DNA of 64,000 bases, taken from the NCBI GenBank assembly GCA_919902985.1, contig CAKKSC010000009.1:11871-75870 (forward strand), given 5' to 3'. Each line of letters opens with the position of its first letter. Positions within the stretch are counted from its first letter, which is position 1. This document shows, piece after piece, positions 1-64,000 of this stretch. The stretch comes from Desulfuromonadales bacterium (lineage in GTDB: Bacteria; Desulfobacterota; JAENJC01). The position numbers were made by a program, and so were the translations under genes. A model generated the notes under the pieces. The model saw only the letters and a program-made list of their open reading frames with translations. It ran no database searches and was not told where the DNA came from.

Positions 1-345
1 CTTCCTTTTTACTTGACTTTGCCAGTATAGGTATAGTATAAACTACCCAAATCAGGTAGTTGGTAATCATAATAATCAATTAAAACATATGGTTACTGAT
101 CTGGACTCGCAGCCCGCAAATTCACTGGAATCAACCACTTGTGAGCTTTACTCATAGATCAGATTCTCTAAAGGGTTTAATAGAGTTCAGCCGTATAAAA
201 CACCTTAAGTAAAACAGTTAATGGCCATCTCTGATACAGGAGGTGATAATCAAAGGTTTTTCTGGGGAGGGACTTAGGTCGAGTCAGTCACGCGGTACAT
301 TAAAAGCCCTTAGGGGCAAAAAAAACAAACCAAGGAGGATAACAA

Positions 346-621
346 ATGACAAAAGCTGAATTAGTATCCACTATCGCAAAGGATGCAGCCATTCCAAAGG
401 CTGCAGCAGAGAAGGCTCTTAATTCCTTTACAGCCAACGTGACCAAGTCTCTCAAGAAGGGAATAAAGGTTACCCTCGTAGGCTTCGGGACATTCACCGT
501 CTCTAAGAGAGCTGCCAGGAAGGGAAGAAACCCTCAGACCGGCAAGACCATCAGCATCCCTGCAACAAAAGTTCCTAAGTTCAGGGCAGGCAAGGCTCTT
601 AAAGACGCTGTAAAGAAATAA
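346..621 (+). CDS. hup: HU family histone-like DNA-binding protein
   Basis: 91-aa ORF with the canonical HU signature ([38 protein letters not shown]). AAGGAGG RBS at 332-338. Confidence 0.95.
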
Positions 622-648
622 GGTTAAGCAGTAGACAAGCCTCCCCAC

Positions 649-680
649 GCCCAGTCCGCTTTGCTGACTGGGCTTTTTTT
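649..680 (+). terminator. Rho-independent terminator after hup
   Basis: Stem GCCCAGTC (649-656) / GACTGGGC (666-673), followed by a T7 run (674-680). Confidence 0.8.
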
Positions 681-717
681 ATCATTTATTTATTCCGTTC
701 CCCTATAAGCTGGCAGA

Positions 718-1950
718 TTAATTACCGGGCTTCCTGATCACAATAATAAATATGATGAATAAAATGGCTGACAGGCTTGCCGTTATTGCCCCGAAGTAGA
801 ACGTCGCAGACGGAGAGACATGGTCCCATAGCCAGCCTCCGATAAGGCTTGCAGGTAACATGGCCATCCCGACGATCGTATTATAGACGCCAAAGGCAGT
901 GGCCTTGAACTGTTGCGGGATGATGGTAGCGAGGAAGGCCTTCTGTATCCCCTCTGTGAGCCCCATAAAGACACCATAAAAACCGAAAAGTATCCAGATA
1001 GCTGTAGCATTGGCTGCGACGGCAAAGCCGTAGTAAAGTAGTGCAAAGAGGACGAATCCTGTAAGTATCACCCTCTTCTTTCCGAACCTGTCCGCAGCGA
1101 TCCCGGCAGGGATGGCAGATATTGAATATACGAGATTGAAAAACATGTATACAACAGGGATCATAATGGCCGGGATTCCCTTATGCTCGGCCCTGAGGAT
1201 AAGGAATACGTCGCTCGAATTTCCTAATGCAAAAATGGCTGCAATGATGACAAAGAACTTGAACCTCCAGTCAAAATATTTGAGGGTAAATTTGGGCCTT
1301 TCGGAGAGCTCTGTTGCAGGTTTATTTGTCTCCCTGATGAAAAAGATAATCAACAATACGGCAATTATCCCGGGCATTATTGACAGCCAGAATACCATCC
1401 TATAGTCGTTTGAGAAGATGCCGAGAAGGAAGAAGGCAAGGGCAGGCCCGATGACCGCGCCCATTGTATCTAATGAGCGGTGGAAGCTGAATGCCCTTCC
1501 GAGGAACTCCTTTTCTGTAGATTCTGCAATAAGGGCATCTCGTGGCGCTCCGCGGATACCCTTCCCGAACCTGTCGAAGAACCTGAAGGCAAATACATGA
1601 TGCCATGTTTTGGCGAGGGCAATGATGGGCCTTGTAAGGGTCGAGAGGCCGTAACCTGCTACCATAAGCCACTTACGGTTCCCAAGCCTGTCTGAGAGGT
1701 AACCTGAAAAAACCTTTAAAATACTTGCCGTAGACTCTGCAACTCCTTCGATAAGGCCAATTGCAGATTTGCTGACACCGAGGACGTTTGCAAGGAAAAG
1801 GGGGACGAGCGGATAGATCATCTCGGAGCTTATATCCATGAAGAAGCTTACAAGTCCGCTTATATATATATTTCGACCAAAGCCGAAGAACTTTTTATCC
1901 TGTACAGTCAAACCTTTGTCTCCTCTGTCGTGTTCCGTTACCCATTTCAT
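718..1950 (-). CDS. MFS transporter
   Basis: 410-aa polytopic hydrophobic ORF. MFS motif-A-like GYLSDRLGNRK lies after the early TM helices. Confidence 0.85.
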   Translation of the reverse strand: MKWVTEHDRGDKGLTVQDKKFFGFGRNIYISGLVSFFMDISSEMIYPLVPLFLANVLGVSKSAIGLIEGVAESTASILKVFSGYLSDRLGNRKWLMVAGYGLSTLTRPIIALAKTWHHVFAFRFFDRFGKGIRGAPRDALIAESTEKEFLGRAFSFHRSLDTMGAVIGPALAFFLLGIFSNDYRMVFWLSIMPGIIAVLLIIFFIRETNKPATELSERPKFTLKYFDWRFKFFVIIAAIFALGNSSDVFLILRAEHKGIPAIMIPVVYMFFNLVYSISAIPAGIAADRFGKKRVILTGFVLFALLYYGFAVAANATAIWILFGFYGVFMGLTEGIQKAFLATIIPQQFKATAFGVYNTIVGMAMLPASLIGGWLWDHVSPSATFYFGAITASLSAILFIIFIIVIRKPGN

Positions 1951-2035
1951 CCTCTTTAAAAGCGCAAAACTGCCGCCACACCTGCACTTTGCCCGAGAAC
2001 GGGCTTGTGGTAGTATGAGGCCCCTGAAAGACCTA

Positions 2036-2330
2036 TCAGCTCTTATCCTGTCTATGATCCATTAGTCCAAGAACCTTCCCAATATCACGATATATTTTTT
2101 TCTGAAATGCAGGGCTAACTTTACCCACATCATGCGTCGCCGCAATTAATTCATTCCTCTTGGGGAAAAGGCTTTCCCTGAGCTATGGGGGGAGCAAACG
2201 AGACAGAAGCTCCTGCGCGACTAACCCGGCAATGCGTTTCAACAGATACGCCCGGCCTGTTCCCTGAACTCAAACGAATGGTCTTGGCAAGGCATTCATT
2301 GAGAGGAATCATCCAAATATCAGGTTTTTG
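2036..2330 (-). pseudogene. Frameshifted, truncated remnant of a Cas3-type HD nuclease N-terminus
   Basis: One minus-strand frame reads ..CLAKTIRLSSGNRPGVSVETHCRV... A second frame continues NELIAATHDVGKVSPAFQKKIY.. and stops at 2036. The HDxGK..SPxFQ context is typical of Cas3 HD domains. No helicase part follows. Confidence 0.35.
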
Positions 2331-2495
2331 CAGATTGTTGTTTTTTGGTCCCAACATGCAGATACCCTCCGATATTGCTATCTCTCGCTCTTATCACTTA
2401 ACTTATATAATTAATGTAATAAAAATACAATCTCCTTGTTCCATTGCCCTACTACCAGCCTTGACAATCCTTCATTCATCTTGTATCTTCAGACA

Positions 2496-3230
2496 ATGAA
2501 CATCACTGCCATCATACCGGCAAGGTACGCATCCACAAGGCTTCCCGGGAAACCGCTTTTGGATATAGCTGGGAAGTCGATGATCCAGCATGTCTATGAA
2601 AGGGCGTGGGAGGCTGTGCTGGTTAACAGGGTGATTGTTGCAACCGATGACAGGAGGATACTCGATGCCGTAAAAGGGTTCGGCGGAGAGGTTGTCATGA
2701 CATCAGATGCGCATAAGAGCGGTACAGACAGGCTTGCAGAGGTAGCTACGGTCCTTGAATCAGATATAATAGTTAATATCCAGGGGGATGAACCCCTTAT
2801 TGAACCTGCTATGATTGACGAGGCGATAAGGCCATTGATGGAGGATGGTTTCATTGTCATGGGGAGCCTTAAGGCCGAGATTAGGGACGAGGCAGAGTTG
2901 AACAATCCCAACATAGTGAAGGTGGTAGTGGACAGGAACGACTTTGCCCTCTACTTCTCCCGCTATCCGATACCGTATTTCAGGGATGCTTCACCCCTCT
3001 CTTTACTGACAGGGCATTTCAAGCACATAGGTCTTTACGTCTACCGTAGGGATTTCCTTCTGGAATATGCCGGAATGCCGCAGACCCCTCTCGAAGAGGC
3101 GGAGAAGCTGGAACAGCTCAGGGCATTGGAAAACGGATACAGGATAAAGGTTCCAACCACAAGGCTTCAGTCCACTGGTGTGGATACGGAAGAAGACCTG
3201 GAGAAGGTCAGGCGTTTATTAAAAGGATGA
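2496..3230 (+). CDS. kdsB: 3-deoxy-manno-octulosonate cytidylyltransferase (CMP-KDO synthetase)
   Basis: [21 protein letters not shown]... and [10 protein letters not shown] motifs. The start is taken at the internal ATG 2496 rather than the ORF-track start 2436. Confidence 0.9.
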
Positions 3231-3236
3231 GGGTTC

Positions 3237-3845
3237 ATGCTTGTCAAGATTCACCCCAAAAACCCGGAACCACGCCTTATAAAAATGGTCGTAGATATCC
3301 TTCAAAACGACGGTGTGATAGCGTATCCAACGGATACCGTATACGGGTTCGGATGCAGCATATTCAGCAAAAAGGGGATTGATAGAATACGGCAGCTAAA
3401 AAACCTTGATCCAAAGAAACCGATAAGCATAGTCTGCCACGACCTTTCCGACATAAGCAAGTACGCCATCGTCTCCAATTACGCCTACAAAACAATGAAA
3501 CGCCTCCTTCCGGGACCTTACACATTTGTCCTCCCTGCTACGAGAGAGGTCCCTCGAATGATGCAGAACAAGCAGAAACAGGTTGGGATCAGGATTCCCG
3601 ACAGCCCTATCTCCCTTTCTATCGTACTGGAACTGGGGCACCCTATTGTCACCAGCAGCGCCCATATACCTGGGCATGACCTGTTATCAGACCCGGAGGA
3701 TATAGAGAAGGTCTTGGGGCGAAGCCTGGATGCAGTCATAGACGGCGGGATATTCACAGGAGGACACTCCAGTATCGTAGAGTTAAGAGAGGACAGCGCG
3801 GTAATACTTAGAGAAGGTAAAGGGGATGTTAGCCTCTTCGAATAG
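3237..3845 (+). CDS. tsaC: L-threonylcarbamoyladenylate synthase (YrdC/TsaC family, short form)
   Basis: 202-aa ORF with YPTDTVYGFGC and the central VGIRIPD motif of the YrdC fold. Confidence 0.85.
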   Translation: MLVKIHPKNPEPRLIKMVVDILQNDGVIAYPTDTVYGFGCSIFSKKGIDRIRQLKNLDPKKPISIVCHDLSDISKYAIVSNYAYKTMKRLLPGPYTFVLPATREVPRMMQNKQKQVGIRIPDSPISLSIVLELGHPIVTSSAHIPGHDLLSDPEDIEKVLGRSLDAVIDGGIFTGGHSSIVELREDSAVILREGKGDVSLFE

Positions 3846-3850
3846 CCGAC

Positions 3851-4837
3851 TTAGTCACCTTTAAAAGGTTCGTCTTTTTCAAAGTCCGGCCTGTAATAAT
3901 CGCTGCTCGAATGGTACTGTATCCAACCGTTTTCAAGCCCAAAGCTGTGAAGCCACTCAAGCGCCTTTTCATACTCCCTATAGCTTATCGGTCTAGAAAT
4001 CAGAGGATATTCAGGCGCCTTATGGGTAGGGAAGTACTGGGACATCAAACTTATATAAGTTTTTCTTCCCACCTTTTCTGCAATAAACCTCAGGCTGTCC
4101 TTGGTTCCGGCAAGGTCGTTGGGAAGCACAAGGTGCCTGACAATAAGCCCTCTATGGGCAATCCCGTCGCTATCAACAACGAGCTCGTCGACCTGCCTAT
4201 TCATCTCAAGGATTGCGGCCCTCGAGTGCTTAACATAATCTGCGACCTTTGAATACTCCAGAGCGGCATTGTCGTCGCTGTATTTGATATCTGGGAGGTA
4301 TATATTTATTATACCATCCAGAAACCTGAGTGTATCAAGGGAGTCATATCCGTTTGTGTTATAGACAAGCGGTATCCTGAGTCCCTTTGAGGCGGCAATA
4401 TCAACGGCCATGGCTATCTGAGCCGCGAAGTGGGAAGGCGAAACGAAGTTGATGTTATGGCAACCTTGCGATTGAAGCTCCAGCATGATGTCGGCAAGTC
4501 TCTCAAACCCTACCTCCTTTTCCTTTAAGGAGCATACAGGCTGGGATATCTGATGGTTCTGGCAGAATACACAGCGGAGATTGCAGTTCCCGAAGAATAT
4601 CGTCCCCGACCCCTTTCTGCCGGAGAGTACAGGCTCCTCGCCGTGGTGGGCGCAGTAGCTGGAAACTATGGGGAGATACGCGGAACGGCAGTATCCAAGC
4701 CTTCCTGCTGTCCTGTCTACACGGCAGTCCCTTGGACAGAGGGTGCAGTCCTTGAGAATGACCATGAGCCTTTCGGCCCGTTTATTAAGTTCACCTGTCT
4801 TTAATAATTTGAGGTAGCCTGGGGTATAACTGCTCAT
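3851..4837 (-). CDS. Radical SAM protein, PflX-like (PFL-activase homologue)
   Basis: CNLRCVFCQN (CxxxCxxC) radical-SAM cluster motif, plus an N-terminal extra Cys cluster CTLCPRDCRVDR..GYC. Confidence 0.8.
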   Translation of the reverse strand: MSSYTPGYLKLLKTGELNKRAERLMVILKDCTLCPRDCRVDRTAGRLGYCRSAYLPIVSSYCAHHGEEPVLSGRKGSGTIFFGNCNLRCVFCQNHQISQPVCSLKEKEVGFERLADIMLELQSQGCHNINFVSPSHFAAQIAMAVDIAASKGLRIPLVYNTNGYDSLDTLRFLDGIINIYLPDIKYSDDNAALEYSKVADYVKHSRAAILEMNRQVDELVVDSDGIAHRGLIVRHLVLPNDLAGTKDSLRFIAEKVGRKTYISLMSQYFPTHKAPEYPLISRPISYREYEKALEWLHSFGLENGWIQYHSSSDYYRPDFEKDEPFKGD

Positions 4838-5042
4838 GCGAACAGTATATCACGCGCCATAGAGACATAGCCATTGAAGATGCTAACCTTCAGAATCTCC
4901 CCTCCCCTGGCGGGAGGGGATGAAGGGGAGAGGGATTTATAAGAATTCAATGTCTATTTTTAACGACATATAAAAAAGTTGCATCTATCGACAGGTATGA
5001 TATTCTTGCAAACTATCGCCACGATGGTTGACAGGAGTCAAT

Positions 5043-6836
5043 ATGGGAGAGCGCAAACAGGCCTTTACAATAGAATTTGTTGCCAAGCTGCTTCTCGATA
5101 AGGGTCTTATCTCCGAGGACCAATTCAAGGACATCACTATAAAGGGGAATGCCCAGAGGGCCAGGCTCCAGAAGTATCAGGAGACCTCCCATTCCAGGAG
5201 GGGCATGCATTCCCACGAAAACGTTTCGCCTGCTGAGGTGATATCATCCTTTAACATTGAGATACCGGGGAAGAACGGGAAGTTGCTTACCGAGGATGCG
5301 ATAACAGATGCCGTTGCGGAAGTGGTCGGCATCAAATATATGAAGATCGACCCCCTCAAGCTGAACCTTGAGACAATCACCTCATACGTCTCCCGTCCCT
5401 TTGCCCAGAAACATATGGTGATTCCGGTATCTGAAGAGTCAGGGGTAGTTACCATTGCCGTTGCCGACCCGTTTGACCTTGAGGCTGTTGAAGACCTCCA
5501 GAGAACGAAGAAGCTCAGGATAAACATCGTCCTCAGTTCAAAGAGCGATATCCTGAAGATCGTCAGGGAGTTCTACGGTTTCCGCTCCTCAGTTGTTGAG
5601 GCGCAGAAGGAGATGACTTCATCGGTGGATATCAGCAACCTTGAGCAGTACGTCAAGCTAAAGGCCCATACAGAAATAGAGGCCACGGACACGCATGTGG
5701 TGAATGCAGTGGAGTACCTCCTCCAGTACGCCTTTGACCAGAAGGCCAGTGATATCCACATAGAACCCAAGAGGGACAACTCCCACGTTCGCCTCAGGAT
5801 AGACGGTGTCCTGCATTACATACACAAGATCCCAAAGTCTGTTCATCCGCCCATAGTATCGAGGATAAAGATGCTGTCCAGGATGGATATCGCGGAAAAG
5901 AGGAAACCTCAGGACGGGAGGATAAAGACTAATTACAAGGGTAAGGAGATAGAGCTCCGGGTATCAACCATGCCGGTGGCATTCGGTGAAAAGATTGTGA
6001 TAAGGATATTCGACCCTGAGGTGCTGCTTCAGGAGCTGGACCAGATCGGCTTCTATCCGAGGGAGTACCAGCTCTTCAGCTCCTTCATACGCAGGCCCAA
6101 CGGAGTAATCCTGGTCACTGGCCCAACAGGGAGCGGCAAGACAACCACCCTCTATTCCGCCCTGAAGGTACTTTCCTCGCCTGATGTAAACATAATAACA
6201 GTGGAAGACCCGATAGAGATGGTCATGGAAGAGTTCAACCAGGTCGGGGTACAGCCTGCCATAGGCGTGACCTTTGCCAACTCATTGAGAACCATTCTCC
6301 GGCAGGACCCTGACATTATCATGGTCGGTGAGATCAGGGACAAGGAAACGGCTGAAAATGCCGTACAGGCAGCCCTTACCGGACACCTCGTCCTTTCAAC
6401 CCTGCACACAAACGATGCACCATCATCCATAACACGTCTCCTGGACCTTGGGATCCCCTCATTCCTCATAGCCTCCACCCTGATAGGAATAATAGCCCAG
6501 AGGCTCGTAAGAAAGATCTGCCCGCACTGCTCAAAAGAGAGGTTCCTGACGGAGGAGGAAAGGGCCCACCTCCAGCTTCCTGCCAAGAAGTTCAAGGTCT
6601 CGTACGGGGAGGGATGCGTCGAGTGCAGAGGCACAGGGTACAAGGGAAGGACGGGGATATACGAGGTCATGGATGTGACGGAAAGGGTCCAGGGGCTCAT
6701 CTCCGACAACGTTGTCATGACTGCGCTTCTGGAGGCCGCAAAGGCTGACGGGATGCTCACCATAAGGCAGTGCGCGATAAGGAAGATGCTGGAAGGTATC
6801 ACCACCTATGAAGAGGTTGTCGGGATAACGGGGTGA
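5043..6836 (+). CDS. GspE/PilB-family secretion ATPase (type II secretion / type IV pilus assembly)
   Basis: Walker A GPTGSGKTT, Walker B/Asp box DPDIIMVGEIRD, His box TGHLVLSTLHTN, tetracysteine CPHC..CVECRGTG. AGGAG RBS before ATG 5043. Confidence 0.9.
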   Translation: MGERKQAFTIEFVAKLLLDKGLISEDQFKDITIKGNAQRARLQKYQETSHSRRGMHSHENVSPAEVISSFNIEIPGKNGKLLTEDAITDAVAEVVGIKYMKIDPLKLNLETITSYVSRPFAQKHMVIPVSEESGVVTIAVADPFDLEAVEDLQRTKKLRINIVLSSKSDILKIVREFYGFRSSVVEAQKEMTSSVDISNLEQYVKLKAHTEIEATDTHVVNAVEYLLQYAFDQKASDIHIEPKRDNSHVRLRIDGVLHYIHKIPKSVHPPIVSRIKMLSRMDIAEKRKPQDGRIKTNYKGKEIELRVSTMPVAFGEKIVIRIFDPEVLLQELDQIGFYPREYQLFSSFIRRPNGVILVTGPTGSGKTTTLYSALKVLSSPDVNIITVEDPIEMVMEEFNQVGVQPAIGVTFANSLRTILRQDPDIIMVGEIRDKETAENAVQAALTGHLVLSTLHTNDAPSSITRLLDLGIPSFLIASTLIGIIAQRLVRKICPHCSKERFLTEEERAHLQLPAKKFKVSYGEGCVECRGTGYKGRTGIYEVMDVTERVQGLISDNVVMTALLEAAKADGMLTIRQCAIRKMLEGITTYEEVVGITG

Positions 6837-6854
6837 TCCTGGATTGAAGCCCGG

Positions 6855-7169
6855 CTACTTTACAAAGCTGCAGCAGTAATCCGAGATTTTCTTTACCTTC
6901 ATCGTGAATTTGGAATTTGCGGGCACAGTAAATTCTTCTCCGCCGTGAACAGGCTTCCAGTTGTTATCCCCAGAAAGCAACAGATCGAGCTCTCCTGAGA
7001 TGATCTCCATTATCTCCTTATCTGCGGTGTTAAACTCATACTCGCCCGGAAGCATCACCCCAAGGGTCTTTTTTGAGCCGTCAGGGAAGATGACTGTGCG
7101 GCTTGTCACCTTGCCCTCGAAGTAGATATTTGCAGCCTTCTTTACAGTAACATTTTTAAACTCTGACAT
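6855..7169 (-). CDS. ppnP: Pyrimidine/purine nucleoside phosphorylase PpnP (DUF1255 cupin)
   Basis: 104-aa ORF: ..KKANIYFEGKVTSRTV..G.KKTLGVMLPGEYEFNT...E.MEIISGEL... Confidence 0.8.
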   Translation of the reverse strand: MSEFKNVTVKKAANIYFEGKVTSRTVIFPDGSKKTLGVMLPGEYEFNTADKEIMEIISGELDLLLSGDNNWKPVHGGEEFTVPANSKFTMKVKKISDYCCSFVK

Positions 7170-7199
7170 GGTTTTTCCTCACTTATCTTTTATTAACCC

Positions 7200-7745
7200 C
7201 TACCTGATCCCTTTAATGAACGAAGCTGCCTTCCCTGCCATTTCAGAAGAGTCAACCATTACAGAGGCCTCATTATTGCGACCAAGGGCGCTATCGCTGA
7301 AATTATGGCTTCCGATAAAGACAAACCTGTTGTCTATTACCACCAGTTTAGTATGGGTTGTGACATCCGGTTTATCAAAATATACCTTGACCCCTCCCCT
7401 GGAGAGTATGGCGGCTGTATGCCTGTTGTCTTCATTGAGGGATGAACCTTTCCTCTCTCTCTTCTCCTTTTCAAGGAGCACGGCAACCTTCACACCTCTT
7501 GATGCCGCCGCAACCAACTCTTCCCTGAGCCGGGTGGAAAGGTTCCTCTCGTTTTCAGTGGTCCTGAACAGGTACATGGAGACAAGTATCTCCTCTTTGG
7601 CAGTTCTTATCTTATCCTGAAGGAGAGACAAATACTCCTGGTTGGTCAGAAGCTTGACGTCCGCTGCGAGGGATCTCCCTGAGAATAGAAAAATAAGGAG
7701 AAGAGGGATGATAATTTTAAATATTATATCTTGTTCTTTTCTCAT
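7200..7745 (-). CDS. Secreted phospholipase D-family protein (single HKD, Nuc-like)
   Basis: N-terminal signal peptide and HKD motif HTKLVVIDNRFVFIGSHNFS. Confidence 0.8.
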   Translation of the reverse strand: MRKEQDIIFKIIIPLLLIFLFSGRSLAADVKLLTNQEYLSLLQDKIRTAKEEILVSMYLFRTTENERNLSTRLREELVAAASRGVKVAVLLEKEKRERKGSSLNEDNRHTAAILSRGGVKVYFDKPDVTTHTKLVVIDNRFVFIGSHNFSDSALGRNNEASVMVDSSEMAGKAASFIKGIR

Positions 7746-7769
7746 CCTTCATCCCTCAGCCTTCATCCC

Positions 7770-8885
7770 TTATCCCAGAAGGTCCCTCACCTTCTCAAAG
7801 AAGCCTTTACTCATGGGATTGACATCATGACCGCTTATCTTCGCAAACTCATCAAGGAGCTCCTTTTGTCTCTGGGTCAGCTTTGTTGGGGTCTCCACAA
7901 TGACCTTCACGATCTGGTCACCCCTTCCGTAACCGCCCAGCCTTGCAATGCCTTTTCCTTTAAGCCTGAAGTGCGCTCCCGACTGAGTTCCTTGCGGGAC
8001 CTTCATCTTTACCTTCCCTTCGATAGTCGGGACATCTATCTCTGCGCCAAGGGCGGCCTGGGTGAAGAATATGGGGACATCGCACAGGACATCCTCGCCG
8101 TCCCTGGTAAAGATGGGGTGCTCCTTGACCGTTATTACAACATAGAGGTCTCCAGACGGACCTCCCCTGCTCCCGGCCTCTCCCTCCCCCTGGAGTCTGA
8201 GTCTGGAACCGGTCTCCACTCCGGCAGGGACCTTTATCGACAATGTCTTAGAAACCCTGACCCGTCCTTCTCCGGCGCATTCAGGGCATTTGTCTTTTAT
8301 TATCCTTCCCTCTCCACGGCATTGGTTGCAAGTCCTCGATACGCTGAAAAAACCCTGCTGGAACCTGACCTGTCCCGTCCCTCCACAGGTGGGGCAGACA
8401 GTAGGAGAGGTCCCATGTTTGGCGCCGCTTCCTTTGCACTGCGCGCATTCCTGAGCCCTTGGTATCTTGATATGGGCCTCTGTACCAAAGGCTGCTTCAT
8501 CGAACGATATCTCAAGGTTGTATCTGAGGTCGGAACCCCGTTCAGCCCCCCTGGGACGATAACCCCTGCCTCTGAATACATCTCCAAATATATCGCCGAA
8601 TACGTCACCGACATCTCCGGAGAAACCGCCAAATCCCTCTTCGGGCCTGAAGCCTCCGAAATTCTCACCTGCATGGCCGAACTGGTCATACCTGGCCCTC
8701 TTTTCAGGGTCTGAAATGATTTCGTATGCCTCAGCCAGTTCCTTGAATTTTGCCTCTGACTCTTTATTGCCGGGGTTCTTGTCAGGGTGGTACTGGAGGG
8801 CAAGTCTCCTGTAAGCCTTCTTTATCTCGGCATCGCTGGCATTCTTATGTACACCAAGGACTTCATAGTAATCTCTCTTCGCCAA
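7770..8885 (-). CDS. dnaJ: Molecular chaperone DnaJ
   Basis: J domain ([13 protein letters not shown]), G/F-rich linker, and four CxxCxGxG zinc-finger repeats ([32 protein letters not shown]). Confidence 0.97.
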
Positions 8886-9075
8886 TCATCACCCCTTAGA
8901 TCCTAATAAAAAGCAGTTTGCCACGGAATTACACTGACTTTTCAAGCAGTTGAGAACAATTAATTACTCACTTTTTTGGCGAAATAATAAACATAGCTAA
9001 CTGTTTGTTTTATTCGTGTCGCTTAGAAGCGCCTACTTTTGGTCATCCGTGGCCAACTGAGGCTTTTAGGTTTAT

Positions 9076-9651
9076 TTATTCTTCCAGCTTCTTTCGGCCC
9101 TTTGCGACAGTAACTAAGCATGGCCTCAGCAGCCTGTCATTAAGAAGATACCCCTTCTGATGCTCGCAAACAACTGTGTCGGCATCGTAGTCTCCCTCAT
9201 CCACCTGCATTATGGCCTCATGAATATTTGGGTCGAACCTCTCTCCAGTGGCCTTAACCGGTTTTACTCCAAAATTGTCAAGGCATTGGAGAAACTGCTT
9301 CACAGTCATATCCACGCCATCTACAAGACCGCTGAAATCAAGGGTGGCCTTTGAATGCTCTACAGCCCTTTCCAGATTGTCAAGGGTCGGCAGGAGGTCC
9401 CGAATCAGCCCCTCCTTGGCGAACCGGACAAACTCCTCCTTTTCCCTTGCAGCCCTCTTCTTAAAATTCTCCAGGTCCGCGCAGCTTCTCAAGAACCTCT
9501 CGTGGTTCTCCTTTGCCTCCGCCTCTTTAAGTGCAAGCTCCTTTTTGAGCTTATCGATCTCGCCATCAGGGCCTGTCGTCGCTTTTTCCTCTACCTCTAC
9601 CTGTCCTGTGCCGCCCGCTGCCTTTTCATTCTTATCATCTTCCATCATCAA
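9076..9651 (-). CDS. grpE: Nucleotide exchange factor GrpE
   Basis: 191-aa ORF: coiled-coil N-terminus, ..RSCADLENFKKR.. and C-terminal beta domain ..GERFDPNIHEA... Confidence 0.95.
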   Translation of the reverse strand: MMMEDDKNEKAAGGTGQVEVEEKATTGPDGEIDKLKKELALKEAEAKENHERFLRSCADLENFKKRAAREKEEFVRFAKEGLIRDLLPTLDNLERAVEHSKATLDFSGLVDGVDMTVKQFLQCLDNFGVKPVKATGERFDPNIHEAIMQVDEGDYDADTVVCEHQKGYLLNDRLLRPCLVTVAKGRKKLEE

Positions 9652-10694
9652 CCCTCCTTAAGGACCTTTCCCACCAGCTTTGCAGTGTAGTCCACAAGCG
9701 GGATAATCCTGGAATAATCCATCCTCATGGGACCTATCACACCGAGGGAACCTAATATACTCCCTTCATTTCCATAAGTCGCCGCAATAAGACTGCAACC
9801 GTTGAATTCCGATGAACCGGTCTCACAACCAATGAATATATGGATACCTCCTGCCTCCATGCTCTTGTCCAAAAGACCGACAATCCTGCTCTTCTCTTCG
9901 AAAGCCCTGAATATCTCCTTCATCCTCTCCACATCAAGGAATTCCGGGTACTCAAAAAAACTTGACCTCCCTTCAATAAAGACCTCTTTTGCCTCCGAAC
10001 CGGCTGTTCCAAGGACCTCTTCCCCGAGCCTCAGCGCCTTTTTCAGTAAGCGGTCGTATAGGTTCTTCTCCTTCCTCATCTCGTCTATTAGACGTTCCCT
10101 CATCTCCGTCAAGGTCAGGCCGGAAAAGAGTTCGTTCAGATATGAAGAAATCCTGTCCAGGTCAGCCTGCTTCAACTCCCCCTCTACCCCTATAATCTTA
10201 TTCTGCACCACTCCAGACCGGGACACCAGGACAACCAGCGCCTGATTTCCCTTTAACCGTACAAACTCTATGTACTTCAGGGTTGTATCCGGCAATTTGG
10301 GGGCCAGGGCAAGGCCTGTGTGATGAGATATACTGGAGAGGAGCCTGGAGGCGTCCTTTATTAGGTCGGAAAACTCCTGCCCGGGAGAGTTACAAACCCT
10401 TCTGATCTCTTCCATGTCGTGTCTTGGAAGAGACTTAAGCTCCATGAGATGGTCGACGTAGATCCTGAAGGCCTTATCAGTCGGGACCCTTCCGGCGGAC
10501 GTGTGGGGCTGGGAAAGGAATCCCATCTCCTCTAAATCGGCCATTACATTTCTGATAGTTGCAGAGCTGAGGTCCCTCAGATATCTATCGGTTATGGCAT
10601 TGGAGCTGACAGGTCCGGCAGTAAATATGTAGTCCGAAATGACCGCCTTTAAGACTTCCTTCTTTCTTTCAGAGAGTTCTTCAAAACTTACCAT
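9648..10694 (-). CDS. hrcA: Heat-inducible transcription repressor HrcA
   Basis: 348-aa ORF: LSERKKEVLKAVI.DYI..A.PVSS..I, winged-helix N-terminus. Its stop overlaps the grpE start by 4 nt. Confidence 0.93.
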   Translation of the reverse strand: MVSFEELSERKKEVLKAVISDYIFTAGPVSSNAITDRYLRDLSSATIRNVMADLEEMGFLSQPHTSAGRVPTDKAFRIYVDHLMELKSLPRHDMEEIRRVCNSPGQEFSDLIKDASRLLSSISHHTGLALAPKLPDTTLKYIEFVRLKGNQALVVLVSRSGVVQNKIIGVEGELKQADLDRISSYLNELFSGLTLTEMRERLIDEMRKEKNLYDRLLKKALRLGEEVLGTAGSEAKEVFIEGRSSFFEYPEFLDVERMKEIFRAFEEKSRIVGLLDKSMEAGGIHIFIGCETGSSEFNGCSLIAATYGNEGSILGSLGVIGPMRMDYSRIIPLVDYTAKLVGKVLKEG

Positions 10695-10825
10695 ATTTAA
10701 AATTTATCAAAAATATGCGGTTGATACAACTACTATTTAATTCTACATTGAAAAACCACCCCTCACCTTAATCCTCTCCCCCTGAGGAGAGAGGAGATAT
10801 AAAGAGTTCCCTCTCCATCAGGGAT

Positions 10826-11848
10826 TTATGCCCGGATGGATATAGGGTCAGGGTAAGGGTGGGGTTTCTGTGCCATCTCTATCGCCATCCTCACTGCCTC
10901 TACCATGCTGGATGAGTCTGCAATCCCCTTCCCTGCTATATCAAAGGCAGTACCGTGGTCTACAGATGTCCTGATTATTGGAAGCCCCAGCGTCACGTTG
11001 ACGCCCTTCTCAAAATCCAGGAGCTTTAATGGTATCAACCCCTGGTCGTGATACATACAGACAACGGCGTCATATTTTCCCTTGGATGCCCAATAGAACA
11101 GGGTGTCAGGAGGGTATGGGCCTGAGGCATCAATCCCTTTCAAACAAGCCTCTTCTACAGCAGGCTTGATAAGCCTCGCCTCCTCGTCGCCAAAGATCCC
11201 CCCTTCGCCCGCATGAGGGTTTAGGGATGCCACAGCGATCCTCGGTTTCCTCCCGAGGTATCTGGATAATGACTCGTGGGTTATCCTTATGGTCTTGAAT
11301 ACCAGTTCCTTAGAGAGCAGGGATGGAACCATGATATACGGGACATGGATAGTGCACAGGACAACCCGCAGGTGCGGCCCTGCCAGCATCATGGCATACT
11401 CATCGGTCTTGCAGAGCTCAGCCAGTATCTCGGTATGCCCTGGATACCCTTGCCCGGCCAGCTTCAACGCCTCTTTGCTTATAGGGGCTGTGACCACTGC
11501 ATCAACCTCACCCTTTAAGGCTGAGAGGGCAGCGGCCTTTATATATCTGAATGCTGCATCGCCTGATGCTGCCATAGGCCTGCCATGTTTGAGGGATGGA
11601 TTTAGAATAGTGAGATTAATTATCTCTAATACATTTGCCGGAAACTCGGCCTGGCAGACCTCTGGGATTGGGACGAGAGGCATCTTGAAATCAAGGTTGT
11701 TAGCTTCTCTGTGAAGTATATTGGCATCGCCGAAGATCAGGAACCTCGCAGACTCCCTCACTTCATCCTGGCCCAGAGCCTTCAGGATAACCTCCGGCCC
11801 TATTCCAGCAGGGTCTCCCATGGTTATGGCAATGATTGGTTTTGACAT
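10826..11848 (-). CDS. pdxA: 4-hydroxythreonine-4-phosphate dehydrogenase
   Basis: IAITMGDPAGIGPE.. N-terminus, HTEILA, RTSVDHGTAFDIAGKG. Confidence 0.93.
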   Translation of the reverse strand: MSKPIIAITMGDPAGIGPEVILKALGQDEVRESARFLIFGDANILHREANNLDFKMPLVPIPEVCQAEFPANVLEIINLTILNPSLKHGRPMAASGDAAFRYIKAAALSALKGEVDAVVTAPISKEALKLAGQGYPGHTEILAELCKTDEYAMMLAGPHLRVVLCTIHVPYIMVPSLLSKELVFKTIRITHESLSRYLGRKPRIAVASLNPHAGEGGIFGDEEARLIKPAVEEACLKGIDASGPYPPDTLFYWASKGKYDAVVCMYHDQGLIPLKLLDFEKGVNVTLGLPIIRTSVDHGTAFDIAGKGIADSSSMVEAVRMAIEMAQKPHPYPDPISIRA

Positions 11849-11858
11849 AATTTATACG

Positions 11859-11917
11859 GTAGGGGCAACCCTCTGTGGTTGCCCTTTATCTGGGCAGGCA
11901 CGTAGGCCTGCCCCTAC
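11859..11917. repeat. REP doublet (GTAG-flanked twin hairpins)
   Basis: GTAGGGGCAACC-ctctgt-GGTTGCCC ... GGGCAGGC-acgta-GCCTGCCCCTAC, in the pdxA/surA spacer. Confidence 0.8.
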
Positions 11918-11919
11918 AT

Positions 11920-12948
11920 TTATAATTTCATCTCTATAAGCGCCGATTTTTTCAACTCTTCCATCCACTCCTTATACCTCTGCTCCAGCATCTCAGAGGT
12001 AACCGCAGACCGGATCTTTTCTTTTACAGATTCAAAGGGCTCCAATAATGCCTCCTTTACATCATCTACCCTGATTATATGGAAGCCATAGTTGGTTCTC
12101 ACAAGATCGCTTATCTCACCCTTCTTGAGAGAAAAGGCCGCCTCTTCAAATGCCGGCACAATCTGCCCCCTTTTGAAAAACCCTAATGAACCGCCCTCTT
12201 GGGCAGAGGAATCCTCGGAGTATTTTTTTGCCAGTTCCTGGAAATCCTTCCCACTCCTGGCCATCTGAAGGACATCCATCGCCTCTTTCTTGATCCCTTC
12301 TATCGCTGCACCGGATGCCATTTCAGGGACAATAAAGAGGATGTGGCTGATCTTGACCTCTTCATCCTTCAGAAACATCCTCCGATTTCTCTCATAGTAA
12401 TCGGCAAGGTCTTTTTCAGAGACGCTCACCTTGGACCTGACCTGCTGCCCTATAACCCTGCTCTTCTCTATCTGTTTTTTTATCTGGGCCTTGTATCCAT
12501 CATAAGTAAGCCCCTCTTTCTTCAGAGCAACCTTGAGTCCCTCATCATCAAGAGAGTTCTGTTTCTTTACATCTGCTATGGCATCGTCTATGTCCCTTTC
12601 GGTTACCTTCAACCCAAGCTTTTCAGCCTCCTGTTCCAGAAGAAGGTCTTCAATCAGGGAGTCCGATACCTTTTTTCTGATTTCAGCAAGCCTCTTATCC
12701 CTCTCTGCCCCGCTAAAGGTCTCTGAAGCCTGTTTTACAAGCGGAGCCTCACGTTCCGCAAGCTCACTCAGTGTGATGACCTTTCCGTTTACAACAGCCA
12801 TCACCCTGTCGATCACCTCCGCCTTTGCCTCAGCAAGGAGCGAGAAGCAAGGAGCGAGGAGTATAAAGAAGTAGAAACATGGCTTTAGCCTCGTTAACAG
12901 GCATGAAGGCCTGTTTCTACTGACCGCTGACCACTTACTGTTGACCAC
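11920..12948 (-). CDS. surA: SurA-like periplasmic chaperone / parvulin-type peptidyl-prolyl isomerase
   Basis: SurA_N-like region (VIDRVMAVVNGKVITLSE) followed by a PpiC rotamase domain (..GGSLGFF.RGQIVPAFEEAAF.L..GEIS..V.T.YGFHII). The classical surA-pdxA linkage is present. The start is uncertain because the N-terminus contains a simple-repeat tract. Confidence 0.8.
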   Translation of the reverse strand: MVNSKWSAVSRNRPSCLLTRLKPCFYFFILLAPCFSLLAEAKAEVIDRVMAVVNGKVITLSELAEREAPLVKQASETFSGAERDKRLAEIRKKVSDSLIEDLLLEQEAEKLGLKVTERDIDDAIADVKKQNSLDDEGLKVALKKEGLTYDGYKAQIKKQIEKSRVIGQQVRSKVSVSEKDLADYYERNRRMFLKDEEVKISHILFIVPEMASGAAIEGIKKEAMDVLQMARSGKDFQELAKKYSEDSSAQEGGSLGFFKRGQIVPAFEEAAFSLKKGEISDLVRTNYGFHIIRVDDVKEALLEPFESVKEKIRSAVTSEMLEQRYKEWMEELKKSALIEMKL

Positions 12949-13908
12949 TTATTTTTTCTCCTCTGAATGGGCCCCTTCCTGCTTCCCGCTCACACCTTCT
13001 TCCTTATGTCCTCCATCAGACTTATCCTCTTTTTTACCTTCATCTTTAAAAAGAGAATCGTTAATTTCCAGCTTTGCCTCCTTCTTGAGCAAGCTTACAA
13101 AGGCTTCAAACAGTTCCTTCTGCTTTTTCTTGGCCTGCGTCGTTATTATCTTATCCTTGACCTTGTCAAAAGGCTGAACTTCGGCATCCTTCCTCTCAAA
13201 GAATTTTATTATATGAAACGCTGGACCTGCCGAAACTACAGGGCTCAGTTCTCCTGCCTTTTTAAGCTTGAACGCCGCATCCTCAAACTCAGGAACACCT
13301 GTGGTTCCCCTCTCAAGATACCCCAAATCTCCGCCCTTTGAGGCAGTTGGCCCTATGGAGTATTTCTTCGCCAGCTTCTCAAAGCTCTCTTTTTTACCAA
13401 GTTTTTTCAGTATGTCGCCTGCTTCTTTCTCCGTCTTTACCATGATATGGCTGACCTTTACCTTCTCGCCATCTTTAAATTCATCCTTATGGGAGTTGTA
13501 ATACTCTTCCGCCTCTTTTTCTGTAAAGGCAGCCTTCCCTTCAATCTCCTTCTTCAGCAATGCCTCGATTAACAGCGTCTTTTCGATCTCTTCAAGCTTG
13601 GAAACAACAGATGCATCCTTATCCAGTCCCGTCTTTTTCGCTTTTTGCAGTATAAGCTCCCTGGTAACAAGGTTGTCGAGAAACTTCTTTTTACCTGCCT
13701 TGTCTTCAATAGTTGCCTTGAGATATGGAGGAAGATTCTCCTGCTCCTTCTTGAACTCCTCCATAGTTATCACTTTCTCATTCACCCTGGCAAGGGCCTC
13801 TCCTGTAGGAGCGGTATTACTCTCCCCCGTCTTTGCCTTTCCACAACCTGCCAACATGGCGGCCACAACTGCCAATGTAACTACAGACCTTACTATCACC
13901 TTTTTCAT
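12949..13908 (-). CDS. Lipoprotein parvulin-type peptidyl-prolyl isomerase (PrsA/PpiD-like)
   Basis: Lipobox LAGC after the signal peptide. PpiC domain (VKVSHIMV...GGDLGYLERG..VPEFEDAAF.L..GELS..V....FHIIK). Confidence 0.8.
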   Translation of the reverse strand: MKKVIVRSVVTLAVVAAMLAGCGKAKTGESNTAPTGEALARVNEKVITMEEFKKEQENLPPYLKATIEDKAGKKKFLDNLVTRELILQKAKKTGLDKDASVVSKLEEIEKTLLIEALLKKEIEGKAAFTEKEAEEYYNSHKDEFKDGEKVKVSHIMVKTEKEAGDILKKLGKKESFEKLAKKYSIGPTASKGGDLGYLERGTTGVPEFEDAAFKLKKAGELSPVVSAGPAFHIIKFFERKDAEVQPFDKVKDKIITTQAKKKQKELFEAFVSLLKKEAKLEINDSLFKDEGKKEDKSDGGHKEEGVSGKQEGAHSEEKK

Positions 13909-13958
13909 TGCGTTCTCCTTTTATCTTATTATAATAAAGCCTCTTAATCTTCTTACTT

Positions 13959-14034
13959 GTCATTCCCGAAGTGTTTAATCGAGAATCCATAAAGAGTTTT
14001 TCTGGATTCCGGCTAAAATCCTGCCAGAATGACA
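13959..14034. repeat. Inverted-repeat MITE-like element (GTCATTCCCGAAG / CTGCCAGAATGACA type)
   Basis: Arms TGTCATTCCCGAAGTGTTTAATCGAGAATCCA and TGGATTCCGGCTAAAATCCTGCCAGAATGACA. Confidence 0.7.
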
Positions 14035-14040
14035 GGAAAG

Positions 14041-15519
14041 TTATGCCTTCTGGAAAAGATAGTCAAGGCATTTCTTCGCAGTTATCTCCCCCTCGCGGAT
14101 TGAATCGCTTATTCCTATGCCGTTATAAGCGCTTCCTGTAAGATATAGTCCAGGGTGTTGATGGACCCTCTCGGATATCCATCGCACCCTTTCCAGATGC
14201 CCTATGGTATATTGAGGCATTGCCTTCCTCCATCGATATACTCTCGAGAGTACAGGCTCTGCATTCAGGCCTATGATATCCTTCAACTCACCCCTCACCA
14301 TATCCACCATTTCCTTGTCGTTAAGAGCTACAAGGTGTTCTTTTTTAGAACCTCCCACAAAACATCTTATCATAACATACTCGTCAGAACAGCGTCCTGC
14401 AAACTTCCTGGATATGAATGTTGCGGCCATTATCTTTCTTTCCTCAACCCTCGGTATCACAAAACCGAACGACTTTGGAAGTTTTGCCTCAGAGGCATTA
14501 AAAGCCAATGTAACTGTTGCTGTGGATACGTAAGGGATAGTCTGGAGCTTTTCCGAAAGAGGATTGTCCAGTCCCACAAGCAGCGAAGAAGAGATATGGG
14601 CCGGGGTCGAAAAGATCACGGAATCAGCCTCAATGGCGTCGCCAAAAGGGACTGTCACAGGTTTACGGGCCGAGCTGAGCGAGGCCGTAGAATCGGGACT
14701 GTCCCCGGACAGATAGACGAAGTACTTTCCATTCTTCTCTTCAACCCTTGAAACTGACGTGTTCAGCTTCACAGATGAACTGCCAAGCCTTGATACTATT
14801 GCATTTATCATATCCGAAAGCCCGCCCTTCAGGGTCATGAACATGGTAGGCCTCGGCCCACTTGAAGCCCTCTGTACCTCTTTGGCCTTCCTCATCCTGG
14901 CCAACATCCCCTTTATGAGGGAGCCGTGCTCATCCTCCATCTCCATGAATTTCGGAAAGCTTGCCCTCATGCTCATGGTCTCCGGGTCTCCGGCGTGCAC
15001 CCCTGCCACCAGCGGCTCTGCTATCTTATCCAGGGCCTCTTTCCCAAGCCTGCGCCTCACAAAAGAGCCTAACGTCTCGTCTTCTTTACTATGCCTTGGC
15101 GGGATGAAGATCTCAAGGCCCATCCTCAACTTGCCCATCCACGAAAAAAGTGAGGTGGTAATCAAGGGCGTTATCTTCGTGGGGACCATAAGAATGAGTC
15201 CATCAGGCATCTCGTGGAGCCTTCCTTTGGAGAGAACAAACGTCCCCTTGTTCTCCTCTGTGGTAGGCATGATCTGGTCTCCAAGACCAAGATGTCTGCA
15301 GAGCTGTGCCGCCCAAGGCTTTTCAGAAAGGAAACAGTCCGGGCCCCCCTCTATAAGGAACCCATCCACCTTCTCGGTGTAGATATTCCCGCCGAGCCTG
15401 CTGCCCTTCTCTATGAGGAGGTATTCTATCTCATGCCCGGCAGATGCCGCCTGCTCCTTAAGATAAAGGACGGTGGAAAGACCGGAGATACCTCCACCTA
15501 TGATGACAACGCGTTTCAT
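14041..15519 (-). CDS. hemY: HemY-type FAD oxidase (protoporphyrinogen or coproporphyrinogen III oxidase)
   Basis: KRVVIIGGGISGLS dinucleotide fold, ..GGNIYTEKVDGFLIEGGPDCFL.., C-terminal ..GLYLTGSAYNGIGISD... Start taken at the internal ATG 15519. Carries an in-frame repeat insertion. Confidence 0.9.
   Translation of the reverse strand: MKRVVIIGGGISGLSTVLYLKEQAASAGHEIEYLLIEKGSRLGGNIYTEKVDGFLIEGGPDCFLSEKPWAAQLCRHLGLGDQIMPTTEENKGTFVLSKGRLHEMPDGLILMVPTKITPLITTSLFSWMGKLRMGLEIFIPPRHSKEDETLGSFVRRRLGKEALDKIAEPLVAGVHAGDPETMSMRASFPKFMEMEDEHGSLIKGMLARMRKAKEVQRASSGPRPTMFMTLKGGLSDMINAIVSRLGSSSVKLNTSVSRVEEKNGKYFVYLSGDSPDSTASLSSARKPVTVPFGDAIEADSVIFSTPAHISSSLLVGLDNPLSEKLQTIPYVSTATVTLAFNASEAKLPKSFGFVIPRVEERKIMAATFISRKFAGRCSDEYVMIRCFVGGSKKEHLVALNDKEMVDMVRGELKDIIGLNAEPVLSRVYRWRKAMPQYTIGHLERVRWISERVHQHPGLYLTGSAYNGIGISDSIREGEITAKKCLDYLFQKA
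14648..14706 (+). repeat. Family-A double-palindrome element, copy inside hemY
   Basis: GGGACTGTCACAGGTTTACGGGC-N-GCCGTAGAATCGGGACTGTCCCC. It is translated on the minus strand as SGDSPDSTASLSSARKPVTVP. Confidence 0.85.
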
Positions 15520-15660
15520 ATAATTACACTCATTATTAAACGCCGAGGCCCAGCCAAAAGTAGGCGCTTCTAAGCGAGGCACAGAAAAAACCTTTTAACC
15601 ATAATACACGGTGGTTCTCTGCGTCTCCGCGTCTCTGCGGTTAATTTAGGATTTATGATG

Positions 15661-16554
15661 TTAAAGATTCTTCTTTACTATATCCTCCAAAGCCTCAATA
15701 AAGGCCTTGGAATCATTCAACGAAGCAGCCCTCTTGAAGTTCATGCCAAGCTCTTCTGCCTTTTTCTTGAACACTATATCTATGTCGTAAAGGGTCTCCA
15801 CGTGGTCGCAGACAAAACCAATGGGGACTATCAGGACGTCTTTCTTACCCTCTTTTGCCAATCCCTCCATTACGAACTCGACTTCAGGGCCAAGCCACTC
15901 TCCCTGCGCCTGCCCCTTGCTCTGGTAGGCAAGATAAGAGTTGATCGGCCCGATTATCTTTAAAACCCCCTCCATGGTCTCTTTTAGCTGCATCACATAT
16001 GGGTCGCCTTCCACTGTCCTCTCTGGAAGGGAATGTGCGCTGAATATGACCTGAACATCCATTCTTATTTCTTCAGGGAACTCCTTTAAGGCCTCTTTGA
16101 CGGTATCAGCCACTGCCTGAAGATAAAGAAGGTTTTTGTACCATGCCTCGGCCACTGTAACATCAATGCCCGAAACTTCCTCCAGGGCCTTATTCATAGC
16201 ATCAATATAACCACCCGTACTGGCCTTTGAAGCCTGGGGCGCCATAGGCATGGCGATTATCCTTTTAATGCCATCTTCCTTTATCTGTTTTACGGTATCT
16301 TTTATAAATGGATGCCAGTGGCGCATCCCTACATAGACCTTGAAACCTGCGCCGAGCCTTTCCTCAAGCAACTTAGCCTGTCTGCGGGTGATGTCTGGAA
16401 GCGGAGACTTCGCGCCTATTAGGGCGTACCTTCTTTTCACCCTTTCAACCAGTTCAGATGTGATAGGACGACCAACAAGGACATTCCTCAGAAAAGGCTC
16501 CACTACATCAAGGTCTTCCGGGCCGCCAAAGGCAAGAAGGAGGACGGCAGTCAT
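15661..16554 (-). CDS. hemH: Ferrochelatase (proto- or coproporphyrin type)
   Basis: MTAVLLLAFGGP..., ..SAHSLP.., ..DH.ETLYDID.. motifs. Start chosen at the Met directly after the hemE stop. Confidence 0.92.
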   Translation of the reverse strand: MTAVLLLAFGGPEDLDVVEPFLRNVLVGRPITSELVERVKRRYALIGAKSPLPDITRRQAKLLEERLGAGFKVYVGMRHWHPFIKDTVKQIKEDGIKRIIAMPMAPQASKASTGGYIDAMNKALEEVSGIDVTVAEAWYKNLLYLQAVADTVKEALKEFPEEIRMDVQVIFSAHSLPERTVEGDPYVMQLKETMEGVLKIIGPINSYLAYQSKGQAQGEWLGPEVEFVMEGLAKEGKKDVLIVPIGFVCDHVETLYDIDIVFKKKAEELGMNFKRAASLNDSKAFIEALEDIVKKNL

Positions 16555-16555
16555 C

Positions 16556-17584
16556 CTATCTCCTGCTATACTCATGGACTGCATCAACTAAGGCCTTCGC
16601 GTGCTCTACAGGCGTTGTGGGGAGTATGCCGTGGCCGAGATTAAATATGTGTCCCGGCCTTCCGCCTGCTGAATCAAGTATCTCCTTCACCCTTTTCCTT
16701 ATGACAGAGATCGGGCCGTGCAATATAACAGGGTCAATATTCCCCTGGACTGCTTTATCGTAACCGACTGTCTTCCATGCCTCCCCGAGGTCTACCCTCC
16801 AGTCGAGACCAATAACATCCCCTCCGGCCCTTACTACCTGAGGGAGGAGTGTTGACGCATTGAAGGCAAAATGTATCAGGGGGACTCTCTTATCTATATT
16901 GTCTATCACCCTCTTTGAATGCGGTAGGACATACTCCTCATAATCCTTCGGGCACATACATCCGACCCATGAGTCAAAGAGCTGCACTGCCTGCGCGCCC
17001 GCCTTTATCTGGGCATTAAGGTAGCTTATCACTGTATCCGAGATCTTGTTCATGAGGATATGCCACCCCTCCGGGTCTTCGTACATAAGGGTCTTGGCAT
17101 GCACATAGTTTTTTGAGCCGCCTGCCTCTATGATATAGCTGGCAAGGGTGAACGGGGCGCCGGAAAATCCTATCAGAGGGACCTTGCCGTTAAGCTCTTT
17201 TTTTACAATCTTAATAGCTTCCATCACATAAGGGGTCGCCACTTCAGCAGGAGTGAAGATTACCTTGTCTATGTCCTTTCTGGTTCGCACAGGAGTATGG
17301 ATCACAGGCCCTTCGTTCTTTGCAAATTCAAAGTCTATTCCCATACCGTCAAGCGGCAGAAGTATGTCTGCAAAGAGGATGGCCGCATCAACTCCCAGTT
17401 TATTAACGGGCTGAAGGGTGATCTCTGCCGCAATTTCAGGTTTCTTGCACATCTCAAGAAAGGAGTGTTTGCTCCTTATCTCCATATACTCCTTCATATA
17501 CCTTCCTGCCTGACGCATGAGCCATACAGGTGTGAAATCTGTTTTCTCCCGCCTGCATGCCTTAAGAAACGTGTCGTTGTTCAT
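16556..17584 (-). CDS. hemE: Uroporphyrinogen decarboxylase
   Basis: ..FLKACRREKTDFTPVWLMRQAGRYM.EY.. N-terminal signature. Start taken at the internal ATG 17584. Confidence 0.95.
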   Translation of the reverse strand: MNNDTFLKACRREKTDFTPVWLMRQAGRYMKEYMEIRSKHSFLEMCKKPEIAAEITLQPVNKLGVDAAILFADILLPLDGMGIDFEFAKNEGPVIHTPVRTRKDIDKVIFTPAEVATPYVMEAIKIVKKELNGKVPLIGFSGAPFTLASYIIEAGGSKNYVHAKTLMYEDPEGWHILMNKISDTVISYLNAQIKAGAQAVQLFDSWVGCMCPKDYEEYVLPHSKRVIDNIDKRVPLIHFAFNASTLLPQVVRAGGDVIGLDWRVDLGEAWKTVGYDKAVQGNIDPVILHGPISVIRKRVKEILDSAGGRPGHIFNLGHGILPTTPVEHAKALVDAVHEYSRR

Positions 17585-17815
17585 AATAGCTCTCCTTTTT
17601 TCTATGAATTTCAATAAACGCTACATTCGTTAAAATCGGCAGATTATACGGCAAGGATCACATAAATGTCCATATCTTTTTTGAGATATTTATAAGAGGC
17701 TGGGGCTGGGCTGAGAGGCAATCGGGAGGGAACAAGGGCAGCTCGAAACCCTATCAGGGTCAGAAAACGGAGGAATCTGCCCCTGATAGGGTTCACAAAC
17801 TACGAACTACCTAAA

Positions 17816-18361
17816 TTAGAATGTAAGACCGGCGCCCAAGGAAACGAATGCTCCGCCAAAATTAGTGACCCCGCCGGCAATTGTCGGAGCGGCCGATGTC
17901 GTTAACAACCTGTACGCGACCTCAACGCTCAGGTAAGAGGTGATCTTCCCCTTAGACGAAAGAAACTTCACTCCACCTAAGATATCGGCAAGAGGAGCCT
18001 GTTGAGCGCTGACTGGACCACTGAAACTTGCTGTTCCGAGGTCTATGCCGACAAAAACTGGTTCTGATATGGCCTTTGAGACCCTGATGGCATTTACATT
18101 ATACTTGCCTGCTACGTCAGCGCCGCCTGCAGCAGGTTTTTCAGTGTAGTTTATCTGTTCAGTCAAGATGCCAACTGTGGTGCTAGGGTCAATATCAAAG
18201 GTAAGAAGAACGCTGGTACCTGATGAACCGGACTTCACGTCGCTGTTACTAGTCACGCCCTGATAGGGGACCCTGAACTGAATTCCAACTTCTGCAAAAG
18301 AAACCGCCGCAAAAGAAACAAACAAAGCAACCAAAGAAACCACTATCAAATTTTTACGCAT
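17816..18361 (-). CDS. Small outer-membrane beta-barrel protein (hypothetical)
   Basis: Signal peptide (..SFAAVSFA/EV), alternating beta-strand pattern, C-terminal ..GAGLTF ending in Phe. Confidence 0.5.
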   Translation of the reverse strand: MRKNLIVVSLVALFVSFAAVSFAEVGIQFRVPYQGVTSNSDVKSGSSGTSVLLTFDIDPSTTVGILTEQINYTEKPAAGGADVAGKYNVNAIRVSKAISEPVFVGIDLGTASFSGPVSAQQAPLADILGGVKFLSSKGKITSYLSVEVAYRLLTTSAAPTIAGGVTNFGGAFVSLGAGLTF

Positions 18362-18566
18362 TGTTACCTCCTGAAATAATATTTAGGTTTTAGATTAACA
18401 TTAAAGACTCTTCCCATGCATCATGCGGGTAACAACTTCAATAAACCAGATTCACCTCCTTTCTACGAAACAGTATTTGCTGCAATACCTTTTAGCAATA
18501 AAAAATACGCCGATGAAATTTAAAAGAACATATAGCAGTATATATTTCTTGTCAAGGTGGTTCTTG

Positions 18567-20045
18567 CTACTCCAACCCCTCAGACGCCATCTCTACTGCC
18601 TTAAAAAGGGCCGTTGCCTTGTTGACCGTTTCCTGATACTCCGCGTCAGGATCTGAATCGGCAACAACACCGCCTCCTGCCTGCATATAAATTTGGTTAT
18701 CTTTTATAACCATTGTTCTTATTGTAATGCACATGTCCATGTTCCCTGAAAATCCGAAGTATCCAAGACATCCTGCATAAGGGCCTCTCCTGGAGGGTTC
18801 CAGCTCTTCAATTATCTCCATCGCCCTGACCTTGGGAGCGCCACTGACCGTCCCTGCCGGGAAAGTAGCCCGAAGGACATCGAAGCTGTCAAGCCCGGCC
18901 TTCAGCCTTCCTCTGACATTTGAAACTATGTGCATGACGTGGGAGTACCTCTCTACAGTCATCAGCTCAGTTACCTGGACGCTTCCAACCTCGGAAACCC
19001 TCCCGATATCGTTCCTGCCAAGGTCTACCAGCATTATATGTTCCGCCCTCTCCTTCGGGTCGGCAAGAAGTTCATATTCAAGCGCCCTGTCTTCCTCATC
19101 GCTCTTCCCGCGCTGCCTTGTCCCGGCTATTGGCCTGACATCCACATCTTCGCCCTCAACCCTGACAAGTATCTCAGGGGAAGTCCCTATAATGGTCAGA
19201 TCATCGAGCTTAAGGTAATACATGTACGGAGAGGGGTTTATAAGTTTCAACGCCCTGTAGATGTTGAACGGAGCGGCGGTAAGTTCAGCCCTGAATCTCT
19301 GGGAAGGGACCACCTGTATAATGTCCCCTGCCTTTATGTACTCCTTCGCCTTCCTGACCATCTCAAGATAGGCCTCTTTTGTCATCTCAGGTGTTATTTC
19401 AGCCTTGCCCCCGCCATCACTGCCTATACCAGGAAGTGGGGCCCTGAGCCTCCCTATAATTGCATCTATCCTCGCTACCGCCTCACTGTAAGCCGATTCT
19501 GCGTCTCCGTCAATATGGGCGTTGGAAACCACCTTTATCCTGTGCTTCAGGTTGTCAAATATAAGGAGGGTATCCGTTATCATAAATACGGCGTCATCTA
19601 TCTTCAATGTGTCCGCTGCCCTGCTTCCTATATCCTCAAAGAACCTTACCATGTCGTAACTCAGGAAACCGACAGCTCCGCCGAAGAAACGGGGAAGCCC
19701 CAGCAGCTTGACAGGCCTGTATCTGCTCATAAGCTCTTTAATCACTGAGAGCGGGTCGTGGGACTCAAACGTCTCGCTAACAGTATCCCTGGTCACGGTT
19801 ATACTGTTCCCCTTGCACTTAAATATTATGGATGGATTTGAACCGAGGAATGAGTACCTGCCCCATTTCTCACCCCCCTCTACGCTCTCGAGGAGGAAGG
19901 AATGTTTACCGGTGTCTATTTTAAGAAAGGCCGTCACAGGGGTTTCCATGTCGGCCATTATCTCCCTGTAGACAGGGATCAGGTTCCCCTCTTTTGCCTT
20001 TTCTCTGAACTCTTCTAAATTTGGGAAGTACATTTTTACCTTCAA
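18567..20045 (-). CDS. trpE: Anthranilate synthase component I
   Basis: LIPVYREI.AD.ETPV.AF.K, FLLESVEGGEKWGRYSF, and C-terminal chorismate-binding ..GAPK.RAMEII.ELE...RG.Y.G..GY.. Confidence 0.9.
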   Translation of the reverse strand: MKVKMYFPNLEEFREKAKEGNLIPVYREIMADMETPVTAFLKIDTGKHSFLLESVEGGEKWGRYSFLGSNPSIIFKCKGNSITVTRDTVSETFESHDPLSVIKELMSRYRPVKLLGLPRFFGGAVGFLSYDMVRFFEDIGSRAADTLKIDDAVFMITDTLLIFDNLKHRIKVVSNAHIDGDAESAYSEAVARIDAIIGRLRAPLPGIGSDGGGKAEITPEMTKEAYLEMVRKAKEYIKAGDIIQVVPSQRFRAELTAAPFNIYRALKLINPSPYMYYLKLDDLTIIGTSPEILVRVEGEDVDVRPIAGTRQRGKSDEEDRALEYELLADPKERAEHIMLVDLGRNDIGRVSEVGSVQVTELMTVERYSHVMHIVSNVRGRLKAGLDSFDVLRATFPAGTVSGAPKVRAMEIIEELEPSRRGPYAGCLGYFGFSGNMDMCITIRTMVIKDNQIYMQAGGGVVADSDPDAEYQETVNKATALFKAVEMASEGLE

Positions 20046-20082
20046 CTCTAAATTAAAGTTATCCGAGCCTCATGCAAAAGTT

Positions 20083-20189
20083 TCCCCCCTCCCTTGACGG
20101 GAGGGGGTGAGGGGGAGGGTGAAATTTCAAGTGACCGCAGAATGGGACTTTCACCCCCACCCTAACCCTCCCCCGTCAAGGGGGAGGGG
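20083..20189. repeat. G/C-tract inverted-repeat element (CCCCTCCCTTGACGGGAGGGG type)
   Basis: Two mutually inverted halves, each containing its own CCCTCC..GGGAGGG hairpin. Related copies lie at 4895-4945, 10765-10825 and 58330-58440. Confidence 0.75.
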
Positions 20190-20201
20190 ATGTTTTTGGA
20201 T

Positions 20202-20645
20202 TCATCCAATAATAATCACTTCTGTGTCATCAGGCATCCCTGCCCTTTCAAATTCTTTTTTTACAGAATCTGCCGCTATTTCAGTTGAAAAGAGGGATGA
20301 GCCTGGAATGGTTATGGCAAATCTATGGAACTTCAACTTTGCAATGGATCCGACAAATGTTGTCAGAAGTCCCTGAAACCTCTTGCCGTCAAAGGCCTTG
20401 CTTTCGCCAAGACCGAACAGAAGCAACCTCGGAGATAATATGCGGCCATCCGTAGACATAATGAGAGATTCCCCCTCTCTGCCGCACAAGGTTTCATTGA
20501 TGATCAACCTTGACAGCGCTCCATTCATCCGCCAGTCGGCCAGTCCGGCCACTCCTCTCAAGGGTCTTTCATCTTCAAAAAATGTCAGGGCCACGATATC
20601 AGCTTCAATTTTATCGACTGGAACTGAAGTGTTATGTACTATCAT
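20202..20645 (-). CDS. Hypothetical protein resembling a stand-alone M17 aminopeptidase N-terminal domain
   Basis: 147-aa ORF: ..ADIVALTFFED.RPL.G.AGL.DWR.NG.LSRLI......G..GE.L....... ..LLLFGLG.. pattern. The assignment is weak. Confidence 0.35.
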   Translation of the reverse strand: MIVHNTSVPVDKIEADIVALTFFEDERPLRGVAGLADWRMNGALSRLIINETLCGREGESLIMSTDGRILSPRLLLFGLGESKAFDGKRFQGLLTTFVGSIAKLKFHRFAITIPGSSLFSTEIAADSVKKEFERAGMPDDTEVIIIG

Positions 20646-20687
20646 TAAATATTACCTTAAGAGTTGACGCTGTTGCATCTGGGAGAT

Positions 20688-21137
20688 TCACTTATCAACT
20701 TTGTGTCTTTGCGGCAAAGATGATATTTTCCCTGCTATCTTGTCCAGAATGCCGTTTATAAATGCCCCGGAGTCCTCCGAGCCAAATTTCTTCCCCACAT
20801 CTATCGCCTCATTTATGGTAACCGTAGTCGGGATATCATCCCTGTACAGCATCTCATAAACAGCCATTCTCAGGACATTCCTGTCCACTACAGGCATCCT
20901 GCTCAACCTCCAGTTGGAGGAGGTCTCTTCTACAAACCTGTCAATCTCCTCATGATGTACAAAAGCGCCCCTTACAAGCTCCTCGCAAAAATCCCTGGTA
21001 TCCTCAGAAGGCAACTCTTCCTGGGTCTTCCAGAAGGCCTTGATCGCCTCATCCACTCCGGTCTTGACCAAGTCAAGCTGGAACAGGATCTGGAGGGCGA
21101 GCTCACGCCCCTTTCGCCGACTACTCATCTTTTCCAC
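20688..21137 (-). CDS. nusB: Transcription antitermination factor NusB
   Basis: RRKGRELALQILFQ.D..., ..NW.L.RM..VDRN.LR.A.YE.... ..P..V.INEAI...K.F. Confidence 0.93.
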   Translation of the reverse strand: MEKMSSRRKGRELALQILFQLDLVKTGVDEAIKAFWKTQEELPSEDTRDFCEELVRGAFVHHEEIDRFVEETSSNWRLSRMPVVDRNVLRMAVYEMLYRDDIPTTVTINEAIDVGKKFGSEDSGAFINGILDKIAGKISSLPQRHKVDK

Positions 21138-21226
21138 TAATAATAGAGGCTGAGAGGTTAGGAAGGTTAGAGGTTGAGATTTCTTGTCTCAGCTTCTCAT
21201 CTTCTAAACTTCCTATCTTCTTTCGT

Positions 21227-22309
21227 TTATAGGTACTTTTCAATCAGGATCTCCGCAATCTGAACCGCATTCAATGCGGCCCCTTTTCTTATGTTGTCCG
21301 CCACAATCCACATGTTTATGCCGTTCTTAATCGACTCGTCCTCCCTTATCCTTCCCACAAAGGTCTCATCGCAACCAGCAGCATCAATTGGCATAGGATA
21401 AGCCTTCTTTGCCGGGTCATCCAGAACCTTCACACCAGGGGCCTTTTTCAGTATCTTTTTTACCTCATCAGCCGTGATCTTTTTGGCAGTCTCGATATTT
21501 ACAGACTCGGAATGAGAGTAGAACACTGGGACCCTGACCGTGGTGGCTGTGACCTTTATTGAGTCGTCCTCCATGATCTTCTTTGTCTCGTTCACCATCT
21601 TCATCTCTTCCTTGGTGTAGCCATTATCAAGAAAGGAGTCTATCTGGGGGATAAGGTTAAATGCTATTGGATGAGCGAAGACGGATGGCTCTGATTCCTT
21701 CCCGGTTAAGAAATCCGCAGTCTGGTATGCCAGCTCCTCCATCGCCTCCTTCCCTGCACCTGATGTGGCCTGGTATGTTGAAACAACAACCCTCTTTATC
21801 TTCGCTACGTCATGTATCGGCTTGAGCGCTACTACCATCTGTATTGTGGAGCAGTTCGGATTGGCGATTATCCCCTTCTTCTTATATCCGGCTATTGCAT
21901 GAGTATTCACCTCAGGGACGACAAGAGGAACGTCCTTGTCCATCCTGAACTGGCTTGTATTGTCTATAACAACGCAACCGGCCTTTGCAGCTATAGGCGC
22001 ATAAATCGCAGAGACCGAGGCACCAGGCGAAAACAGGGCGATATCAATCCCCTTAAAGGAGTCCTTCTTCAATTCCTCAACCTTTACCTTCTTGCCATTG
22101 AACTCCAGCTTGGTGCCGGCAGACCTTTCTGAGGCCAGGAGCTTCAGCTCATTTACCGGGAAACACCTCTCCTCGAGTATTTGAATCATCTCGGTGCCAA
22201 CCGCTCCGGTGGCCCCCACAACAGCCACATTAAAAAGCCTTTTCCCTTTTGATGCGGTCTTTTTCCCGGGAACAGCCTTTGTTTGTGCCTTCTTTTTCGT
22301 CACTGCCAT
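21227..22309 (-). CDS. asd: Aspartate-semialdehyde dehydrogenase with a Lys-rich N-terminal tail
   Basis: NVAVVGATGAVG Rossmann motif, ..IANPNCSTIQ.. active-site Cys, ..STYQA.SGAG... ATG 22309 is preceded by AGGAGG. It has a ~25-aa KKKAQTKAVPGKKTASKGK extension. Confidence 0.9.
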   Translation of the reverse strand: MAVTKKKAQTKAVPGKKTASKGKRLFNVAVVGATGAVGTEMIQILEERCFPVNELKLLASERSAGTKLEFNGKKVKVEELKKDSFKGIDIALFSPGASVSAIYAPIAAKAGCVVIDNTSQFRMDKDVPLVVPEVNTHAIAGYKKKGIIANPNCSTIQMVVALKPIHDVAKIKRVVVSTYQATSGAGKEAMEELAYQTADFLTGKESEPSVFAHPIAFNLIPQIDSFLDNGYTKEEMKMVNETKKIMEDDSIKVTATTVRVPVFYSHSESVNIETAKKITADEVKKILKKAPGVKVLDDPAKKAYPMPIDAAGCDETFVGRIREDESIKNGINMWIVADNIRKGAALNAVQIAEILIEKYL

Positions 22310-22509
22310 ATCGCCTCCTTCTGATCTCTCTTTAAACGTCGCAACGATGAGGATATTAGCAGGTTGAAGCGCAGATGACAAGTGATTTGTACCAGCTTGA
22401 CCTTTACATATTTCTGAAAGGATAATATACTCGCAGCCGGAGTGGCTGCTGCGGAAATGATGCAAGGATTGTGCTTGTGTCAGGCTCAGCGGACCCAACA
22501 AGGAAAATC

Positions 22510-23645
22510 ATGATAGAAGATGCCAGAAACAAGATAACAGAACTGATCGAGAGGTTCGACCGCAACTCCGAGGTCTACAGGGGCGGGAACTATAACGAGA
22601 CCCAGGTGAGGCGCGAGTTCATAGACCCGTTCTTTGATGCCCTCGGCTGGGATGTTGCCAATAAGGCAGGGTACGCCGAGCAGTACAAGGATGTGGTACA
22701 CGAGGATTCCATAAAGGTCGGGGTTTCGCTAAAGGCTCCGGATTATTCCTTCCGCATAGGAGGGCAGCGCAAGTTCTTCCTTGAGGCAAAGAAGCCGCAA
22801 GTAAAGATAAAGGAAGATGTAGGCCCTGCCTACCAGCTCCGGCGTTACGCATGGAGCGCCAAGCTCCCCCTCTCCATAGTCACAGATTTCGAAGAGTTCG
22901 CGGTATACGACTGCCGCGTAAAACCTGACCCCGGCGACAAGGTCAGCCTTGGCCGCATTGCTTATTACACCTATGACCAGTATATAGAGAAATTCGATGA
23001 GATATACGACACCTTCTCCAAGGAAGCCGTCCTTAAAGGGAGCTTTGACCGGTACATCGAGTCAACAAAGGCAAAGAAAGGGACTGGGGAGGTAGACAGG
23101 GAGTTCCTCAAGGAGATAGAAAAGTGGCGGGACTCCCTCGCCAGGAACCTCGCCCTCAGGAACCCTGAGCTTGACATATACGAGCTGAACTTCGCGGTCC
23201 AGCACACAATAGACAGGATCATATTCCTCCGTATCTGCGAGGACAGGGTATTGAAGGTTACGGCAGGCTCCAGGCCCTCCTTAACGGCGCAAGCGTATAT
23301 GAACGACTTTTGCACCTTTTCACCCAGGCGGACAAAAAGTACAACAGCGGCCTCTTCGACTTCAAGGCAGACAGGTTAAGCCATAACCTGAATATAGACG
23401 ACAAGGTATTAAAGGAGATAATAGAAAACCTCTATTATCCAAAATCCCCTTACGAATTCTCAGTCATAGGCGCGGACATCCTTGGAAACGTATATGAGCA
23501 GTTCCTCGGAAAGGTCATAAGGCTCACATCAGGGCATCAGGCAAAGGTAGAGGAGAAGCCGGAGGTAAAGAAGGCAGGCGGCGTCTATTACACCCCGCAG
23601 TATATAGTTGAGTATATCGTGAAGAATACGGTGGGGCGATTGGTG
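22510..23645 (+). pseudogene. Type IIG (Eco57I/MmeI-like) restriction-modification enzyme, frameshifted and 3'-truncated
   Basis: N-terminal PD-(D/E)xK nuclease (APDYSF..FFLEAKKP). The reading frame breaks in the G-run at 23246-23248: the +1 frame restores ..ICEDRGIEGYGRLQALLNG..LFTQADKKYNSGLF... Homology stops at ..IVKNTVGRL, before any methyltransferase motif. Confidence 0.75.
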
Positions 23646-23659
23646 GGCGATGGGGTTGG

Positions 23660-23783
23660 TATAGGGGCGGGGTTTAAACCCGTCCAAAATGATGTCGTAG
23701 GGGCGGCCCTGCGTGGCCGCCCTGATTTGACAATGGGGTAACCAGGGACAATAGGGAGGGCAACCACATAGGGTTGCCCCTAC
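23660..23783. repeat. Composite REP unit 5' of the RAYT gene
   Basis: GGGGCGGGGTTTAAACCC..CGTAGGGGCGGCCCTGCGTGGCCGCCC...GGGCAACCACATAGGGTTGCCCCTAC. By eye it is about 75 percent identical to the segment 24066-24164 inside the RAYT CDS. Confidence 0.8.
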
Positions 23784-23790
23784 AAGGAAA

Positions 23791-24390
23791 ATGACAAAAA
23801 ATAAATTCAACCCAGACATCCACCACCGTCGTTCCATCCGCCTCAATGATTACGATTATTCCCAGGCCGGTGCGTATTTCGTGACGGTGTGCAATCAAGG
23901 CCGGGAATCTTTGTTAGGCGAGGTTATGGATGGCGAAATGATTTTGAATGATGCTGGGAGAATGGCAGAACAATGGTGGCTGGAATTGAATAATAAATTT
24001 CCCGACATTGAAACAGATACATTTATGGTAATGCCAAACCATTTACATGGAATAATAATGATTGTGGGGGCGGGTTTGAAACCCACCCAAAACGACACCG
24101 TAGGGGCGGCCCTATGTGGCCGCCCTGGTTCTAAAGAAGGACAAACACTCAGGGTTGCCCCTACCTTGGGAACAATCATGGATTGGTATAAAACCATGAC
24201 GACCAATGAATACATCCGGCACGTCAAACAAGACAATTGGCTACCCTTCCCCGGCAAATTGTGGCAACGGAACTATCACGAACGCGTCATACGAAACGAG
24301 GAGGAATTGAACCGCATCAACGAATACATCATGTGTAATCCTGCGTTGTGGGCGGAGGATGAGGACAATCCTGTTAATATTAAAGAATAG
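23791..24390 (+). mobile_element. rayT: REP-associated tyrosine transposase (RAYT, IS200/IS605 Y1 family)
   Basis: 199-aa ORF: HHRRSIRL.DYDYSQAGAYFVT.C, HUH motif MPNHLHGII, catalytic Tyr region KLWQRNYHERVIRN. REP-like palindromes lie upstream and inside the CDS. Confidence 0.85.
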
Positions 24391-24443
24391 GTGATAGACC
24401 ACGAGGCGACCCGCCGGATCGCCCCTACATATATGAAAAACCT

Positions 24444-24566
24444 AAACTCCTCCCAACCTCCTCTTTAATAAAGAGGAGGAGTAAAAGAAAGAGGCTTCCC
24501 CTCTTTGCTAAAGAGGGGATAAGAGGGGAGTTGATTTTAAGAGGGGGTGCCGAAGGTGGGGGCGTT
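24444..24566. repeat. Cluster of three family-B-like hairpins (CCTCTTTA..TAAAGAGG)
   Basis: CCTCCTCTTTAATAAAGAGGAGG; CCCCTCTTTGCTAAAGAGGGG; TTAAGAGGGGGTGCCGAAGGTGGGGGCGTT. Confidence 0.75.
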
Positions 24567-24587
24567 TGAAGGCAATATGGAGAAGAA

Positions 24588-25241
24588 GTGAAAAAGACCG
24601 GACGATACAGCACATCCAATTTGGTTGAAGACCAGTTCGAGCCAGGATCGAATGGTCGAGTTTTACAAAACCTACTGGGGATTACGAGCAAAAGGGAGAT
24701 GGATAGAATTGAGACAGCGGCATACATGCATGTTACGGATAAGCTTATTGAGGAGTACGATAGAGGGCATCGTTTCACGTCCTCAGATATATGTTATATG
24801 CATAAACAGTGGCTGGGTTCCATCTATAAATGGGCCGGCTGTTATCGCAATGTTATGATGAATAAAAGGGATTTTCCATTCGCATCGCCTGCTTATATCC
24901 CAAGGTTGATGGAGGATTTTGAAAGAGATATCCTCCACCAATATACTCCATGTACCTTTGATGCAACAGAAAAGGTGATAGAGGCTCTTGCAACCGTGCA
25001 TACTAAATTGGTATTAATTCACCCTTTCCGTGAGGGCAACGGTAGGATTGCCCGCTTGCTCTCGGTTTTAATGGCCTTTCAGGCCGAACTTCCATATCTG
25101 GATTTTAGTAGTATTCAACGAAAGAAGAAAGAGGAATATTTTGCTGCAGTAAGGGCAGGGCTCGATCGTAATTACAAACCAATGGAAAAGGTCTTTAGCG
25201 AGGTGATTTCCCGGACTTCGAAGAAGTATAAACAGAACTGA
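24588..25241 (+). CDS. fic: Fic-domain protein (class I FicT/VbhT-like AMP-transferase toxin)
   Basis: Fic active-site motif HPFREGNGRIARLL. The upstream region (..VLQNLLGI......E....) resembles FicT-type proteins. No internal [ST]xxxE[GN] motif was seen. GTG start with GGAG RBS. Confidence 0.85.
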   Translation: MKKTGRYSTSNLVEDQFEPGSNGRVLQNLLGITSKREMDRIETAAYMHVTDKLIEEYDRGHRFTSSDICYMHKQWLGSIYKWAGCYRNVMMNKRDFPFASPAYIPRLMEDFERDILHQYTPCTFDATEKVIEALATVHTKLVLIHPFREGNGRIARLLSVLMAFQAELPYLDFSSIQRKKKEEYFAAVRAGLDRNYKPMEKVFSEVISRTSKKYKQN

Positions 25242-25398
25242 CGTTCTTGGTCTTTTCTTCAATATCTGTTTTTGTTGCAAGCATCACACGTATGCCTTCA
25301 ATTGCAGATGAAGATGTGACAAATGTTATAAGACCAGCTTTACGTTTTTCAGGGTCTTTCAGGAAAGGGTTGGTTTCACTTAATGGTTTCCTTTGCAT
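25195..25398 (-). CDS. Small protein with a Fic-inhibitory [S/T]xxxE[G/N] motif (putative class I Fic antitoxin)
   Basis: 67 aa from ATG 25398: MQRKPLSETNPFLKDPEKRKAGLITFVTSSSAIEGI.., where SSAIEG matches SxxxEG. It is convergent with fic and overlaps its 3' end by 47 nt. Confidence 0.5.
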   Translation of the reverse strand: MQRKPLSETNPFLKDPEKRKAGLITFVTSSSAIEGIRVMLATKTDIEEKTKNVSSVYTSSKSGKSPR

Positions 25399-25586
25399 AA
25401 AGTAATTATACACTAAGAATGTAAGCAATTCATCAATAATTATTAGCGCCAGACAAAGATCACGGACGATCAGATAGCCCGGCTTGTTTAATAGCTTTAC
25501 GGGTTGATGGAGGAGGAGAGATGGTTCCTGCTTGATTAATCCCCAAAATTATGTAAAATATGATTATCATATTTTAAGGAGACTCT

Positions 25587-25868
25587 ATGGAAAAGATCAT
25601 TCAGGCCACAGAAGCAGTCCGGCAGTTCTCCGATATATTGAACACTATTAAGTTCAAGGGAGACCATTACATCATCCAAAGGGGCGGAAAGCCTGTAGCC
25701 TTTATGGGGCCGGTGGAAGAGGTCAGGAAGGAGCGTACCATCGGGGAACTCAAAACTCTGCTTGACCGACTACCAAGGCTTGGCAAGGAGGCGGAGGGCT
25801 TTGAGAAGGATATAGAGGAGATCAGGGGCCACCAGCCAAATCTTCCCGTAGGTGAATCGTGGGAATAA
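25587..25868 (+). CDS. Type II antitoxin, Phd/YefM family
   Basis: 93-aa ORF: ..ATEAVRQFSDILNTIKFKGDHYIIQRGGKPVAF... Its end overlaps the downstream PIN toxin start. Confidence 0.75.
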   Translation: MEKIIQATEAVRQFSDILNTIKFKGDHYIIQRGGKPVAFMGPVEEVRKERTIGELKTLLDRLPRLGKEAEGFEKDIEEIRGHQPNLPVGESWE

Positions 25869-26260
25869 TCCTCGACACAGGCATCCTGATTGCTTATGAA
25901 CGCGGCAACCTGGATATTGACAAGCTTGTAAAAGACAATGCAGATGAACCATTCGGGTTAAGCGCGATAACTGTCTCGGAGCTTTTGCACGGCGTCCACC
26001 GGGCCGACTCCGAAAGCAGGAAGCTTAAGAGAGAGGCCTTTGTCCAGAAGGTGATAGATACTTTCCCTATCTATCCGTTCGATATTTCAGCGGCAAGGAT
26101 ATATGCCGACGTCTGGGCAAGCCTTCTTAAAAAAGGCGTTCCCATAGGCGCCCACGACCTGCTAATAGCCGCAACGGCCATATCGCTTGGGTTTTCTGTG
26201 GCGACCCATAATGTAAGGGACTTTAATAAGATCAAAGGGCTGACGTTGAAGGTTGTTTAA
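25859..26260 (+). CDS. vapC: PIN-domain ribonuclease toxin VapC
   Basis: 133-aa ORF: ILDTGILIA (first acidic residue), ..SAITVSELL.G.., ..AHDLLIAATA... GTG start overlaps the antitoxin stop. Confidence 0.85.
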   Translation: MGIILDTGILIAYERGNLDIDKLVKDNADEPFGLSAITVSELLHGVHRADSESRKLKREAFVQKVIDTFPIYPFDISAARIYADVWASLLKKGVPIGAHDLLIAATAISLGFSVATHNVRDFNKIKGLTLKVV

Positions 26261-26302
26261 TGGCAGGGGCATCTCCCTCCTAGGTTGTTTATGAGGTTTT
26301 GA

Positions 26303-29300
26303 TTGATCCGTAAGATAAGAAAACATTTTTTAAAGCTCTTTTTTGTAGCCATCCTGCTAACTGTGACCATCCTCTTCTTCTTTTTGAGGAGCGACTTTGT
26401 GGGGGATAAGGTCTACCATTATACCCTCGCGTACCTTGAAGACAGGCTTAAGAGCAGGGTAGTGATTGGGAAGCCGGAGATCAACTGGCTGCGTGGAGTT
26501 ATTTATATTAAAGATGTATCCATCAGGCCGGACTTCGGCAGGGAAAAGAAGGAATTTGTCACGGCAAAAGGCGTTCGTATCTCATTTTTACCGTGGTGGA
26601 ATGTCTTGAAGATGGAGATAGGGATCAGGTCTATTCAGGTAGAGGAACCGACTGTTTATCTCAGGGTTGAAAAAGGGAAGATCTCCAACCTCCCATCCTT
26701 TGATTTTTTAAAGGGGGAGAAGGGATTTTTCAGATTTAACCTGAGAGAGGTCGCTATCTCAAATGGGAACGTGGCTTTGAGTTATCCTGAAAAGCCTGCT
26801 GAAGTTGCTCTTAGCGGGATAGATATGAAGATAAGGCCTGATATTGATAAGGGGCATTTCGGTTTTCTCCTCGCAAACTCTGAGGCCGATATCATGGTCA
26901 AGGAGTTCAACCATAAGATACTATCGCTGAAGGGTGATTTCAGGATCACCCCGGAGAACCTGACAATAATAAACAGCACATTCCTCTTGTCTGAGGGGAA
27001 TCTCTCTTTGGAAGGTCTTTATCTGGAGTTCGCTACTTCAAGGTGGGAGACAAAGGTTTCATCAGAACTGGATCTTGATGCTGCGAGAAGTATGGCCAGT
27101 GGTCAGTGGCCGGTGGTCAGTGAAAAGGTCAAGGATTTGAAAGGTAAAGTCAACCTTTCGGCAGTCATGAAAGGGGACAGGGGCGGTTTTGAAGTCAAGG
27201 GACTGGCAAAGGCAGGGGAGATAGAACTGGATGGTTTTAATATAAGGGAGACAACATCAGGCTTTTCAAGCAAGGGAGGATGGGGTTCACTAAAAGAGTC
27301 TCCATTTGAGATTGAGCTAAGCTCAAAGATACCGGTAGAACTGGCGAGGCATTATGTCAAGCAGGTTCCAGATATTAAAGGGGTTGCAGATGTCCATATA
27401 AAGTGTTCGGTGGCCGGTGGTCAGTGGTCAGTTGAAAAGCAAAAAATAAAGATTGAAGGGGATGTGGCTTCTCAGCGCATTGAAGTGGGAAGAATGCTGA
27501 TGAACAAGGTCACTGCTAAACTTAAGGCTGACGAGAAAAAGCTACACATAGAAGATTTTACTGCTGACCTGTTGGGTGGAAGTTTGAAGGGCGCCTTAGA
27601 CTTTGCTCTGACAGATGATAAGAGGTTTAGCGGCCAGGTTACAATCAAGGATATGCAATTTAATGACCTTGGCAAACTCCGTCCATTGAACAATGCTCCC
27701 CAGGCAGTGCTTGCCGGTGGGGTTTCAGGGGATGTGACCGTCACAGGAAGCATCTCCCCGGAGTTGACAATTGATGGCGGTTCTACTATGCAGGTCAGGG
27801 ACCTGGACATCGCCAGCGGCTCATTCTCAACAAAGATCCCGGCCGCCAACCTGAAGACCCGGATATCGTACGCTGGCGGTGTTACAACGATAAAATCCCT
27901 GGAGATAGGAACCCCCTCCTCTGCCGCATCGGTTTCAGGAGAGGTGTCTGATGGGAACCTTTCATTGGACATGTATATTAACAGTTCAGACTTAAATGAG
28001 CTTACCGGGCATGTAATCAGAGGGGCAGGGAAGGTGAAGGCAAGGGTAAACGGGAATATTCACACCCCCTCTGTGTATGGGAATATTAGTCTTAGTGAGG
28101 TGTTCTGGAATGGATACAATGTCGATACAGTTTCCGGGAATATCGGGCTTAAAGAGCAGGCCCTGACATCAACAGGGCTTTTGCTTAGACATGGAAGTTC
28201 TGAGATGTTTCTTAAGGGAGAGCTCTCCCTTGCGAAGGAATCTCCATGGTTAAATGCGGTCGTTGAAATGAAAAAAGGACGCCTGGAGGACATTTCTTCT
28301 ATGACCGGCATAGATCTGCTGGCAAAGGGGAACGTTTCATTGACCGGAAGGTTGAAGGGTGAGATACGGTCGCTCCATGGCGATATTGGCATAGAAGGCT
28401 CGGGAATGACTGTTGGGGGCGAAGATATTGATGAATTCAGCCTCACCGGTAGGCTGGAGAAGGGAAGGCTCCTACTGCAAAAGGTCGATATTTCAAAGGG
28501 TAACGATAAAGTTGCTATTAATGGAAGTATAGATACCAACGGGGAAATGCATCTGACTCTTTCATCTTCCCCTCTTGTGCTAGGAAATCTCACGTTCGTA
28601 AAGAGGAATAAGGTCCCAGTAGACGGTACCCTGGAATTAAAAGGAGATATCTCAGGGAATATGAGAAACCCTTCATTCCATGGATGGGGCGTTTTTAATG
28701 ATGCAGGGTACCGGAACATAAATCTTGGTAGCGGTACTCTGGAACTGTCTGTATCTGACAGGGTGCTTAATGTATCTGGGCCCCTATTTGGCGTAGATGT
28801 AACCGGGGGAATGATGCTTCAGGGGAGCAATCCATTCCATCTGACCTTTGCTGCTAAAGACCTTTCACTAAACTCTTATTTCAAGGGGAATGCCGGCCTC
28901 GAAGACCTCACAGGGGTTTTATCAGGGACATTAAAGTCAGAGGGAGAACTTTCCACTCTTAATGAAGTCTCAGCAAAAGGTCAAATATCAAGGCTTCAGG
29001 TGGAAAGAGGCCCCTTCCTGTTAGAAAACGGGAAGGATATCGAGGTCGAACTGAGGAATGGTAAGATAATCTTTAACTCCTTTCACTTAAGCGGCAAGGG
29101 GACTGAACTCCATACATCCGGGTGGATAGGGATGGACGGGGAAACCAATCTCCTTATCAACGGGAATCTTGACCTCTATCTTTTACAGATATTTACGAAG
29201 GCGATAGAAAAAGGAGAAGGTGTCGCTGATGTAAAACTGGCCATCTCAGGGAAACCACCGAAGATAGAAGGAACGCTCGTTGTCAGGGATGGGGTGATAG

Positions 29301-30415
29301 TGTTCAAGGGTTTTGACCATGTATTTCGTGATATATCAGGTACAGCTGTCCTGAACGGAGAGACACTGACAGTTGAGACCCTTACCGGACAAATCGGGGA
29401 AGGGAGCTTCAAGGGGAACGGAATAATAGAGATGGCAGGGATTGCCCTTAAAAGGACAGACTTGCTGTTCGATGTCAGCAGCCTGCGACTTGCCTATCCG
29501 AGATGGCTTCCAGGGGAGGTGGAGGGGAGTCTCAGGCTTACCGGGGAGTATCCTTTATTGCTATTAAGCGGCGACATAAATGTTGTCAAGGCGAGGTACA
29601 GCGAAAGGGTGGATTGGGCCACACTCCTCCCGTCCTTCAAGCAAAGGTTTAAGGTGCCAGGGACAATAAAGGAAGATGGAGCCGCTTTGAGATTTGATAT
29701 CAATTTCAAGGCAGACCGTAACCTGATATTCGAGAACAACGTGGGGAAAGGGGAGTTGAAGGGAGCTATCAGGCTGAAGGGGGATACAGGCAGGATCGGG
29801 ATCGTCGGGAATGTTGAGGTGATGACCGGCAATTTTTTTTACAAGGAACATGAGTTCAAGATAGTCTCCGGCATTATAGAGTTCCCTGATCCCAAAAAGA
29901 TCGAGGCGGTATTGGATTTTACAGCAGAGGGGAAGGTCAGGGATTATACAATCCAGATCCTGGCGCAGGGGAATATCAAGGACATTAAGGTTACCATGAC
30001 ATCATCACCGCCATTATCGGAGCTTGACATTGCATCCCTTCTCTCAGTTGGTCTTACTTCAAAGGAGTTTATGGCTACAGGGGTGGTGGCGCCGGCCTAT
30101 GAAGCCGCATCAATCCTTAGCAGAGAGGTCGAGGGAAGGTTCAAGGATTACATTGGTTTTGACCGTTTTCATATAGACCCTTACTACTCCAAGGCTACCG
30201 GGACTACGGAACCCAAGCTTACAGTTGGAAAAGATATATCTGATGATGTCCTGGTCATATACTCAAGGAGCCTGTCCGGCGCAGGGGAGCAGGAGGCCCA
30301 AGTGGAATATAAACTATACAGGAACCTCTCTGTCATTGGAGGGTGGAGCAGCTTCGGAGCGAGCCAGTCCGGAGACGTAGGGGCTGACATCAAGTACAGG
30401 TTTGAATTCAGGTAA
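26303..30415 (+). CDS. tamB: Translocation and assembly module protein TamB (AsmA-like, DUF490 C-terminus)
   Basis: 1370-aa ORF with an N-terminal TM anchor and long beta-rich repeats. The C-terminal DUF490-like block is ..LTVGKDISDDVLVIYSRSL...EYKL.RNLSV.G. Confidence 0.85.
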   Translation: MIRKIRKHFLKLFFVAILLTVTILFFFLRSDFVGDKVYHYTLAYLEDRLKSRVVIGKPEINWLRGVIYIKDVSIRPDFGREKKEFVTAKGVRISFLPWWNVLKMEIGIRSIQVEEPTVYLRVEKGKISNLPSFDFLKGEKGFFRFNLREVAISNGNVALSYPEKPAEVALSGIDMKIRPDIDKGHFGFLLANSEADIMVKEFNHKILSLKGDFRITPENLTIINSTFLLSEGNLSLEGLYLEFATSRWETKVSSELDLDAARSMASGQWPVVSEKVKDLKGKVNLSAVMKGDRGGFEVKGLAKAGEIELDGFNIRETTSGFSSKGGWGSLKESPFEIELSSKIPVELARHYVKQVPDIKGVADVHIKCSVAGGQWSVEKQKIKIEGDVASQRIEVGRMLMNKVTAKLKADEKKLHIEDFTADLLGGSLKGALDFALTDDKRFSGQVTIKDMQFNDLGKLRPLNNAPQAVLAGGVSGDVTVTGSISPELTIDGGSTMQVRDLDIASGSFSTKIPAANLKTRISYAGGVTTIKSLEIGTPSSAASVSGEVSDGNLSLDMYINSSDLNELTGHVIRGAGKVKARVNGNIHTPSVYGNISLSEVFWNGYNVDTVSGNIGLKEQALTSTGLLLRHGSSEMFLKGELSLAKESPWLNAVVEMKKGRLEDISSMTGIDLLAKGNVSLTGRLKGEIRSLHGDIGIEGSGMTVGGEDIDEFSLTGRLEKGRLLLQKVDISKGNDKVAINGSIDTNGEMHLTLSSSPLVLGNLTFVKRNKVPVDGTLELKGDISGNMRNPSFHGWGVFNDAGYRNINLGSGTLELSVSDRVLNVSGPLFGVDVTGGMMLQGSNPFHLTFAAKDLSLNSYFKGNAGLEDLTGVLSGTLKSEGELSTLNEVSAKGQISRLQVERGPFLLENGKDIEVELRNGKIIFNSFHLSGKGTELHTSGWIGMDGETNLLINGNLDLYLLQIFTKAIEKGEGVADVKLAISGKPPKIEGTLVVRDGVIVFKGFDHVFRDISGTAVLNGETLTVETLTGQIGEGSFKGNGIIEMAGIALKRTDLLFDVSSLRLAYPRWLPGEVEGSLRLTGEYPLLLLSGDINVVKARYSERVDWATLLPSFKQRFKVPGTIKEDGAALRFDINFKADRNLIFENNVGKGELKGAIRLKGDTGRIGIVGNVEVMTGNFFYKEHEFKIVSGIIEFPDPKKIEAVLDFTAEGKVRDYTIQILAQGNIKDIKVTMTSSPPLSELDIASLLSVGLTSKEFMATGVVAPAYEAASILSREVEGRFKDYIGFDRFHIDPYYSKATGTTEPKLTVGKDISDDVLVIYSRSLSGAGEQEAQVEYKLYRNLSVIGGWSSFGASQSGDVGADIKYRFEFR

Positions 30416-30498
30416 CAGGGTGTAGTGTGTAGGTGGTAGGGTGTAGCTACCCCCTATGCCCTACCCTCTACACCCAAAAAAATATAAAGGAGTACAAG

Positions 30499-31597
30499 AT
30501 GCCGATCGATTTGAAGGAACAGTTTGCGGAGATTGAGAACAAGATAACAGCCTTGCGGAGGCATCTTTGACATAGAGTCCAAGGAGCAACGGCTTATGGA
30601 ACTGGGTCCTATTATCTCCAGGCCTGGTTTCTGGGATGACAATGAGTCTGCCCAGAAATTCCTGAAGGAACAGACAGGCCTCCAGCAGGCCATTGACGGC
30701 TGGAAAAAGTGCAACTCCTCTCTGGACGATGCCAGGGGTCTCTATGAAATGGCTCTTGAAGAAAAGGATGACGGTGTGGCCCTCGATGTGGAGGGGGAGC
30801 TTATAAGACTGTCCGACGAGATAAAGGGGATCGAGCTCCGGCGGATGCTCTCAGGCCCTAATGACCACAACAACGCCATCGTTGCCATACATCCTGGTGC
30901 AGGCGGTACAGAGTCGCAGGACTGGGCGGAAATGCTTCTGAGGATGTATCTTAGATGGGCAGAAAAAAAGGGGTTCCGTTCGGAAATCATCGATTACCAG
31001 GGTGGGGATGAGGCAGGGGTAAAAAGTGCTACCTTTACAGTCTCAGGTGAGTATGCCTTCGGTTTCCTTAAGGCCGAGATTGGCATCCACCGGCTGGTGA
31101 GGATTTCTCCATTTGATGCCGCCAAGCGGAGACACACATCCTTTGCCTCGGTCTATGTTTACCCGGAGATTGAGGATGATATAGTGATAGACATCAACGA
31201 GGCCGACCTCAAGATAGACACCTACAGGTCAAGCGGGGCCGGGGGACAGAAGGTCAACAAGACAGACTCCGCCATCAGGATAACTCATCTTCCGACAAAT
31301 ATAGTCGTCCAGTGCCAGAACGAGCGTTCCCAGCACAAGAACAAGGCCATGGCCATGAAGATACTGAAAGCCCGGCTTTATGAACAGGAGATGGAAAAAA
31401 AGGCCGAGGAGATGGATGCCCTTTATAAGTCCAAGAAGGACATAGCCTGGGGAAGCCAGATCCGCTCTTATGTCCTCCAGCCATACAGGCTTGCCAAGGA
31501 CCACAGGACAAACTTCGAGTCCGGGAATGTAGATGCCGTGCTGGACGGAGATCTGGATAAGTTTATAGAGGCATATCTCTTGATGGCAGGGGGATAA
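30499..31597 (+). CDS. prfB: Peptide chain release factor 2 (requires programmed +1 frameshift at 30565-30571)
   Basis: Frame 0 gives MPIDLKEQFAEIENKITALRRHL then TGA. The +1 frame continues DIESKEQRLMELG... with SPF (RISPFD) and GGQ (SGAGGQ) motifs. Confidence 0.95.
30557..30571 (+). promoter_or_regulatory. RF2 autoregulatory frameshift site
   Basis: GGAGG-CAT-CTT-TGA-C: an internal SD-like element 3 nt before the CUU UGA C slippery/stop context, the same architecture as E. coli prfB. Confidence 0.9.
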
Positions 31598-31620
31598 AAT
31601 CTGGAATTGCCAATTATATA

Positions 31621-31649
31621 TTGACTTAGGTAATAACTAAAATTATAGT
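31621..31649 (+). promoter_or_regulatory. Sigma70-type promoter with an embedded 15-bp palindrome (candidate metalloregulator box)
   Basis: TTGACT (31621-26), N17 spacer, TATAGT (31644-49). The palindrome TTAGGTAATAACTAA (31626-31640, one mismatched pair) occupies the spacer. Confidence 0.4.
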
Positions 31650-31658
31650 GAAAACAGT

Positions 31659-31934
31659 ATGAGCAATAGAATATCCGGTATCTTAGTTGGATTACTGCTA
31701 TTTTCGGCCTTTGTAACCGGGTTTCATCATCATCTTGATAATGAGTCCCATGCTAATTGCCTGATTTGTATAGCTTCAAGCCATTCTCCTGCCGTTGCCG
31801 ATAACGGCAGCAACTTCTTTCATAGAGAAATAGTCTTACCCTTTGAAGCCCCGGAAAAGGTTTTCTATCTATCGCTGCCGGGCAAGGCAACTTCTCCATC
31901 CAGGGCGCCGCCCACCGAAGCAGTTCTTTCCTGA
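31659..31934 (+). CDS. Small membrane-anchored His/Cys-rich protein (hypothetical, possibly DUF2946-like)
   Basis: 91-aa ORF with an N-terminal TM helix, then GFHHHLDNESHANCLICIASSHSP. Confidence 0.4.
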   Translation: MSNRISGILVGLLLFSAFVTGFHHHLDNESHANCLICIASSHSPAVADNGSNFFHREIVLPFEAPEKVFYLSLPGKATSPSRAPPTEAVLS

Positions 31935-31972
31935 TAATCAATAAAACTATCAAACACAGAACGCATAGAATA

Positions 31973-32037
31973 ACGCCCCCTCGCTCCCCTTCTTAATTTA
32001 AGAGGGTTTATGTCCCGTGGGTAGGATGGGGGGAGTT
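31973..32037. repeat. Family-B hairpin element (degenerate copy)
   Basis: CCCCCTCGCTCCCCTTCTTAATTTAAGAGGG...GGATGGGGGGAGTT. Confidence 0.6.
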
Positions 32038-32075
32038 AAGGTTTTTCGCGTCTCTGCATGTAAATTGGAGGAACC

Positions 32076-33374
32076 ATGAGAATAACGGCACTCCTTTGTC
32101 TTTTGTTCCTGCTGATCCCATTTTCTAAATCCTGGGGAGATGACATGGAGCAGAGGATACAGGCATTGGAAAACGCTTCAAATATACAAACTGAGACCAT
32201 AGAGGAACAGCAGAAAGCCATCGAAGAACTGAAAAAAGGTTCGGATACGGAAAAGCAAAAATCGGCAGGGGTAACCGGTTTGTTTGGCAGTGCGTCCCTT
32301 GCCAACCCGAACATATCCCTGATAGTTGATACCTTCTTCTATTCATCTAATCACAATGATGGGGAACTTGAGGCCAGGAGTATTCCAGGCTTTACAAACG
32401 CAGGGATTGAAAAGAGAAACGGTTTCAACCTTGAATCTGCAGAGCTATTTATTTATGCCCCGGTTGACCCTTATTTCAATCTCTATGCGACCATACCTGT
32501 AACGGAAGATGGGGCGGAGGTGGAAGAGGCATATTTCATCACAACTGCATTGCCAAAAGGGGCTCAGGTAAAGGGCGGAAAGTTCAAGAGCGGTTTTGGC
32601 AGGATAAACTCTCAGCATCCGCACGCGTGGGACTTCGCGGATGCACCACTTGCTTACAGGGGCTTCACCGGGGAAGAAGGGATAATAGAAAAGGGGGTGC
32701 AACTCACATACCTGCCGGAGTTGCCGTTTTATACGCAACTTGGAGCGGAGGCCCTTCAGGGCGATAATAATCTTTTATTCGGCCAGGATGCAAAGTCCGG
32801 CGCCCATACCTTCTCAGCCTTCGCAAAGGCATCATTCGACATGGGAGACTATTCAACCATATTGTTCGGACCTTCTGTTGTTGTCGGGAAGGCAAGGAAT
32901 TCTTCAATAGCAGACGATAGAGAGTTCGCAGGAGATACAACCCTTTACGACCTGGAATTTACGTATAAGTGGAAGCCATCCAAGGCAAGGTCTTTTACAC
33001 TGCAAAGCGAGTATTTGTTAAGGAGCCAGGACGGGAATCTGACAGACACAGTTTCTTCAACAGCGGACACTTTGAAGAGGACACAGGATGGAGTTTATCT
33101 CCAGGGTATTTATCAGATCGGCAGGTGCCGTGTAGGCGCAAGGTTTGACCGCATGGAGGTATTCAGGGATGATTACAGATTAAGCGGAGCGGACCAAGAC
33201 TTCGGAGAGAGACCCTGGAGGGCGACAGGAAGTGTTGAGTACAATCTCAGCGAGTTTTCCAGGATTCGGGTTCAGTATAATCACGACAGGTCCGGCAGGG
33301 ATGGCGTGACCAACAATGAGGTACTGGTGCAGCTCATCTTCGGGATCGGCGCTCATTCAGCTCATCCATTTTAA
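32076..33374 (+). CDS. Outer-membrane porin-like beta-barrel with an N-terminal coiled coil
   Basis: Signal peptide, a coiled-coil segment (MEQRIQALENASNIQTETIEEQQKAIEELKK), then long amphipathic beta strands. Ends ..GAHSAHPF. Confidence 0.6.
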   Translation: MRITALLCLLFLLIPFSKSWGDDMEQRIQALENASNIQTETIEEQQKAIEELKKGSDTEKQKSAGVTGLFGSASLANPNISLIVDTFFYSSNHNDGELEARSIPGFTNAGIEKRNGFNLESAELFIYAPVDPYFNLYATIPVTEDGAEVEEAYFITTALPKGAQVKGGKFKSGFGRINSQHPHAWDFADAPLAYRGFTGEEGIIEKGVQLTYLPELPFYTQLGAEALQGDNNLLFGQDAKSGAHTFSAFAKASFDMGDYSTILFGPSVVVGKARNSSIADDREFAGDTTLYDLEFTYKWKPSKARSFTLQSEYLLRSQDGNLTDTVSSTADTLKRTQDGVYLQGIYQIGRCRVGARFDRMEVFRDDYRLSGADQDFGERPWRATGSVEYNLSEFSRIRVQYNHDRSGRDGVTNNEVLVQLIFGIGAHSAHPF

Positions 33375-33385
33375 GGAGAAATATT

Positions 33386-34264
33386 ATGAAAAAGATAGCA
33401 ATGGTATTTGTTTTATCTTTATACGCAACGTCAGCCCTTGCAAAGGTCAATGTGGTAGCCACACTCCCTTTCATAGGGAGCCTTGCGAAGGAGATCGGCG
33501 GTGACAGGATAGATATCACCGTCCTTATAAAATCGAACCAGGACCCCCATTTTGTCGAGGCCAAGCCAAGCATGATCCTTGCCGTGAGGAAGGCCGATAT
33601 CTTGATATACAACGGTCTTGACCTGGAGATAGGATATCTTCCCGTACTTATTGAATCCTCAAAAAACCCCGCAATACAGCCTGGTAAAGCGGGGAATCTT
33701 GATTGTTCCAGGTATGTCGCGCCGATAGAAAGGCTGCCATCCGCTGATAGGAGCATGGGGGACGTTCATCCCCTGGGTAATCCACACTATATCTATTCGC
33801 CAAAGAACATATTTCGAGTAGCGGAAGGGATAACTGAGGTCTTGTCTGCTGTGGACTCGGTCAATGCAGTTTTTTATATGGAGAGTTTTGCGGCTTTTAA
33901 AGAGAGGTTTAATAAAAAGCAGGCGGAATGGGGAAAGGGGCAGTTAAAGGAGAAAAAGTTTATCGCCTATCACAACATGTTCAGCTACCTGTCTTCCGAG
34001 TTCGGTTTCCAGATAAAAGGATACATAGAGGCTAAGCCGGGCATTCCGCCCTCAGCCGGTCACATAGAGGGGTTGATTGAGGCCATGAAGCGTGAAAGAC
34101 CGGACGCCATAATCATAACCCCGGATGCAGGCAGAAAAGAGACCGAATTCCTTACACAAAAAACCGGAGTGAAAACCATTATACTGCCAAGGGATGTCGG
34201 TTCGACGCCTGCTGCAAAGGACTGGTTTTCGCTGATGGATGAGATACTATCTTTGCTGCAATAA
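33386..34264 (+). CDS. Metal ABC transporter substrate-binding protein (ZnuA/TroA cluster A-I family)
   Basis: Signal peptide; ..VVATLPFIGSLAKEIGGDRIDITVLI....DPHFVEAKPS.. and ..HPLGNPHY.. metal-ligand His motifs. Confidence 0.8.
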   Translation: MKKIAMVFVLSLYATSALAKVNVVATLPFIGSLAKEIGGDRIDITVLIKSNQDPHFVEAKPSMILAVRKADILIYNGLDLEIGYLPVLIESSKNPAIQPGKAGNLDCSRYVAPIERLPSADRSMGDVHPLGNPHYIYSPKNIFRVAEGITEVLSAVDSVNAVFYMESFAAFKERFNKKQAEWGKGQLKEKKFIAYHNMFSYLSSEFGFQIKGYIEAKPGIPPSAGHIEGLIEAMKRERPDAIIITPDAGRKETEFLTQKTGVKTIILPRDVGSTPAAKDWFSLMDEILSLLQ

Positions 34265-34274
34265 AGGAGGAGAG

Positions 34275-35063
34275 ATGGAAGCTTTTAGTTTTCTTATATA
34301 CCCTTTTCTGGGGTGTGTACTCCTGATCCTGATCCATGCCTATTTCGGGATCCATATACTTGAGAGAGGGGTCATATTCCTGGATCTGTCCATGGCCCAG
34401 TTTATAGCACTCGGTATATCGCTCTCTTTTTACATGGGTCATGAGGACTCAGGAAAATATATGTATGGCGTTGCATTCGCCGTTATAGGGGCCTCCATCC
34501 TTTCCCTCTCAAGACAGATATCAAGGTTTGTAAACATAGAGGCTTTCATTGGAGTCTTCTACATCTTTTCCCTGGCATCAAGCATATTGATACTCGACAG
34601 GACTCCCCATGGCATTGACGAGTTAAAGGCCATCCTTAACGGAAATATTTTGTTCATAACCCAGGCTGAGCTTGTCAAGATGCTTCTTCTTTATTTGACT
34701 ATAGGAATGGTACACGCAATCTTCAGAAAGAGGTTCTTTTCCCTTACATTTGAAGGAACAGGCGGATACTTCTGGGAATTCCTCTTCTTTCTTAGCTTCG
34801 CCCTTGTGCTGGTCAGCTCAGTCTCGATAGCCGGGATTCTTCAGGTATTTTCGTTTCTTGTTATCCCGGCACTCGTTGGAAAACTTTACACTAATGAGCC
34901 ATTTAAGACACTCCTTATCGGATGGGGAGTCGGGCTTGCTGCAAGCGTCTTTGGCTTGGTTGTATCTTTCAAGATGGACCTGCCGACTGCGCCCCTAATC
35001 GTGGCCTCCCTAAGTATAGTTTTCTTCATCCTTTTGACATTAAAGGCCTGGAGGACAAGATGA
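34275..35063 (+). CDS. Metal ABC transporter permease (ABC-3 / ZnuB family)
   Basis: Polytopic ~262-aa ORF from ATG 34275 (AAGGAGG RBS). ABC-3-type helices (..LDLSMAQ...G.., ..VFSFLVIPA..). Confidence 0.75.
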   Translation: MEAFSFLIYPFLGCVLLILIHAYFGIHILERGVIFLDLSMAQFIALGISLSFYMGHEDSGKYMYGVAFAVIGASILSLSRQISRFVNIEAFIGVFYIFSLASSILILDRTPHGIDELKAILNGNILFITQAELVKMLLLYLTIGMVHAIFRKRFFSLTFEGTGGYFWEFLFFLSFALVLVSSVSIAGILQVFSFLVIPALVGKLYTNEPFKTLLIGWGVGLAASVFGLVVSFKMDLPTAPLIVASLSIVFFILLTLKAWRTR

Positions 35064-35154
35064 CTGGTAAAAGCAGCTGCTGGTTATGTTTGTCTGAATT
35101 TCTTGACTGAGCAACGCTGATGTGATAAAAAGTATTCACAACTGAATAATACCG

Positions 35155-35312
35155 TATCCGGGTTCCTATTTTGGATTAAAAAGGGAAGTGGGGTGTAAGA
35201 CCCCCGCGGACCCGCCGCTGTAATCGGGGATGAAACCCACAAATGCCACTGTCTTTACGATGGGAAGGTGTGGGGAGTAGGATGAACCGAGAGCCAGAAG
35301 ACCTGCCCAATA
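35155..35312 (+). promoter_or_regulatory. Cobalamin riboswitch 1
   Basis: All conserved blocks are present: AAGGGAA, GGTGTAAGACCC, CCCGCCGCTGTAA, GCCACTG, TGGGAAGG and the B12 box GAGCCAGAAGACCTGCC. Confidence 0.85.
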
Positions 35313-35381
35313 TCTATATGGATACGCCTCACAACCTCTTCGATGGTAAAGAAGGTGAGGGTTAAGCCTGCATTATACTTA

Positions 35382-35420
35382 ATCCCCTGTTTTCCAACGT
35401 GAAGACAGGGGATTTTTATT
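35382..35420 (+). terminator. Intrinsic terminator (expression platform of riboswitch 1)
   Basis: Stem ATCCCCTGT / ACAGGGGAT followed by TTTTTATTT. Confidence 0.8.
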
Positions 35421-35548
35421 TGTTGTTAGATAATTTGTCCTGTGCATAAAAAGGAGTAATACTTGTGCATAATACCAAGTAAGCTTTCAGTAATGGCAAT
35501 AATTATCTGTTTGCAACTTGGTATAAATTCAAAGTAGTCTGAAAATAA

Positions 35549-35716
35549 GTATTCAGGTGCCTGCAGAAGCAGGTGAAAAGGGAATCCCGTGAGAAGCGGG
35601 AGCGGTCCGGCCACTGTAAACGGTGACGAACGCTGCATATGCCACTATTCTGACGAATGGAATGGGAAGGCGCAGCTATTAGGAAGACCCGTAAGTCAGG
35701 AGACCTGCCTGAATGC
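35549..35716 (+). promoter_or_regulatory. Cobalamin riboswitch 2
   Basis: P1 TATTCAGG..CCTGAATG; AAGGGAA, CCACTGTAAACGG, GCCACT, TGGGAAGGC, B12 box AGTCAGGAGACCTGCC. Preceded by an extended -10 TGGTATAAA (35519-27). Confidence 0.85.
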
Positions 35717-35779
35717 AAACAATTCAGCCTTCCAGGGAAAGGTGGTGAATGGGATGGTCTCTTTTATCAGGGGTCCGTG

Positions 35780-35823
35780 CCTCCTGTTATTGTAGTTTGC
35801 TTAGACAAATACAATACAGGAGG
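35780..35823 (+). promoter_or_regulatory. RBS-sequestering hairpin (translational expression platform of riboswitch 2)
   Basis: CCTCCTGTTATTGTA (35780-94) pairs with TACAATACAGGAGG (35810-23). The latter contains the SD of the gene starting at 35830. Confidence 0.65.
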
Positions 35824-35829
35824 AGATTG

Positions 35830-36585
35830 ATGTTTAACAAAAGACTTGTTTTAGCAGGACTGCTTTTGTTCTTTATGGCAGGCAATGCATTTGCGTATAG
35901 GCCTTTGGGTACTGAGGATGCAGGGGTTGCCGGGAAAGGTGTCGCCCAGACCGAGATAAGTTGGGACTATTTGAAGTGGAAAAATGATGATATGGAGCAG
36001 GTCTTTATGCTCGTCCCGATCTACGGTCTTACGGAAAACCTGGAACTTTCGGCTGAGATACCTTATCTTATCGATAATCCTGATGTGGGAAGTTCGGGGG
36101 AAGGGGTCGGCGACATAAATCTTGTTGGTAAATACCTGCTGATACAGGAAGGGGAAAGGAATCCGGCATTTACTGTGAAGGGTGTGGCGAAACTCGACAA
36201 CGGCGACTACGACAAGGGGCTTGGAAGCGGTGACAAGGATTATTCCATTTTTGCCGTGGCATCGAAGACAATAGGAGATATTACGCTCCACGGCATGGTT
36301 GGCTACACATGGGTCGGCGACAAAAAGGATGAGAATCTGCGGGATATAACCCTCTACGGCATAGCCGTTGATTATGCTTTGGCGGAGCCTCTCCATGTCC
36401 TTGCCGAAATTAACGGCAACAGGCATCCTGATCAGACAGCAGGAGAGGAAGACCCCAGAAACGCCCTCGCAGGGATAACTTATAAGGTCTCTGACAATCT
36501 GACCCTTGATGCTGCTTACAGGTGGGGTCTAAGCGATTCTGTGCCGGACTGGAGCACAACGATGGGTGCTTCGATAACGTACTAA
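35830..36585 (+). CDS. Outer-membrane beta-barrel channel (MetA/phenol-degradation-like transporter family)
   Basis: Signal peptide ..GNAFA/YRPLGTEDAG.., acidic-loop-rich 12-14-strand-like pattern, C-terminal ..MGASITY. It is the first gene after riboswitch 2. Confidence 0.6.
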   Translation: MFNKRLVLAGLLLFFMAGNAFAYRPLGTEDAGVAGKGVAQTEISWDYLKWKNDDMEQVFMLVPIYGLTENLELSAEIPYLIDNPDVGSSGEGVGDINLVGKYLLIQEGERNPAFTVKGVAKLDNGDYDKGLGSGDKDYSIFAVASKTIGDITLHGMVGYTWVGDKKDENLRDITLYGIAVDYALAEPLHVLAEINGNRHPDQTAGEEDPRNALAGITYKVSDNLTLDAAYRWGLSDSVPDWSTTMGASITY

Positions 36586-36598
36586 TGATACTCTGGTA

Positions 36599-36677
36599 TC
36601 ATTCTGAGGAGCAAAGCGACGAAGAATCTCGGTTTTACGTAAGCAACAAGCAGATTCTTCGCTTCGCTCAGAATGAC
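36599..36677. repeat. Inverted-repeat element (CATTCTGAGGAGCAAAGCGACGAAGAATCT type)
   Basis: Arms TCATTCTGAGGAGCAAAGCGACGAAGAATCT / AGATTCTTCGCTTCGCTCAGAATGA. Confidence 0.8.
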
Positions 36678-36733
36678 ATTGTACGGAATTGTCGGAGTAG
36701 TATTAAATATCAAATTCATAATCGGAGGAAACG

Positions 36734-37825
36734 ATGAAAAATATACTATTTACGGCCTTTATCGGCCTTATGCTTTTAGCGGCACCTGCCCATGCCATGC
36801 ATCTCTCTGAGGGGATACTGCCTATGAAGTGGGCTGTTATTTGGTATCTTGTGGCCCTGCCGTTTGTGGCGTATGGTGTTTATAAGGTTAAGGCCATTTC
36901 AAAGGAAGACTTATCCATCAAGCCTATGCTCGGTATGATGGGGGCAGCTGTATTTATCATCTCATGCATGCCCGTCCCTGTCCCCACAGCCGGAACATGC
37001 TCTCATCCTTGCGGGACAGGGATGGCGGCAATACTTATAGGCCCGGTACTGAGCACCTTTGTGGCATCCATCGCCCTGTTGATACAGGCCCTCTTCCTTG
37101 CCCACGGCGGGATAACTACTTGGGGAGCTGACATTGTTTCTATGGGTGTTATAGGCTCTTTCTCTGCCTACCTGACATTTAAGGGGTTGCGGAAGGTTGG
37201 TCTTGGTCTCGTACCGGCAGCCTTTGCCGCCGGGGTAATTTCTGACTGGGCCACATATGCCACTACCTCTTTTGAACTTGCCTCTGCATTGCAGGGTAAT
37301 GAACCGTTCATGAAGCTCTTTTCAACCATACTTATTGCATTCATACCGACCCAACTCCCGCTTGGGATACTTGAGGGGGCTATGACAGCCGGGATGGTGG
37401 CCTTTGTGATGAAGAGAAGGCCGGAGATACTGGAGAACCTGGGAGTTATCAAAATGCAAAGTGCAAAGTGCAAAATGCAAAGCGTCGTAGGAACTTTACT
37501 ACTGATTGCTGTGGCCATAGTTCCTTTGGCTGCATCCGCTGAAGAAGGGAAATGGACAGGTGTGGATGAATCGGTTGTTGAGAAGGTGGCCAAGGAGCAT
37601 GGCAGGGAGGCATGGGAGCCCTTTATAAATACAGACCAGGGAGATCTCCTTCTCTTTGTATTTCTTGTAGCTGGCGTCATAGGCGGGTTTGTGATGGGGT
37701 ATTACTGGCGAGGGATTTTTGATAAAAAAATCCCTCGCAATCCCCCTTTAGAGGGGACTGTCCCAGATTTACGGACGAAGCGCAGCGAAGTCGTAGAATC
37801 GGGACTGTCCCCGGATCGAGGCTAA
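36734..37825 (+). CDS. cbiMN: Cobalt ECF transporter CbiM fused to a CbiN-like module
   Basis: Signal peptide ending AHA directly before MHLSEGILP (the metal-binding mature N-terminus of CbiM/NikM). After a simple-repeat linker comes a CbiN-like TM-loop-TM (..EGKWTGVDES..EPFINTDQGDLLLFVFLVAGVIGGFVMGYYW). The tail is encoded by a family-A repeat. Confidence 0.85.
   Translation: MKNILFTAFIGLMLLAAPAHAMHLSEGILPMKWAVIWYLVALPFVAYGVYKVKAISKEDLSIKPMLGMMGAAVFIISCMPVPVPTAGTCSHPCGTGMAAILIGPVLSTFVASIALLIQALFLAHGGITTWGADIVSMGVIGSFSAYLTFKGLRKVGLGLVPAAFAAGVISDWATYATTSFELASALQGNEPFMKLFSTILIAFIPTQLPLGILEGAMTAGMVAFVMKRRPEILENLGVIKMQSAKCKMQSVVGTLLLIAVAIVPLAASAEEGKWTGVDESVVEKVAKEHGREAWEPFINTDQGDLLLFVFLVAGVIGGFVMGYYWRGIFDKKIPRNPPLEGTVPDLRTKRSEVVESGLSPDRG
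37753..37812 (+). repeat. Family-A double-palindrome element
   Basis: GGGGACTGTCCCAGATTTACGGAC-gaagcgcagcgaa-GTCGTAGAATCGGGACTGTCCCC. It encodes the last ~24 aa of CbiMN. Confidence 0.9.
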
Positions 37826-37826
37826 T

Positions 37827-38441
37827 ATGTTTACCGGAACCTTTTCAGATGTATACGCTAAACGCGACAACTGGCTTACGAGGATGGATGCTAGAATTAA
37901 ACTGGCCTTTGCTGTAGCCCTCCTATTCCTGAATCTGTTCGGAGGCGCTGTTGTCTCTTTATTCATCTTTGCAGTCGCAATTTCGACCTTGCTTTATCTT
38001 CGTATTCCGACAAAAACCCTTTTAATCAGGCTTTTAGAGCCTTTAGGTGTTGCAGGGGTGGTAATCCTTGTGAAGCTCTATTTTATAGGTTGGTCCGGTC
38101 TTCCAGAAGGGTTGATGATAGCATCCAGGATACTTGGGGCAGTTTCCTTAATATTACTCTTAAGCATGACCACCCCAGTTGATGCCCTGTTAAAGGCCCT
38201 TTCATGGTTTTGGGTCCCCAGGACATGGACAGATGTTGCCCTCCTGACTTATCGCTACATATTTGTCCTCCTTGAGGATGCCTATGTAGTCTACTCTGCC
38301 CAACGGATAAGACTCGGGTATCTGGGGATAGGTCGCTCCTTCCAGTCCTTTGGAATCTTGGCAGGAGCCATAGTCATAAGAGCGTATGATCAGGCCATGG
38401 CAACCTCCCAGGCCATGAGGCTCAGGGGATACGTAGGATAA
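37827..38441 (+). CDS. cbiQ: ECF transporter T component CbiQ
   Basis: 204-aa membrane protein: ..LTRMDARIKLAFAV.. N-terminus and ..A.RIRLGY.. coupling-helix region. The ATG lies 1 nt after the cbiMN stop. Confidence 0.85.
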   Translation: MFTGTFSDVYAKRDNWLTRMDARIKLAFAVALLFLNLFGGAVVSLFIFAVAISTLLYLRIPTKTLLIRLLEPLGVAGVVILVKLYFIGWSGLPEGLMIASRILGAVSLILLLSMTTPVDALLKALSWFWVPRTWTDVALLTYRYIFVLLEDAYVVYSAQRIRLGYLGIGRSFQSFGILAGAIVIRAYDQAMATSQAMRLRGYVG

Positions 38442-38444
38442 GAT

Positions 38445-38514
38445 AACTCCCCCCAGCCCCCTCTTAAGTTAAGAGGGGATTTATGCCCTGCGGGTATGCC
38501 GAAGGCGGGGGCGT
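38445..38514. repeat. Family-B hairpin element
   Basis: AACTCCCCCCAGCCCCCTCTTAAGTTAAGAGGGG...GCCGAAGGCGGGGGCGTT, in the cbiQ/cbiO spacer. Confidence 0.8.
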
Positions 38515-38515
38515 T

Positions 38516-39382
38516 ATGAATAAAGGATTAACGATGAGCCTGATCGAAGCAAAGAATATGTCTTTCACCTACCCCGACGGGAGCAAGGCGCTGCAGGATG
38601 TAAACCTTAAGGTTGAAAAAGGGGAGTTTGTCGGCCTTCTGGCCTCCAATGGTTCAGGGAAGACTACCCTTCTTAGATGCCTGAACAATCTTATCAAGCC
38701 CCAGACCGGTGAAGTTTCAATTGACGGGAAAGGTATTGCCGGTCTTCCTCAAAAAATACTTTTCCAGCGGATCGGGATGGTCTTTCAGAACCCAAATGAC
38801 CAGCTCTTTGCCTCAACCGTTGCAGAAGATGTTGCCTTTGGCCCGTCTAACATGGGCCTGTCAAAGGATGAAGTTAAGAGCAGTGTTGATGAGGCATTGA
38901 AGGCTGTGGGTATGGATGACCTTGGGAAGAAATCCATCCACAACCTCTCATTCGGACAGCAGAAGAGGGTATGCATCGCAGGGGCCCTGGCCATGCATCC
39001 TGAAGTCCTGTTGCTGGATGAGCCCACAGCTGGTCTTGATCCTATGGGCGAACACAAGATAATGGAGCTTTTGCAGAAGTTAAACAACGAAAGGGGCCTT
39101 ACCATAGTCATGGCGACCCATATGGTCGATATGGTACCCCTATTCATCGACAGGATATATATACTTAGCCGCGGAAAGGTCCTGAGGGAAGGAACGCCTG
39201 AGAAGGTCTTTTCAGACCCTGAGATGATAAAGGATGCAAAGCTGAGGCTCCCGATGATAGCAGAACTTATCGAACTTATGAGGCAGGAAGACGGGATATA
39301 TTTTGATAGAACACCATTGACCATTGGAGAGGCGAGACGGGAGCTGGTGAAGATGATAACGTTGAGGGAGTTAAAGAAATAA
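38516..39382 (+). CDS. cbiO: ECF transporter ATPase CbiO
   Basis: Walker A ASNGSGKTT, Q-loop, signature LSFGQQKRV, Walker B LLLDEP. Start chosen at ATG 38516, downstream of the repeat. Confidence 0.92.
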   Translation: MNKGLTMSLIEAKNMSFTYPDGSKALQDVNLKVEKGEFVGLLASNGSGKTTLLRCLNNLIKPQTGEVSIDGKGIAGLPQKILFQRIGMVFQNPNDQLFASTVAEDVAFGPSNMGLSKDEVKSSVDEALKAVGMDDLGKKSIHNLSFGQQKRVCIAGALAMHPEVLLLDEPTAGLDPMGEHKIMELLQKLNNERGLTIVMATHMVDMVPLFIDRIYILSRGKVLREGTPEKVFSDPEMIKDAKLRLPMIAELIELMRQEDGIYFDRTPLTIGEARRELVKMITLRELKK

Positions 39383-39384
39383 TA

Positions 39385-39412
39385 GTAGGGGCGTATTGCC
39401 ATACGCCCCTAC
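39385..39412. repeat. REP single hairpin (GTAGGGGCGTATTGC.ATACGCCCCTAC)
   Basis: Perfect 13-bp stem. Identical-type copies lie at 47459-47486 (inside cobQ) and 60445-60472. Confidence 0.85.
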
Positions 39413-39425
39413 ATAATAAAATTCT

Positions 39426-40670
39426 ATGTCACCAATAAGACCATTACGTCACGGCTATACCACCGGTTCCTGCGCGACTGCTGCCGCTAAGGCTGCCACA
39501 CTGGCCTTTTTACGGCAGGAAAGCGTGAAAGAGGTAGAGATAACCCTTCCAAAAGGTGAGATGGTTTTATTTAAGGTGCATTCATGCACTTTTAACAAGG
39601 AATCTTCCAGATGTTCTGTTATAAAGGATGGGGGAGATGATCCTGATGTGACGAATGGTGAAGAAATAGTGGCCGAGGTTTTTATCTCGGCGAATCAGGA
39701 GATAGCTCAAACTCCCCCCAACCCCCTCTTTACTAAAGAGGGGGTGCCAAAGGCGGGGGAGTTGTCTGTCGTCGAATCAGGACTCTCTCCGGTCGGGAAA
39801 AAAGCCTTCGAGTTCAGTGTTCATAATTCACAGGTCATTGTTTACGGTGGCAGAGGAGTTGGAGTTATTACAAAACCTGGGCTGGCCCTGCCTGTTGGTG
39901 AACCTGCCATTAACCCCGTTCCAAGAAAGATGATACAACAGGCGGTTGAAGAGGCGATTAGCGGTATGCAATACGCCCCTACAAATGTCATGGTTATCAT
40001 CTCCGTCCCTGATGGCGAGATGATTGCCAAGGGCACACTCAACAAACGCCTTGGGATAATGGGCGGGATCTCTATACTTGGGACAACCGGTATTGTAAAG
40101 CCGATATCCACCAAGGCCTGGGCTGACACCATAAGCGTTGCCCTGGATGTTGCCAAGGCTGCCGGACTTGAAGAGGTTGTATTGACCACGGGTCGGACCA
40201 GCGAGAAAGTCGCGATGGAGAGGTTAAAACTCCCGCCGGAGGCTTATATCCAGATGGGTGACCATGTTGGCTATTCCCTCAGAGAGTGCGTAAAAAAACG
40301 GTTCAAGATGGTCACCATTGCCGGACAATTTGGGAAGTTTACCAAGATAGCATCAGGAGAGTTTGAGACAAACGTCAGGGACTCAACTCTGGAGCTTAAG
40401 ACGCTGTCCGATATTATCCTTCAATCATTATCATCCCATCAGATTGATCCTACAAGGGCTGAAAAAGTGGCTCAGCTGGTAAAGAGCGCAAACACGGCCC
40501 GTCAGGCCTATTTCATCATAAGAGATGAAGGGATGGAGGAGATCATAGAGGCCGTGTGCATGAAGGTTTGTGAAAATTCAGTGAACTTTATCAAGGCAGA
40601 TACCCTTGAGTCCATAAATGTTGACTGCATATTGGTCGGATACGAAGGGGAGATAGTCTTTGCGATCTAA
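39426..40670 (+). CDS. cbiD: Cobalt-precorrin-5B (C1)-methyltransferase CbiD
   Basis: LRHGYTTGSCATAAAKAA.. N-terminus, ..DGGDDPDVTNG.., ..INPVP..MI.., ..GGISILGTTGIV.P.S... Carries repeat-derived inserts at about 39709-39790. Confidence 0.9.
   Translation: MSPIRPLRHGYTTGSCATAAAKAATLAFLRQESVKEVEITLPKGEMVLFKVHSCTFNKESSRCSVIKDGGDDPDVTNGEEIVAEVFISANQEIAQTPPNPLFTKEGVPKAGELSVVESGLSPVGKKAFEFSVHNSQVIVYGGRGVGVITKPGLALPVGEPAINPVPRKMIQQAVEEAISGMQYAPTNVMVIISVPDGEMIAKGTLNKRLGIMGGISILGTTGIVKPISTKAWADTISVALDVAKAAGLEEVVLTTGRTSEKVAMERLKLPPEAYIQMGDHVGYSLRECVKKRFKMVTIAGQFGKFTKIASGEFETNVRDSTLELKTLSDIILQSLSSHQIDPTRAEKVAQLVKSANTARQAYFIIRDEGMEEIIEAVCMKVCENSVNFIKADTLESINVDCILVGYEGEIVFAI
39709..39762. repeat. Family-B hairpin element inside cbiD
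   Basis: AACTCCCCCCAACCCCCTCTTTACTAAAGAGGGGGTGCCAAAGGCGGGGGAGTT, translated as TPPNPLFTKEGVPKAGEL. Confidence 0.9.
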
Positions 40671-42021
40671 TATCCACATAATAGGGGTCGGTGTCGAGGG
40701 CCGTGAAAGTCTTTCTCAAAAGGCCCTTAAAGTTCTTGAATCTGCCGGTCTTCTGATAGGCGGAGAGCGACATCTTGATGAGTTCCCTGAATTCAAGGGT
40801 GAACGGTTTGTCCTGAAGGCGAATTTGAAGGAGATGCTTGAGGTTATAATAAGTTCCGGGGACAGTCCCGATTCTACAACTCCCCCCAACCCCCTCTTTA
40901 GTAAAGAGGGGGTGCCAATAGGCGGGAGAGTTGTCGTCCTTGCCTCCGGCGATCCAGGCCTCTTCGGCATTGCCGATTACCTGATAAGGAACCTTGGGCA
41001 AGATGCAGTTGAGATAACACCAAATGTCAGCGCCATGCAGTGGGCCTTTGCAAAGGCAAAAGTAAGCTGGAACGATGCACGGATTGTCAGCAGCCACGGA
41101 CGAGGGATGGACAAGATTTTAGAAGCTGCAGGAGATGCAGAAAAGATTGGAATATTCACAAGCAACGGGGATGAGCCTTCTGAGATTGCAGAACTACTCA
41201 TTGATAATGGATTGAACAGTTTTACTGCATACATATGTGAAGACCTGGGTATGGAGACTGAAAAAGTCCTGGAGATGCAGCTTTCGGACGTATCAGGTAA
41301 GTCATTTGCTGCGTTGAATGTGATGGTACTTGTAAGGCAGGGGTCAGGGGGCAGGGGTCAGGGAGCAGAAGAAAATAAAAAAATCATCCCTCATCCCTCA
41401 TCCCTCATCCCTATTCTCGGTCTTCCCGACTCCGAATTCGCCCATTCCAAAGGCCTCATAACCAAGGAGGAGGTTCGGGCCGTCAGCCTTGCAAAGCTGA
41501 GAATGAGGAATGACAGCATTGTCTGGGATATCGGAGCCGGTTCCGGCTCTGTGGGTATCGAGGCGGCAAGGCTTTGCAGGGATGGAAAGGTCTTTGCCAT
41601 AGAAAAGGAACCGGAGAGGGTAGCTCATATCTACGAGAATATAAAGAAGTTTGGCATTGCAAACATGATCGTTCTGGAAGGAAAAGCGCCGGAAGGTCTT
41701 GACGGTTTATCAGACCCTGACGCTGTCTTTATCGGGGGAAGCGGAGGAAATCTCTCTGATATCCTTGATGTTGTCAAAGGGAGGCTACGGCCTTCAGGTC
41801 GGATAGTCATAAACGCCATAACTCTTGAGACCCTTCATGAGGCCACGACTGGTCTGAAAGATAGAGGGTTTGATGTAGATGTTGTAAGCCTGAACATTGC
41901 AAGAAGCAAGGACCTGATAGGGATGAAGATGTTCGAGGCGGAGAATCCGGTATTTATAATAATAGGCGAAAGGAGTAAGGGGACTGTCCCAGATTTACGG
42001 ACGAGCGCAGCGAAGTCGTAG
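40660..42021 (+). CDS. cbiET: Cobalt-precorrin-7 (C5)-methyltransferase / cobalt-precorrin-6B (C15)-methyltransferase (decarboxylating), CbiE-CbiT fusion
   Basis: CbiE half: IHIIGVGVEG.., VVVLASGDPGLFG. CbiT half: ..ITKEEVRAVSLAKL......WDIGAGSGSV.IEAA... Repeat inserts lie at 40858-40932 and 41339-41411. The stop codon lies inside a family-A element. Confidence 0.9.
   Translation: MRSNIHIIGVGVEGRESLSQKALKVLESAGLLIGGERHLDEFPEFKGERFVLKANLKEMLEVIISSGDSPDSTTPPNPLFSKEGVPIGGRVVVLASGDPGLFGIADYLIRNLGQDAVEITPNVSAMQWAFAKAKVSWNDARIVSSHGRGMDKILEAAGDAEKIGIFTSNGDEPSEIAELLIDNGLNSFTAYICEDLGMETEKVLEMQLSDVSGKSFAALNVMVLVRQGSGGRGQGAEENKKIIPHPSSLIPILGLPDSEFAHSKGLITKEEVRAVSLAKLRMRNDSIVWDIGAGSGSVGIEAARLCRDGKVFAIEKEPERVAHIYENIKKFGIANMIVLEGKAPEGLDGLSDPDAVFIGGSGGNLSDILDVVKGRLRPSGRIVINAITLETLHEATTGLKDRGFDVDVVSLNIARSKDLIGMKMFEAENPVFIIIGERSKGTVPDLRTSAAKS
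40858..40932. repeat. Composite insert: inverted family-A half plus a family-B hairpin inside cbiET
   Basis: GGGGACAGTCCCGATTCTACAAC then AACTCCCCCCAACCCCCTCTTTAGTAAAGAGGGGGTGCCAATAGGCGGGAGAGTT, translated as GDSPDSTTPPNPLFSKEGVPIGGRV. Confidence 0.9.
41384..41411. repeat. Heptanucleotide tandem repeat (TCATCCC)x4
   Basis: Four perfect units in the CbiE/CbiT linker, preceded by the G-rich GGGGTCAGGGGGCAGGGGTCAGGG (41339-41363). Confidence 0.9.
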
Positions 42022-42037
42022 AATCGGGGCTGTCCCC
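41979..42037 (+). repeat. Family-A double-palindrome element
   Basis: GGGGACTGTCCCAGATTTACGGAC-gagcgcagcgaa-GTCGTAGAATCGGGGCTGTCCCC. The TAG of the right arm is the cbiET stop codon. Confidence 0.9.
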
Positions 42038-42045
42038 AATATAGC

Positions 42046-42760
42046 GTGAAAAAATTAGGCAAATTATACGGTATTGGTGTTGGTCCAGGAGACCCGGAAC
42101 TTTTGACCCTCAAGGCTGTGAGGGTGCTTGGAGAAGCCGAAGTTGTTGCCATTCCAAAATCCAAGGAGGAGTCGTATAGCATCGCCCTTTCAATCGTGAA
42201 AGGCGCCGTGGACCTTTCAAAAAAAGAAACCCTTGAACTCATGTTCCCCATGACCAAGGACAAAGAGGTCCTCAGGAAGGCAAGGGAAGAGGCTGCGGCG
42301 GCTATATGCGAAAGGCTTAAGGGAGGGAAGGATGTTGCATGCATAACCCTGGGAGATCCAATGTTCTACAGCACCTTCAGCTATTTGATCCCTCTGCTCA
42401 GGGCAAGGGTTCCAGGGATAGAAATAGAGATAGTTCCGGGTATCTCATCCGTCATGGCTTCGGCTGCAATGACCGTTACACCGCTCACGGAAGCGGATGA
42501 AAGGCTGGCGGTGATACCGGCAACATATGAGCAGGAAAAATTGAGAGACATACTTAGGGAGTTTGATACAGTTGTGCTTATGAAGGTGAACAGGGTATTC
42601 GATAAGGTACTTGGACTGTTGGAAGAGCTAGGCTTGAAGGAAAAGGCTGTGTTCATCGAGAGATGCGGCGGCGAAAACCAGAGGGTTGTTCGAGATTTAG
42701 ACAGTTTGAAGGGCGAGAAGCTGGATTATCTCTCAATGGTGATAGTCAAGAGAGGTAATC

Positions 42761-42771
<11 letters not shown>
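42046..42771 (+). CDS. cbiL: Cobalt-precorrin-2 (C20)-methyltransferase CbiL
   Basis: KLYGIGVGPGDPELLTLKA.. and ..LGDPMFYSTF.. tetrapyrrole methylase motifs. GTG start. Confidence 0.88.
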
Positions 42772-43546
<775 letters not shown>

Positions 43547-43625
43547 ATATATACGGTGAGATTATAGGCGTTATTATAATTTTAGATTTTCTCTGCGTCT
43601 CTGCGCCTCCGCGGTGGATAATTAT

Positions 43626-44747
43626 ATGAAGACCGCCATAATCACCCTTACTAAGGGCAGCGTGGAGCTTGGTCTCGGACTTCATGAGAGGTTGATGGAT
43701 TCCGAGCTTTTTGTCCCTGAGAAGCACAGGGATATGGCCGACGGAAAGGGTATCACCTTTACCGAGATAACGGATGTTGCGGAGAAGGCCTTTTCCGAAT
43801 ATGACGGACTGGTCTTCATCATGGCGACAGGAATTGTTGTAAGGGTCATTGCTCCATTTATAAAAGGGAAGGACATGGACCCTGCTGTCGTTGTCATGGA
43901 TGAAGCCGGAAAGTTTGCTATATCTCTTTTGTCAGGGCATTTGGGCGGGGCCAATGAACTGGCCGGAGAGGTAGCCGGACTTACAGGAGCTACACCTGTC
44001 ATTACGACTGCGACGGATGTTTGCAATAAGCCGTGTGCAGAGGGTATCGCCAGGGAACTGGATTGCGAGATAGAGAACGTTGCAAGGATAAAGAAGGTCA
44101 ACAGCGCGTTTCTGCATGACGAGAAGGTGGCTATAAACCTCCCAGCAGGAGAGAGGGAGGCCATTGCCGGTTGTGGTAACTTTATTTTTTTTGGCACTTT
44201 GCAGGGGCTTCTTGCTTCAGAATGCACTGCCCGCATCGCTGTAACCAACAGGCTGACGCCTGATATTCTTGGGAACTGTCTTGTCTTCAGGCCGATGAAT
44301 CTTGTTGTCGGTATCGGATGCAACAGGAACACATCCGCAGAGGAGATAGAAGATGTGGCATTTAAGGTTTTGAAGGATGCCGGGCTTTCTCAAATGAGTA
44401 TACGGAATCTGGCTACTATAGATGTTAAAAGGGATGAGGACGGGATCCTAAAATTTGCTGAGAAGTATGGCCTTACGATAGATTTTTTTAATAAAGAAGA
44501 GCTGGAAGAAACAAAGCTGGTGACTCCCCCTTCACTGCATGTCATAGATGCAGTGGGAGTCGGCGGCGTGTGCGAGCCTGCTGCCATGCTGAGTGCAAAG
44601 GTTTCAACGCTATTGGTAAACAAAGTAAAGTCTGGGAATGTAACGGTGGCAGTGGCAGAAATGGAGGGGACTGTCCCAGATTTACGGACGGAGCAAAGCG
44701 GAGTCGTAGAATCGGGACTGTCCCCGAAAAAGGGAGGCTATTTTTGA
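43626..44747 (+). CDS. cbiG: Cobalt-precorrin-5A hydrolase CbiG
   Basis: N-terminal ..AIITLTKGS.., central ..ISLLSGHLGGAN.LA.. and C-terminal ..VVGIGCNRNTS.EEI... The tail is encoded by a family-A element. Confidence 0.88.
   Translation: MKTAIITLTKGSVELGLGLHERLMDSELFVPEKHRDMADGKGITFTEITDVAEKAFSEYDGLVFIMATGIVVRVIAPFIKGKDMDPAVVVMDEAGKFAISLLSGHLGGANELAGEVAGLTGATPVITTATDVCNKPCAEGIARELDCEIENVARIKKVNSAFLHDEKVAINLPAGEREAIAGCGNFIFFGTLQGLLASECTARIAVTNRLTPDILGNCLVFRPMNLVVGIGCNRNTSAEEIEDVAFKVLKDAGLSQMSIRNLATIDVKRDEDGILKFAEKYGLTIDFFNKEELEETKLVTPPSLHVIDAVGVGGVCEPAAMLSAKVSTLLVNKVKSGNVTVAVAEMEGTVPDLRTEQSGVVESGLSPKKGGYF
44666..44725 (+). repeat. Family-A double-palindrome element
   Basis: GGGGACTGTCCCAGATTTACGGAC-ggagcaaagcgga-GTCGTAGAATCGGGACTGTCCCC, translated as the CbiG C-terminus GTVPDLRTEQSGVVESGLSP. 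Confidence 0.9.
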
Positions 44748-45550
44748 AAGGTAAAATATTTGTTGTCGGCATCGGCCCCGGAAGTGCGGAGCATTTGACA
44801 CAGAGGGCCAGGACCGCACTGTATGAGGCCGACGTAATTGTTGGATATAAAACTTATGTAAACCTGATAAAGTGCATTGTGGGCGGCAAGGAGATTGTAT
44901 CTACCGGCATGACTGAGGAAGTGGAGCGCTGCAAGGCCGCCATTGAATTGGCAGAGAATGGTAAGAAGGTCGCCGTCATATCCAGTGGTGATGCGGGGAT
45001 ATATGGGATGGCGGGACTGATATATGAATTAGTGGCCAATAAGGGGACTGTCCCAGATTTACGGACATCGCCCCGCTCCGTCGTAGAATCGGGACTGTCC
45101 CCGACTTTAACCGTTCACGATATTGAGATCATCCCAGGCGTCTCAGCCCTTAATGCAGCCGCGGCAGTCCTTGGCGCGCCGTTAATGCATGACTTCGCTG
45201 CAATTTCTCTATCTGATCTCCTTACGCCCTGGGAAGTCATTCAGAAAAGGATTGAGTCTGCTGCAATGGCCGATTTTGTTATCTGCATATATAATCCAAA
45301 GTCATCCGGGAGGGTCGAACAGATAAGGATTGCACGGGACTTAATCTCAAGACACAGGAAGCCTGATACCCCTGTGGGGATAGTTAAAAATGCCATGAGG
45401 GATGGACAGAAGGTTTTGCTTACTACCCTTTCTGATATGCTTAACCATGATATAGACATGCTTACAACGATTATAATCGGCAATTCCACGACGTACATGG
45501 TCGACAGTGTGATGGTGACGCCGAGGGGATATAAGATAGGCGAAGAGTGA
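44744..45550 (+). CDS. cbiH: Cobalt-precorrin-3B (C17)-methyltransferase CbiH
   Basis: KIFVVGIGPGS.EHLT.RA.., ..VISSGDAGIYGMAGL.., ..PGVSA.NAAAA.LGAPL.HDF... The TTG start overlaps the cbiG stop. Contains a 60-nt in-frame family-A insert. Confidence 0.88.
   Translation: MKGKIFVVGIGPGSAEHLTQRARTALYEADVIVGYKTYVNLIKCIVGGKEIVSTGMTEEVERCKAAIELAENGKKVAVISSGDAGIYGMAGLIYELVANKGTVPDLRTSPRSVVESGLSPTLTVHDIEIIPGVSALNAAAAVLGAPLMHDFAAISLSDLLTPWEVIQKRIESAAMADFVICIYNPKSSGRVEQIRIARDLISRHRKPDTPVGIVKNAMRDGQKVLLTTLSDMLNHDIDMLTTIIIGNSTTYMVDSVMVTPRGYKIGEE
45043..45102 (+). repeat. Family-A double-palindrome element inside cbiH
   Basis: GGGGACTGTCCCAGATTTACGGAC-atcgccccgctcc-GTCGTAGAATCGGGACTGTCCCC; exactly 60 nt, translated as GTVPDLRTSPRSVVESGLSP. 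Confidence 0.9.
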
Positions 45551-45576
45551 GAATCAACGGTTAGGAGTTGTTATTG

Positions 45577-46734
45577 ATGAAGGTCGCAGTTATAGGTGGA
45601 GGCCCGGCTGGCGCTATGGCGGCGATGACGCTGGCGAAGGCAGGGGTTGAGACATATTTGATAGAGAAAGACCTCAATGGCGACAAGCCTTGCGGAGGAG
45701 GTATTCCGTGTGGCGCCCTAAGGGCGTTTGACATCCCTGATTACCTCTTTGAGAGAAAGGTTTCTAAGGTAGGGATCATTGCACCATCAGGGGATGAGGT
45801 TGTCGCAGACCTTGGAGACGGATATGTCGGGATGGTTGATAGGGCCAGGTTCGATCCATATCTCAGGGAGAGGGCCGTTCAGGCCGGGGCAAGACTTATA
45901 GAAAGGGTTTTTACCGGTTTCTCCAAGAAAGAATCAACTCCCCCTCGCCCCCTCTTTATCAAAGAGGAGGAAATTAAGGTCATTTTCAAGCAGGGAGAGA
46001 AAGAGGACTCCATCGGAGTGGATGCCGTTATTGCGGCTGATGGGGTCAATTCAACCGTTGCAAAACAGGTTGGGGCCGAAAGGCCGCAGGTATACCTCAC
46101 GGTACAAGAGAAGGTACAGTTGACTGGAGAGGCAAAAAAATTATATGAGGACCGCTGCGAATTCTGGTATGGGGCAGATATTTCTCCGAATTTCTACGGT
46201 TGGGTCTTTCCCAAGAAAGAGTTCGCCACCATTGGAACAGGGACATATCTTGATGACGGTAAGAATCTGAAGGGGTATTTGGGAAGGTTCAAGGAAAGAC
46301 TTGGGGCAAGGATAAGCGATGCAAAGGTGCTGAAGAGGCAGTCTTATGTCCTGCCTATGGGGCCGATAAAGAAAAAGGTCTATGGGAATATCCTTCTGGT
46401 GGGAGATGCCGCAGGGACGGTCATGCCAGTGTCCGGAGAGGGCATTTATTACAGCATCATGAGCGGGAATTTGGCCGCGGAGGCTGTGATAAAAGGGGAT
46501 TTTGCTTCTTATGAAAGGGAGTGGAAAAGGGTTTACGGTTCACAGTTCAGGCTGATGTCACTTCTTCGCCAATGGCTCTATAGAGATGACAAGTGGCGGG
46601 AGAGGCTCGTCAGGATACATGAAGACAAGGATGTCCAAGAAAGAACTCTTGCCCTGTGGCTGGACAAAGAAAGGAAATATCCAATATACAGCATATACTG
46701 GAAGATATTAAGGAGTCTGCTGAGGCATGGCTAA
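45577..46734 (+). CDS. FAD-dependent oxidoreductase, geranylgeranyl reductase family
   Basis: MKVAVIGGGPAGAMAA..LAKAG.E..LIEK......KPCGGGIP (the GGR-family KPCGGG signature), ..VIAADGVNS.VA.. and ..LVGDAAG.V.P.SGEGIYY... AGGAG RBS. Its stop overlaps the cobQ start. Confidence 0.8.
   Translation: MKVAVIGGGPAGAMAAMTLAKAGVETYLIEKDLNGDKPCGGGIPCGALRAFDIPDYLFERKVSKVGIIAPSGDEVVADLGDGYVGMVDRARFDPYLRERAVQAGARLIERVFTGFSKKESTPPRPLFIKEEEIKVIFKQGEKEDSIGVDAVIAADGVNSTVAKQVGAERPQVYLTVQEKVQLTGEAKKLYEDRCEFWYGADISPNFYGWVFPKKEFATIGTGTYLDDGKNLKGYLGRFKERLGARISDAKVLKRQSYVLPMGPIKKKVYGNILLVGDAAGTVMPVSGEGIYYSIMSGNLAAEAVIKGDFASYEREWKRVYGSQFRLMSLLRQWLYRDDKWRERLVRIHEDKDVQERTLALWLDKERKYPIYSIYWKILRSLLRHG
45936..45970. repeat. 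Family-B hairpin (partial) inside the GGR-like gene
   Basis: AACTCCCCCTCGCCCCCTCTTTATCAAAGAGGAGG, translated as STPPRPLFIKEEE. Confidence 0.75.
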
Positions 46735-48292
46735 ATCGATAATGGTTCAGGGTACCGGCTCTCATGTGGGGAAGAGCATTATAACTGCCGGGCTCTGCAG
46801 GATATTTAAGAATATGGGATATAAAGTCGCCCCGTTCAAGGCCCAGAATATGGCGCTTAATTCAGCCGTGGCTAAGGAAGGCGGGGAGATAGGCCGCGCC
46901 CAGGCCATACAGGCGGAGGCCTGCGGGGTTGAGCCGTCGATCCATATGAATCCGGTTCTTCTTAAGCCAAACAGTGATATGGGTTCCCAGGTGATAATCC
47001 ACGGAAAGGTTATCGGGAATATGAAGGCAAGGGAGTACTATGCCTACAAAAAGAAGGCTTGGGAGGCTGTCTGCGAAAGCTACAGTAAACTTTCAGGAGA
47101 ATTTGATTTGATTGTAATTGAAGGGGCAGGTTCACCTGCGGAGGTGAACCTTAAGGAGAACGACATCGTAAATATGAAGGTGGCGGAGATGGCCGGGGCA
47201 AAGGTGCTTCTGGTCTCTGACATAGACAGAGGCGGTGTTTTTGCCGCGCTGATTGGTACTATGGAGTTACTGACGCAATCCGAAAGGAAGATGGTCTGCG
47301 GTTTTATCATTAACAAGTTTAGAGGTGACAAAACCCTGCTTGAGCCGGGGCTTGATTTTATCGAGAAAAGGACAGGGGTGCCGGTTCTTGGTGTTGTTCC
47401 GTATCTTAGGGATATGGTGATTGGGGAAGAGGACAGTGTTGGACTTGATAATAGGAAGGTAGGGGCGTATTGCGATACGCCCCTACAAAACCGGCCCATA
47501 AAAATCGGCATCATCCAGCTCCCGCATATCTCAAACTACACCGATTTTGATTCACTTCAAAGAGAACCGGATGTCGAGCTAAGGTATATACAACGGCCTG
47601 AAGAGGTTGATGGACTTGATCTGGTGATAATCCCCGGCAGCAAGAACACCATTGACGACCTTCTTTTCCTCAAAAAGACAGGCCTGGCAGAGGCTATCGA
47701 TAAGCATTACAGAGATGGCAGGCACCTTGTGGGCATCTGCGGAGGGTACCAGATCCTTGGCCTTAAGGTCTCCGACCCTCATGGAGTTGAGACAGATGGA
47801 GTTTCTGAGGAAGGCCTGGGGCTTCTCCCGATAGAGACGGTTTTATTGAAAGATAAAGTCACCGCAAATATTGAGGCGGTCGGCAGTCAGCAGTCAGCGG
47901 CCAGCTTGAAAGGATACGAGATTCATATGGGCGAATCCATGATAGTTGGGGATGCGAAACCTTTGTTTGTTATACGAAAGAGAAACAGCGGCGCTGTTGA
48001 GATGCCCGACGGTGCTATAACAAAAGACGGCAGATGCTGGGGGACATACATCCACGGGGTATTTGACAATGATGGGTTCAGAAGGGATTTCCTTAATGGC
48101 ATAAGAAAAGACAAGGGGTTGGATGCTGTAAAGGGATTGATTAATAAGGATGACGGTTTTGATCAACTGGCCGCTGTTTTAATAGAAAATCTCGATGTAG
48201 AACGTATCTTAAAACTTACAGAAGACTGGAGAGTACGCCTTGGATCAGAAGCAGGAACAAGTCAAACAATCGAATCTGGATATAGCGCTTAA
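46727..48292 (+). CDS. cobQ: Cobyric acid synthase CobQ/CbiP
   Basis: IMVQGTGSHVGKS.. P-loop, ..APFKAQNMALNS.., C-terminal GATase ..ICGGYQ.LG... and ..GYEIHMG... Contains REP (47459-86) and simple-repeat (47876-905) inserts. Confidence 0.93.
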   Translation: MAKSIMVQGTGSHVGKSIITAGLCRIFKNMGYKVAPFKAQNMALNSAVAKEGGEIGRAQAIQAEACGVEPSIHMNPVLLKPNSDMGSQVIIHGKVIGNMKAREYYAYKKKAWEAVCESYSKLSGEFDLIVIEGAGSPAEVNLKENDIVNMKVAEMAGAKVLLVSDIDRGGVFAALIGTMELLTQSERKMVCGFIINKFRGDKTLLEPGLDFIEKRTGVPVLGVVPYLRDMVIGEEDSVGLDNRKVGAYCDTPLQNRPIKIGIIQLPHISNYTDFDSLQREPDVELRYIQRPEEVDGLDLVIIPGSKNTIDDLLFLKKTGLAEAIDKHYRDGRHLVGICGGYQILGLKVSDPHGVETDGVSEEGLGLLPIETVLLKDKVTANIEAVGSQQSAASLKGYEIHMGESMIVGDAKPLFVIRKRNSGAVEMPDGAITKDGRCWGTYIHGVFDNDGFRRDFLNGIRKDKGLDAVKGLINKDDGFDQLAAVLIENLDVERILKLTEDWRVRLGSEAGTSQTIESGYSA

Positions 48293-48878
48293 ACTGGCGA
48301 AAGAGCAGTTTGCAAAGAGAGACCCGAAAGATATGGCTGAGAGAGCCGGGGGAGAACACGAGTCCGCCAGCTGTTCCAACTCCCTGATCTCTCTGCGACT
48401 GCTTGGGCAGGAGTATACCCTGGTCCATCCCGATGGCGGGATTGAATCTCCAGACCATCACCAGGTTGGCCTCGTGGCCCACGTACTCCTGCTTCATTAC
48501 CTCATTTACGCCTCCGACAAACCTCTAAGCAATGAACTGTCTTCTTACAAGGATATCCCCGGAGGAGATAAATATTTCAGTGTCTTCAAGAAGCGGGTAG
48601 AGATGCCTCTGCTCAATGCCTATGGCGATAACCCCGAAGGGTTCGAGAAGGCTTGCGAAGGATCAGGTGGCTTAGAGGTCACAATGGGCGATCTTGCATA
48701 TCAATTTCAGGCCTTTCCGAATATCCCGATTACCTACATCTACTGGAAGGGGGATGAAGAGTTTCCTGCGTCAGTCCAGGTCCTTTTTGATTCGTCTATT
48801 AAGGACTACCTTCCTCTGGAAGATATAGTCTTCCTCTCAGAGATGCTTTCCTGGAAGCTGGCAAGATATCAGCAATGA
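48240..48878 (+). CDS. DUF3786 domain-containing protein
   Basis: 212-aa ORF: ..NLDIALKLAKEQFAKRDPKDMAERAG.., ..SYKDIPGGDKYFSVFKKR.., ..FPASVQVLFDSS....LPLEDIVFL... The only in-frame start is TTG 48240, which overlaps cobQ by 53 nt. Confidence 0.6.
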   Translation: MDQKQEQVKQSNLDIALKLAKEQFAKRDPKDMAERAGGEHESASCSNSLISLRLLGQEYTLVHPDGGIESPDHHQVGLVAHVLLLHYLIYASDKPLSNELSSYKDIPGGDKYFSVFKKRVEMPLLNAYGDNPEGFEKACEGSGGLEVTMGDLAYQFQAFPNIPITYIYWKGDEEFPASVQVLFDSSIKDYLPLEDIVFLSEMLSWKLARYQQ

Positions 48879-48937
48879 GTGATGAGTGATGAGCAATGAG
48901 CAATGAGTTTTCAGTCTTCAGCCCTCAGCCTTCAGCC
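48873..48937. repeat. Simple-sequence tract (ATGAGTG/ATGAGCA then TTCAGCC-type units)
   Basis: CAATGAGTGATGAGTGATGAGCAATGAGCAATGAG..TTCAGTCTTCAGCCCTCAGCCTTCAGCC, spanning the DUF3786 stop and the cbiB start. Confidence 0.85.
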
Positions 48938-49891
48938 AGTCTTGTCCTCTGTGCATTCTTCCTCGATCTGCTGCTGGGTGATCCCAGATGGTTCCCGCAT
49001 CCGGTTGTTTTGATTGGGAGAGGTATATCTTTAGGAGAGGGAACATTAAGAAGGCTTGCAAAGTTCAAGACTGCTGAACTTCTTGCCGGGGCGATGTTGG
49101 CGGTCGTAATTCCTGTTTCTGCCTTCGTTGCAGTTGATTTTATAATCAAATTAACATCCCATCTCCATCAATGGACAGGATGGTTTGCAGCCGTCTTTTT
49201 TGGATATACGACTATTGCAGCAAAAAGCCTATACCAAGAACCGTTGAAGGTTGCAGCAATGCTTGACGCCAAGAATCTGGATGGTGCAAGAAATGAACTC
49301 TCCTGTCTCGTTGGCCGGGACACCAGCAGCCTCGACGAAAAAGGGATAACGAGGGCTTTGCTAGAGACAGTAGCGGAGAATACATCTGACGGGGTAATTG
49401 CTCCTCTCTTCTATCTGGCTATAGGCGGCCCTCCGCTGGCGATGGCATATAAGGCCATAAACACCCTCGATTCCATGGTCGGGTATAAAAACGAGAAGTA
49501 TCTTTATTTCGGCAGGGCCTCTGCAAGGCTTGATGATATTGCTAACTATATCCCGGCAAGGATAACGGCAATCCTGTTAGCTGTTGCCGCGTTCATATTG
49601 CGCAAGGACTGGAGAAGGGCATGGAGGATAACATTAAGGGACAGTGGGAACCATCCGAGCCCCAACTCCGGATACCCGGAAGCAGCAGTTGCCGGAGCAC
49701 TCGGAAGGCGGCTCGGAGGACTTTCGTATTACGGCGGCATGCCGAGCAATAAGCCTTTTATAGGTGATGATGCTGGAGAGTTTCAGGTTAGAGATGTGAG
49801 AGAGGCAGGAAGGCTCATGCTTATGACATCGGCATTGATGGTACTGATATCAATTGTTGTTTTATCAATCTGGGGACAGAGATGCGTATAA
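48896..49891 (+). CDS. cbiB: Adenosylcobinamide-phosphate synthase CbiB
   Basis: ..FFLDLLLGDPRWFPHPVVLIGR.. and ..EN.SDGV.APLFY...GG...A..YKA.NTLDSM.GY... The start is uncertain because the N-terminus lies in a simple-repeat tract. Confidence 0.9.
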   Translation: MSNEFSVFSPQPSASLVLCAFFLDLLLGDPRWFPHPVVLIGRGISLGEGTLRRLAKFKTAELLAGAMLAVVIPVSAFVAVDFIIKLTSHLHQWTGWFAAVFFGYTTIAAKSLYQEPLKVAAMLDAKNLDGARNELSCLVGRDTSSLDEKGITRALLETVAENTSDGVIAPLFYLAIGGPPLAMAYKAINTLDSMVGYKNEKYLYFGRASARLDDIANYIPARITAILLAVAAFILRKDWRRAWRITLRDSGNHPSPNSGYPEAAVAGALGRRLGGLSYYGGMPSNKPFIGDDAGEFQVRDVREAGRLMLMTSALMVLISIVVLSIWGQRCV

Positions 49892-50955
49892 ACCACATCC
49901 ACGGCGGGAATATAAGAGAGGTTGCGAGAAGGTACGGTCTGAGACCGGAAGACATTATAGACTTCAGCGCCAGCATAAATCCTCTGGGAATGTCTGAAAG
50001 GGCCAGGAAGGCTATTATTGAAGGGGTTGACTCGATTCTCCACTACCCTGAGCAGTTTGCAGAAGCCCTCACCTCAGAAGCGGCCAGGTTTTACGGCGTT
50101 CCGAATTACTGTTTGATTGCAGGTAACGGCTCTACTGAGCTTGTTTATCTTGTTCCCAGGGCATTCAAGCCCAAAAAGGCCCTTATTGTCAACCCTACCT
50201 TCAGCGAATATAAAAACGCCCTTAAGATCGCCGGATGCGGCATAGATTATTTTCTCATGCTTGAGGAAGACGGGTTCAGGCTGAGAGTTGATCCTCTGAT
50301 GCGTGTTTTAAAAGGAAGATACGATATCCTGTATATCTGCAATCCAGGAAACCCAACGGGGGCATTAATCCCAAAAAGCGATATCCTTGAAATAGTTGAT
50401 ACGGCCTTGAATCATGATACGTTATGCATAGTGGATGAGGCTTTTATCGATTTTGCCGAGATGGAGTCAGTCAAAAGAGAAGCGGTGGAGAGGTCTAATC
50501 TTATAGTTCTCAGGTCTCTGACCAAGTTCTTCGGAATCCCTGGCCTTAGGATAGGCTTTGCGGTAGGAAATAAGGAGAGGATCGGGGAGATGACAGTTTA
50601 CAAGGAACCTTGGAGCGTCAATGCTCTTGGGTCTATTGCGGGCATTGAAGGGTTAGGTGATACTGAGTACATCGAAGAGAGCAGAAGATACGTGGAAAAG
50701 GAGCGGGATCATCTTTTTTCTGCATTGAAGGGGATTCAAGGGCTTACGCCCTTCCCTTCCTCTGCGAACTACATCCTTCTTAAGATTAATAAGGATGGGG
50801 TGGATGCTGATACTCTTGCGGCAACCCTTGCAAAGGAAGGGATACTTATCAGATCATGTTCCTCCTTTGATGGGCTTGGAAATAGATTTTTCAGGATTGC
50901 GGTCAGAAACAGAGAAGAGAATGAAAGGCTGGTTAAACTCCTGACAGCGTCATAA
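49882..50955 (+). CDS. cobD: L-threonine-O-3-phosphate decarboxylase
   Basis: HGGNIREVARRYGL..EDIIDFSASINPLG.. and the class I/II aminotransferase fold (..NPGNPTG.., ..SLTKFFGIPGLRIG..). Confidence 0.88.
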   Translation: MRINHIHGGNIREVARRYGLRPEDIIDFSASINPLGMSERARKAIIEGVDSILHYPEQFAEALTSEAARFYGVPNYCLIAGNGSTELVYLVPRAFKPKKALIVNPTFSEYKNALKIAGCGIDYFLMLEEDGFRLRVDPLMRVLKGRYDILYICNPGNPTGALIPKSDILEIVDTALNHDTLCIVDEAFIDFAEMESVKREAVERSNLIVLRSLTKFFGIPGLRIGFAVGNKERIGEMTVYKEPWSVNALGSIAGIEGLGDTEYIEESRRYVEKERDHLFSALKGIQGLTPFPSSANYILLKINKDGVDADTLAATLAKEGILIRSCSSFDGLGNRFFRIAVRNREENERLVKLLTAS

Positions 50956-51003
50956 ATTTGTGTTGACAAAAGAGAGCCTTTATACAAAAATAGCGTCTAA
51001 ATG

Positions 51004-51190
51004 TAGTCAGGTGGTTCCAAATTACTGGAACCTAAATAGGGAATACCGTGGCCTGCTAAAAGCAGGGAATCGGAAGCTGCCCCCGCAACTGTAAACGGAG
51101 ACGAAACCCACACCAGCCACTATCCTTAAACAGGATGGGAAGGCGTGGGGATTAGGACGACCCGTAAGCCAGGAGACCTGCCTGATTCTG
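51004..51190 (+). promoter_or_regulatory. Cobalt/cobalamin riboswitch 3 (internal to the locus)
   Basis: TAGGGAA, CCCCGCAACTGTAAACGG, GCCACT, TGGGAAGGC, B12 box AGCCAGGAGACCTGCC. P1 is GTCAGG..CCTGAT. Confidence 0.85.
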
Positions 51191-51256
51191 AGTTCTCGCC
51201 GCCTTTCGTGGGGAAGGGTTTGGGAGATATCCCTTCATTGGATATTTGCCTTTTAA

Positions 51257-51290
51257 CCCCCAACCTCTCGATAGGTTGGGGGTTTTTTAT
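51257..51290 (+). terminator. Intrinsic terminator (expression platform of riboswitch 3)
   Basis: Stem CCCCCAACCT (51257-66) / AGGTTGGGGG (51273-82) followed by T6. Confidence 0.85.
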
Positions 51291-51324
51291 TTTAAGGGGA
51301 CTGTCCCAGATATTCGGGGAAAAG

Positions 51325-51855
51325 ATGAAAAAGGGATTGATACATATTTACACAGGCGAAGGGAAAGGAAAGACCACTGCGTCCATAGGTCTTGCCATAA
51401 GGGCTGCCGGTCAGGGGCTGAATGTCCTTCTTGTCCAGTTCTTCAAGTCGGACAAGGATTCTTCCGGGGAGCTTAATATCATCAGAGAGCGGATCCCTGA
51501 GATAGAGATGATAAGGATGAATGAAAGGCATCCCCTTTTCAAAAAGGAGGAGAGCCCCGGAAAGATAAAGGACTCAGTGGAGGAGACCTTCAGGGAGGCA
51601 GTGGATAAAGCTCTTCACGGTGATTATGATTTACTGATAATGGATGAGATACACAGCGCGGTGGCCGGGAACTGGCTCTCGGTGGATGAGGTCATAGGTT
51701 TCCTGAAGCATAAACCAGAGAAGCTTGAAGTGGTCATGACAGGACGCAAGGCCCATGAACGGTTGATTGAAATGGCCGATTATGTCACAGAGATGAATAT
51801 GCAGAGACACCCCTATGAAAAAGGGGTAACGGCGAGGAAGGGGATTGAATACTAA
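51325..51855 (+). CDS. cobO: Cob(I)yrinic acid a,c-diamide adenosyltransferase
   Basis: GLIHIYTGEGKGKTTASIGLAIRAAGQGL.VLLVQFFK.. Start taken at ATG 51325, downstream of the riboswitch terminator. Confidence 0.9.
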   Translation: MKKGLIHIYTGEGKGKTTASIGLAIRAAGQGLNVLLVQFFKSDKDSSGELNIIRERIPEIEMIRMNERHPLFKKEESPGKIKDSVEETFREAVDKALHGDYDLLIMDEIHSAVAGNWLSVDEVIGFLKHKPEKLEVVMTGRKAHERLIEMADYVTEMNMQRHPYEKGVTARKGIEY

Positions 51856-52615
51856 AAGACAGGGGTCAGGGGTCAGAGAGGGGACTGTCCCAGATTTACG
51901 GACGGAGTGCAACGAAGTCGTAGAATCGGGACCGTCCCCGGCTAAGCTTATCTTCATCACAGGCGGCGCCCGTTCTGGAAAGAGCGCATTTGCCTTGAAG
52001 ATGGCAAATTCGATTACCCCCCCTCAATCCCCCCCTTGGCAAGGGGGGGACGAAAGGGGGGGTAGAAAATGTTATCTTGCAACAGCGCAGGCCCTTGACT
52101 CTGAGATGGGGGAGAGGATAGCAAAGCACAAGGCGGAGCGTGGAAACGACTGGGAGTGTATAGAAGAGCCTTTACAGGTTGCTGAGAAGATAGAAGAGGT
52201 CAAAGATAGATACGATGTAATCATGTTTGACTGCCTGACATTATGGGTGTCGAACCTGATGCATGCCCGATCTATTCCCCCGCCCCTTGAGGGAGAGGCC
52301 TGTCCTGAGAGCCGTTCATTCCTTCGACAAGCTCAGGACGAACGGCATCGAAGGGGTCAGGGCCTCGAAGAGGTTCTCGCACCCGGAGGGTGTGAGGGGG
52401 GGCTTAGGGAAGAATTTGCATCGCTTATTTGTACATGTAAGGGTTCGGGTTCAACTGTCATAGTTGTTTCCAACGAAGTCGGCTTAGGGATTGTCCCTGA
52501 CAATCAACTTGCAAGAGAGTTTAGAGACATAGCCGGGACGGCAAATCAGCTATTCGCAAAGGCAGCCGATGAGGCGTATTTTGTAGTTTCAGGGATACCG
52601 ATGAGATTAAAATAA
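51845..52615 (+). CDS. cobU: Adenosylcobinamide kinase / adenosylcobinamide-phosphate guanylyltransferase, with three repeat-derived segments
   Basis: LIFITGGARSGKSAFA (P-loop), ..YLATAQALDSEM.ERI..H...R, ..FDCLTLWVSN.., ..VVSNEVGLGIVP.N.LAREFRD..G..NQ. The only in-frame start is TTG 51845, so the family-A copy is translated. Confidence 0.85.
   Translation: MNTKRQGSGVREGTVPDLRTECNEVVESGPSPAKLIFITGGARSGKSAFALKMANSITPPQSPPWQGGDERGGRKCYLATAQALDSEMGERIAKHKAERGNDWECIEEPLQVAEKIEEVKDRYDVIMFDCLTLWVSNLMHARSIPPPLEGEACPESRSFLRQAQDERHRRGQGLEEVLAPGGCEGGLREEFASLICTCKGSGSTVIVVSNEVGLGIVPDNQLAREFRDIAGTANQLFAKAADEAYFVVSGIPMRLK
51880..51939 (+). repeat. Family-A double-palindrome element
   Basis: GGGGACTGTCCCAGATTTACGGAC-ggagtgcaacgaa-GTCGTAGAATCGGGACCGTCCCC. 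A left-arm-only copy lies at 51296-51320. Confidence 0.9.
52263..52400. repeat. Composite repeat insert inside cobU (contains a TTCGACAAGCTCAGGACGAACGG-type module)
   Basis: It interrupts the CobU alignment between ..WVSNLMHA and ..EFASLI... It is translated as RSIPPPLEGEACPESRSFLRQAQDERHRRGQGLEEVLAPGGCEGGL. Confidence 0.75.
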
Positions 52616-52635
52616 ATATATTTCTGGAGGTCTAA

Positions 52636-53706
52636 ATGTCTTTACTTGAACAAACACTGAAAAAGATCCAACCGATTGACCAGTCGTATTACGACAAGGC
52701 CCAGGCAAAACTTGACATGCTCACAAAGCCGCAAGGGTCTCTTGGAAGGCTTGAGGAGTTTGCAAGGCGGTATTCTGCCATAAAGCAAGACCTGACCCCA
52801 AAGATAGGAAAGAAGGCTGTTTTTACCTTTGCAGGAGACCACGGAGTAGCGGATGAAGGGGTCTCTGCCTTCCCGAAGGAGGTCACTCCCCAGATGGTCT
52901 TAAACTTCATCCGTGGCGGGGCGGGGATAAATGTGATTGCAAGGCATATGGGCGGTGATGTGATTGTAGTTGACGTTGGGGTTGACTACGAGTTCACTGA
53001 AGAGCTGCATGGAAGCAACGAGTTCATCAAGAGGAAGGTGGCCAGGGGCACAAAGAACATGGTAAAAGGTCCGGCTATGTCTAAGGAAGAGGCGGTAAAG
53101 GCCATTGAGGTAGGAATTGACGTTGCCAATGAATATGCTGCAAAGGGTTACGATATATTCGGCACAGGTGACATGGGTATTGCCAATACAACGCCGTCGT
53201 CAGCAATAGTGGCAGCCATAACCGGGAAACCTGTGGAAACAGTTACAGGGCGCGGAACTGGGATAGACGACAAATCTTTCTATAAAAAGGTGACCGTCAT
53301 AAAAAAGGCGTTGGATATTAATAAGCCCAATTCCAAAGACGCCCTTGACATCCTTGCAAAGGTCGGCGGACTTGAGATAGCAGGTATTGCCGGGCTCATA
53401 ATAGGAGGGGCGGCAAACCGGATTCCTGTTGTAGTTGACGGTTTCATATCAACTGCCGGAGCGCTTATAGCTACAGAGCTTGAACCCAAGATAAAGGATT
53501 TCATCTTTATGGCCCATAAGTCAGTTGAAGTCGGTCATCAGGTTATGCTTGACTGGATCGGGCAAAAGCCATTTGTTGACCTGAATCTCAGGCTTGGTGA
53601 AGGGACAGGGGCGGCAATTGGTATATCGCTGATCGAATGCGGCGTAAAAATAATGACCGAGATGGCTACATTTGCTGATGCGGGAGTCTCAGAGAGCCAC
53701 TCTTAA
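52636..53706 (+). CDS. cobT: Nicotinate-nucleotide--dimethylbenzimidazole phosphoribosyltransferase
   Basis: ..[14 protein letters not shown].., ..FAGDHGV..EGVSAFP.EVT.QM., ..[11 protein letters not shown].., ..LGEGTGA... Confidence 0.93.
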
Positions 53707-53714
53707 AAAAATAT

Positions 53715-53810
53715 ACCGCTGAGGCGCAGAGACGCTGAGTAATCCCTAATCTAAAAGGGATGAAATGAAATTAAGATTTTCTCTGCGACCTCTGCGTTCT
53801 CTGCGGTGAA
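53715..53810. repeat. Inverted pair of CTCTGCG-type repeats
   Basis: ACCGCTGAGGCGCAGAGACGCTGAG ... TTTTCTCTGCGACCTCTGCGTTCTCTGCGGTGAA. Single copies lie at 15615-15642 and 43587-43617. Confidence 0.8.
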
Positions 53811-53815
53811 AAATA

Positions 53816-54556
53816 TTGTTAAAACAGTTCGTAACAGCTTGGCAGTTTTTGACCATCATTCCCATTAACCGAAGGTTAGAGGTTTCTTCCGAATCCCTGG
53901 GAAAGAGCATGGCATTGTTTCCACTCGTCGGCCTTGTCCTTGGCCTTTTTATAGCAGTTCTAGATATTGCTTATTCAAGGCTCTTTCAAGCCAACTTTTC
54001 TTCAGCCCTCCTTCTCGTCTCTTATATTGCCATGTACGGCGGTTTCCATCTGGACGGCCTTGTAGACACAGTGGACGGCCTGGTTGGTGGACGGGATAGA
54101 GAGCATGCCCTTAAGATAATGAAGGAGAGCACTATTGGGGCAATAGGGCTTGTGACCCTCGTTCTCCTCCTCCTCCTGAAATATGCCGCCATCGGCTCTC
54201 TAAGTGGAGATGCAAGGATTGGAGGCCTCATTCTGATGCCTGTGATAGGAAGATGGACAGCGGTCATCATGGTTTATGGCTCAAGATACGCTCGTGAAGG
54301 AGCGGGCCTTGGAAAGCCTTTTACAGAATACGTCACAAAAAGGGAGGTTGTTGTTGCCAGCCTCCTTACGATTGTTATATCATGGTTTACACTCAAAGAT
54401 ATCGGCCTGCTGATCATCCTTGCAACCATCCTCCTGGGGCTCGGAATGAAACAATTTTTTAAGAATAAAATAGGTGGAATAACCGGGGATATATTGGGGT
54501 TTGGCGGTGAGTCAAGCGAACTGCTGATATTAATGATCTGTGTGATTAAGGTATAG
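53816..54556 (+). CDS. cobS: Adenosylcobinamide-GDP ribazoletransferase (cobalamin synthase)
   Basis: 246-aa membrane protein: ..AWQFLTIIPI.., ..GGFHLDGL.DT.DGL.. Confidence 0.9.
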   Translation: MLKQFVTAWQFLTIIPINRRLEVSSESLGKSMALFPLVGLVLGLFIAVLDIAYSRLFQANFSSALLLVSYIAMYGGFHLDGLVDTVDGLVGGRDREHALKIMKESTIGAIGLVTLVLLLLLKYAAIGSLSGDARIGGLILMPVIGRWTAVIMVYGSRYAREGAGLGKPFTEYVTKREVVVASLLTIVISWFTLKDIGLLIILATILLGLGMKQFFKNKIGGITGDILGFGGESSELLILMICVIKV

Positions 54557-54557
54557 T

Positions 54558-55172
54558 ATGGACGACAGGGCAACAAGGCTTTTTCTCGTCAGACACGGTG
54601 AGGTTACCAATCATAGGGGAGAATTTCGTTATAACGGCCACATTGATATAGATTTGACTGAACGAGGCCTTTCTCAGATGAAGGTTGTGGCTCATAGGCT
54701 GAGTGATGAGCCGATAAAAGGGATTTACTCCAGTGATCTGATAAGGACAATCAGAGGAGCGGAAGCTATTGCCAACAGGCACGGGATATCCCCTGTAGCT
54801 GATGCTAGGCTGAAGGAGGTCGCAGCAGGAAGGTGGGAAGGGCTAACCTTCAATGAGGTCCACGAACGCTTTCCTGATGAGTCCCATGTCAGGTTTGAAG
54901 ACCTGGTCAATTATAGAATTAAAGAGGGCGGGGAATCCCTCCGGGATGTGGCGGCAAGGGTTATCCCTGCGCTGAATGAGATAGTTTCAAGACACAGGGG
55001 TGAAAATGCAGTTATTGTAGCCCACGGCGGAGTGAACCGCGTCATCCTCTGCCACGCCCTTAACCTCCCTCTTGAAAACTTCTTCAGGTTGGAGCAGGAT
55101 TATGGATGCCTGAATATAATAGATTTTTTTGACGGGACGGCGGTGGTAAGACTGGTGAACGGGGTTATTTGA
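54558..55172 (+). CDS. cobC: Alpha-ribazole phosphatase (histidine phosphatase family)
   Basis: RLFLVRHGEV (RHG catalytic motif), ..G.W.G.TF.E.., ..VAHGG... Confidence 0.8.
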   Translation: MDDRATRLFLVRHGEVTNHRGEFRYNGHIDIDLTERGLSQMKVVAHRLSDEPIKGIYSSDLIRTIRGAEAIANRHGISPVADARLKEVAAGRWEGLTFNEVHERFPDESHVRFEDLVNYRIKEGGESLRDVAARVIPALNEIVSRHRGENAVIVAHGGVNRVILCHALNLPLENFFRLEQDYGCLNIIDFFDGTAVVRLVNGVI

Positions 55173-55231
55173 AAAACGTGGTGAGTTTCACCCATCCTTG
55201 TATCTTACACGATAGATAGCGTATAAATAAC

Positions 55232-55876
55232 ATGGACTTAACGGAACTAAAAAACATAATTGCCAGCGGCGAGTCGGAGATTGTGGAATTCAAACGTTCT
55301 ACCAGTCAACACATAGAAGCGGCAAAAACTATATGCGCCGTAAGTGTTGCCATGTATGACGACCATCTTGAAATTGCCAACCCAGGTGCGCTCCACTTCG
55401 GAATAACGCCTGAAAAACTGCTGAAACCCCATGAGTCGAGACCGTGGAACCCGATAATAGCCAGTGTCTTTTACCGCTCTGGTATTATTGAACAATGGGG
55501 ATCAGGAACATTGAAGATCATTGATCTGTGCAAGGAAGGAAAAGCCCCCGTTCCAAAGTGGTCGGAACAGGCAGGGTCTGTACTGGCAACTTTCAAACCC
55601 TCAACCAAGTTCAAGGCTACCCCGCAAGTCACCGGAGAAGTTGGGCGTTTGCTTCCGCTATGTGTAGCCCCCAAAAATCGAAAGGAACTGCTGGATTTAC
55701 TTGGCTTGAAAGATAGAGAACATTTCCGAAAGGTTTATCTGGTTCCAGCCCTTGAAAACGGTTATATTGAACGCACCATACCCGACAAGCCGCAGAGCAG
55801 CAAACAGAAGTATCGTTTGACGGAAAAGGGCAAGAGATGGTTGGAAGAAATAAGTAGTGTTAAGGAGGCGGTATGA
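55232..55876 (+). pseudogene. AlbA_2/HATPase_c_4 (RecG-like) putative regulator with an internal deletion
   Basis: The first ~36 aa (ELKNIIASGESEIVEFKRST...TICA) are the start of an AlbA_2 domain. The sequence then jumps directly into the C-terminal ..LEIANPG..GITPE.L......S..WNPIIA..F...G.IEQWGSG.. and the wHTH tail (..PDKPQSSKQKYRLT). Confidence 0.55.
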
Positions 55877-56154
55877 GTGATTCACGAGTAGTAGTTACTG
55901 TTATCGGCCCTGACAGGGTCGGCATCGTGGCTGATGTGGCTGGGCTTCTTTCGAAGCAGAATGTGAATATTCTGGACATCAACCAGAAGGTCATGGGAGG
56001 CAATATCTTTGCCATGACAATGCTTACTGATATAACAACCGCTGTCATTGACTTTGGCAACTTGAAGAAGCTGCTGGAGGAGAAGGGAAAGGAACTGGGG
56101 CTTAAGATTCATGCGCAGCATGAGGATATCTTTAAATATATGCATAGAATTTAA
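55873..56154 (+). CDS. ACT domain-containing protein (UPF0237 family)
   Basis: 93 aa: VVTVIGPDRVGIVADVAGLLS..NVNILDI.Q.VM...F.M.M. Confidence 0.8.
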   Translation: MSDSRVVVTVIGPDRVGIVADVAGLLSKQNVNILDINQKVMGGNIFAMTMLTDITTAVIDFGNLKKLLEEKGKELGLKIHAQHEDIFKYMHRI

Positions 56155-56157
56155 TGT

Positions 56158-56210
56158 GTAGGGGCAACCCTGTGTGGTTGCCCTGGGCGGCCACATAGGG
56201 CCGCCCCTAC
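56158..56210. repeat. REP doublet (GTAG-flanked twin hairpins)
   Basis: GTAGGGGCAACC-ctgtgt-GGTTGCCC tg GGCGGCC-acatag-GGCCGCCCCTAC. Confidence 0.85.
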
Positions 56211-56220
56211 AGGAGGCACA

Positions 56221-57582
56221 ATGAACATTTCACCTGAAGAGATTTTAGAAACCATTGAGATGATCGAGCACGAGTCCCTGGATGTACGAACCGTGACTAT
56301 GGGTATTTCCCTCCTTGATTGCTCCCATTCTGATGTAAAGATTGTTGGAGAGCGGGTAATAGCCAAGATAGAACGCCTAGCTGGGAAGCTCCGTGAGACG
56401 GCAAAGGGGATTGAATTGGACTATGGTATCCCGATAGTCAATACCAGAATTGCAATTACTCCGATATCCCTCGTCGTTGCTGGTGGCCACAAGGACGACT
56501 TCATTTACATTGCCACCTGTCTTGACGAGGCGGCAAAGAGGGTCGGGGTGAACTTCATAGGCGGATTTTCGTCACTCGTTCAGAAGGGGTTCACAGCCCA
56601 GGATCTGGCCCTGATAGAGGCGATACCGGAGGCTCTTGCAAAGACTGAGAGGGTCTGCTCATCGGTAAATATTGCATCCACAAGGGCTGGAATAAATATG
56701 GATGCGGTAAAAAAGATGGGGCAGGTGATAAAAAAGGCCGCAGAACTGACTGCCGACAAAGGCGGCCTTGCCTGTGCAAAACTGGTGGTCTTTGCCAATG
56801 CTGTAGACGACAATCCATTTATGGCAGGTGCGTTCCACGGTGTAGGAGAACCGGAGTGCGTAGTGAACGTTGGTGTCAGCGGCCCAGGCGTCGTCAGGGC
56901 TGCAGTGAAAGAGGCCAAAGGAAAGGATCTGGGAGAGGTTGCAGAGATAATAAAGAAGGTGGGTTTCAAGATCACAAGGATGGGCGAGCTTGTGGGACGC
57001 GAAATCTCAAGGCGTCTAAATGTAGAATTTGGAATACTCGATGTTTCACTTGCTCCAACTCCTGCCGAGGGCGATTCCGTAGCAGAGATACTTGAGGCTA
57101 TGGGACTTGAGAGGGTTGGCGCACCTGGGACTACTGCAGCCCTTGCCCTCTTAAATGATGCGATGAAAAAAGGCGGCGCCTTTGCGTCATCATATGTAGG
57201 AGGACTTTCAGGGGCATTCATCCCGGTCAGTGAAGACCAGGGGATGATAAGAGCGGCAAGGGAAGGTGTTCTTTCCATTGAAAAGCTGGAGGCCATGACA
57301 GCTGTCTGCTCCGTTGGGCTTGATATGATAGCGATTCCAGGTGACACCTCCGCAGAGACGATCTCGGCCATAATTGCCGATGAGGCAGCCATCGGCGTCA
57401 TTAATAACAAGACCACGGCAGTCAGGATCATCCCTGTTCCGGGAAAGAAGGTCGGGGACATGGTCTACTTCGGCGGACTTTTGGGTGAGGCGCCGATTAT
57501 TCCAGTCAGCAAATTAAGTTCCAAAGAATTTATTGACAGAGGCGGGAGGATACCTGCGCCTATACAGGGGATGAAGAATTAA
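56221..57582 (+). CDS. PFL-like UPF0210/DUF711 family protein
   Basis: 453 aa: ..ILETIEMIE...[15 protein letters not shown].. It is the usual partner of the UPF0237 ACT protein. Confidence 0.8.
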
Positions 57583-57656
57583 AATGCAAATTGAAAATTT
57601 CAAAGTGCAAAACTCAAAATGGTCACTTTTCATTTTGCAATGGAGTGGCTACTAAT

Positions 57657-59057
57657 ATGCCACGACGTATTTTCATTGCAGCACCATCCAGCGGCTCCGG
57701 CAAGACAACTATATCTCTTGGTATAATGGCCGCTCTCCGCAAGAGGGGGCTTGCTGTCCAGCCGTTTAAGGTAGGTCCTGATTTTATAGACCCAGGTCAT
57801 CATACCGCTGTTTGCGGCAGGGTGTCGAGAAACCTGGACGGCTGGATGCTGTCAAATGATTATGTGGTCTCATCCTTTGGAAGAACCTGTAATGGGGCTG
57901 ATATTGCTGTCATTGAAGGGGTCATGGGACTCTTCGATGGCGTTAACGGGAAGTCAGAGGATGGAAGCAGCGCCCAGATAGCTAAATGGACAGGCTCTCC
58001 TGTGATACTTGTGGTTGATGCCAGAAGCATGGCGAGGAGCGCGGCAGCGCTGATATCCGGATTTGAGAAGTTTGACAAAGACATAACCGTTGCCGGAGTC
58101 ATCTTCAACAGGGTCGGAAGCGAAAGGCATAAAAACATGCTGAGAGATGCAGTAGAGTCAAAATGCAATACAAAGGTTCTTGGATTTATCCCAAGGGATG
58201 AGGCTTTGTCTATGCCTGAAAGGCATCTTGGGCTTGTAACTGCGGAGGATGGTTTTTCGCCGGCCTTTGTAGACAATCTGGCGGATGTGGTTGAACAAAA
58301 TGTGGATATGGATGGATTGCTGACCTTGGGCCTCCCCTACCCTTGCGGGAGGGGATTGAGGGGAGGGGGTACCGTCGAAAGTTCACCCTCACCCCGACCC
58401 TCTACCCATCCGGGCATAAATCCCGTCAAGGGAGAGGGAGCCGTGCGGATTGCCATTGCATGCGACAATGCCTTCTCCTTTTACTACGAAGATAACTTCG
58501 ACATCCTTAAAGACCTTGGCGCAGAACTGGTCTTCTTCAGCCCCCTTGCAGAGAAAGCGCTTCCTGAAGGCATTGCAGGGTTATATATAGGCGGCGGATA
58601 CCCCGAACTCCATGCAGAAAGGCTGGCTGCCAACAGGTCTATGATGGATTCGATCAAAAACTTCGCTGAATCAGGCGGAAAAATATATGCCGAATGCGGC
58701 GGCTTCATGTACCTGACGGAGGGGATTGTTGATTTTGATGGCCAATTTCACAGGATGGCTGGAATACTCCCAACCAAGGCAAAGATGCTCAAGCGGCGCA
58801 AGACCCTTGGGTATGTTGAAGTAGAGGCCATCGAAGATAATCCTTTGGCTGCAAAAGGCTCCAGGATAAGAGGGCACGAATTTCATTATTCAGAGATTGG
58901 TGAAATGCCGGAGTCAGTAGGTAGAGCTTACAAGGTTAAAAAGGCAAACGGTGGTGAGACTTGGGCTGAAGGATACAGATATAAAAATACCGTGGCATCT
59001 TATGTTCACCTGCATTTCGGGAGCAATAAGGAGTGGGCGGAAAGGTTTTTAAGATGA
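57657..59057 (+). CDS. cbiA: Cobyrinic acid a,c-diamide synthase
   Basis: IFIAAPSSGSGKTT.., ..PFKVGPDFIDP.HH.., C-terminal GATase ..ECGGFMYL.. and ..GHEFHYS... Contains a ~110-nt repeat insert (58330-58440). Confidence 0.92.
   Translation: MPRRIFIAAPSSGSGKTTISLGIMAALRKRGLAVQPFKVGPDFIDPGHHTAVCGRVSRNLDGWMLSNDYVVSSFGRTCNGADIAVIEGVMGLFDGVNGKSEDGSSAQIAKWTGSPVILVVDARSMARSAAALISGFEKFDKDITVAGVIFNRVGSERHKNMLRDAVESKCNTKVLGFIPRDEALSMPERHLGLVTAEDGFSPAFVDNLADVVEQNVDMDGLLTLGLPYPCGRGLRGGGTVESSPSPRPSTHPGINPVKGEGAVRIAIACDNAFSFYYEDNFDILKDLGAELVFFSPLAEKALPEGIAGLYIGGGYPELHAERLAANRSMMDSIKNFAESGGKIYAECGGFMYLTEGIVDFDGQFHRMAGILPTKAKMLKRRKTLGYVEVEAIEDNPLAAKGSRIRGHEFHYSEIGEMPESVGRAYKVKKANGGETWAEGYRYKNTVASYVHLHFGSNKEWAERFLR
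58330..58440. repeat. G/C-tract inverted-repeat element inside cbiA
   Basis: CCTCCCCTACCCTTGCGGGAGGGGATTGAGGGGAGGGGG...CACCCTCACCCCGACCCTCTACCC...CCCGTCAAGGGAGAGGGAG. Same family as 20083-20189. It is translated as LPYPCGRGLRGGGTVESSPSPRPSTHPGINPVKGEG. Confidence 0.8.
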
Positions 59058-59088
59058 CTTATAAATTAATATTGAATAAGGAGGTTGA

Positions 59089-60396
59089 ATGGCAACACAT
59101 ATTGAATTAGCAAGAAAGGGTACCATCACCAAGGAGATGGCAGCTGTGGCCCATGCAGAGGGGATTGCAGATGAGTATGTCCGCGATATGATCGCAACAG
59201 GAATGATCGTTATCCCCAACAACACAAGCAGGAAGAGCAAGGTAGTCGGCATCGGGAAAGGACTCAGGACAAAGGTTAATGCCAGCATCGGGACCTCATC
59301 TGACATCGTGGACATTGATGCAGAGTGCAGGAAGGCGAAGATAGCCGAGGAGGAAGGGGCCGATACCCTGATGGAACTCTCTGTGGGCGGAGATCTGGAC
59401 CTGGTGAGGCGGGAGGTATTGAAGTCAACCAACCTCCCGGTCGGGACGGTACCTCTTTATCAGGCTTTCTGCGAGGCTTCCAAGAAGTACCACGACCCGA
59501 ACAAGCTCACGGAGGAGATGCTCTTTGATGTGATTGAGAGGCAGTGCCGGGACGGGATAGCCTTTATGGCGATTCATTGCGGGATAAACCTTTACACAAT
59601 AGAGAGACTCAAGAAGCAGGGGTACCGCTACGGTGGCCTTGTGTCGAAGGGCGGGGCATCAATGGTCGGCTGGATGCTGGCGAATAACAGGGAAAATCCT
59701 CTCTATGAGAAGTTTGACAGGGTGGTGGAGATACTTAAGAAGTATGATGTGGTCTTGAGCCTTGGCAACGGCCTTCGTGCAGGCGCCATCCATGACTCCT
59801 CCGACAGGGCACAGATACAGGAGCTTGTCATTAACTGCGAACTGTCAGATATAGGTCAGCAGATGGGGTGCCAGATGATGGTGGAAGGGCCGGGACACAT
59901 CCCTCTTGATGAGATAGAGGCCAACATAATACTCCAGAAGAGGATGTCTAACGATGCGCCTTATTATATGCTTGGCCCTCTGCCTACAGATATAGGAGCA
60001 GGTTACGACCATATCACAGCAGCCATAGGGGCCGCATCTTCAGCCAGGTTCGGGGCTGACCTGATCTGCTATATTACGCCAGCCGAGCATATAGCCCTCC
60101 CAAATGAGGCGGACGTGAGGGAAGGTGTGAGGGCCACCAGGCTTGCCGCCCATATCGGCGACCTGTCAAAATACAAGGACAGACGCGACAGGGAGATGGC
60201 GATGTCAAAGGCAAGGCGTGAAAGGCGCTGGGATGAACAGTTCTCCCTTGGCCTCTTTGGAGATGAGGCAAGGAAGATAAGGGCATCCAGGACGCCGGAG
60301 AAAGACGACACATGCACCATGTGCGGATCCTTCTGCGCACTGGATAACGGAAACAAGTATTTTGTGCAAGATCTTCAGACAGGCGGAAAGGCATAA
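59089..60396 (+). CDS. ThiC-family radical SAM enzyme; context suggests 5-hydroxybenzimidazole synthase (BzaF-like) rather than thiamine ThiC
   Basis: 435 aa: ..ELARKGTIT.EM..VA..E......R..IA.G..VIP.N.., ..GTVP+YQA.., ..HCG.., C-terminal CTMCGSFCA cluster. The upstream spacer is only 31 nt, so there is no TPP riboswitch. It is embedded between cbiA and cbiX-cbiC. Confidence 0.75.
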   Translation: MATHIELARKGTITKEMAAVAHAEGIADEYVRDMIATGMIVIPNNTSRKSKVVGIGKGLRTKVNASIGTSSDIVDIDAECRKAKIAEEEGADTLMELSVGGDLDLVRREVLKSTNLPVGTVPLYQAFCEASKKYHDPNKLTEEMLFDVIERQCRDGIAFMAIHCGINLYTIERLKKQGYRYGGLVSKGGASMVGWMLANNRENPLYEKFDRVVEILKKYDVVLSLGNGLRAGAIHDSSDRAQIQELVINCELSDIGQQMGCQMMVEGPGHIPLDEIEANIILQKRMSNDAPYYMLGPLPTDIGAGYDHITAAIGAASSARFGADLICYITPAEHIALPNEADVREGVRATRLAAHIGDLSKYKDRRDREMAMSKARRERRWDEQFSLGLFGDEARKIRASRTPEKDDTCTMCGSFCALDNGNKYFVQDLQTGGKA

Positions 60397-60444
60397 TACA
60401 TAAATGGACACAGATGAACGCTGATAAATTCTGATAGCAAGGAT

Positions 60445-60472
60445 TTAGGGGCGTATTGCAATACGTCCCTAC
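60445..60472. repeat. REP single hairpin (degenerate)
   Basis: TTAGGGGCGTATTGCAATACGTCCCTAC. Confidence 0.7.
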
Positions 60473-60520
60473 CTTACAAATCATGCAAATCTGCGTCTAA
60501 CAAATAAAGGAGGTTATTTT

Positions 60521-61543
60521 TTGAAAACAGCAATATTACTACTTGGTCACGGCAGTCCCCGCAAGGAGGCCAATGAGTCTCTTGAAAGGACCGCAGCAAT
60601 GGTCAAGCTGGCGGGAGGGTATGACCTGGTAAGGACGGCATTTATGGAGTTCGGCAAGCCGGACATACAGACCGGAGCCAAGCAGTGCATAGACGATGGG
60701 GTGGAAAGGATTATCTTCATGCCATACTTCCTTTACATGGGCGCTCATGTGTCAAAAGATCTGCCGGCTGAGATGGAAGAGGCGAAGAAGAAATATCCGA
60801 ATGTAGAGATGATAATGACCGAGCCCCTCGGAGAAGACCCTAAGCTGGCGGAGATTGCAGTTAAACGGATTTCAAAGGCAGTGAGCGGTCAGCAGTCATC
60901 TGTCAGCAGGAACTTCCCTCCAGAGGGGATAGAGAAGGAGTCTTTTCGAATCATTGATGAGGCGCTGAGAGGTTATAATCTGGGGGAGCTTGAATATCCG
61001 GTCGTCCGTAGGGTCATCCATACTACAACCGATTTTGAATACGCCACTTCAATGCGATTCAGCAAAGGAGCAGTGGAGGCAGGAGTCGAGGCCCTGAAAA
61101 AGGGATGCTCCATTGTGACTGACGTGGACATGGTGATGTCCGGTATATTAAAGAGTTACAGGAGCAAGCTTGGTATCGAAGTATTCTGCCACATCTCAGG
61201 CGAGGGTGTCATAAAAGAGGCGAAGAAGAAAGGTGTTACAAGGGCGACCATTGCAATGCAGAAGGGTAAAGAGAGGATAAACGGTGGGATCGTAGCCATA
61301 GGAAATGCGCCAACAGCCCTATATGAGTTGATCAGACTTTCTAAAGAGGAAGGGATAAGGCCAGCCCTTGTGGTGGGGATGCCTGTCGGTTTTGTAGGGG
61401 CAGCTGATTCCAAGGAAGCCCTTGCTGCCAGTGACCTTAACTATATTACAAACATAGGCACAAAAGGCGGAAGCCCCCTCACTGCTGCTGCAGTTAATTC
61501 GCTGATGATACTTGCAGCAGAGGATAAAAAGGGCAATAGTTAG
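60521..61543 (+). CDS. cbiX-cbiC: Fusion of a small sirohydrochlorin cobaltochelatase (CbiX-S) and cobalt-precorrin-8 methylmutase (CbiC)
   Basis: N-terminal half: AILLLGHGSP.......L......L........V..AFMEFG.P.I.......I..G..RI...PYFL..G.HV..DLP. C-terminal half: ..E.SF.II......Y......  .VV.RVIHTT.DF.Y..., ..AIGNAPTAL..L.., ..VVGMPVGFVGA..SK. The linker contains a CAGCGGTCAGCAGTCA simple repeat. Confidence 0.85.
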   Translation: MKTAILLLGHGSPRKEANESLERTAAMVKLAGGYDLVRTAFMEFGKPDIQTGAKQCIDDGVERIIFMPYFLYMGAHVSKDLPAEMEEAKKKYPNVEMIMTEPLGEDPKLAEIAVKRISKAVSGQQSSVSRNFPPEGIEKESFRIIDEALRGYNLGELEYPVVRRVIHTTTDFEYATSMRFSKGAVEAGVEALKKGCSIVTDVDMVMSGILKSYRSKLGIEVFCHISGEGVIKEAKKKGVTRATIAMQKGKERINGGIVAIGNAPTALYELIRLSKEEGIRPALVVGMPVGFVGAADSKEALAASDLNYITNIGTKGGSPLTAAAVNSLMILAAEDKKGNS

Positions 61544-61557
61544 AGGGGAAAATGAAT

Positions 61558-61586
61558 AAAGGGCGGAGATCATCCGCCCTTTATTT
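61558..61586. terminator. Bidirectional intrinsic terminator between cbiX-cbiC and atpE
   Basis: AAAGGGCGGA-gatca-TCCGCCCTTT, flanked by A-rich sequence on one side and T-rich on the other. Confidence 0.8.
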
Positions 61587-61609
61587 GGCTTACCGGTTCT
61601 TACTCGTAA

Positions 61610-61954
61610 TTACAGCTTGAAGTAGAGCATGAATGAAATAACGAGTGCATATATGACCAGAGACTCGATCATGGCAAGACCGATAATCATCGGTGTCAGG
61701 ATCTTACCTGACGCGCCCGGGTTCCTGGCAATGCCGTCAAGCCCGGCTGTTGTTACCCTTCCCTGAGCAATAACGCCGCCTAAAGCTACTATCCCTATGG
61801 TAAGCCCGCTGGCCAATACTATAGCGATCGTTACGTTGTCCCCAAGACCGGCTGCTGCTTCCTGTGCCATGGCCAATGGAGCTGCCAAGAGCATCATGGC
61901 CATAACTGCCAATAATGATACAAAACCTTTCTTCACTGAAATCCCCCCTTTCAT
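61610..61954 (-). CDS. atpE: F-type ATP synthase subunit c with an N-terminal signal-like extension
   Basis: C-terminal hairpin ..GGVIAQG..........ARNP......  ..MIIGLAMIESLVIYALVI... About 35 extra N-terminal residues end in ..APLAMAQEA. Confidence 0.9.
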   Translation of the reverse strand: MKGGISVKKGFVSLLAVMAMMLLAAPLAMAQEAAAGLGDNVTIAIVLASGLTIGIVALGGVIAQGRVTTAGLDGIARNPGASGKILTPMIIGLAMIESLVIYALVISFMLYFKL

Positions 61955-62001
61955 AAAAAATATGTTTTTTTAATCTGACTGCTACTCACTATTCACTGCC
62001 T

Positions 62002-62709
62002 TTAATGGTGTTCCTCTTCGTGGTGTTCTATAGCTGCGCCAATATATATAATACTTAACAGCATAAAAACGAATGTTTGAACTATAGCAACGAATATTCC
62101 AAGGAGCAACATCGGGAGAGGGATTATCAACGGAATCAGCATCATAAAAACAGCCAGCACCGTATGGTCTCCGAAGATATTGCCAAAAAGCCTCATGGAG
62201 AGGGACAATGGCCTTGCAAGATGGCTAATTATCTCTAACGGCAGCATAAGGGGAGACATCCACCACACCGGGCCAAGAAAGTGCTTCAGGTATCTCATCC
62301 CATTTACCTTGACACCATATATATGGGTTGCAAAGAATACAATCAACGCGCATGCAGCCGGGGTGTTTAAGTTACTTGTAGGAGGAACGAAACCAGGTAT
62401 CTGACCGGATATATTGGAAAAGAAAATAAAAAATGCTAGGGTCCCCATAAGCGGCAATAAAGGCTTTCCATGTTCGCCTATGGTATCGTATATCAGCCCC
62501 AGAACGCTTTCTACAGCCATTTCAAATGTATTTCTGAGCGTCAGATTTCTCTCCGGAACAAGATAATTCTCAGGTGTTGTCATCTTTCTTGAGACGGCAA
62601 ATGCCATAAGGGAAAGGGCAATAAATATGACAAACCCATATGGGACATGGGGATACTCTTCAAAGAAATGCACTGACAGCAGGGAAAACCAATGAAAGCC
62701 GTGCTCCAT
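62002..62709 (-). CDS. atpB: F-type ATP synthase subunit a
   Basis: 235 aa, polytopic. Conserved ..LSLSMRLFGNIFGDH.. (essential Arg) region. Confidence 0.92.
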   Translation of the reverse strand: MEHGFHWFSLLSVHFFEEYPHVPYGFVIFIALSLMAFAVSRKMTTPENYLVPERNLTLRNTFEMAVESVLGLIYDTIGEHGKPLLPLMGTLAFFIFFSNISGQIPGFVPPTSNLNTPAACALIVFFATHIYGVKVNGMRYLKHFLGPVWWMSPLMLPLEIISHLARPLSLSMRLFGNIFGDHTVLAVFMMLIPLIIPLPMLLLGIFVAIVQTFVFMLLSIIYIGAAIEHHEEEHH

Positions 62710-62718
62710 AACCCTAAA

Positions 62719-63087
62719 CTAACTCCTGTCCAAGAATTTATGCCCCTTAAAGGACACTGTTAGAACAATTATTGTAAATCCTGCCAGAAAGGCAAGGGGA
62801 TCCGCCAGTCCGGAATATATCAACAGAGTTGCAAATACCATAACAAAAAGGAATTTAAGCAGGTAACTTGCAGCGTATCTCGCCGCTCTTCCCTGTGTAA
62901 GCGCTCCTTTAACAATCATTCTGAGCCAGTTGAAATTAATTATGCTTACCAAACCACCAGTCCATACCCCTATAACTGCTTTATAGGAACCGGAGATAAG
63001 CCATCCAATAAAAGACACACCGGCAACCAGTGCAAAACTAGCCAGTTCCAGCGACCAGGTATTCTTCGGTGTACCTTCATCCATCAC
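62719..63087 (-). CDS. atpI: ATP synthase protein I-like membrane protein
   Basis: 122-aa four-helix hydrophobic ORF directly upstream of atpB. Confidence 0.55.
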   Translation of the reverse strand: MMDEGTPKNTWSLELASFALVAGVSFIGWLISGSYKAVIGVWTGGLVSIINFNWLRMIVKGALTQGRAARYAASYLLKFLFVMVFATLLIYSGLADPLAFLAGFTIIVLTVSFKGHKFLDRS

Positions 63088-63097
63088 AACGGGCCTA

Positions 63098-63364
63098 TTA
63101 ACTATCTTCCTGCTTATCTTCTTTTGCGATCCTTAAAATGACCCTAAAGGCTGCAATAATCCCGTAGAAAAGGAATATGATGGTCATCCAGGGTGGCGTT
63201 TTAAGGAACTTATCGAGGTATATCCCTATAAGTAGCCCTATGAATACGGAAAACCCCATTTCGAGGCCAATAGTACTGTACCTCGATACAAGCTTAAAGA
63301 GCTCTTTTCTATCCTCCACCAAAATGCACCTTGAAAGGTAACGCACTTTAATAGCACGGAACAA
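63098..63364 (-). CDS. atpZ: AtpZ/AtpI-family small membrane protein
   Basis: 88 aa: ..GLEMGFSVFIGLLIGIYLDKFL.T.PWMTIIFLFYGIIAAF.. Confidence 0.6.
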   Translation of the reverse strand: MFRAIKVRYLSRCILVEDRKELFKLVSRYSTIGLEMGFSVFIGLLIGIYLDKFLKTPPWMTIIFLFYGIIAAFRVILRIAKEDKQEDS

Positions 63365-63406
63365 CTTGATATGTCAACCCTTTTTTTAGTTCTTTTTTAG
63401 ATGCTT

Positions 63407-64000
63407 TTAGATTGTCTTTAACACCTCATCTGCGGCAATAAGGGTTTTTTCAATATCTTTTTCTGAATGCGCCAGCGACGTAAACGCCGCTTCAAACTGA
63501 GACGGGGCCAGATAGACCCCTCTTTCCAGCATACCCATAAAGAATCTTCCGAACTTTTCTGTATTAGAACTCTTTGCAGTACCCCAGTCATAAACAGGCT
63601 GGCTGGTAAAGAACGAAGTGAACATGGCGCCAACCCTGTTTAGAGTCGATGCCTGATTATGCTTTTTGGCCAGCGCAACCAGCTCAGCACAAAGATGTCC
63701 GGCCGTTTCCTCCAGCTTCTCGTAAGTCTCGGGCTGTTTCAGAAACTTCAGTGTCTCGATACCGGCAGTCATGGCCAGAGGATTTCCAGAAAGGGTCCCA
63801 GCCTGATAAATAGGCCCTGCAGGGGCTATCTTCTGCATTATCTCCCTTTTCCCGCCGTAAGCTCCGACTGGGAGACCTCCGCCTATGACCTTTCCCAGGC
63901 AGGTAAGATCAGGCTTAATGTTGTATCTCTCCTGAGCTCCACCGAAGGCAACCCTGAACCCCGTCATGACCTCATCGAATATGAGCAATGCGCCGTGCTC
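63407..64000 (-). CDS. hemL: Glutamate-1-semialdehyde 2,1-aminomutase (3' part; the 5' end lies beyond the window)
   Basis: ..[19 protein letters not shown]...[45 protein letters not shown]. Confidence 0.93.

Follow-up and report, generated by a model that had tools for sequence, protein, structure and literature searches.

A short hairpin repeat, probably mobile and of the REPIN or Rickettsia palindromic element type, read in frame within cobalamin genes of a Desulfuromonadales bacterium

A stretch of 64,000 nt from a Desulfuromonadales bacterium (assembly GCA_919902985.1, contig CAKKSC010000009.1, positions 11,871-75,870 of the forward strand; hereafter, the window) contains a dispersed imperfect hairpin of about 60 nt, which we explain as a small, selfish, non-autonomous mobile repeat of the REPIN or Rickettsia palindromic element type, probably moved by a HUH transposase; we put the probability of this explanation at about 0.65. 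The element does not represent a novel type of system and resembles the Rickettsia palindromic elements. In the B12 genes, it is mostly read as harmless loops or tails of 20 amino acids, and related genomes differ by both gains and losses of copies.

The window holds six full and three partial copies (Table 1), far above chance: a scan with GGGACTGTCCC, allowing at most one mismatch, returned 27 matches against 1.3 expected, and none of 100 shuffled sequences reached 27. All six full copies, the first of which starts at 14647/8, lie on the + strand, and each folds into a single long imperfect hairpin (-27 to -32 kcal/mol; z-scores of -2.6 to -4.9). A previous sequence-only reading had reported this set of full and partial copies and interpreted it as a hairpin repeat of the REP/MITE type whose structure is maintained and which, in the manner of the Rickettsia palindromic elements, is inserted in frame; the present analysis bears out this core interpretation. 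That reading also placed five copies in a single cobalamin operon; five of the six do fall within 14.2 kb, but the cobalamin genes form two adjacent riboswitch-led units, and the clustering itself is statistically marginal (P = 0.044 by simulation).

Table 1. Copies of the element and associated features in the window
Feature	Position	Strand	Setting and reading
Full copy, most diverged of the six	14647..14706	+	Antisense, in frame within hemY
hemY	14041-15582	-	Hosts copy 14647..14706, translated as GDSPDSTASLSSARKPVTVP
RAYT gene	23791-24387		Flanked by a different REP, of the GTAGGGGC type
Cobalamin riboswitches	35143; 35538; 50992		Lead the two cobalamin units
Full 60-nt copy	37753..37812	+	CbiM(N) C-terminal tail GTVPDLRTKRSEVVESGLSP; 14 nt upstream of cbiQ start
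D2-family repeat	39710-39765		Abuts decayed arm 39766-39790
Decayed right arm	39766..39790	+	Inside CbiD; read as VVESGLSP
Inverted right arm	40857..40880	-	In CbiE part of CbiET; read as GDSPDSTT
D2 repeat	40878-40913		Follows inverted arm 40857-40880
59-nt copy with 1-nt loop deletion	41979..42037	+	Last residues and stop codon of CbiET (TAG 42019-42021)
Full copy	44666..44725	+	CbiG C-terminal tail; just upstream of cbiH RBS and TTG start at 44744
Full copy	45043..45102	+	Within CbiH, TP_methylase domain; read as GTVPDLRTSPRSVVESGLSP
Left arm only	51296..51320	+	Between terminator-like hairpin of the third cobalamin riboswitch and cobO start codon
GGGGTCA heptamer repeats	51856-51879		Directly before copy 51880..51939
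Full copy	51880..51939	+	Translated as part of the CobU N-terminal extension

The contributions to cobalamin proteins that had been proposed, namely, the C-terminal tails of CbiM(N) and CbiG, the stop codon of CbiET, a block inside CbiH and the N-terminus of CobU, are all found in the window. For CobU, there is no ATG, GTG or TTG between the copy and the P-loop, and the sole start codon, TTG 51845, lies upstream of the copy, which therefore forms an N-terminal extension. In the hemY copy, compensatory changes of the inner stem replace GGAC/GTC with GGGCC/GGCC, and the loop of the CbiH copy matches the usual loop best when taken as its reverse complement. The decayed arm in CbiD departs from the consensus arm at four positions, all of them synonymous third-position changes in the VVESGLSP frame. 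Both this arm and the inverted arm in CbiET abut members of a second repeat family, D2 (CCCCCTCTTTACTAAAGAGGGGG), and these two partial copies are composite or decayed elements.

At least 119 stretches contain the exact left arm; among the matches listed, these come from 36 species-level genomes. Genomes with the same arms are labelled in their GenBank records as Nitrospirota, Thermodesulfobacteriota, Omnitrophota, Desantisbacteria and Poribacteria, with GC contents of 0.39-0.58; the genomes are MAGs of many uncultured anaerobic bacteria from groundwater and sediment. A Mu-like phage also has copies within its portal and terminase genes, and phages of this kind would be a plausible route between lineages. 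Where tyrosine recombinase genes have a copy, it lies within their own linker, not beside an array.

The basal stem of the element consists of two conserved arms, GGGGACTGTCCCAGATTTACGG and CGTAGAATCGGGACTGTCCCC, its ends are the inverted repeats GGGGACTGTCCC / GGGACTGTCCCC, and its irregularities (a T·T mismatch, a bulged A and a T·G pair) are fixed. The arms are near-invariant, the invariance of the left one being partly by construction because sampling relied on the exact left-arm 21-mer, and the apex is free to vary, such that the length of the listed copies ranges from 50 to 91 nt. The apical stem-loop differs by lineage and often holds other small palindromes, and its stem displays compensatory changes over 79 distinct listed copies (pair 24:42 is A-U in 47, G-C in 27 and C-G in 3). 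The palindrome within each arm, GGGAC-T-GTCCC, amounts to a stem of 5 bp around a single central nucleotide; folding requires the complete 60-nt unit. The hairpin of the top strand is the more stable one in 85 of the 93 distinct listed copies, owing to G·U or G·T pairs. The right arm includes GTAG (CGTAGAATC); for the left arm, the complement has GTAA. An Rfam search of the window recovered only three cobalamin riboswitches above the gathering threshold and no match to the element at E <= 10.

Comparison of orthologous sites, which had been suggested along with the initial description, identifies the HemY and CbiH blocks as lineage-specific. Against the Bacillus subtilis protoporphyrinogen oxidase (PDB 3I6D), HemY contains an exact 20-residue insert. 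In the CbiH alignment, the insert is common only to the window and relatives with 93% and 89% identity; other close relatives have different repeat-derived peptides in the same loop, and the block is missing from distant orthologues and PDB homologues. In the AlphaFold model, the CbiH insert is coil with pLDDT of 43-50, compared to a mean of 83 for the fold. Gain and loss are apparent in one relative (L066), which lacks the copy at the CbiET C-terminus, bears a full antisense copy at the site of the window's half copy 40857-40880, and contains copies at sites where the window has none. The CbiM copy of this relative is 59/60 identical to that of the window within a gene that is 75% identical. 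Generally, at orthologous sites, arms are 96-100% identical and flanking DNA 75-94%; across the mqnC genes of five species, no variation is seen in 45 of 47 arm columns compared to 276 of 427 flank columns. The arms at orthologous sites are conserved beyond neutral expectation, a near-identity that is probably upheld by the proposed moving machinery or else through gene conversion among the copies. At the same site in two of the closest relatives, one (L088) has a 60-nt form and the other (L026) a 72-nt form, that is, an exchange of the apex.

One of the closest parallels is with the Rickettsia palindromic elements (RPEs), reportedly described by Ogata et al. in 2000. Like RPEs, which are discussed in PMC3733652, the element is a short palindromic repeat that lies in frame in housekeeping genes, is translated at permissive sites as an extra loop or tail, occurs as lineage-specific insertions and has no linked transposase. 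However, the sequences are apparently unrelated, the element is shorter (50-91 nt versus roughly 100-150 nt), its apex is modular, and about a third of its copies are intergenic. By its hosts and the lack of an Rfam match, it is set apart from RPE-1 to RPE-8. RPE hosts are obligate intracellular Rickettsiales, in contrast to the free-living groundwater and sediment anaerobes of several labelled phyla, and the phage, that carry the element.

REPINs, normally extragenic, vertically inherited, lineage-specific and mobilized by RAYTs (PMC3116915, PMC3337134, PMC3733652), are similar in that a pair of inverted arms folds into one long hairpin with single arms as remnants, the ends are conserved around a variable middle with compensatory changes, target duplication is absent, GTAG occurs in the right arm, and RAYT genes are present in the host. 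The REPIN arrangement, in which two inverted units build a larger hairpin around a variable spacer, is found in the element. REP dimers likewise fold into larger stem-loops, with spacers that contain small stem-loops, and their G·T pairs have been read as a sign of transcription (PMC3733652); intragenic GTAG/CGTC-tagged REP dimers encode 20-30 residues (Di Nocera et al. 2013; PMC3733652). Unlike a REP unit, a GTAG/GTGG-tagged imperfect palindrome of 20-40 nt that folds alone, the arm of the element cannot fold by itself; furthermore, the element is often intragenic, its arms are the same across distant genomes and phage, and no RAYT flanked by it was found in the window, in 80 loci of the window RAYT's clade or in the surroundings of about 160 copies.

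Terminal inverted repeats of some TIRYT genes have GGGGWSAS in common (PMC3733652). The right terminus of the element, read on the bottom strand as GGGGACAG, fits this motif, whereas the left terminus, GGGGACTG, is one base off; a match of only eight degenerate bases can be taken as no more than a lead. With palindrome-associated elements of the IS200/IS605 family and with attC sites, the element shares a hairpin whose conserved extrahelical or mismatched bases make the two strands distinct, the absence of target duplication and a biased orientation. Three of the features of IS200/IS605-type single-strand transposition occur in weak form among the listed copies (A at -1 in 87%, the more stable top strand in 85/93, and the same orientation in 29 versus 5 neighbouring copies). 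IS200/IS605 elements end in two dissimilar subterminal hairpins and have a defined target of 4-5 nt, as opposed to the one hairpin and bare A|G junction seen here. Integron attC sites are defined by a GTTRRRY core, R''/L''...L'/R' boxes and cassette arrays next to intI; the arms of the element have no GTTRRRY core, and its copies are dispersed in housekeeping genes with neither array nor intI.

Under the mobile-repeat explanation, a folded single strand of the element would be moved in trans by a HUH tyrosine (Y1) transposase acting like the RAYT, TIRYT or IS200/IS605 enzymes. The element inserts without target duplication, usually between A and G. In 83 independent listed flanks, A is found at -1 in 72 and G at +1 in 61, and target-site duplications of 2-6 nt occur at chance frequency only. 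The search for the mobilizing enzyme detected no transposase recurring beside the element in 124 element-bearing loci, no Y1 gene adjoining any of the approximately 160 copies and no TIRYT gene bounded by its arms in the element-bearing loci. The RAYT encoded in the window was rejected as the partner given that it is associated with its own GTAGGGGC-type REPs and that the 80 metagenome loci of its clade contain no copy; its presence indicates that REP/RAYT systems do run in these genomes.

Family-wide, listed copies are divided about equally among the insides of ORFs, gene ends and the spaces between genes. The view that copies are always read through as protein applies to the window but not to the family: 42 of 132 listed copies lie inside long ORFs against 73 expected at random, and 44 of 132 are in a short or intergenic context against 14.5 expected. 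Among the host ORFs, 76 have Pfam matches, to 86 families of housekeeping proteins. In its common forms of 60 and 54 nt, the element lengthens a protein by 20 or 18 residues and keeps the reading frame; it is open in two of three frames on each strand, and in-ORF listed copies use the four open frames 22, 7, 10 and 1 times, mostly those that yield the hydrophilic GTVPDLRT..VVESGLSP and GDSPDSTT..RKSGTVP. Persistence is mainly at low-harm places, that is, intergenic regions, gene ends, surface loops and inter-domain linkers.

Listed copies lie on the purine-rich coding strand in 76 cases versus 16, a bias that fits replication, transcription or RNA-level selection alike and cannot separate them. 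One rival explanation regards the element as, above all, a cis-acting RNA (or DNA) signal of the host, such as an mRNA-stabilizing or processing hairpin at cistron borders, and mobility merely the way it got there. Such a role has been demonstrated for E. coli REPs. It would account for a sense-strand bias that is greatest at gene borders (33 versus 4), followed by intergenic copies (23 versus 7), for the greater stability of the sense-strand hairpin, for the exact placement of several window copies at cistron junctions and for the retention of arms while flanking synonymous sites diverge. However, ribosomes would unwind the copies inside ORFs, about a third of the total, antisense copies exist, as in hemY, no T run follows the window copies, Rfam has no matching family, copies occur in phage structural genes, and presence at a given junction varies among relatives, such as L066, with the operon intact. 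We consider this explanation unlikely.

It is very unlikely that the element originated as a classical MITE, derived by deletion from a DDE-transposase IS and moving by cut-and-paste via terminal inverted repeats. The inverted-repeat ends, and a fragment of a DUF772 (IS5-type) transposase about 3 kb beyond the window on the same contig, are compatible with it. The MITE part of the original assignment is rejected because target-site duplications are at the chance level, and the asymmetric flanks, the conservation of stem mismatches and the bulge, and the lack of a full-length parent with such ends in about 840 kb of element-bearing loci also argue against it.

The sequence-only reading had offered a dimeric DNA-binding protein as an alternative reader of the paired GGGAC-T-GTCCC palindromes, the repeats then being operator sites of a regulon. 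These palindromes are nearly invariant and, having their central T on the same strand, are direct repeats as well as parts of a stem. Nevertheless, this is a poor fit and, in our estimation, highly improbable: the spacing of the sites varies with the length of the element, the intervening region changes by compensation, pointing to a hairpin, and the majority of copies lie within coding sequences, or at their ends, in unrelated genes and phage.

Nothing was found in favour of an ancestral origin of the 20-residue protein blocks or of copies produced by faulty assembly; both ideas are refuted by the CbiH and HemY comparisons and by the recurrence of the same copies in independent ENA, Logan and GenBank assemblies, in which short-read contigs break within the element, as expected of a true repeat.

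The motif GGGACTGTCCC, with at most one mismatch, has 27 matches in the window when both strands are counted, against 1.3 expected from dinucleotide shuffles, and none of 100 shuffles reached this number. Repeat finding and alignment recovered the six full copies and three single arms that had been described from sequence alone (see table). As that sequence-only reading anticipated, every full copy yields a single long, imperfect hairpin on folding (-27 to -32 kcal/mol, z -2.6 to -4.9); in the window, two of the three reading frames of the element are open on either strand. The suspicion of an assembly artefact fails: the window originates from a groundwater metagenome (Hainich H52), identical sequence is present in independent ENA and Logan assemblies, and three short-read contigs start within the element, which is how a true repeat behaves. 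Extension of the source contig by about 10 kb yielded no additional element copies, and the near-match GGGATTGTCCC at 52487 was rejected as a remnant, being native CobU sequence (GLGIVPDN). In the 45043 copy, the loop at 45067-45079 (ATCGCCCCGCTCC) agrees with the common loop at 9 of 13 positions as reverse complement versus 4 of 13 directly, and the apex of this copy appears to have flipped between unchanged arms.

Pfam assigns genes of the region to CbiM(N), CbiQ, CbiO, CbiD, CbiET, two further tetrapyrrole (TP) methylases, CbiG, CbiH, CobO and CobU; a HemY-type protoporphyrinogen oxidase is also encoded in the window. Inspection of the reading frames bore out the proposed protein-level placements: CbiM(N) and CbiG each owe their C-terminal tail to a copy, a 59-nt copy provides the CbiET stop codon (TAG, 42019-42021), another lies within the methylase domain of CbiH, and yet another makes up an N-terminal extension of CobU, for which TTG 51845 is the sole start because no ATG, GTG or TTG occurs from the element to the P-loop. 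The HemY copy is an antisense, in-frame insert that aligns with a gap of exactly 20 residues in the Bacillus subtilis protoporphyrinogen oxidase (PDB 3I6D). An AlphaFold model of CbiH has a mean pLDDT of 83; there the insert forms a coil (pLDDT 43-50) with a helix on one side and a strand on the other. The region is not the one operon it had been taken for; it comprises two adjacent units, each led by cobalamin riboswitches. The claimed concentration in cobalamin genes is statistically marginal: five of the six full copies do lie within 14.2 kb, at a simulation P of 0.044. The left-arm remnant at 51296 is located between the terminator-like hairpin of the third riboswitch and the cobO start. 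A separate perfect hairpin directly upstream of the 37753 copy is translated as well, in the CbiM(N) tail, and CobU contains another in-frame palindromic insert, which in part explains why this protein is about 50 residues longer than the Pfam CobU profile.

Coordinates of repeats and associated features (window numbering, except for the phage), and reading frames of element copies that lie inside ORFs
Feature	Positions	Strand or sense	Remark
Element, full copies (starts)	14647/8, 37753, 41979, 44666, 45043, 51880	+	six
Element, single arms	39766-39790; 40857-40880; 51296-51320		40857-40880 inverted
Element, Mu-like phage L128 (IMGVR_UViG_3300025013_000007)	985-1042, 2960-3011, 10086-10137		three copies
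Cobalamin riboswitches	35143-35324, 35538-35726		tandem, upstream of cbiM unit
Cobalamin riboswitch	50992-51199		upstream of cobO
RAYT gene	23791-24387	+	
Composite repeat GGGGCGGGTTTGAAACCC...GTAGGGGCGGCCC...	23664-23783, 24064-24165		~100 nt
D2 family (AACTCCCCCCAACCCCCTCTTTACTAAAGAGGGGGT)	24445-24527, 38445-38480, 39710-39765, 40878-40913, 45936-45971		
Tandem heptamers (AGTGCAA, GGGGTCA/GGGGCAG, GCGGTCA)	37450-37481, 41334-41374, 43459-43507, 47874-47910, 51856-51879		
Classical-looking GTAG-headed REP palindromes, e.g. GTAGGGGCGTATTGCGATACGCCCCTAC, GTAGGGGCAACCCTCTGTGGTTGCCCT	39385-39412, 47459-47486, 60446-60472; 11859-11917, 56148-56210		
Perfect hairpin GAGGGATTTTTGATAAAAAAATCCCTC	37703-37746		
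Palindromic CobU insert (CCCCCCTCAATCCCCCCCTTGGCAAGGGGGGGACGAAAGGGGGGG)	52015-52065		
Frame GTVPDLRT..VVESGLS		sense	22 copies
Frame GDSPDSTT..RKSGTVP		antisense	10 copies
Frame GDCPRFT..		sense	7 copies
Frame GTVPILRL..		antisense	1 copy

Gain and loss of the element can be followed in the orthologous cbi operon of a relative (L066, DNA identity 75-84%). The two operons have the CbiM tail copy in common; L066 lacks the CbiET C-terminal copy of the window, holds a complete antisense copy where the window has a half copy plus D2, a second repeat family, and carries the element in the CbiE/CbiT linker, which in the window is occupied by heptamer repeats. Among CbiH homologues, the element is present only in the window and in relatives at 93% and 89% identity; at 72-85% identity the same loop holds four other repeat-derived peptides, and in distant orthologues it is short. 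Orthologue alignment thus identifies the CbiH block as lineage-specific and absent from distant orthologues, in accord with the original proposal. The CbiH helix-strand loop is a hot spot for insertion of several repeat families. The peptides seen in this loop (window 45040-45110; proteins P0003-P0023, relatives at 72-93% identity) derive from the element, GQQSVVSQ heptamers, CRGGSVTRPGQGTALP, PLGEGWGEG and NAECGMW.

Beyond the window, we sampled a species-representative genome set with the exact left-arm 21-mer, which occurs in at least 119 stretches and, among the matches listed, in 36 genomes. The record labels of these carriers, among the matches listed, are Nitrospirota/Thermodesulfovibrionia, Thermodesulfobacteriota/'Deltaproteobacteria' including Smithellaceae, Ca. 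Omnitrophota, Ca. Desantisbacteria, Ca. Poribacteria and unclassified, and local GC content ranges from 0.39 to 0.58, again among the matches listed. Complete or nearly complete carrier genomes include OY970295.1 (3.59 Mb) and CAYVQZ01. A profile search of the fetched loci gave 167 matches, 140 of them full length (among the matches listed), and the right arm is nearly invariant although the sampling did not use it. Total length spans 50 to 91 nt (modes: 60, 54 and 50 nt), and the variation is in the apical part. The apices differ by lineage yet retain pairing (GGAC..GTC, GGGCAC-GAA-GTGCC, GGGCGC-TTT-GCGCC, GCTCCGAC..GTCGGAGC); at the apical pair 24:42, 79 distinct copies show 47 A-U, 27 G-C and 3 C-G combinations. 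The apex commonly holds other small palindromes, including D2 in other genomes (L008, L057 and L063), and in two genomes the element caps a longer, roughly 150-nt hairpin repeat. Four IMG/VR contigs contain copies, one of them a Mu-like phage (L128) with one copy past the Portal_Mu domain of the portal gene, one in the linker that joins the N- and C-domains of the terminase, and one upstream of the tail sheath gene. No match to the element was detected in Rfam, at the gathering threshold or at a permissive E-value, in curated plasmid and phage collections, or in the literature searched by sequence. Peptide queries of 33 residues against 1.84 billion representatives (3 matches) and of 40 residues, as a double peptide, against a 5.8-billion-protein set (7 candidates) were too short to be informative.

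Host ORFs of at least 150 residues number 76 and match 86 Pfam families of ordinary enzymes, among the matches listed, including MqnC/CofH, nitrogenase-like proteins, AcrB, TGT, AccA, QueA, LpxB and ResB. Location inside an ORF, which the sequence-only reading had found for every window copy, does not extend to the family as a rule. Among the matches listed, 42 of 132 copies lie inside long ORFs versus 73 expected at random positions, so that the element is rarer inside genes, though far from excluded; 24 are C-terminal, 22 N-terminal or upstream, and 44 in short ORFs or intergenic, versus 14.5 expected. Inside ORFs, hydrophilic frames prevail. Four positions set the decayed CbiD arm apart from the consensus, and each of these changes is synonymous in the VVESGLSP frame, which suggests that this peptide is translated and constrained. 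Selection for multiple-of-three lengths in ORFs can be dismissed, with such lengths in 74% of internal and 75% of intergenic copies; divisibility by three is a property of the master copies, independent of context.

Over 83 independent flanks, the base at -1 is A in 72 and that at +1 is G in 61, and target-site duplications are no more frequent than expected by chance. Of the copies, 76 are oriented along the purine-rich coding strand and 16 along the opposite strand (intergenic, 23 to 7; gene borders, 33 to 4; internal, 27 to 11), and the top strand forms the more stable hairpin in 85 of 93 distinct copies. Neighbouring copies have the same orientation in 29 cases and opposite orientations in 5. 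A link to replication is unsupported: the 83% coding-strand bias accounts for most of this co-orientation, and loci 20-45 kb apart on the same contig agree in only 4 of 6 cases. GC skew and AT skew of the window change sign jointly near 24 kb, at the point where the genes switch direction; the signal is one of purine loading on the coding strand, not of replication.

The arms are strongly conserved at orthologous sites. An MqnC insertion is orthologous in five species; of its 47 arm columns, 45 are invariant, versus 276 of 427 (65%) in the coding flanks, and pairwise identity is 96-100% in the arms versus 75-94% in the flanks; sampling bias in this comparison concerns the left arm only. Between the window and L066, the CbiM copies agree at 59 of 60 positions, the gene around them being 75% identical. 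At one and the same junction, the two closest MqnC relatives have a 60-nt and a 72-nt element with different apices, and the 72-nt form is present elsewhere in both genomes, a pattern better explained by conversion or re-insertion than by simple descent.

We would put at roughly one in five the probability of the following reading: that this is a cross-phylum, phage-carried hairpin element rather than a lineage-bound REPIN; that some active process keeps its arms (21-24 nt) constant at orthologous sites; that its mover is not a RAYT of the present clade, possibly a Y1 or other class new to repeats; and that it is one of a whole set of repeat families which, in uncultured bacteria of the subsurface, write short peptide loops into housekeeping enzymes at shared hot-spot loops and linkers. 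On this cross-phylum reading, the constancy of the arms (45/47 columns versus 65% in the flanks) would imply direct selection on each copy or continual conversion.

As for mechanism, the folded single strand of the element is probably moved by an HUH tyrosine transposase, as in REP/RAYT, TIRYT and IS200/IS605 systems. The lack of target duplication, asymmetric junctions, strand-distinguishing conserved mismatches and strand bias fit such single-strand movement. Clustering of all ORFs of 124 loci, a search for HUH/Y motifs, tblastn with the window RAYT (REP-associated tyrosine transposase) and an IS200 TnpA, and a RAYT profile run against all six-frame ORFs revealed no partner transposase next to the element; they recovered the window RAYT, a single IS200 TnpA that is unlinked, and nothing else, and in these searches of element loci no Y1 gene lay beside a copy. 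The window RAYT matches NCBIfam REP_Tyr_transpos at E = 5.6e-16 after removal of an in-frame repeat insertion, its homologues are annotated RayT, and it is flanked by GTAGGGGC-type REPs. Its clade was rejected as the mobiliser: neither the element nor GGGACNGTCCC occurs in 80 metagenome loci of this clade, 270 kb in all. An element-derived peptide tail was found in none of 120 RAYT homologues. The RAYT gene lies at the end of a DNA methylase-like ORF; a composite repeat is inserted in frame directly after the HUH motif and recurs directly upstream of the gene, so this transposase gene has been invaded by a repeat of its own kind. Some RAYT-like 'TIRYT' genes have TIRs with the common motif GGGGWSAS (PMC3733652), and the right terminus of the element, GGGGACAG on the bottom strand, fits this motif, which gives no more than a lead. 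In four genomes (L122, L042, L086 and L052), a tyrosine recombinase (Phage_int_SAM_4 + Phage_integrase) has the element in the linker that follows its N-terminal domain, and two of these genes have additional repeat-derived peptides (SPVIA...TKQS) adjoining it. No evidence pointed to these recombinases as the partner enzyme; the copy in their own inter-domain linker is another tolerated site.

In behaviour, the element resembles the Rickettsia palindromic elements and the intragenic REP dimers of Di Nocera et al. (PMC3733652), and in architecture, REPINs (PMC3116915). It departs from several defining traits of the REPIN-RAYT family: neither arm folds by itself, the loci searched showed no RAYT flanked by the element, many copies are intragenic, and it is not lineage-restricted, taking the genomes as labelled. 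Described by the sequence-only reading as a MITE/REP-type element, it fails the MITE test because there is no target-site duplication; we place it with palindromic selfish repeats tolerated in frame. What looks unusual are the arms common to distant genomes and phage, the modular apex, and the conservation of the arms at orthologous sites.

The element accounts for odd C-terminal tails, N-terminal extensions and internal blocks of 18-30 residues in many predicted proteins from metagenome genomes of Nitrospirota, Thermodesulfobacteriota and relatives, and explains short-read contig breaks at such sites. With it, the phenomenon of 'selfish DNA inside protein genes', described from Rickettsia, reaches subsurface bacteria that are free-living, as well as their phages. 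Certain loops, for instance the helix-strand loop of CbiH, the linker between CbiE and CbiT, and the MqnC site, have been invaded repeatedly by different repeat families, which maps naturally where these enzymes tolerate insertions. If the arms are maintained site by site, the element would be a good system for studying how a hairpin repeat stays identical across genomes of 39-58% GC.

Several other repeats share the window. D2 adjoins both half copies of the element, occurs in two copies downstream of the RAYT gene, and is also read in frame, as TPPNPLFTKEGV, in CbiD, CbiET and an FAD-dependent reductase (45568-46734). The tandem heptamers are translated in CbiM, the CbiE/CbiT linker and elsewhere, and runs of GGGTCAA/GGGTCAG frequently adjoin the left end of the element (window 51856; L072, L085 and L088 in other genomes). 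Some of the GTAG-headed REP palindromes overlap ORF ends.

Follow-up and report, generated by a model that had tools for sequence, protein, structure and literature searches.

A geranylgeranyl reductase-family flavoprotein gene within a riboswitch-controlled cobalamin operon of an uncultured groundwater lineage

The 64-kb window analysed here (the whole stretch of 64,000 nucleotides from a Desulfuromonadales contig) contains a gene for a flavoprotein of the geranylgeranyl reductase (GGR) family in the middle of a B12 biosynthesis gene cluster. The gene is real, is under purifying selection, and lies in an operon controlled by a cobalamin riboswitch; by sequence, its product is a GGR-family FAD enzyme. 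Our preferred reading, to which we assign a probability of roughly 0.4, is that the flavoprotein may be a diverged GGR-type C=C reductase that acts on a prenyl-like substrate and is co-regulated with B12 synthesis. Three parts of this reading are inferred from the comparisons described below: what kind of substrate is used, when the gene was inserted, and that it takes no part in ring reduction.

The genes and regulatory elements around the flavoprotein gene are the following (coordinates in the window).

35143..35324, + strand: cobalamin riboswitch, first of a tandem pair, with a terminator-like hairpin after it (35381-35414)
35538..35726, + strand: cobalamin riboswitch, second of the tandem pair
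36734..44747, + strand: cbiM (with a C-terminal extension)-cbiQ-cbiO-cbiD-cbiET-cbiL-cbiF-cbiG, cobalt uptake and ring modification, upstream of cbiH
44744..45550, + strand: cbiH, cobalt-factor III / precorrin-3B C17-methyltransferase (start at 44744 likely)
45577..46734, + strand: GGR-family (ChlP/BchP-like) FAD-dependent C=C reductase gene, 385 aa
46727..48292, + strand: cobQ/cbiP, cobyric acid synthase
48240..48878, + strand: DUF3786 gene, between cobQ and cbiB throughout the flavoprotein clade; corrinoid-associated family
48896..50955, + strand: cbiB and cobD (threonine-phosphate decarboxylase), closing the first riboswitch-controlled unit
50992..51199, + strand: third cobalamin riboswitch, upstream of cobO-cobU-cobT-cobS-cobC (51145-55172)
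57591..61543, + strand: cbiA, BzaF-like 5-hydroxybenzimidazole synthase, CbiX-CbiC fusion

The second riboswitch heads a unit that runs from an outer-membrane channel gene (35749) through cbiM to cbiH, the flavoprotein gene and cobQ, and ends with cobD (50955); the embedding of the flavoprotein gene in the corrin operon, as described in the initial annotation, is genuine. The coordinates also bear out a 385-aa ORF beginning 26 nt after cbiH. The latter gene ends at 45550 (its start is likely 44744, because a longer GTG ORF from 44570 runs into cbiG), and the 26 nt from there to the ATG start codon of the flavoprotein gene include an AGGAG ribosome-binding site. At the downstream end, the stop codon had been described as overlapping the cobQ start codon. 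With the cobQ ATG at 46727-46729 and the flavoprotein TAA at 46732-46734, the two genes indeed overlap by 8 nt (ATGGCTAA), but the stop lies 3 nt past the ATG and not on it.

Besides the flavoprotein, the window encodes CbiM, CbiQ, CbiO, CbiD, CbiE/T, CbiL, CbiF, CbiG, CbiH, CobQ (CbiP), CbiB, and CobD, as well as CobO, CobU, CobT, CobS, CobC, CbiA, the BzaF-like protein (71% identity to BzaF of Trichlorobacter lovleyi), and the CbiX-CbiC fusion. Neither SirA/CobA (uroporphyrinogen-III methyltransferase) nor SirC (precorrin-2 dehydrogenase) is encoded in the 64-kb window, and the B12 cluster is therefore not self-contained. There is also no dedicated corrin cobalt reductase recognisable in the window, and no bch/chl or other photosynthesis gene in the window or the clade loci. 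Isoprenoid, quinone, and prenyltransferase genes are likewise absent from the 64 kb, an observation that counts against a prenyl substrate.

The dN/dS of the flavoprotein gene is 0.08-0.21, comparable to that of cbiH and cobQ, and the gene is covered by metatranscriptome contigs, one of which crosses the cobQ junction. A pseudogene or a decaying hitch-hiker is ruled out by these dN/dS values together with the retention of all motifs.

Assignment to the GGR family, already made in the initial annotation, is agreed upon by HMM scores, motifs, and fold. The flavoprotein scores above the cut-offs of TIGR02032 (GG-red-SF; 218.4 bits, cut-off 158.8) and PF22578 (GGR_cat; 30.3 bits, cut-off 27), passes TIGR02023 (BchP-ChlP) marginally at 346.5 bits against 343.3, and fails the ChlP equivalog model TIGR02028 (278 bits against a cut-off of 505). 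The three motifs that had been reported, GGGPAG (residues 7-12), KPCGGG (37-42, including Cys39), and GDAAG (276-280), are all present, together with the RxxFD motif (R89-x-x-F92-D93). Among 36 aligned homologues, G7-G-G-P-A-G12, R89..F92-D93, and G276-D-A-A-G280 are invariant. A loop at about 117-130 is variable and dispensable. An AF2 model of the flavoprotein (pLDDT 88.6) has the GGR three-domain fold; the best Foldseek matches to this model are the GGR structures 3OZ2 and 3ATQ (TM 0.80-0.82, E = 4e-28), and a profile search of PDB sequences returned 3OZ2 as the top match (E = 2e-40).

Its sequence aligns collinearly over the full length with ChlP/BchP (37-39% identity to cyanobacterial ChlP), and it keeps all motifs for FAD binding and catalysis as well as C-terminal helices of the ChlP type. 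Unlike ChlP/BchP, it lacks an insertion of about 11 residues, belongs to a B12 operon in what is probably a non-phototroph, and carries replacements at positions with little or no variation in ChlP/BchP (R88D, D205N, H216F, E255Q, R264I, and K295M). In an NJ tree, the flavoprotein clade is monophyletic (100% bootstrap) and is excluded from the phototroph ChlP/BchP group (86% bootstrap). In all, 31 positions are conserved solely in this clade, several of them being the replacements of ChlP/BchP-conserved residues just named; they count against the prenyl reading. At the sequence level, the clade-specific substitutions indicate a changed specificity, the direction of which is not given by them. 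The automatically assigned name “geranylgeranyl diphosphate reductase” is probably more specific than warranted.

With the archaeal GGRs (Thermoplasma Ta0516, 3OZ2; Sulfolobus GGR, 3ATQ/4OPC), the flavoprotein shares the three-domain fold (TM 0.80-0.82), the cavity motif PxxYxWxFP, and the active-site Cys (PMC10821996), despite an identity of only 19-23%, a bacterial origin, a different C-terminal domain, and no lipid-biosynthesis context. The cavity motif is kept as P204-N-F-Y207-G-W209-V-F211-P212, and the roles of this motif and of the Cys (Cys47 in Sulfolobus GGR) have been described (PMC10821996, PMC12004948). Judged from motifs and the predicted structure, the active-site architecture looks prenyl-directed. 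A closely comparable case is Bsr, the sterol C-24 reductase of Myxococcota, a GGR homologue that is encoded in a biosynthetic cluster without the canonical reductase and also has YxWxFP and the Cys (PMC12004948). The logic is the same as in the CbiJ-displacement proposal of the initial annotation. Unlike the macrocycle bond proposed for the flavoprotein, which is a candidate only, the substrate of Bsr is an isoprenoid side-chain double bond, and the role of Bsr was shown biochemically; further, Bsr belongs to a MenJ-like branch while the flavoprotein is ChlP-like. That Bsr displaced a canonical reductase counts against the prenyl reading here.

In the initial annotation, cobalt-precorrin-6A reductase (CbiJ) was the one exception to a complete set of anaerobic ring-modification enzymes. 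The ring steps from CbiL to CbiC are all present in the cluster apart from CbiJ, and its absence from the window holds, but it is not the only gap, as SirA/CobA and SirC are missing there too. A Pfam scan of the approximately 58 window ORFs, which include every ORF of CbiJ size, yielded no match to PF02571, and the flavoprotein itself matches neither PF02571 nor TIGR00715. With a bona fide CbiJ from a T. lovleyi plasmid as query, tblastn found nothing in the window, and none of the clade loci encodes CbiJ. The Pfam and NCBIfam scans of the same ORFs and tblastn also rule out a CbiJ concealed elsewhere in the window or as part of a fusion with another cbi protein. Among Deltaproteobacteria, the gap is an old observation: cbiJ is absent from Geobacter, Desulfovibrio, and Desulfotalea genomes (PMC545781, PMC3543383, PMC7726332), as published since 2004 for Geobacter and Desulfovibrio (PMC545781), and Geobacter sulfurreducens makes a cobamide despite this absence (PMC7726332).

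As to distribution, the flavoprotein clade was present in three MAGs, all uncultured, among the 185,579 species genomes scanned, and a metagenome scan, in which clade contigs were counted among the best 80 matches, added seven contigs. The MAGs with the clade include GCA_030646755.1, the assemblies of contigs JACQYJ010000014 and JAENJC010000172, and the Hainich H52/H41 bins. Among the matches listed, these represent one narrow uncultured “Deltaproteobacteria” lineage with at least 67% identity, and its habitat is dark groundwater. The linkage to cbi genes recurs: cobQ is immediately downstream of the flavoprotein gene in 11 of the 11 distinct clade contigs with flanking sequence, with tight spacing or an 8-nt overlap in three loci, and the embedding in the operon persists despite rearrangements around the gene. 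So stable a position in mid-operon is unusual for a functionally unrelated gene and, like the tight spacing and overlap with cobQ, counts against the prenyl reading. Searches of genomes, metagenomes, and plasmids for a wider GGR-cbi linkage gave this clade only (among the matches listed); the plasmid matches were BchP on photosynthesis plasmids. The closest relatives outside the clade (40-48% identity) occur in polA-ndk or creatininase-M48 contexts, which are not linked to B12.

The nearest related clusters (L031, L032, L033, and L117) all lack cbiJ, and no relative with a cbiH-cbiJ-cobQ arrangement, which would indicate an in-situ swap, was found. L031 and L117 have neither cbiJ nor the flavoprotein gene, and in L117 cbiG, cbiH, and cobQ are adjacent. 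As a related MAG thus has cbiH next to cobQ with neither gene, the cbiJ gap is probably older than the insertion. In another locus, L014, the cluster is split, and the flavoprotein gene is found with cobQ-DUF3786-cbiB-cobD, apart from the ring-modification genes; no riboswitch lies directly upstream of the flavoprotein gene where it heads this split operon.

The role proposed in the initial annotation, non-orthologous replacement of CbiJ, would mean hydrogenation of the C18=C19 bond of cobalt-precorrin-6A; it appears unlikely to us but merits serious weight. CbiJ is the one ring-modification step without a gene in the cluster, the clade loci do not encode it either, the enzyme class places hydride on C=C bonds, and the exchange of ChlP-invariant residues points to a new specificity; the conserved operon position, purifying selection, riboswitch context, and RNA-derived contigs fit as well, and Bsr, found via gene clustering, provides a precedent (PMC12004948). 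Nevertheless, we do not favour it, because the linkage is phylogenetically shallow (one uncultured lineage), the cbiJ gap is general in Geobacter, Desulfovibrio, and Desulfotalea, L031 and L117 lack both genes, and the narrow hydrophobic-tunnel motif of the prenyl cavity and the GGR fold are intact. The absence of cbiJ covers the window and the clade loci, and SirA and SirC are likewise outside the window. The clade was not found in cbiJ-less Geobacter in the genome scan, and since Geobacter nevertheless makes cobamide (PMC7726332), another solution must exist there; being confined to one small uncultured lineage, the flavoprotein gene is therefore not the general deltaproteobacterial answer. 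Moreover, there is no evident gain of basic residues for a polycarboxylate macrocycle, four ChlP-conserved basic residues being lost instead, and the split of L014 leaves the flavoprotein gene on the side of the late genes. The resemblance to CbiJ/CobK (PF02571; 4X7G) consists only of the proposed two-electron C=C reduction and the operon neighbourhood. There is no sequence similarity, and CobK is an NADPH enzyme with two Rossmann-like domains (PMC4663756), whereas the flavoprotein uses FAD and has a fold of the p-hydroxybenzoate-hydroxylase type in the model. A hitch-hiking lipid-saturation gene, the alternative already offered in the initial annotation, or a co-regulated one is at least as likely as a CbiJ substitute.

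Segregation with the late genes could suit a different redox function, for example that of CobR, which reduces the cobalt of cobyrinic acid a,c-diamide from Co(II) to Co(I) before adenosylation, or supply of electrons for ring contraction by CbiH. The gene is located exactly between cbiH and cobQ, under riboswitch control, and where the cluster is split it remains beside the gene for CobQ, an enzyme that acts on the adenosylated diamide; the lack of a recognisable corrin cobalt reductase in the window also leaves room for such a helper. We nonetheless consider it improbable: the conserved substrate-tunnel motif is not required for this role, the restriction to one narrow lineage speaks against a general need, the CbiH step, on our reading of the pathway, involves no net redox change, and we know of no GGR-family member that reduces a metal centre or acts as a free flavin reductase. 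That the enzyme is a canonical ChlP/BchP making phytyl groups for (bacterio)chlorophyll, as automatic annotation implies, is very hard to credit. The marginal TIGR02023 score and the identity to cyanobacterial ChlP are offset by the failed equivalog model, the tree position, the replaced invariant residues, the lack of photosynthesis genes, and the dark habitat.

Under the preferred prenyl-type reading, the gene would encode a functional FAD-dependent C=C reductase from a diverged branch beside, not within, the phototroph ChlP/BchP clade, and would have entered the operon between cbiH and cobQ in a single uncultured lineage of groundwater Deltaproteobacteria. The recipient cobamide cluster would have been Geobacter-like and probably already without cbiJ, and the gene would then have been retained and transcribed with the operon under the cobalamin riboswitch. 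The predicted mechanism is hydride transfer from reduced FAD to a double bond in a slender, hydrophobic chain of the prenyl type; Y207, W209, and F211 would form the cavity that holds the chain, and Cys39 would lie next to the flavin, an arrangement shared with archaeal GGR and ChlP. The flavoprotein would thus not be a cobalt-precorrin-6A reductase, and its tie to B12 may be co-regulation or some accessory role.

On this conservative reading, a prenyl-reductase-like gene under a cobalamin riboswitch would connect B12 status with what is presumably lipid or quinone saturation, a link not reported before. If the CbiJ role were true instead, the flavoprotein would be the first analogue of CbiJ/CobK, and an FAD-dependent one, the first GGR-family enzyme with a tetrapyrrole macrocycle and not a prenyl chain as substrate, and a concrete, clonable reductase candidate; we found no publication that describes a GGR within a B12 cluster or an analogue of CbiJ. 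Genome-based predictions of B12 producers depend on how cbiJ-type gaps are handled.

The DUF3786 protein encoded downstream of cobQ was considered as a cryptic CbiJ. Its confident model (pLDDT 91.8) shows no Rossmann-like fold, and nothing in the PDB matches it significantly; we reject it as a reductase and regard it as a corrinoid-associated protein. A distant DUF3786 homologue adjoins RACo in an ACS/CODH cluster.

The flavoprotein gene lies between cbiH and cobQ, as the initial annotation had it, and begins 26 nt after the end of cbiH (45550), with AGGAG within the spacer. Its stop had been said to overlap the cobQ start; what overlaps is the two genes, by 8 nt, with the cobQ ATG at 46727 and the flavoprotein stop at 46732-46734. 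The motifs named in the ORF were all found, and its assignment to the geranylgeranyl reductase (GGR) family is backed by family models (TIGR02032 GG-red-SF, 218 bits, cut-off 159; PF22578 GGR_cat, 30.3, cut-off 27; TIGR02023 BchP-ChlP, 346.5, cut-off 343.3), while the strict ChlP equivalog TIGR02028 is not passed (278 vs. a cut-off of 505). The cluster runs cbiM-Q-O-D-ET-L-F-G-H, the flavoprotein gene, cobQ-DUF3786-cbiB-cobD, cobO-U-T-S-C, a Fic-like gene with ACT and DUF711 genes, and lastly cbiA, a BzaF-like gene and a CbiX-CbiC fusion. Its main features are:

35143-35324 and 35538-35726, tandem pair of cobalamin riboswitches, each with a terminator-like hairpin, ahead of the channel gene and cbiM
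35749-36585, outer-membrane channel gene (PF13557)
45577-46734 (+), flavoprotein gene, ATG start, 385 aa
48240-48878, DUF3786 gene
50992-51199, third cobalamin riboswitch, preceding cobO
59089-60396, ThiC-family (BzaF-like) gene, passing the NCBIfam ThiC model, sharing 71% identity with the BzaF annotated on the Trichlorobacter lovleyi plasmid

The gene order presumably resembles that of Geobacter, and the cluster is also like that of Geobacter in its BzaF-like gene, which by analogy probably makes 5-hydroxybenzimidazole, and in its cobalamin riboswitch control. No strong plus-strand terminator was found from ~36 kb to 50.9 kb, which, together with the riboswitches, places the flavoprotein gene inside a B12-controlled transcription unit. 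Its pairwise dN/dS against six orthologues is 0.08-0.21, comparable to that of its neighbors cbiH (0.06-0.13) and cobQ (0.05-0.14). In a groundwater metatranscriptome run, whose library may include DNA carry-over, 90% of the words sampled from the cbiH-cobQ stretch were present, and metatranscriptome contigs covered the whole operon, one of them (2078 nt) spanning the 3' end of the flavoprotein gene, cobQ, and DUF3786. The flavoprotein gene is thus real and in use. Within the same locus pair, dS varies several-fold along the cluster (42761-50955 compared with three other loci, L014, L039, and L001; against L014, cobD has 0.22 and the flavoprotein gene 0.63), a pattern in the sequences that points to recombination inside the lineage.

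Metagenomes of Hainich groundwater are the source of the window, and close homologues of the flavoprotein (67-100% identity) form ~20 clusters, the named ones all from “Deltaproteobacteria bacterium” MAGs. When 185,579 species, each represented by one genome, were scanned with two peptide patterns, which very divergent homologues could escape, this clade turned up in only three MAGs, and in no cultured Geobacter, Desulfovibrio, or other named organism. Among the best 80 matches of a metagenome scan were seven further clade contigs, the remainder being ChlP at 35-38% identity. In all 11 distinct loci with a downstream flank, cobQ directly follows the flavoprotein gene, and cbiH precedes it wherever an upstream flank is available, except in L014, where a PIN gene and a DUF1186 gene lie ahead of it; there the cluster is split, and the flavoprotein gene heads the cobQ-DUF3786-cbiB-cobD-cobO... 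half. On the metagenome contig L042 (3629-4737), the gene matches in two different frames (3629-4366 and 4360-4737), which reflects a frameshift or else a fault in the assembly. None of the next relatives examined is linked to B12 genes: one at 45% identity (P0022) lies between polA and ndk, and Nitrospirota relatives (~40% identity) have a creatininase-family gene on one side and an M48 peptidase gene on the other. A neighbor-joining tree recovers the cbi-linked clade as monophyletic (100% bootstrap) and places it outside the phototroph ChlP/BchP group (86% support). Because cobQ follows in every such locus, the next relatives are unlinked, and the clade is monophyletic, the linkage recurs but has little phylogenetic depth, and would fit a single insertion.

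The initial annotation proposed that the flavoprotein replaces a missing CbiJ (cobalt-precorrin-6A reductase). A Pfam scan of ~58 window ORFs had no match to CbiJ (PF02571), and a tblastn search using the CbiJ annotated on the T. lovleyi plasmid found nothing in the window or any related locus, bearing out its absence there. It is not the only gap, since SirA/CobA and SirC are also missing from the window; the cluster is therefore not self-contained, and absence from the window is no proof of absence from the genome. Among the deltaproteobacteria studied by Rodionov et al. (2004), cbiJ occurred only in Desulfuromonas (PMC545781), and CbiJ is listed by Dulay et al. as the sole missing step in G. 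sulfurreducens, whose product is 5-hydroxybenzimidazolyl cobamide (PMC7726332).

Two related clusters were reached through CbiH homologues. The first (L031) is nearly complete except that it has neither cbiJ nor the flavoprotein gene. It also encodes a CbiF-like tetrapyrrole methylase fused to a Rieske [2Fe-2S] domain (7936-8937), one more unexplained redox module where cbiJ is absent. In the second, from a Deltaproteobacteria MAG (L117, 40-2964), cbiG-cbiH-cobQ are directly adjacent with an 80-nt spacer, again without the flavoprotein gene or cbiJ, which is probably the pre-insertion state. In the simplest history, the ancestral operon would already have lacked cbiJ, with cbiH beside cobQ, and the flavoprotein gene would have been inserted later. 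Under this history these bacteria must carry out the CbiJ step in some other way, and the argument by elimination is left with little force. DUF3786, whose gene separates cobQ from cbiB in all clade loci, is disfavored as the reductase filling this gap: its AF2 model (pLDDT 91.8) is not Rossmann-like and had no significant match in a PDB fold search, and a 34%-identical homologue (L036, 10001-10681) lies directly upstream of RACo, a corrinoid reductive activator, in an ACS/CODH (acetyl-CoA synthase) cluster, which points to a protein that handles corrinoids and not to a reductase.

In a 36-sequence alignment the flavoprotein keeps all GGR hallmarks, namely GxGxxG, Cys39 in PCGG, RxxFD, the cavity motif P204-xx-Y-x-W-x-F-P212 followed by GTG, GDAAG and SGEGIYY, and the C-terminal helices typical of ChlP/BchP. 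The aromatics of PxxYxWxFP shape the cavity placing the geranyl group against the flavin (PMC10821996), and the sterol C-24 reductase Bsr has likewise retained both this motif and the Cys (PMC12004948). The AF2 model (pLDDT 88.6) resembles the GGR structures of Thermoplasma and Sulfolobus (TM 0.80-0.82); confidence is low only for residues 119-128, a loop missing in some clade members. At 31 positions conservation is restricted to the clade, and at several of these a residue invariant or near-invariant in phototroph ChlP/BchP is replaced (R88D, D205N, H216F, E255Q, R264I, K295M), so that specificity has probably shifted.

We tentatively favor, at a probability of roughly 0.4, a C=C reductase of the prenyl type that has diverged and is either co-regulated with cobamide synthesis or accessory to it. 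Support for a B12-related role comes from the gene's stable place within the operon, its control by riboswitches, the purifying selection on it, and the precedent of Bsr, a GGR homologue that displaced a canonical reductase. These points would also suit a CbiJ substitute, a legitimate proposal built on a sound description of the gene, but on present evidence a less likely reading: the distribution is shallow, the absence of cbiJ is lineage-wide and probably older, the gene goes with the late genes where the cluster is split, and the prenyl tunnel is unremodelled. Moreover, the clade substitutions lose rather than gain basic residues, which would be unexpected if the enzyme were adapting to a heptacarboxylate macrocycle. 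A role as another redox helper, for example as a cobalt reductase like CobR or as a partner of CbiH, seems improbable, and a canonical ChlP/BchP, despite the TIGR02023 score, is very improbable. A literature search found no paper on a GGR-family gene in a B12 cluster or on a CbiJ analogue, and the flavoprotein is a context-defined new variant within a known enzyme family. Its significance would be high if complementation or an in vitro assay showed cobalt-precorrin-6A reduction, and is otherwise moderate.

The window holds several further features. An ACT-domain gene and a DUF711/UPF0210 gene (NF003700, 744 bits) lie between cobC and cbiA (55873-57582), and an ACT gene likewise follows cobC in L014 (13265-13501). 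A heme cluster, hemE-hemH-hemY(-like oxidase), lies 20 kb upstream, and genes of the Fic, PIN, and Fic-like/HATPase_c_4 types are found beside the cob region or interrupting it; jointly these occupy:

14041-17614 (-), 24588-26260 (+), and 55232-55876 (+), heme cluster and Fic, PIN, and Fic-like/HATPase_c_4 genes

A palindrome of 28 nt, perfect or nearly so, GTAGGGGCGTAT..ATACGCCCCTAC, occurs in three copies (39385-39412, 47459-47486, and 60445-60472) where none would be expected by chance; two are intergenic, and one is in frame in the cobQ interdomain linker, translated as VGAYCDTPLQ.
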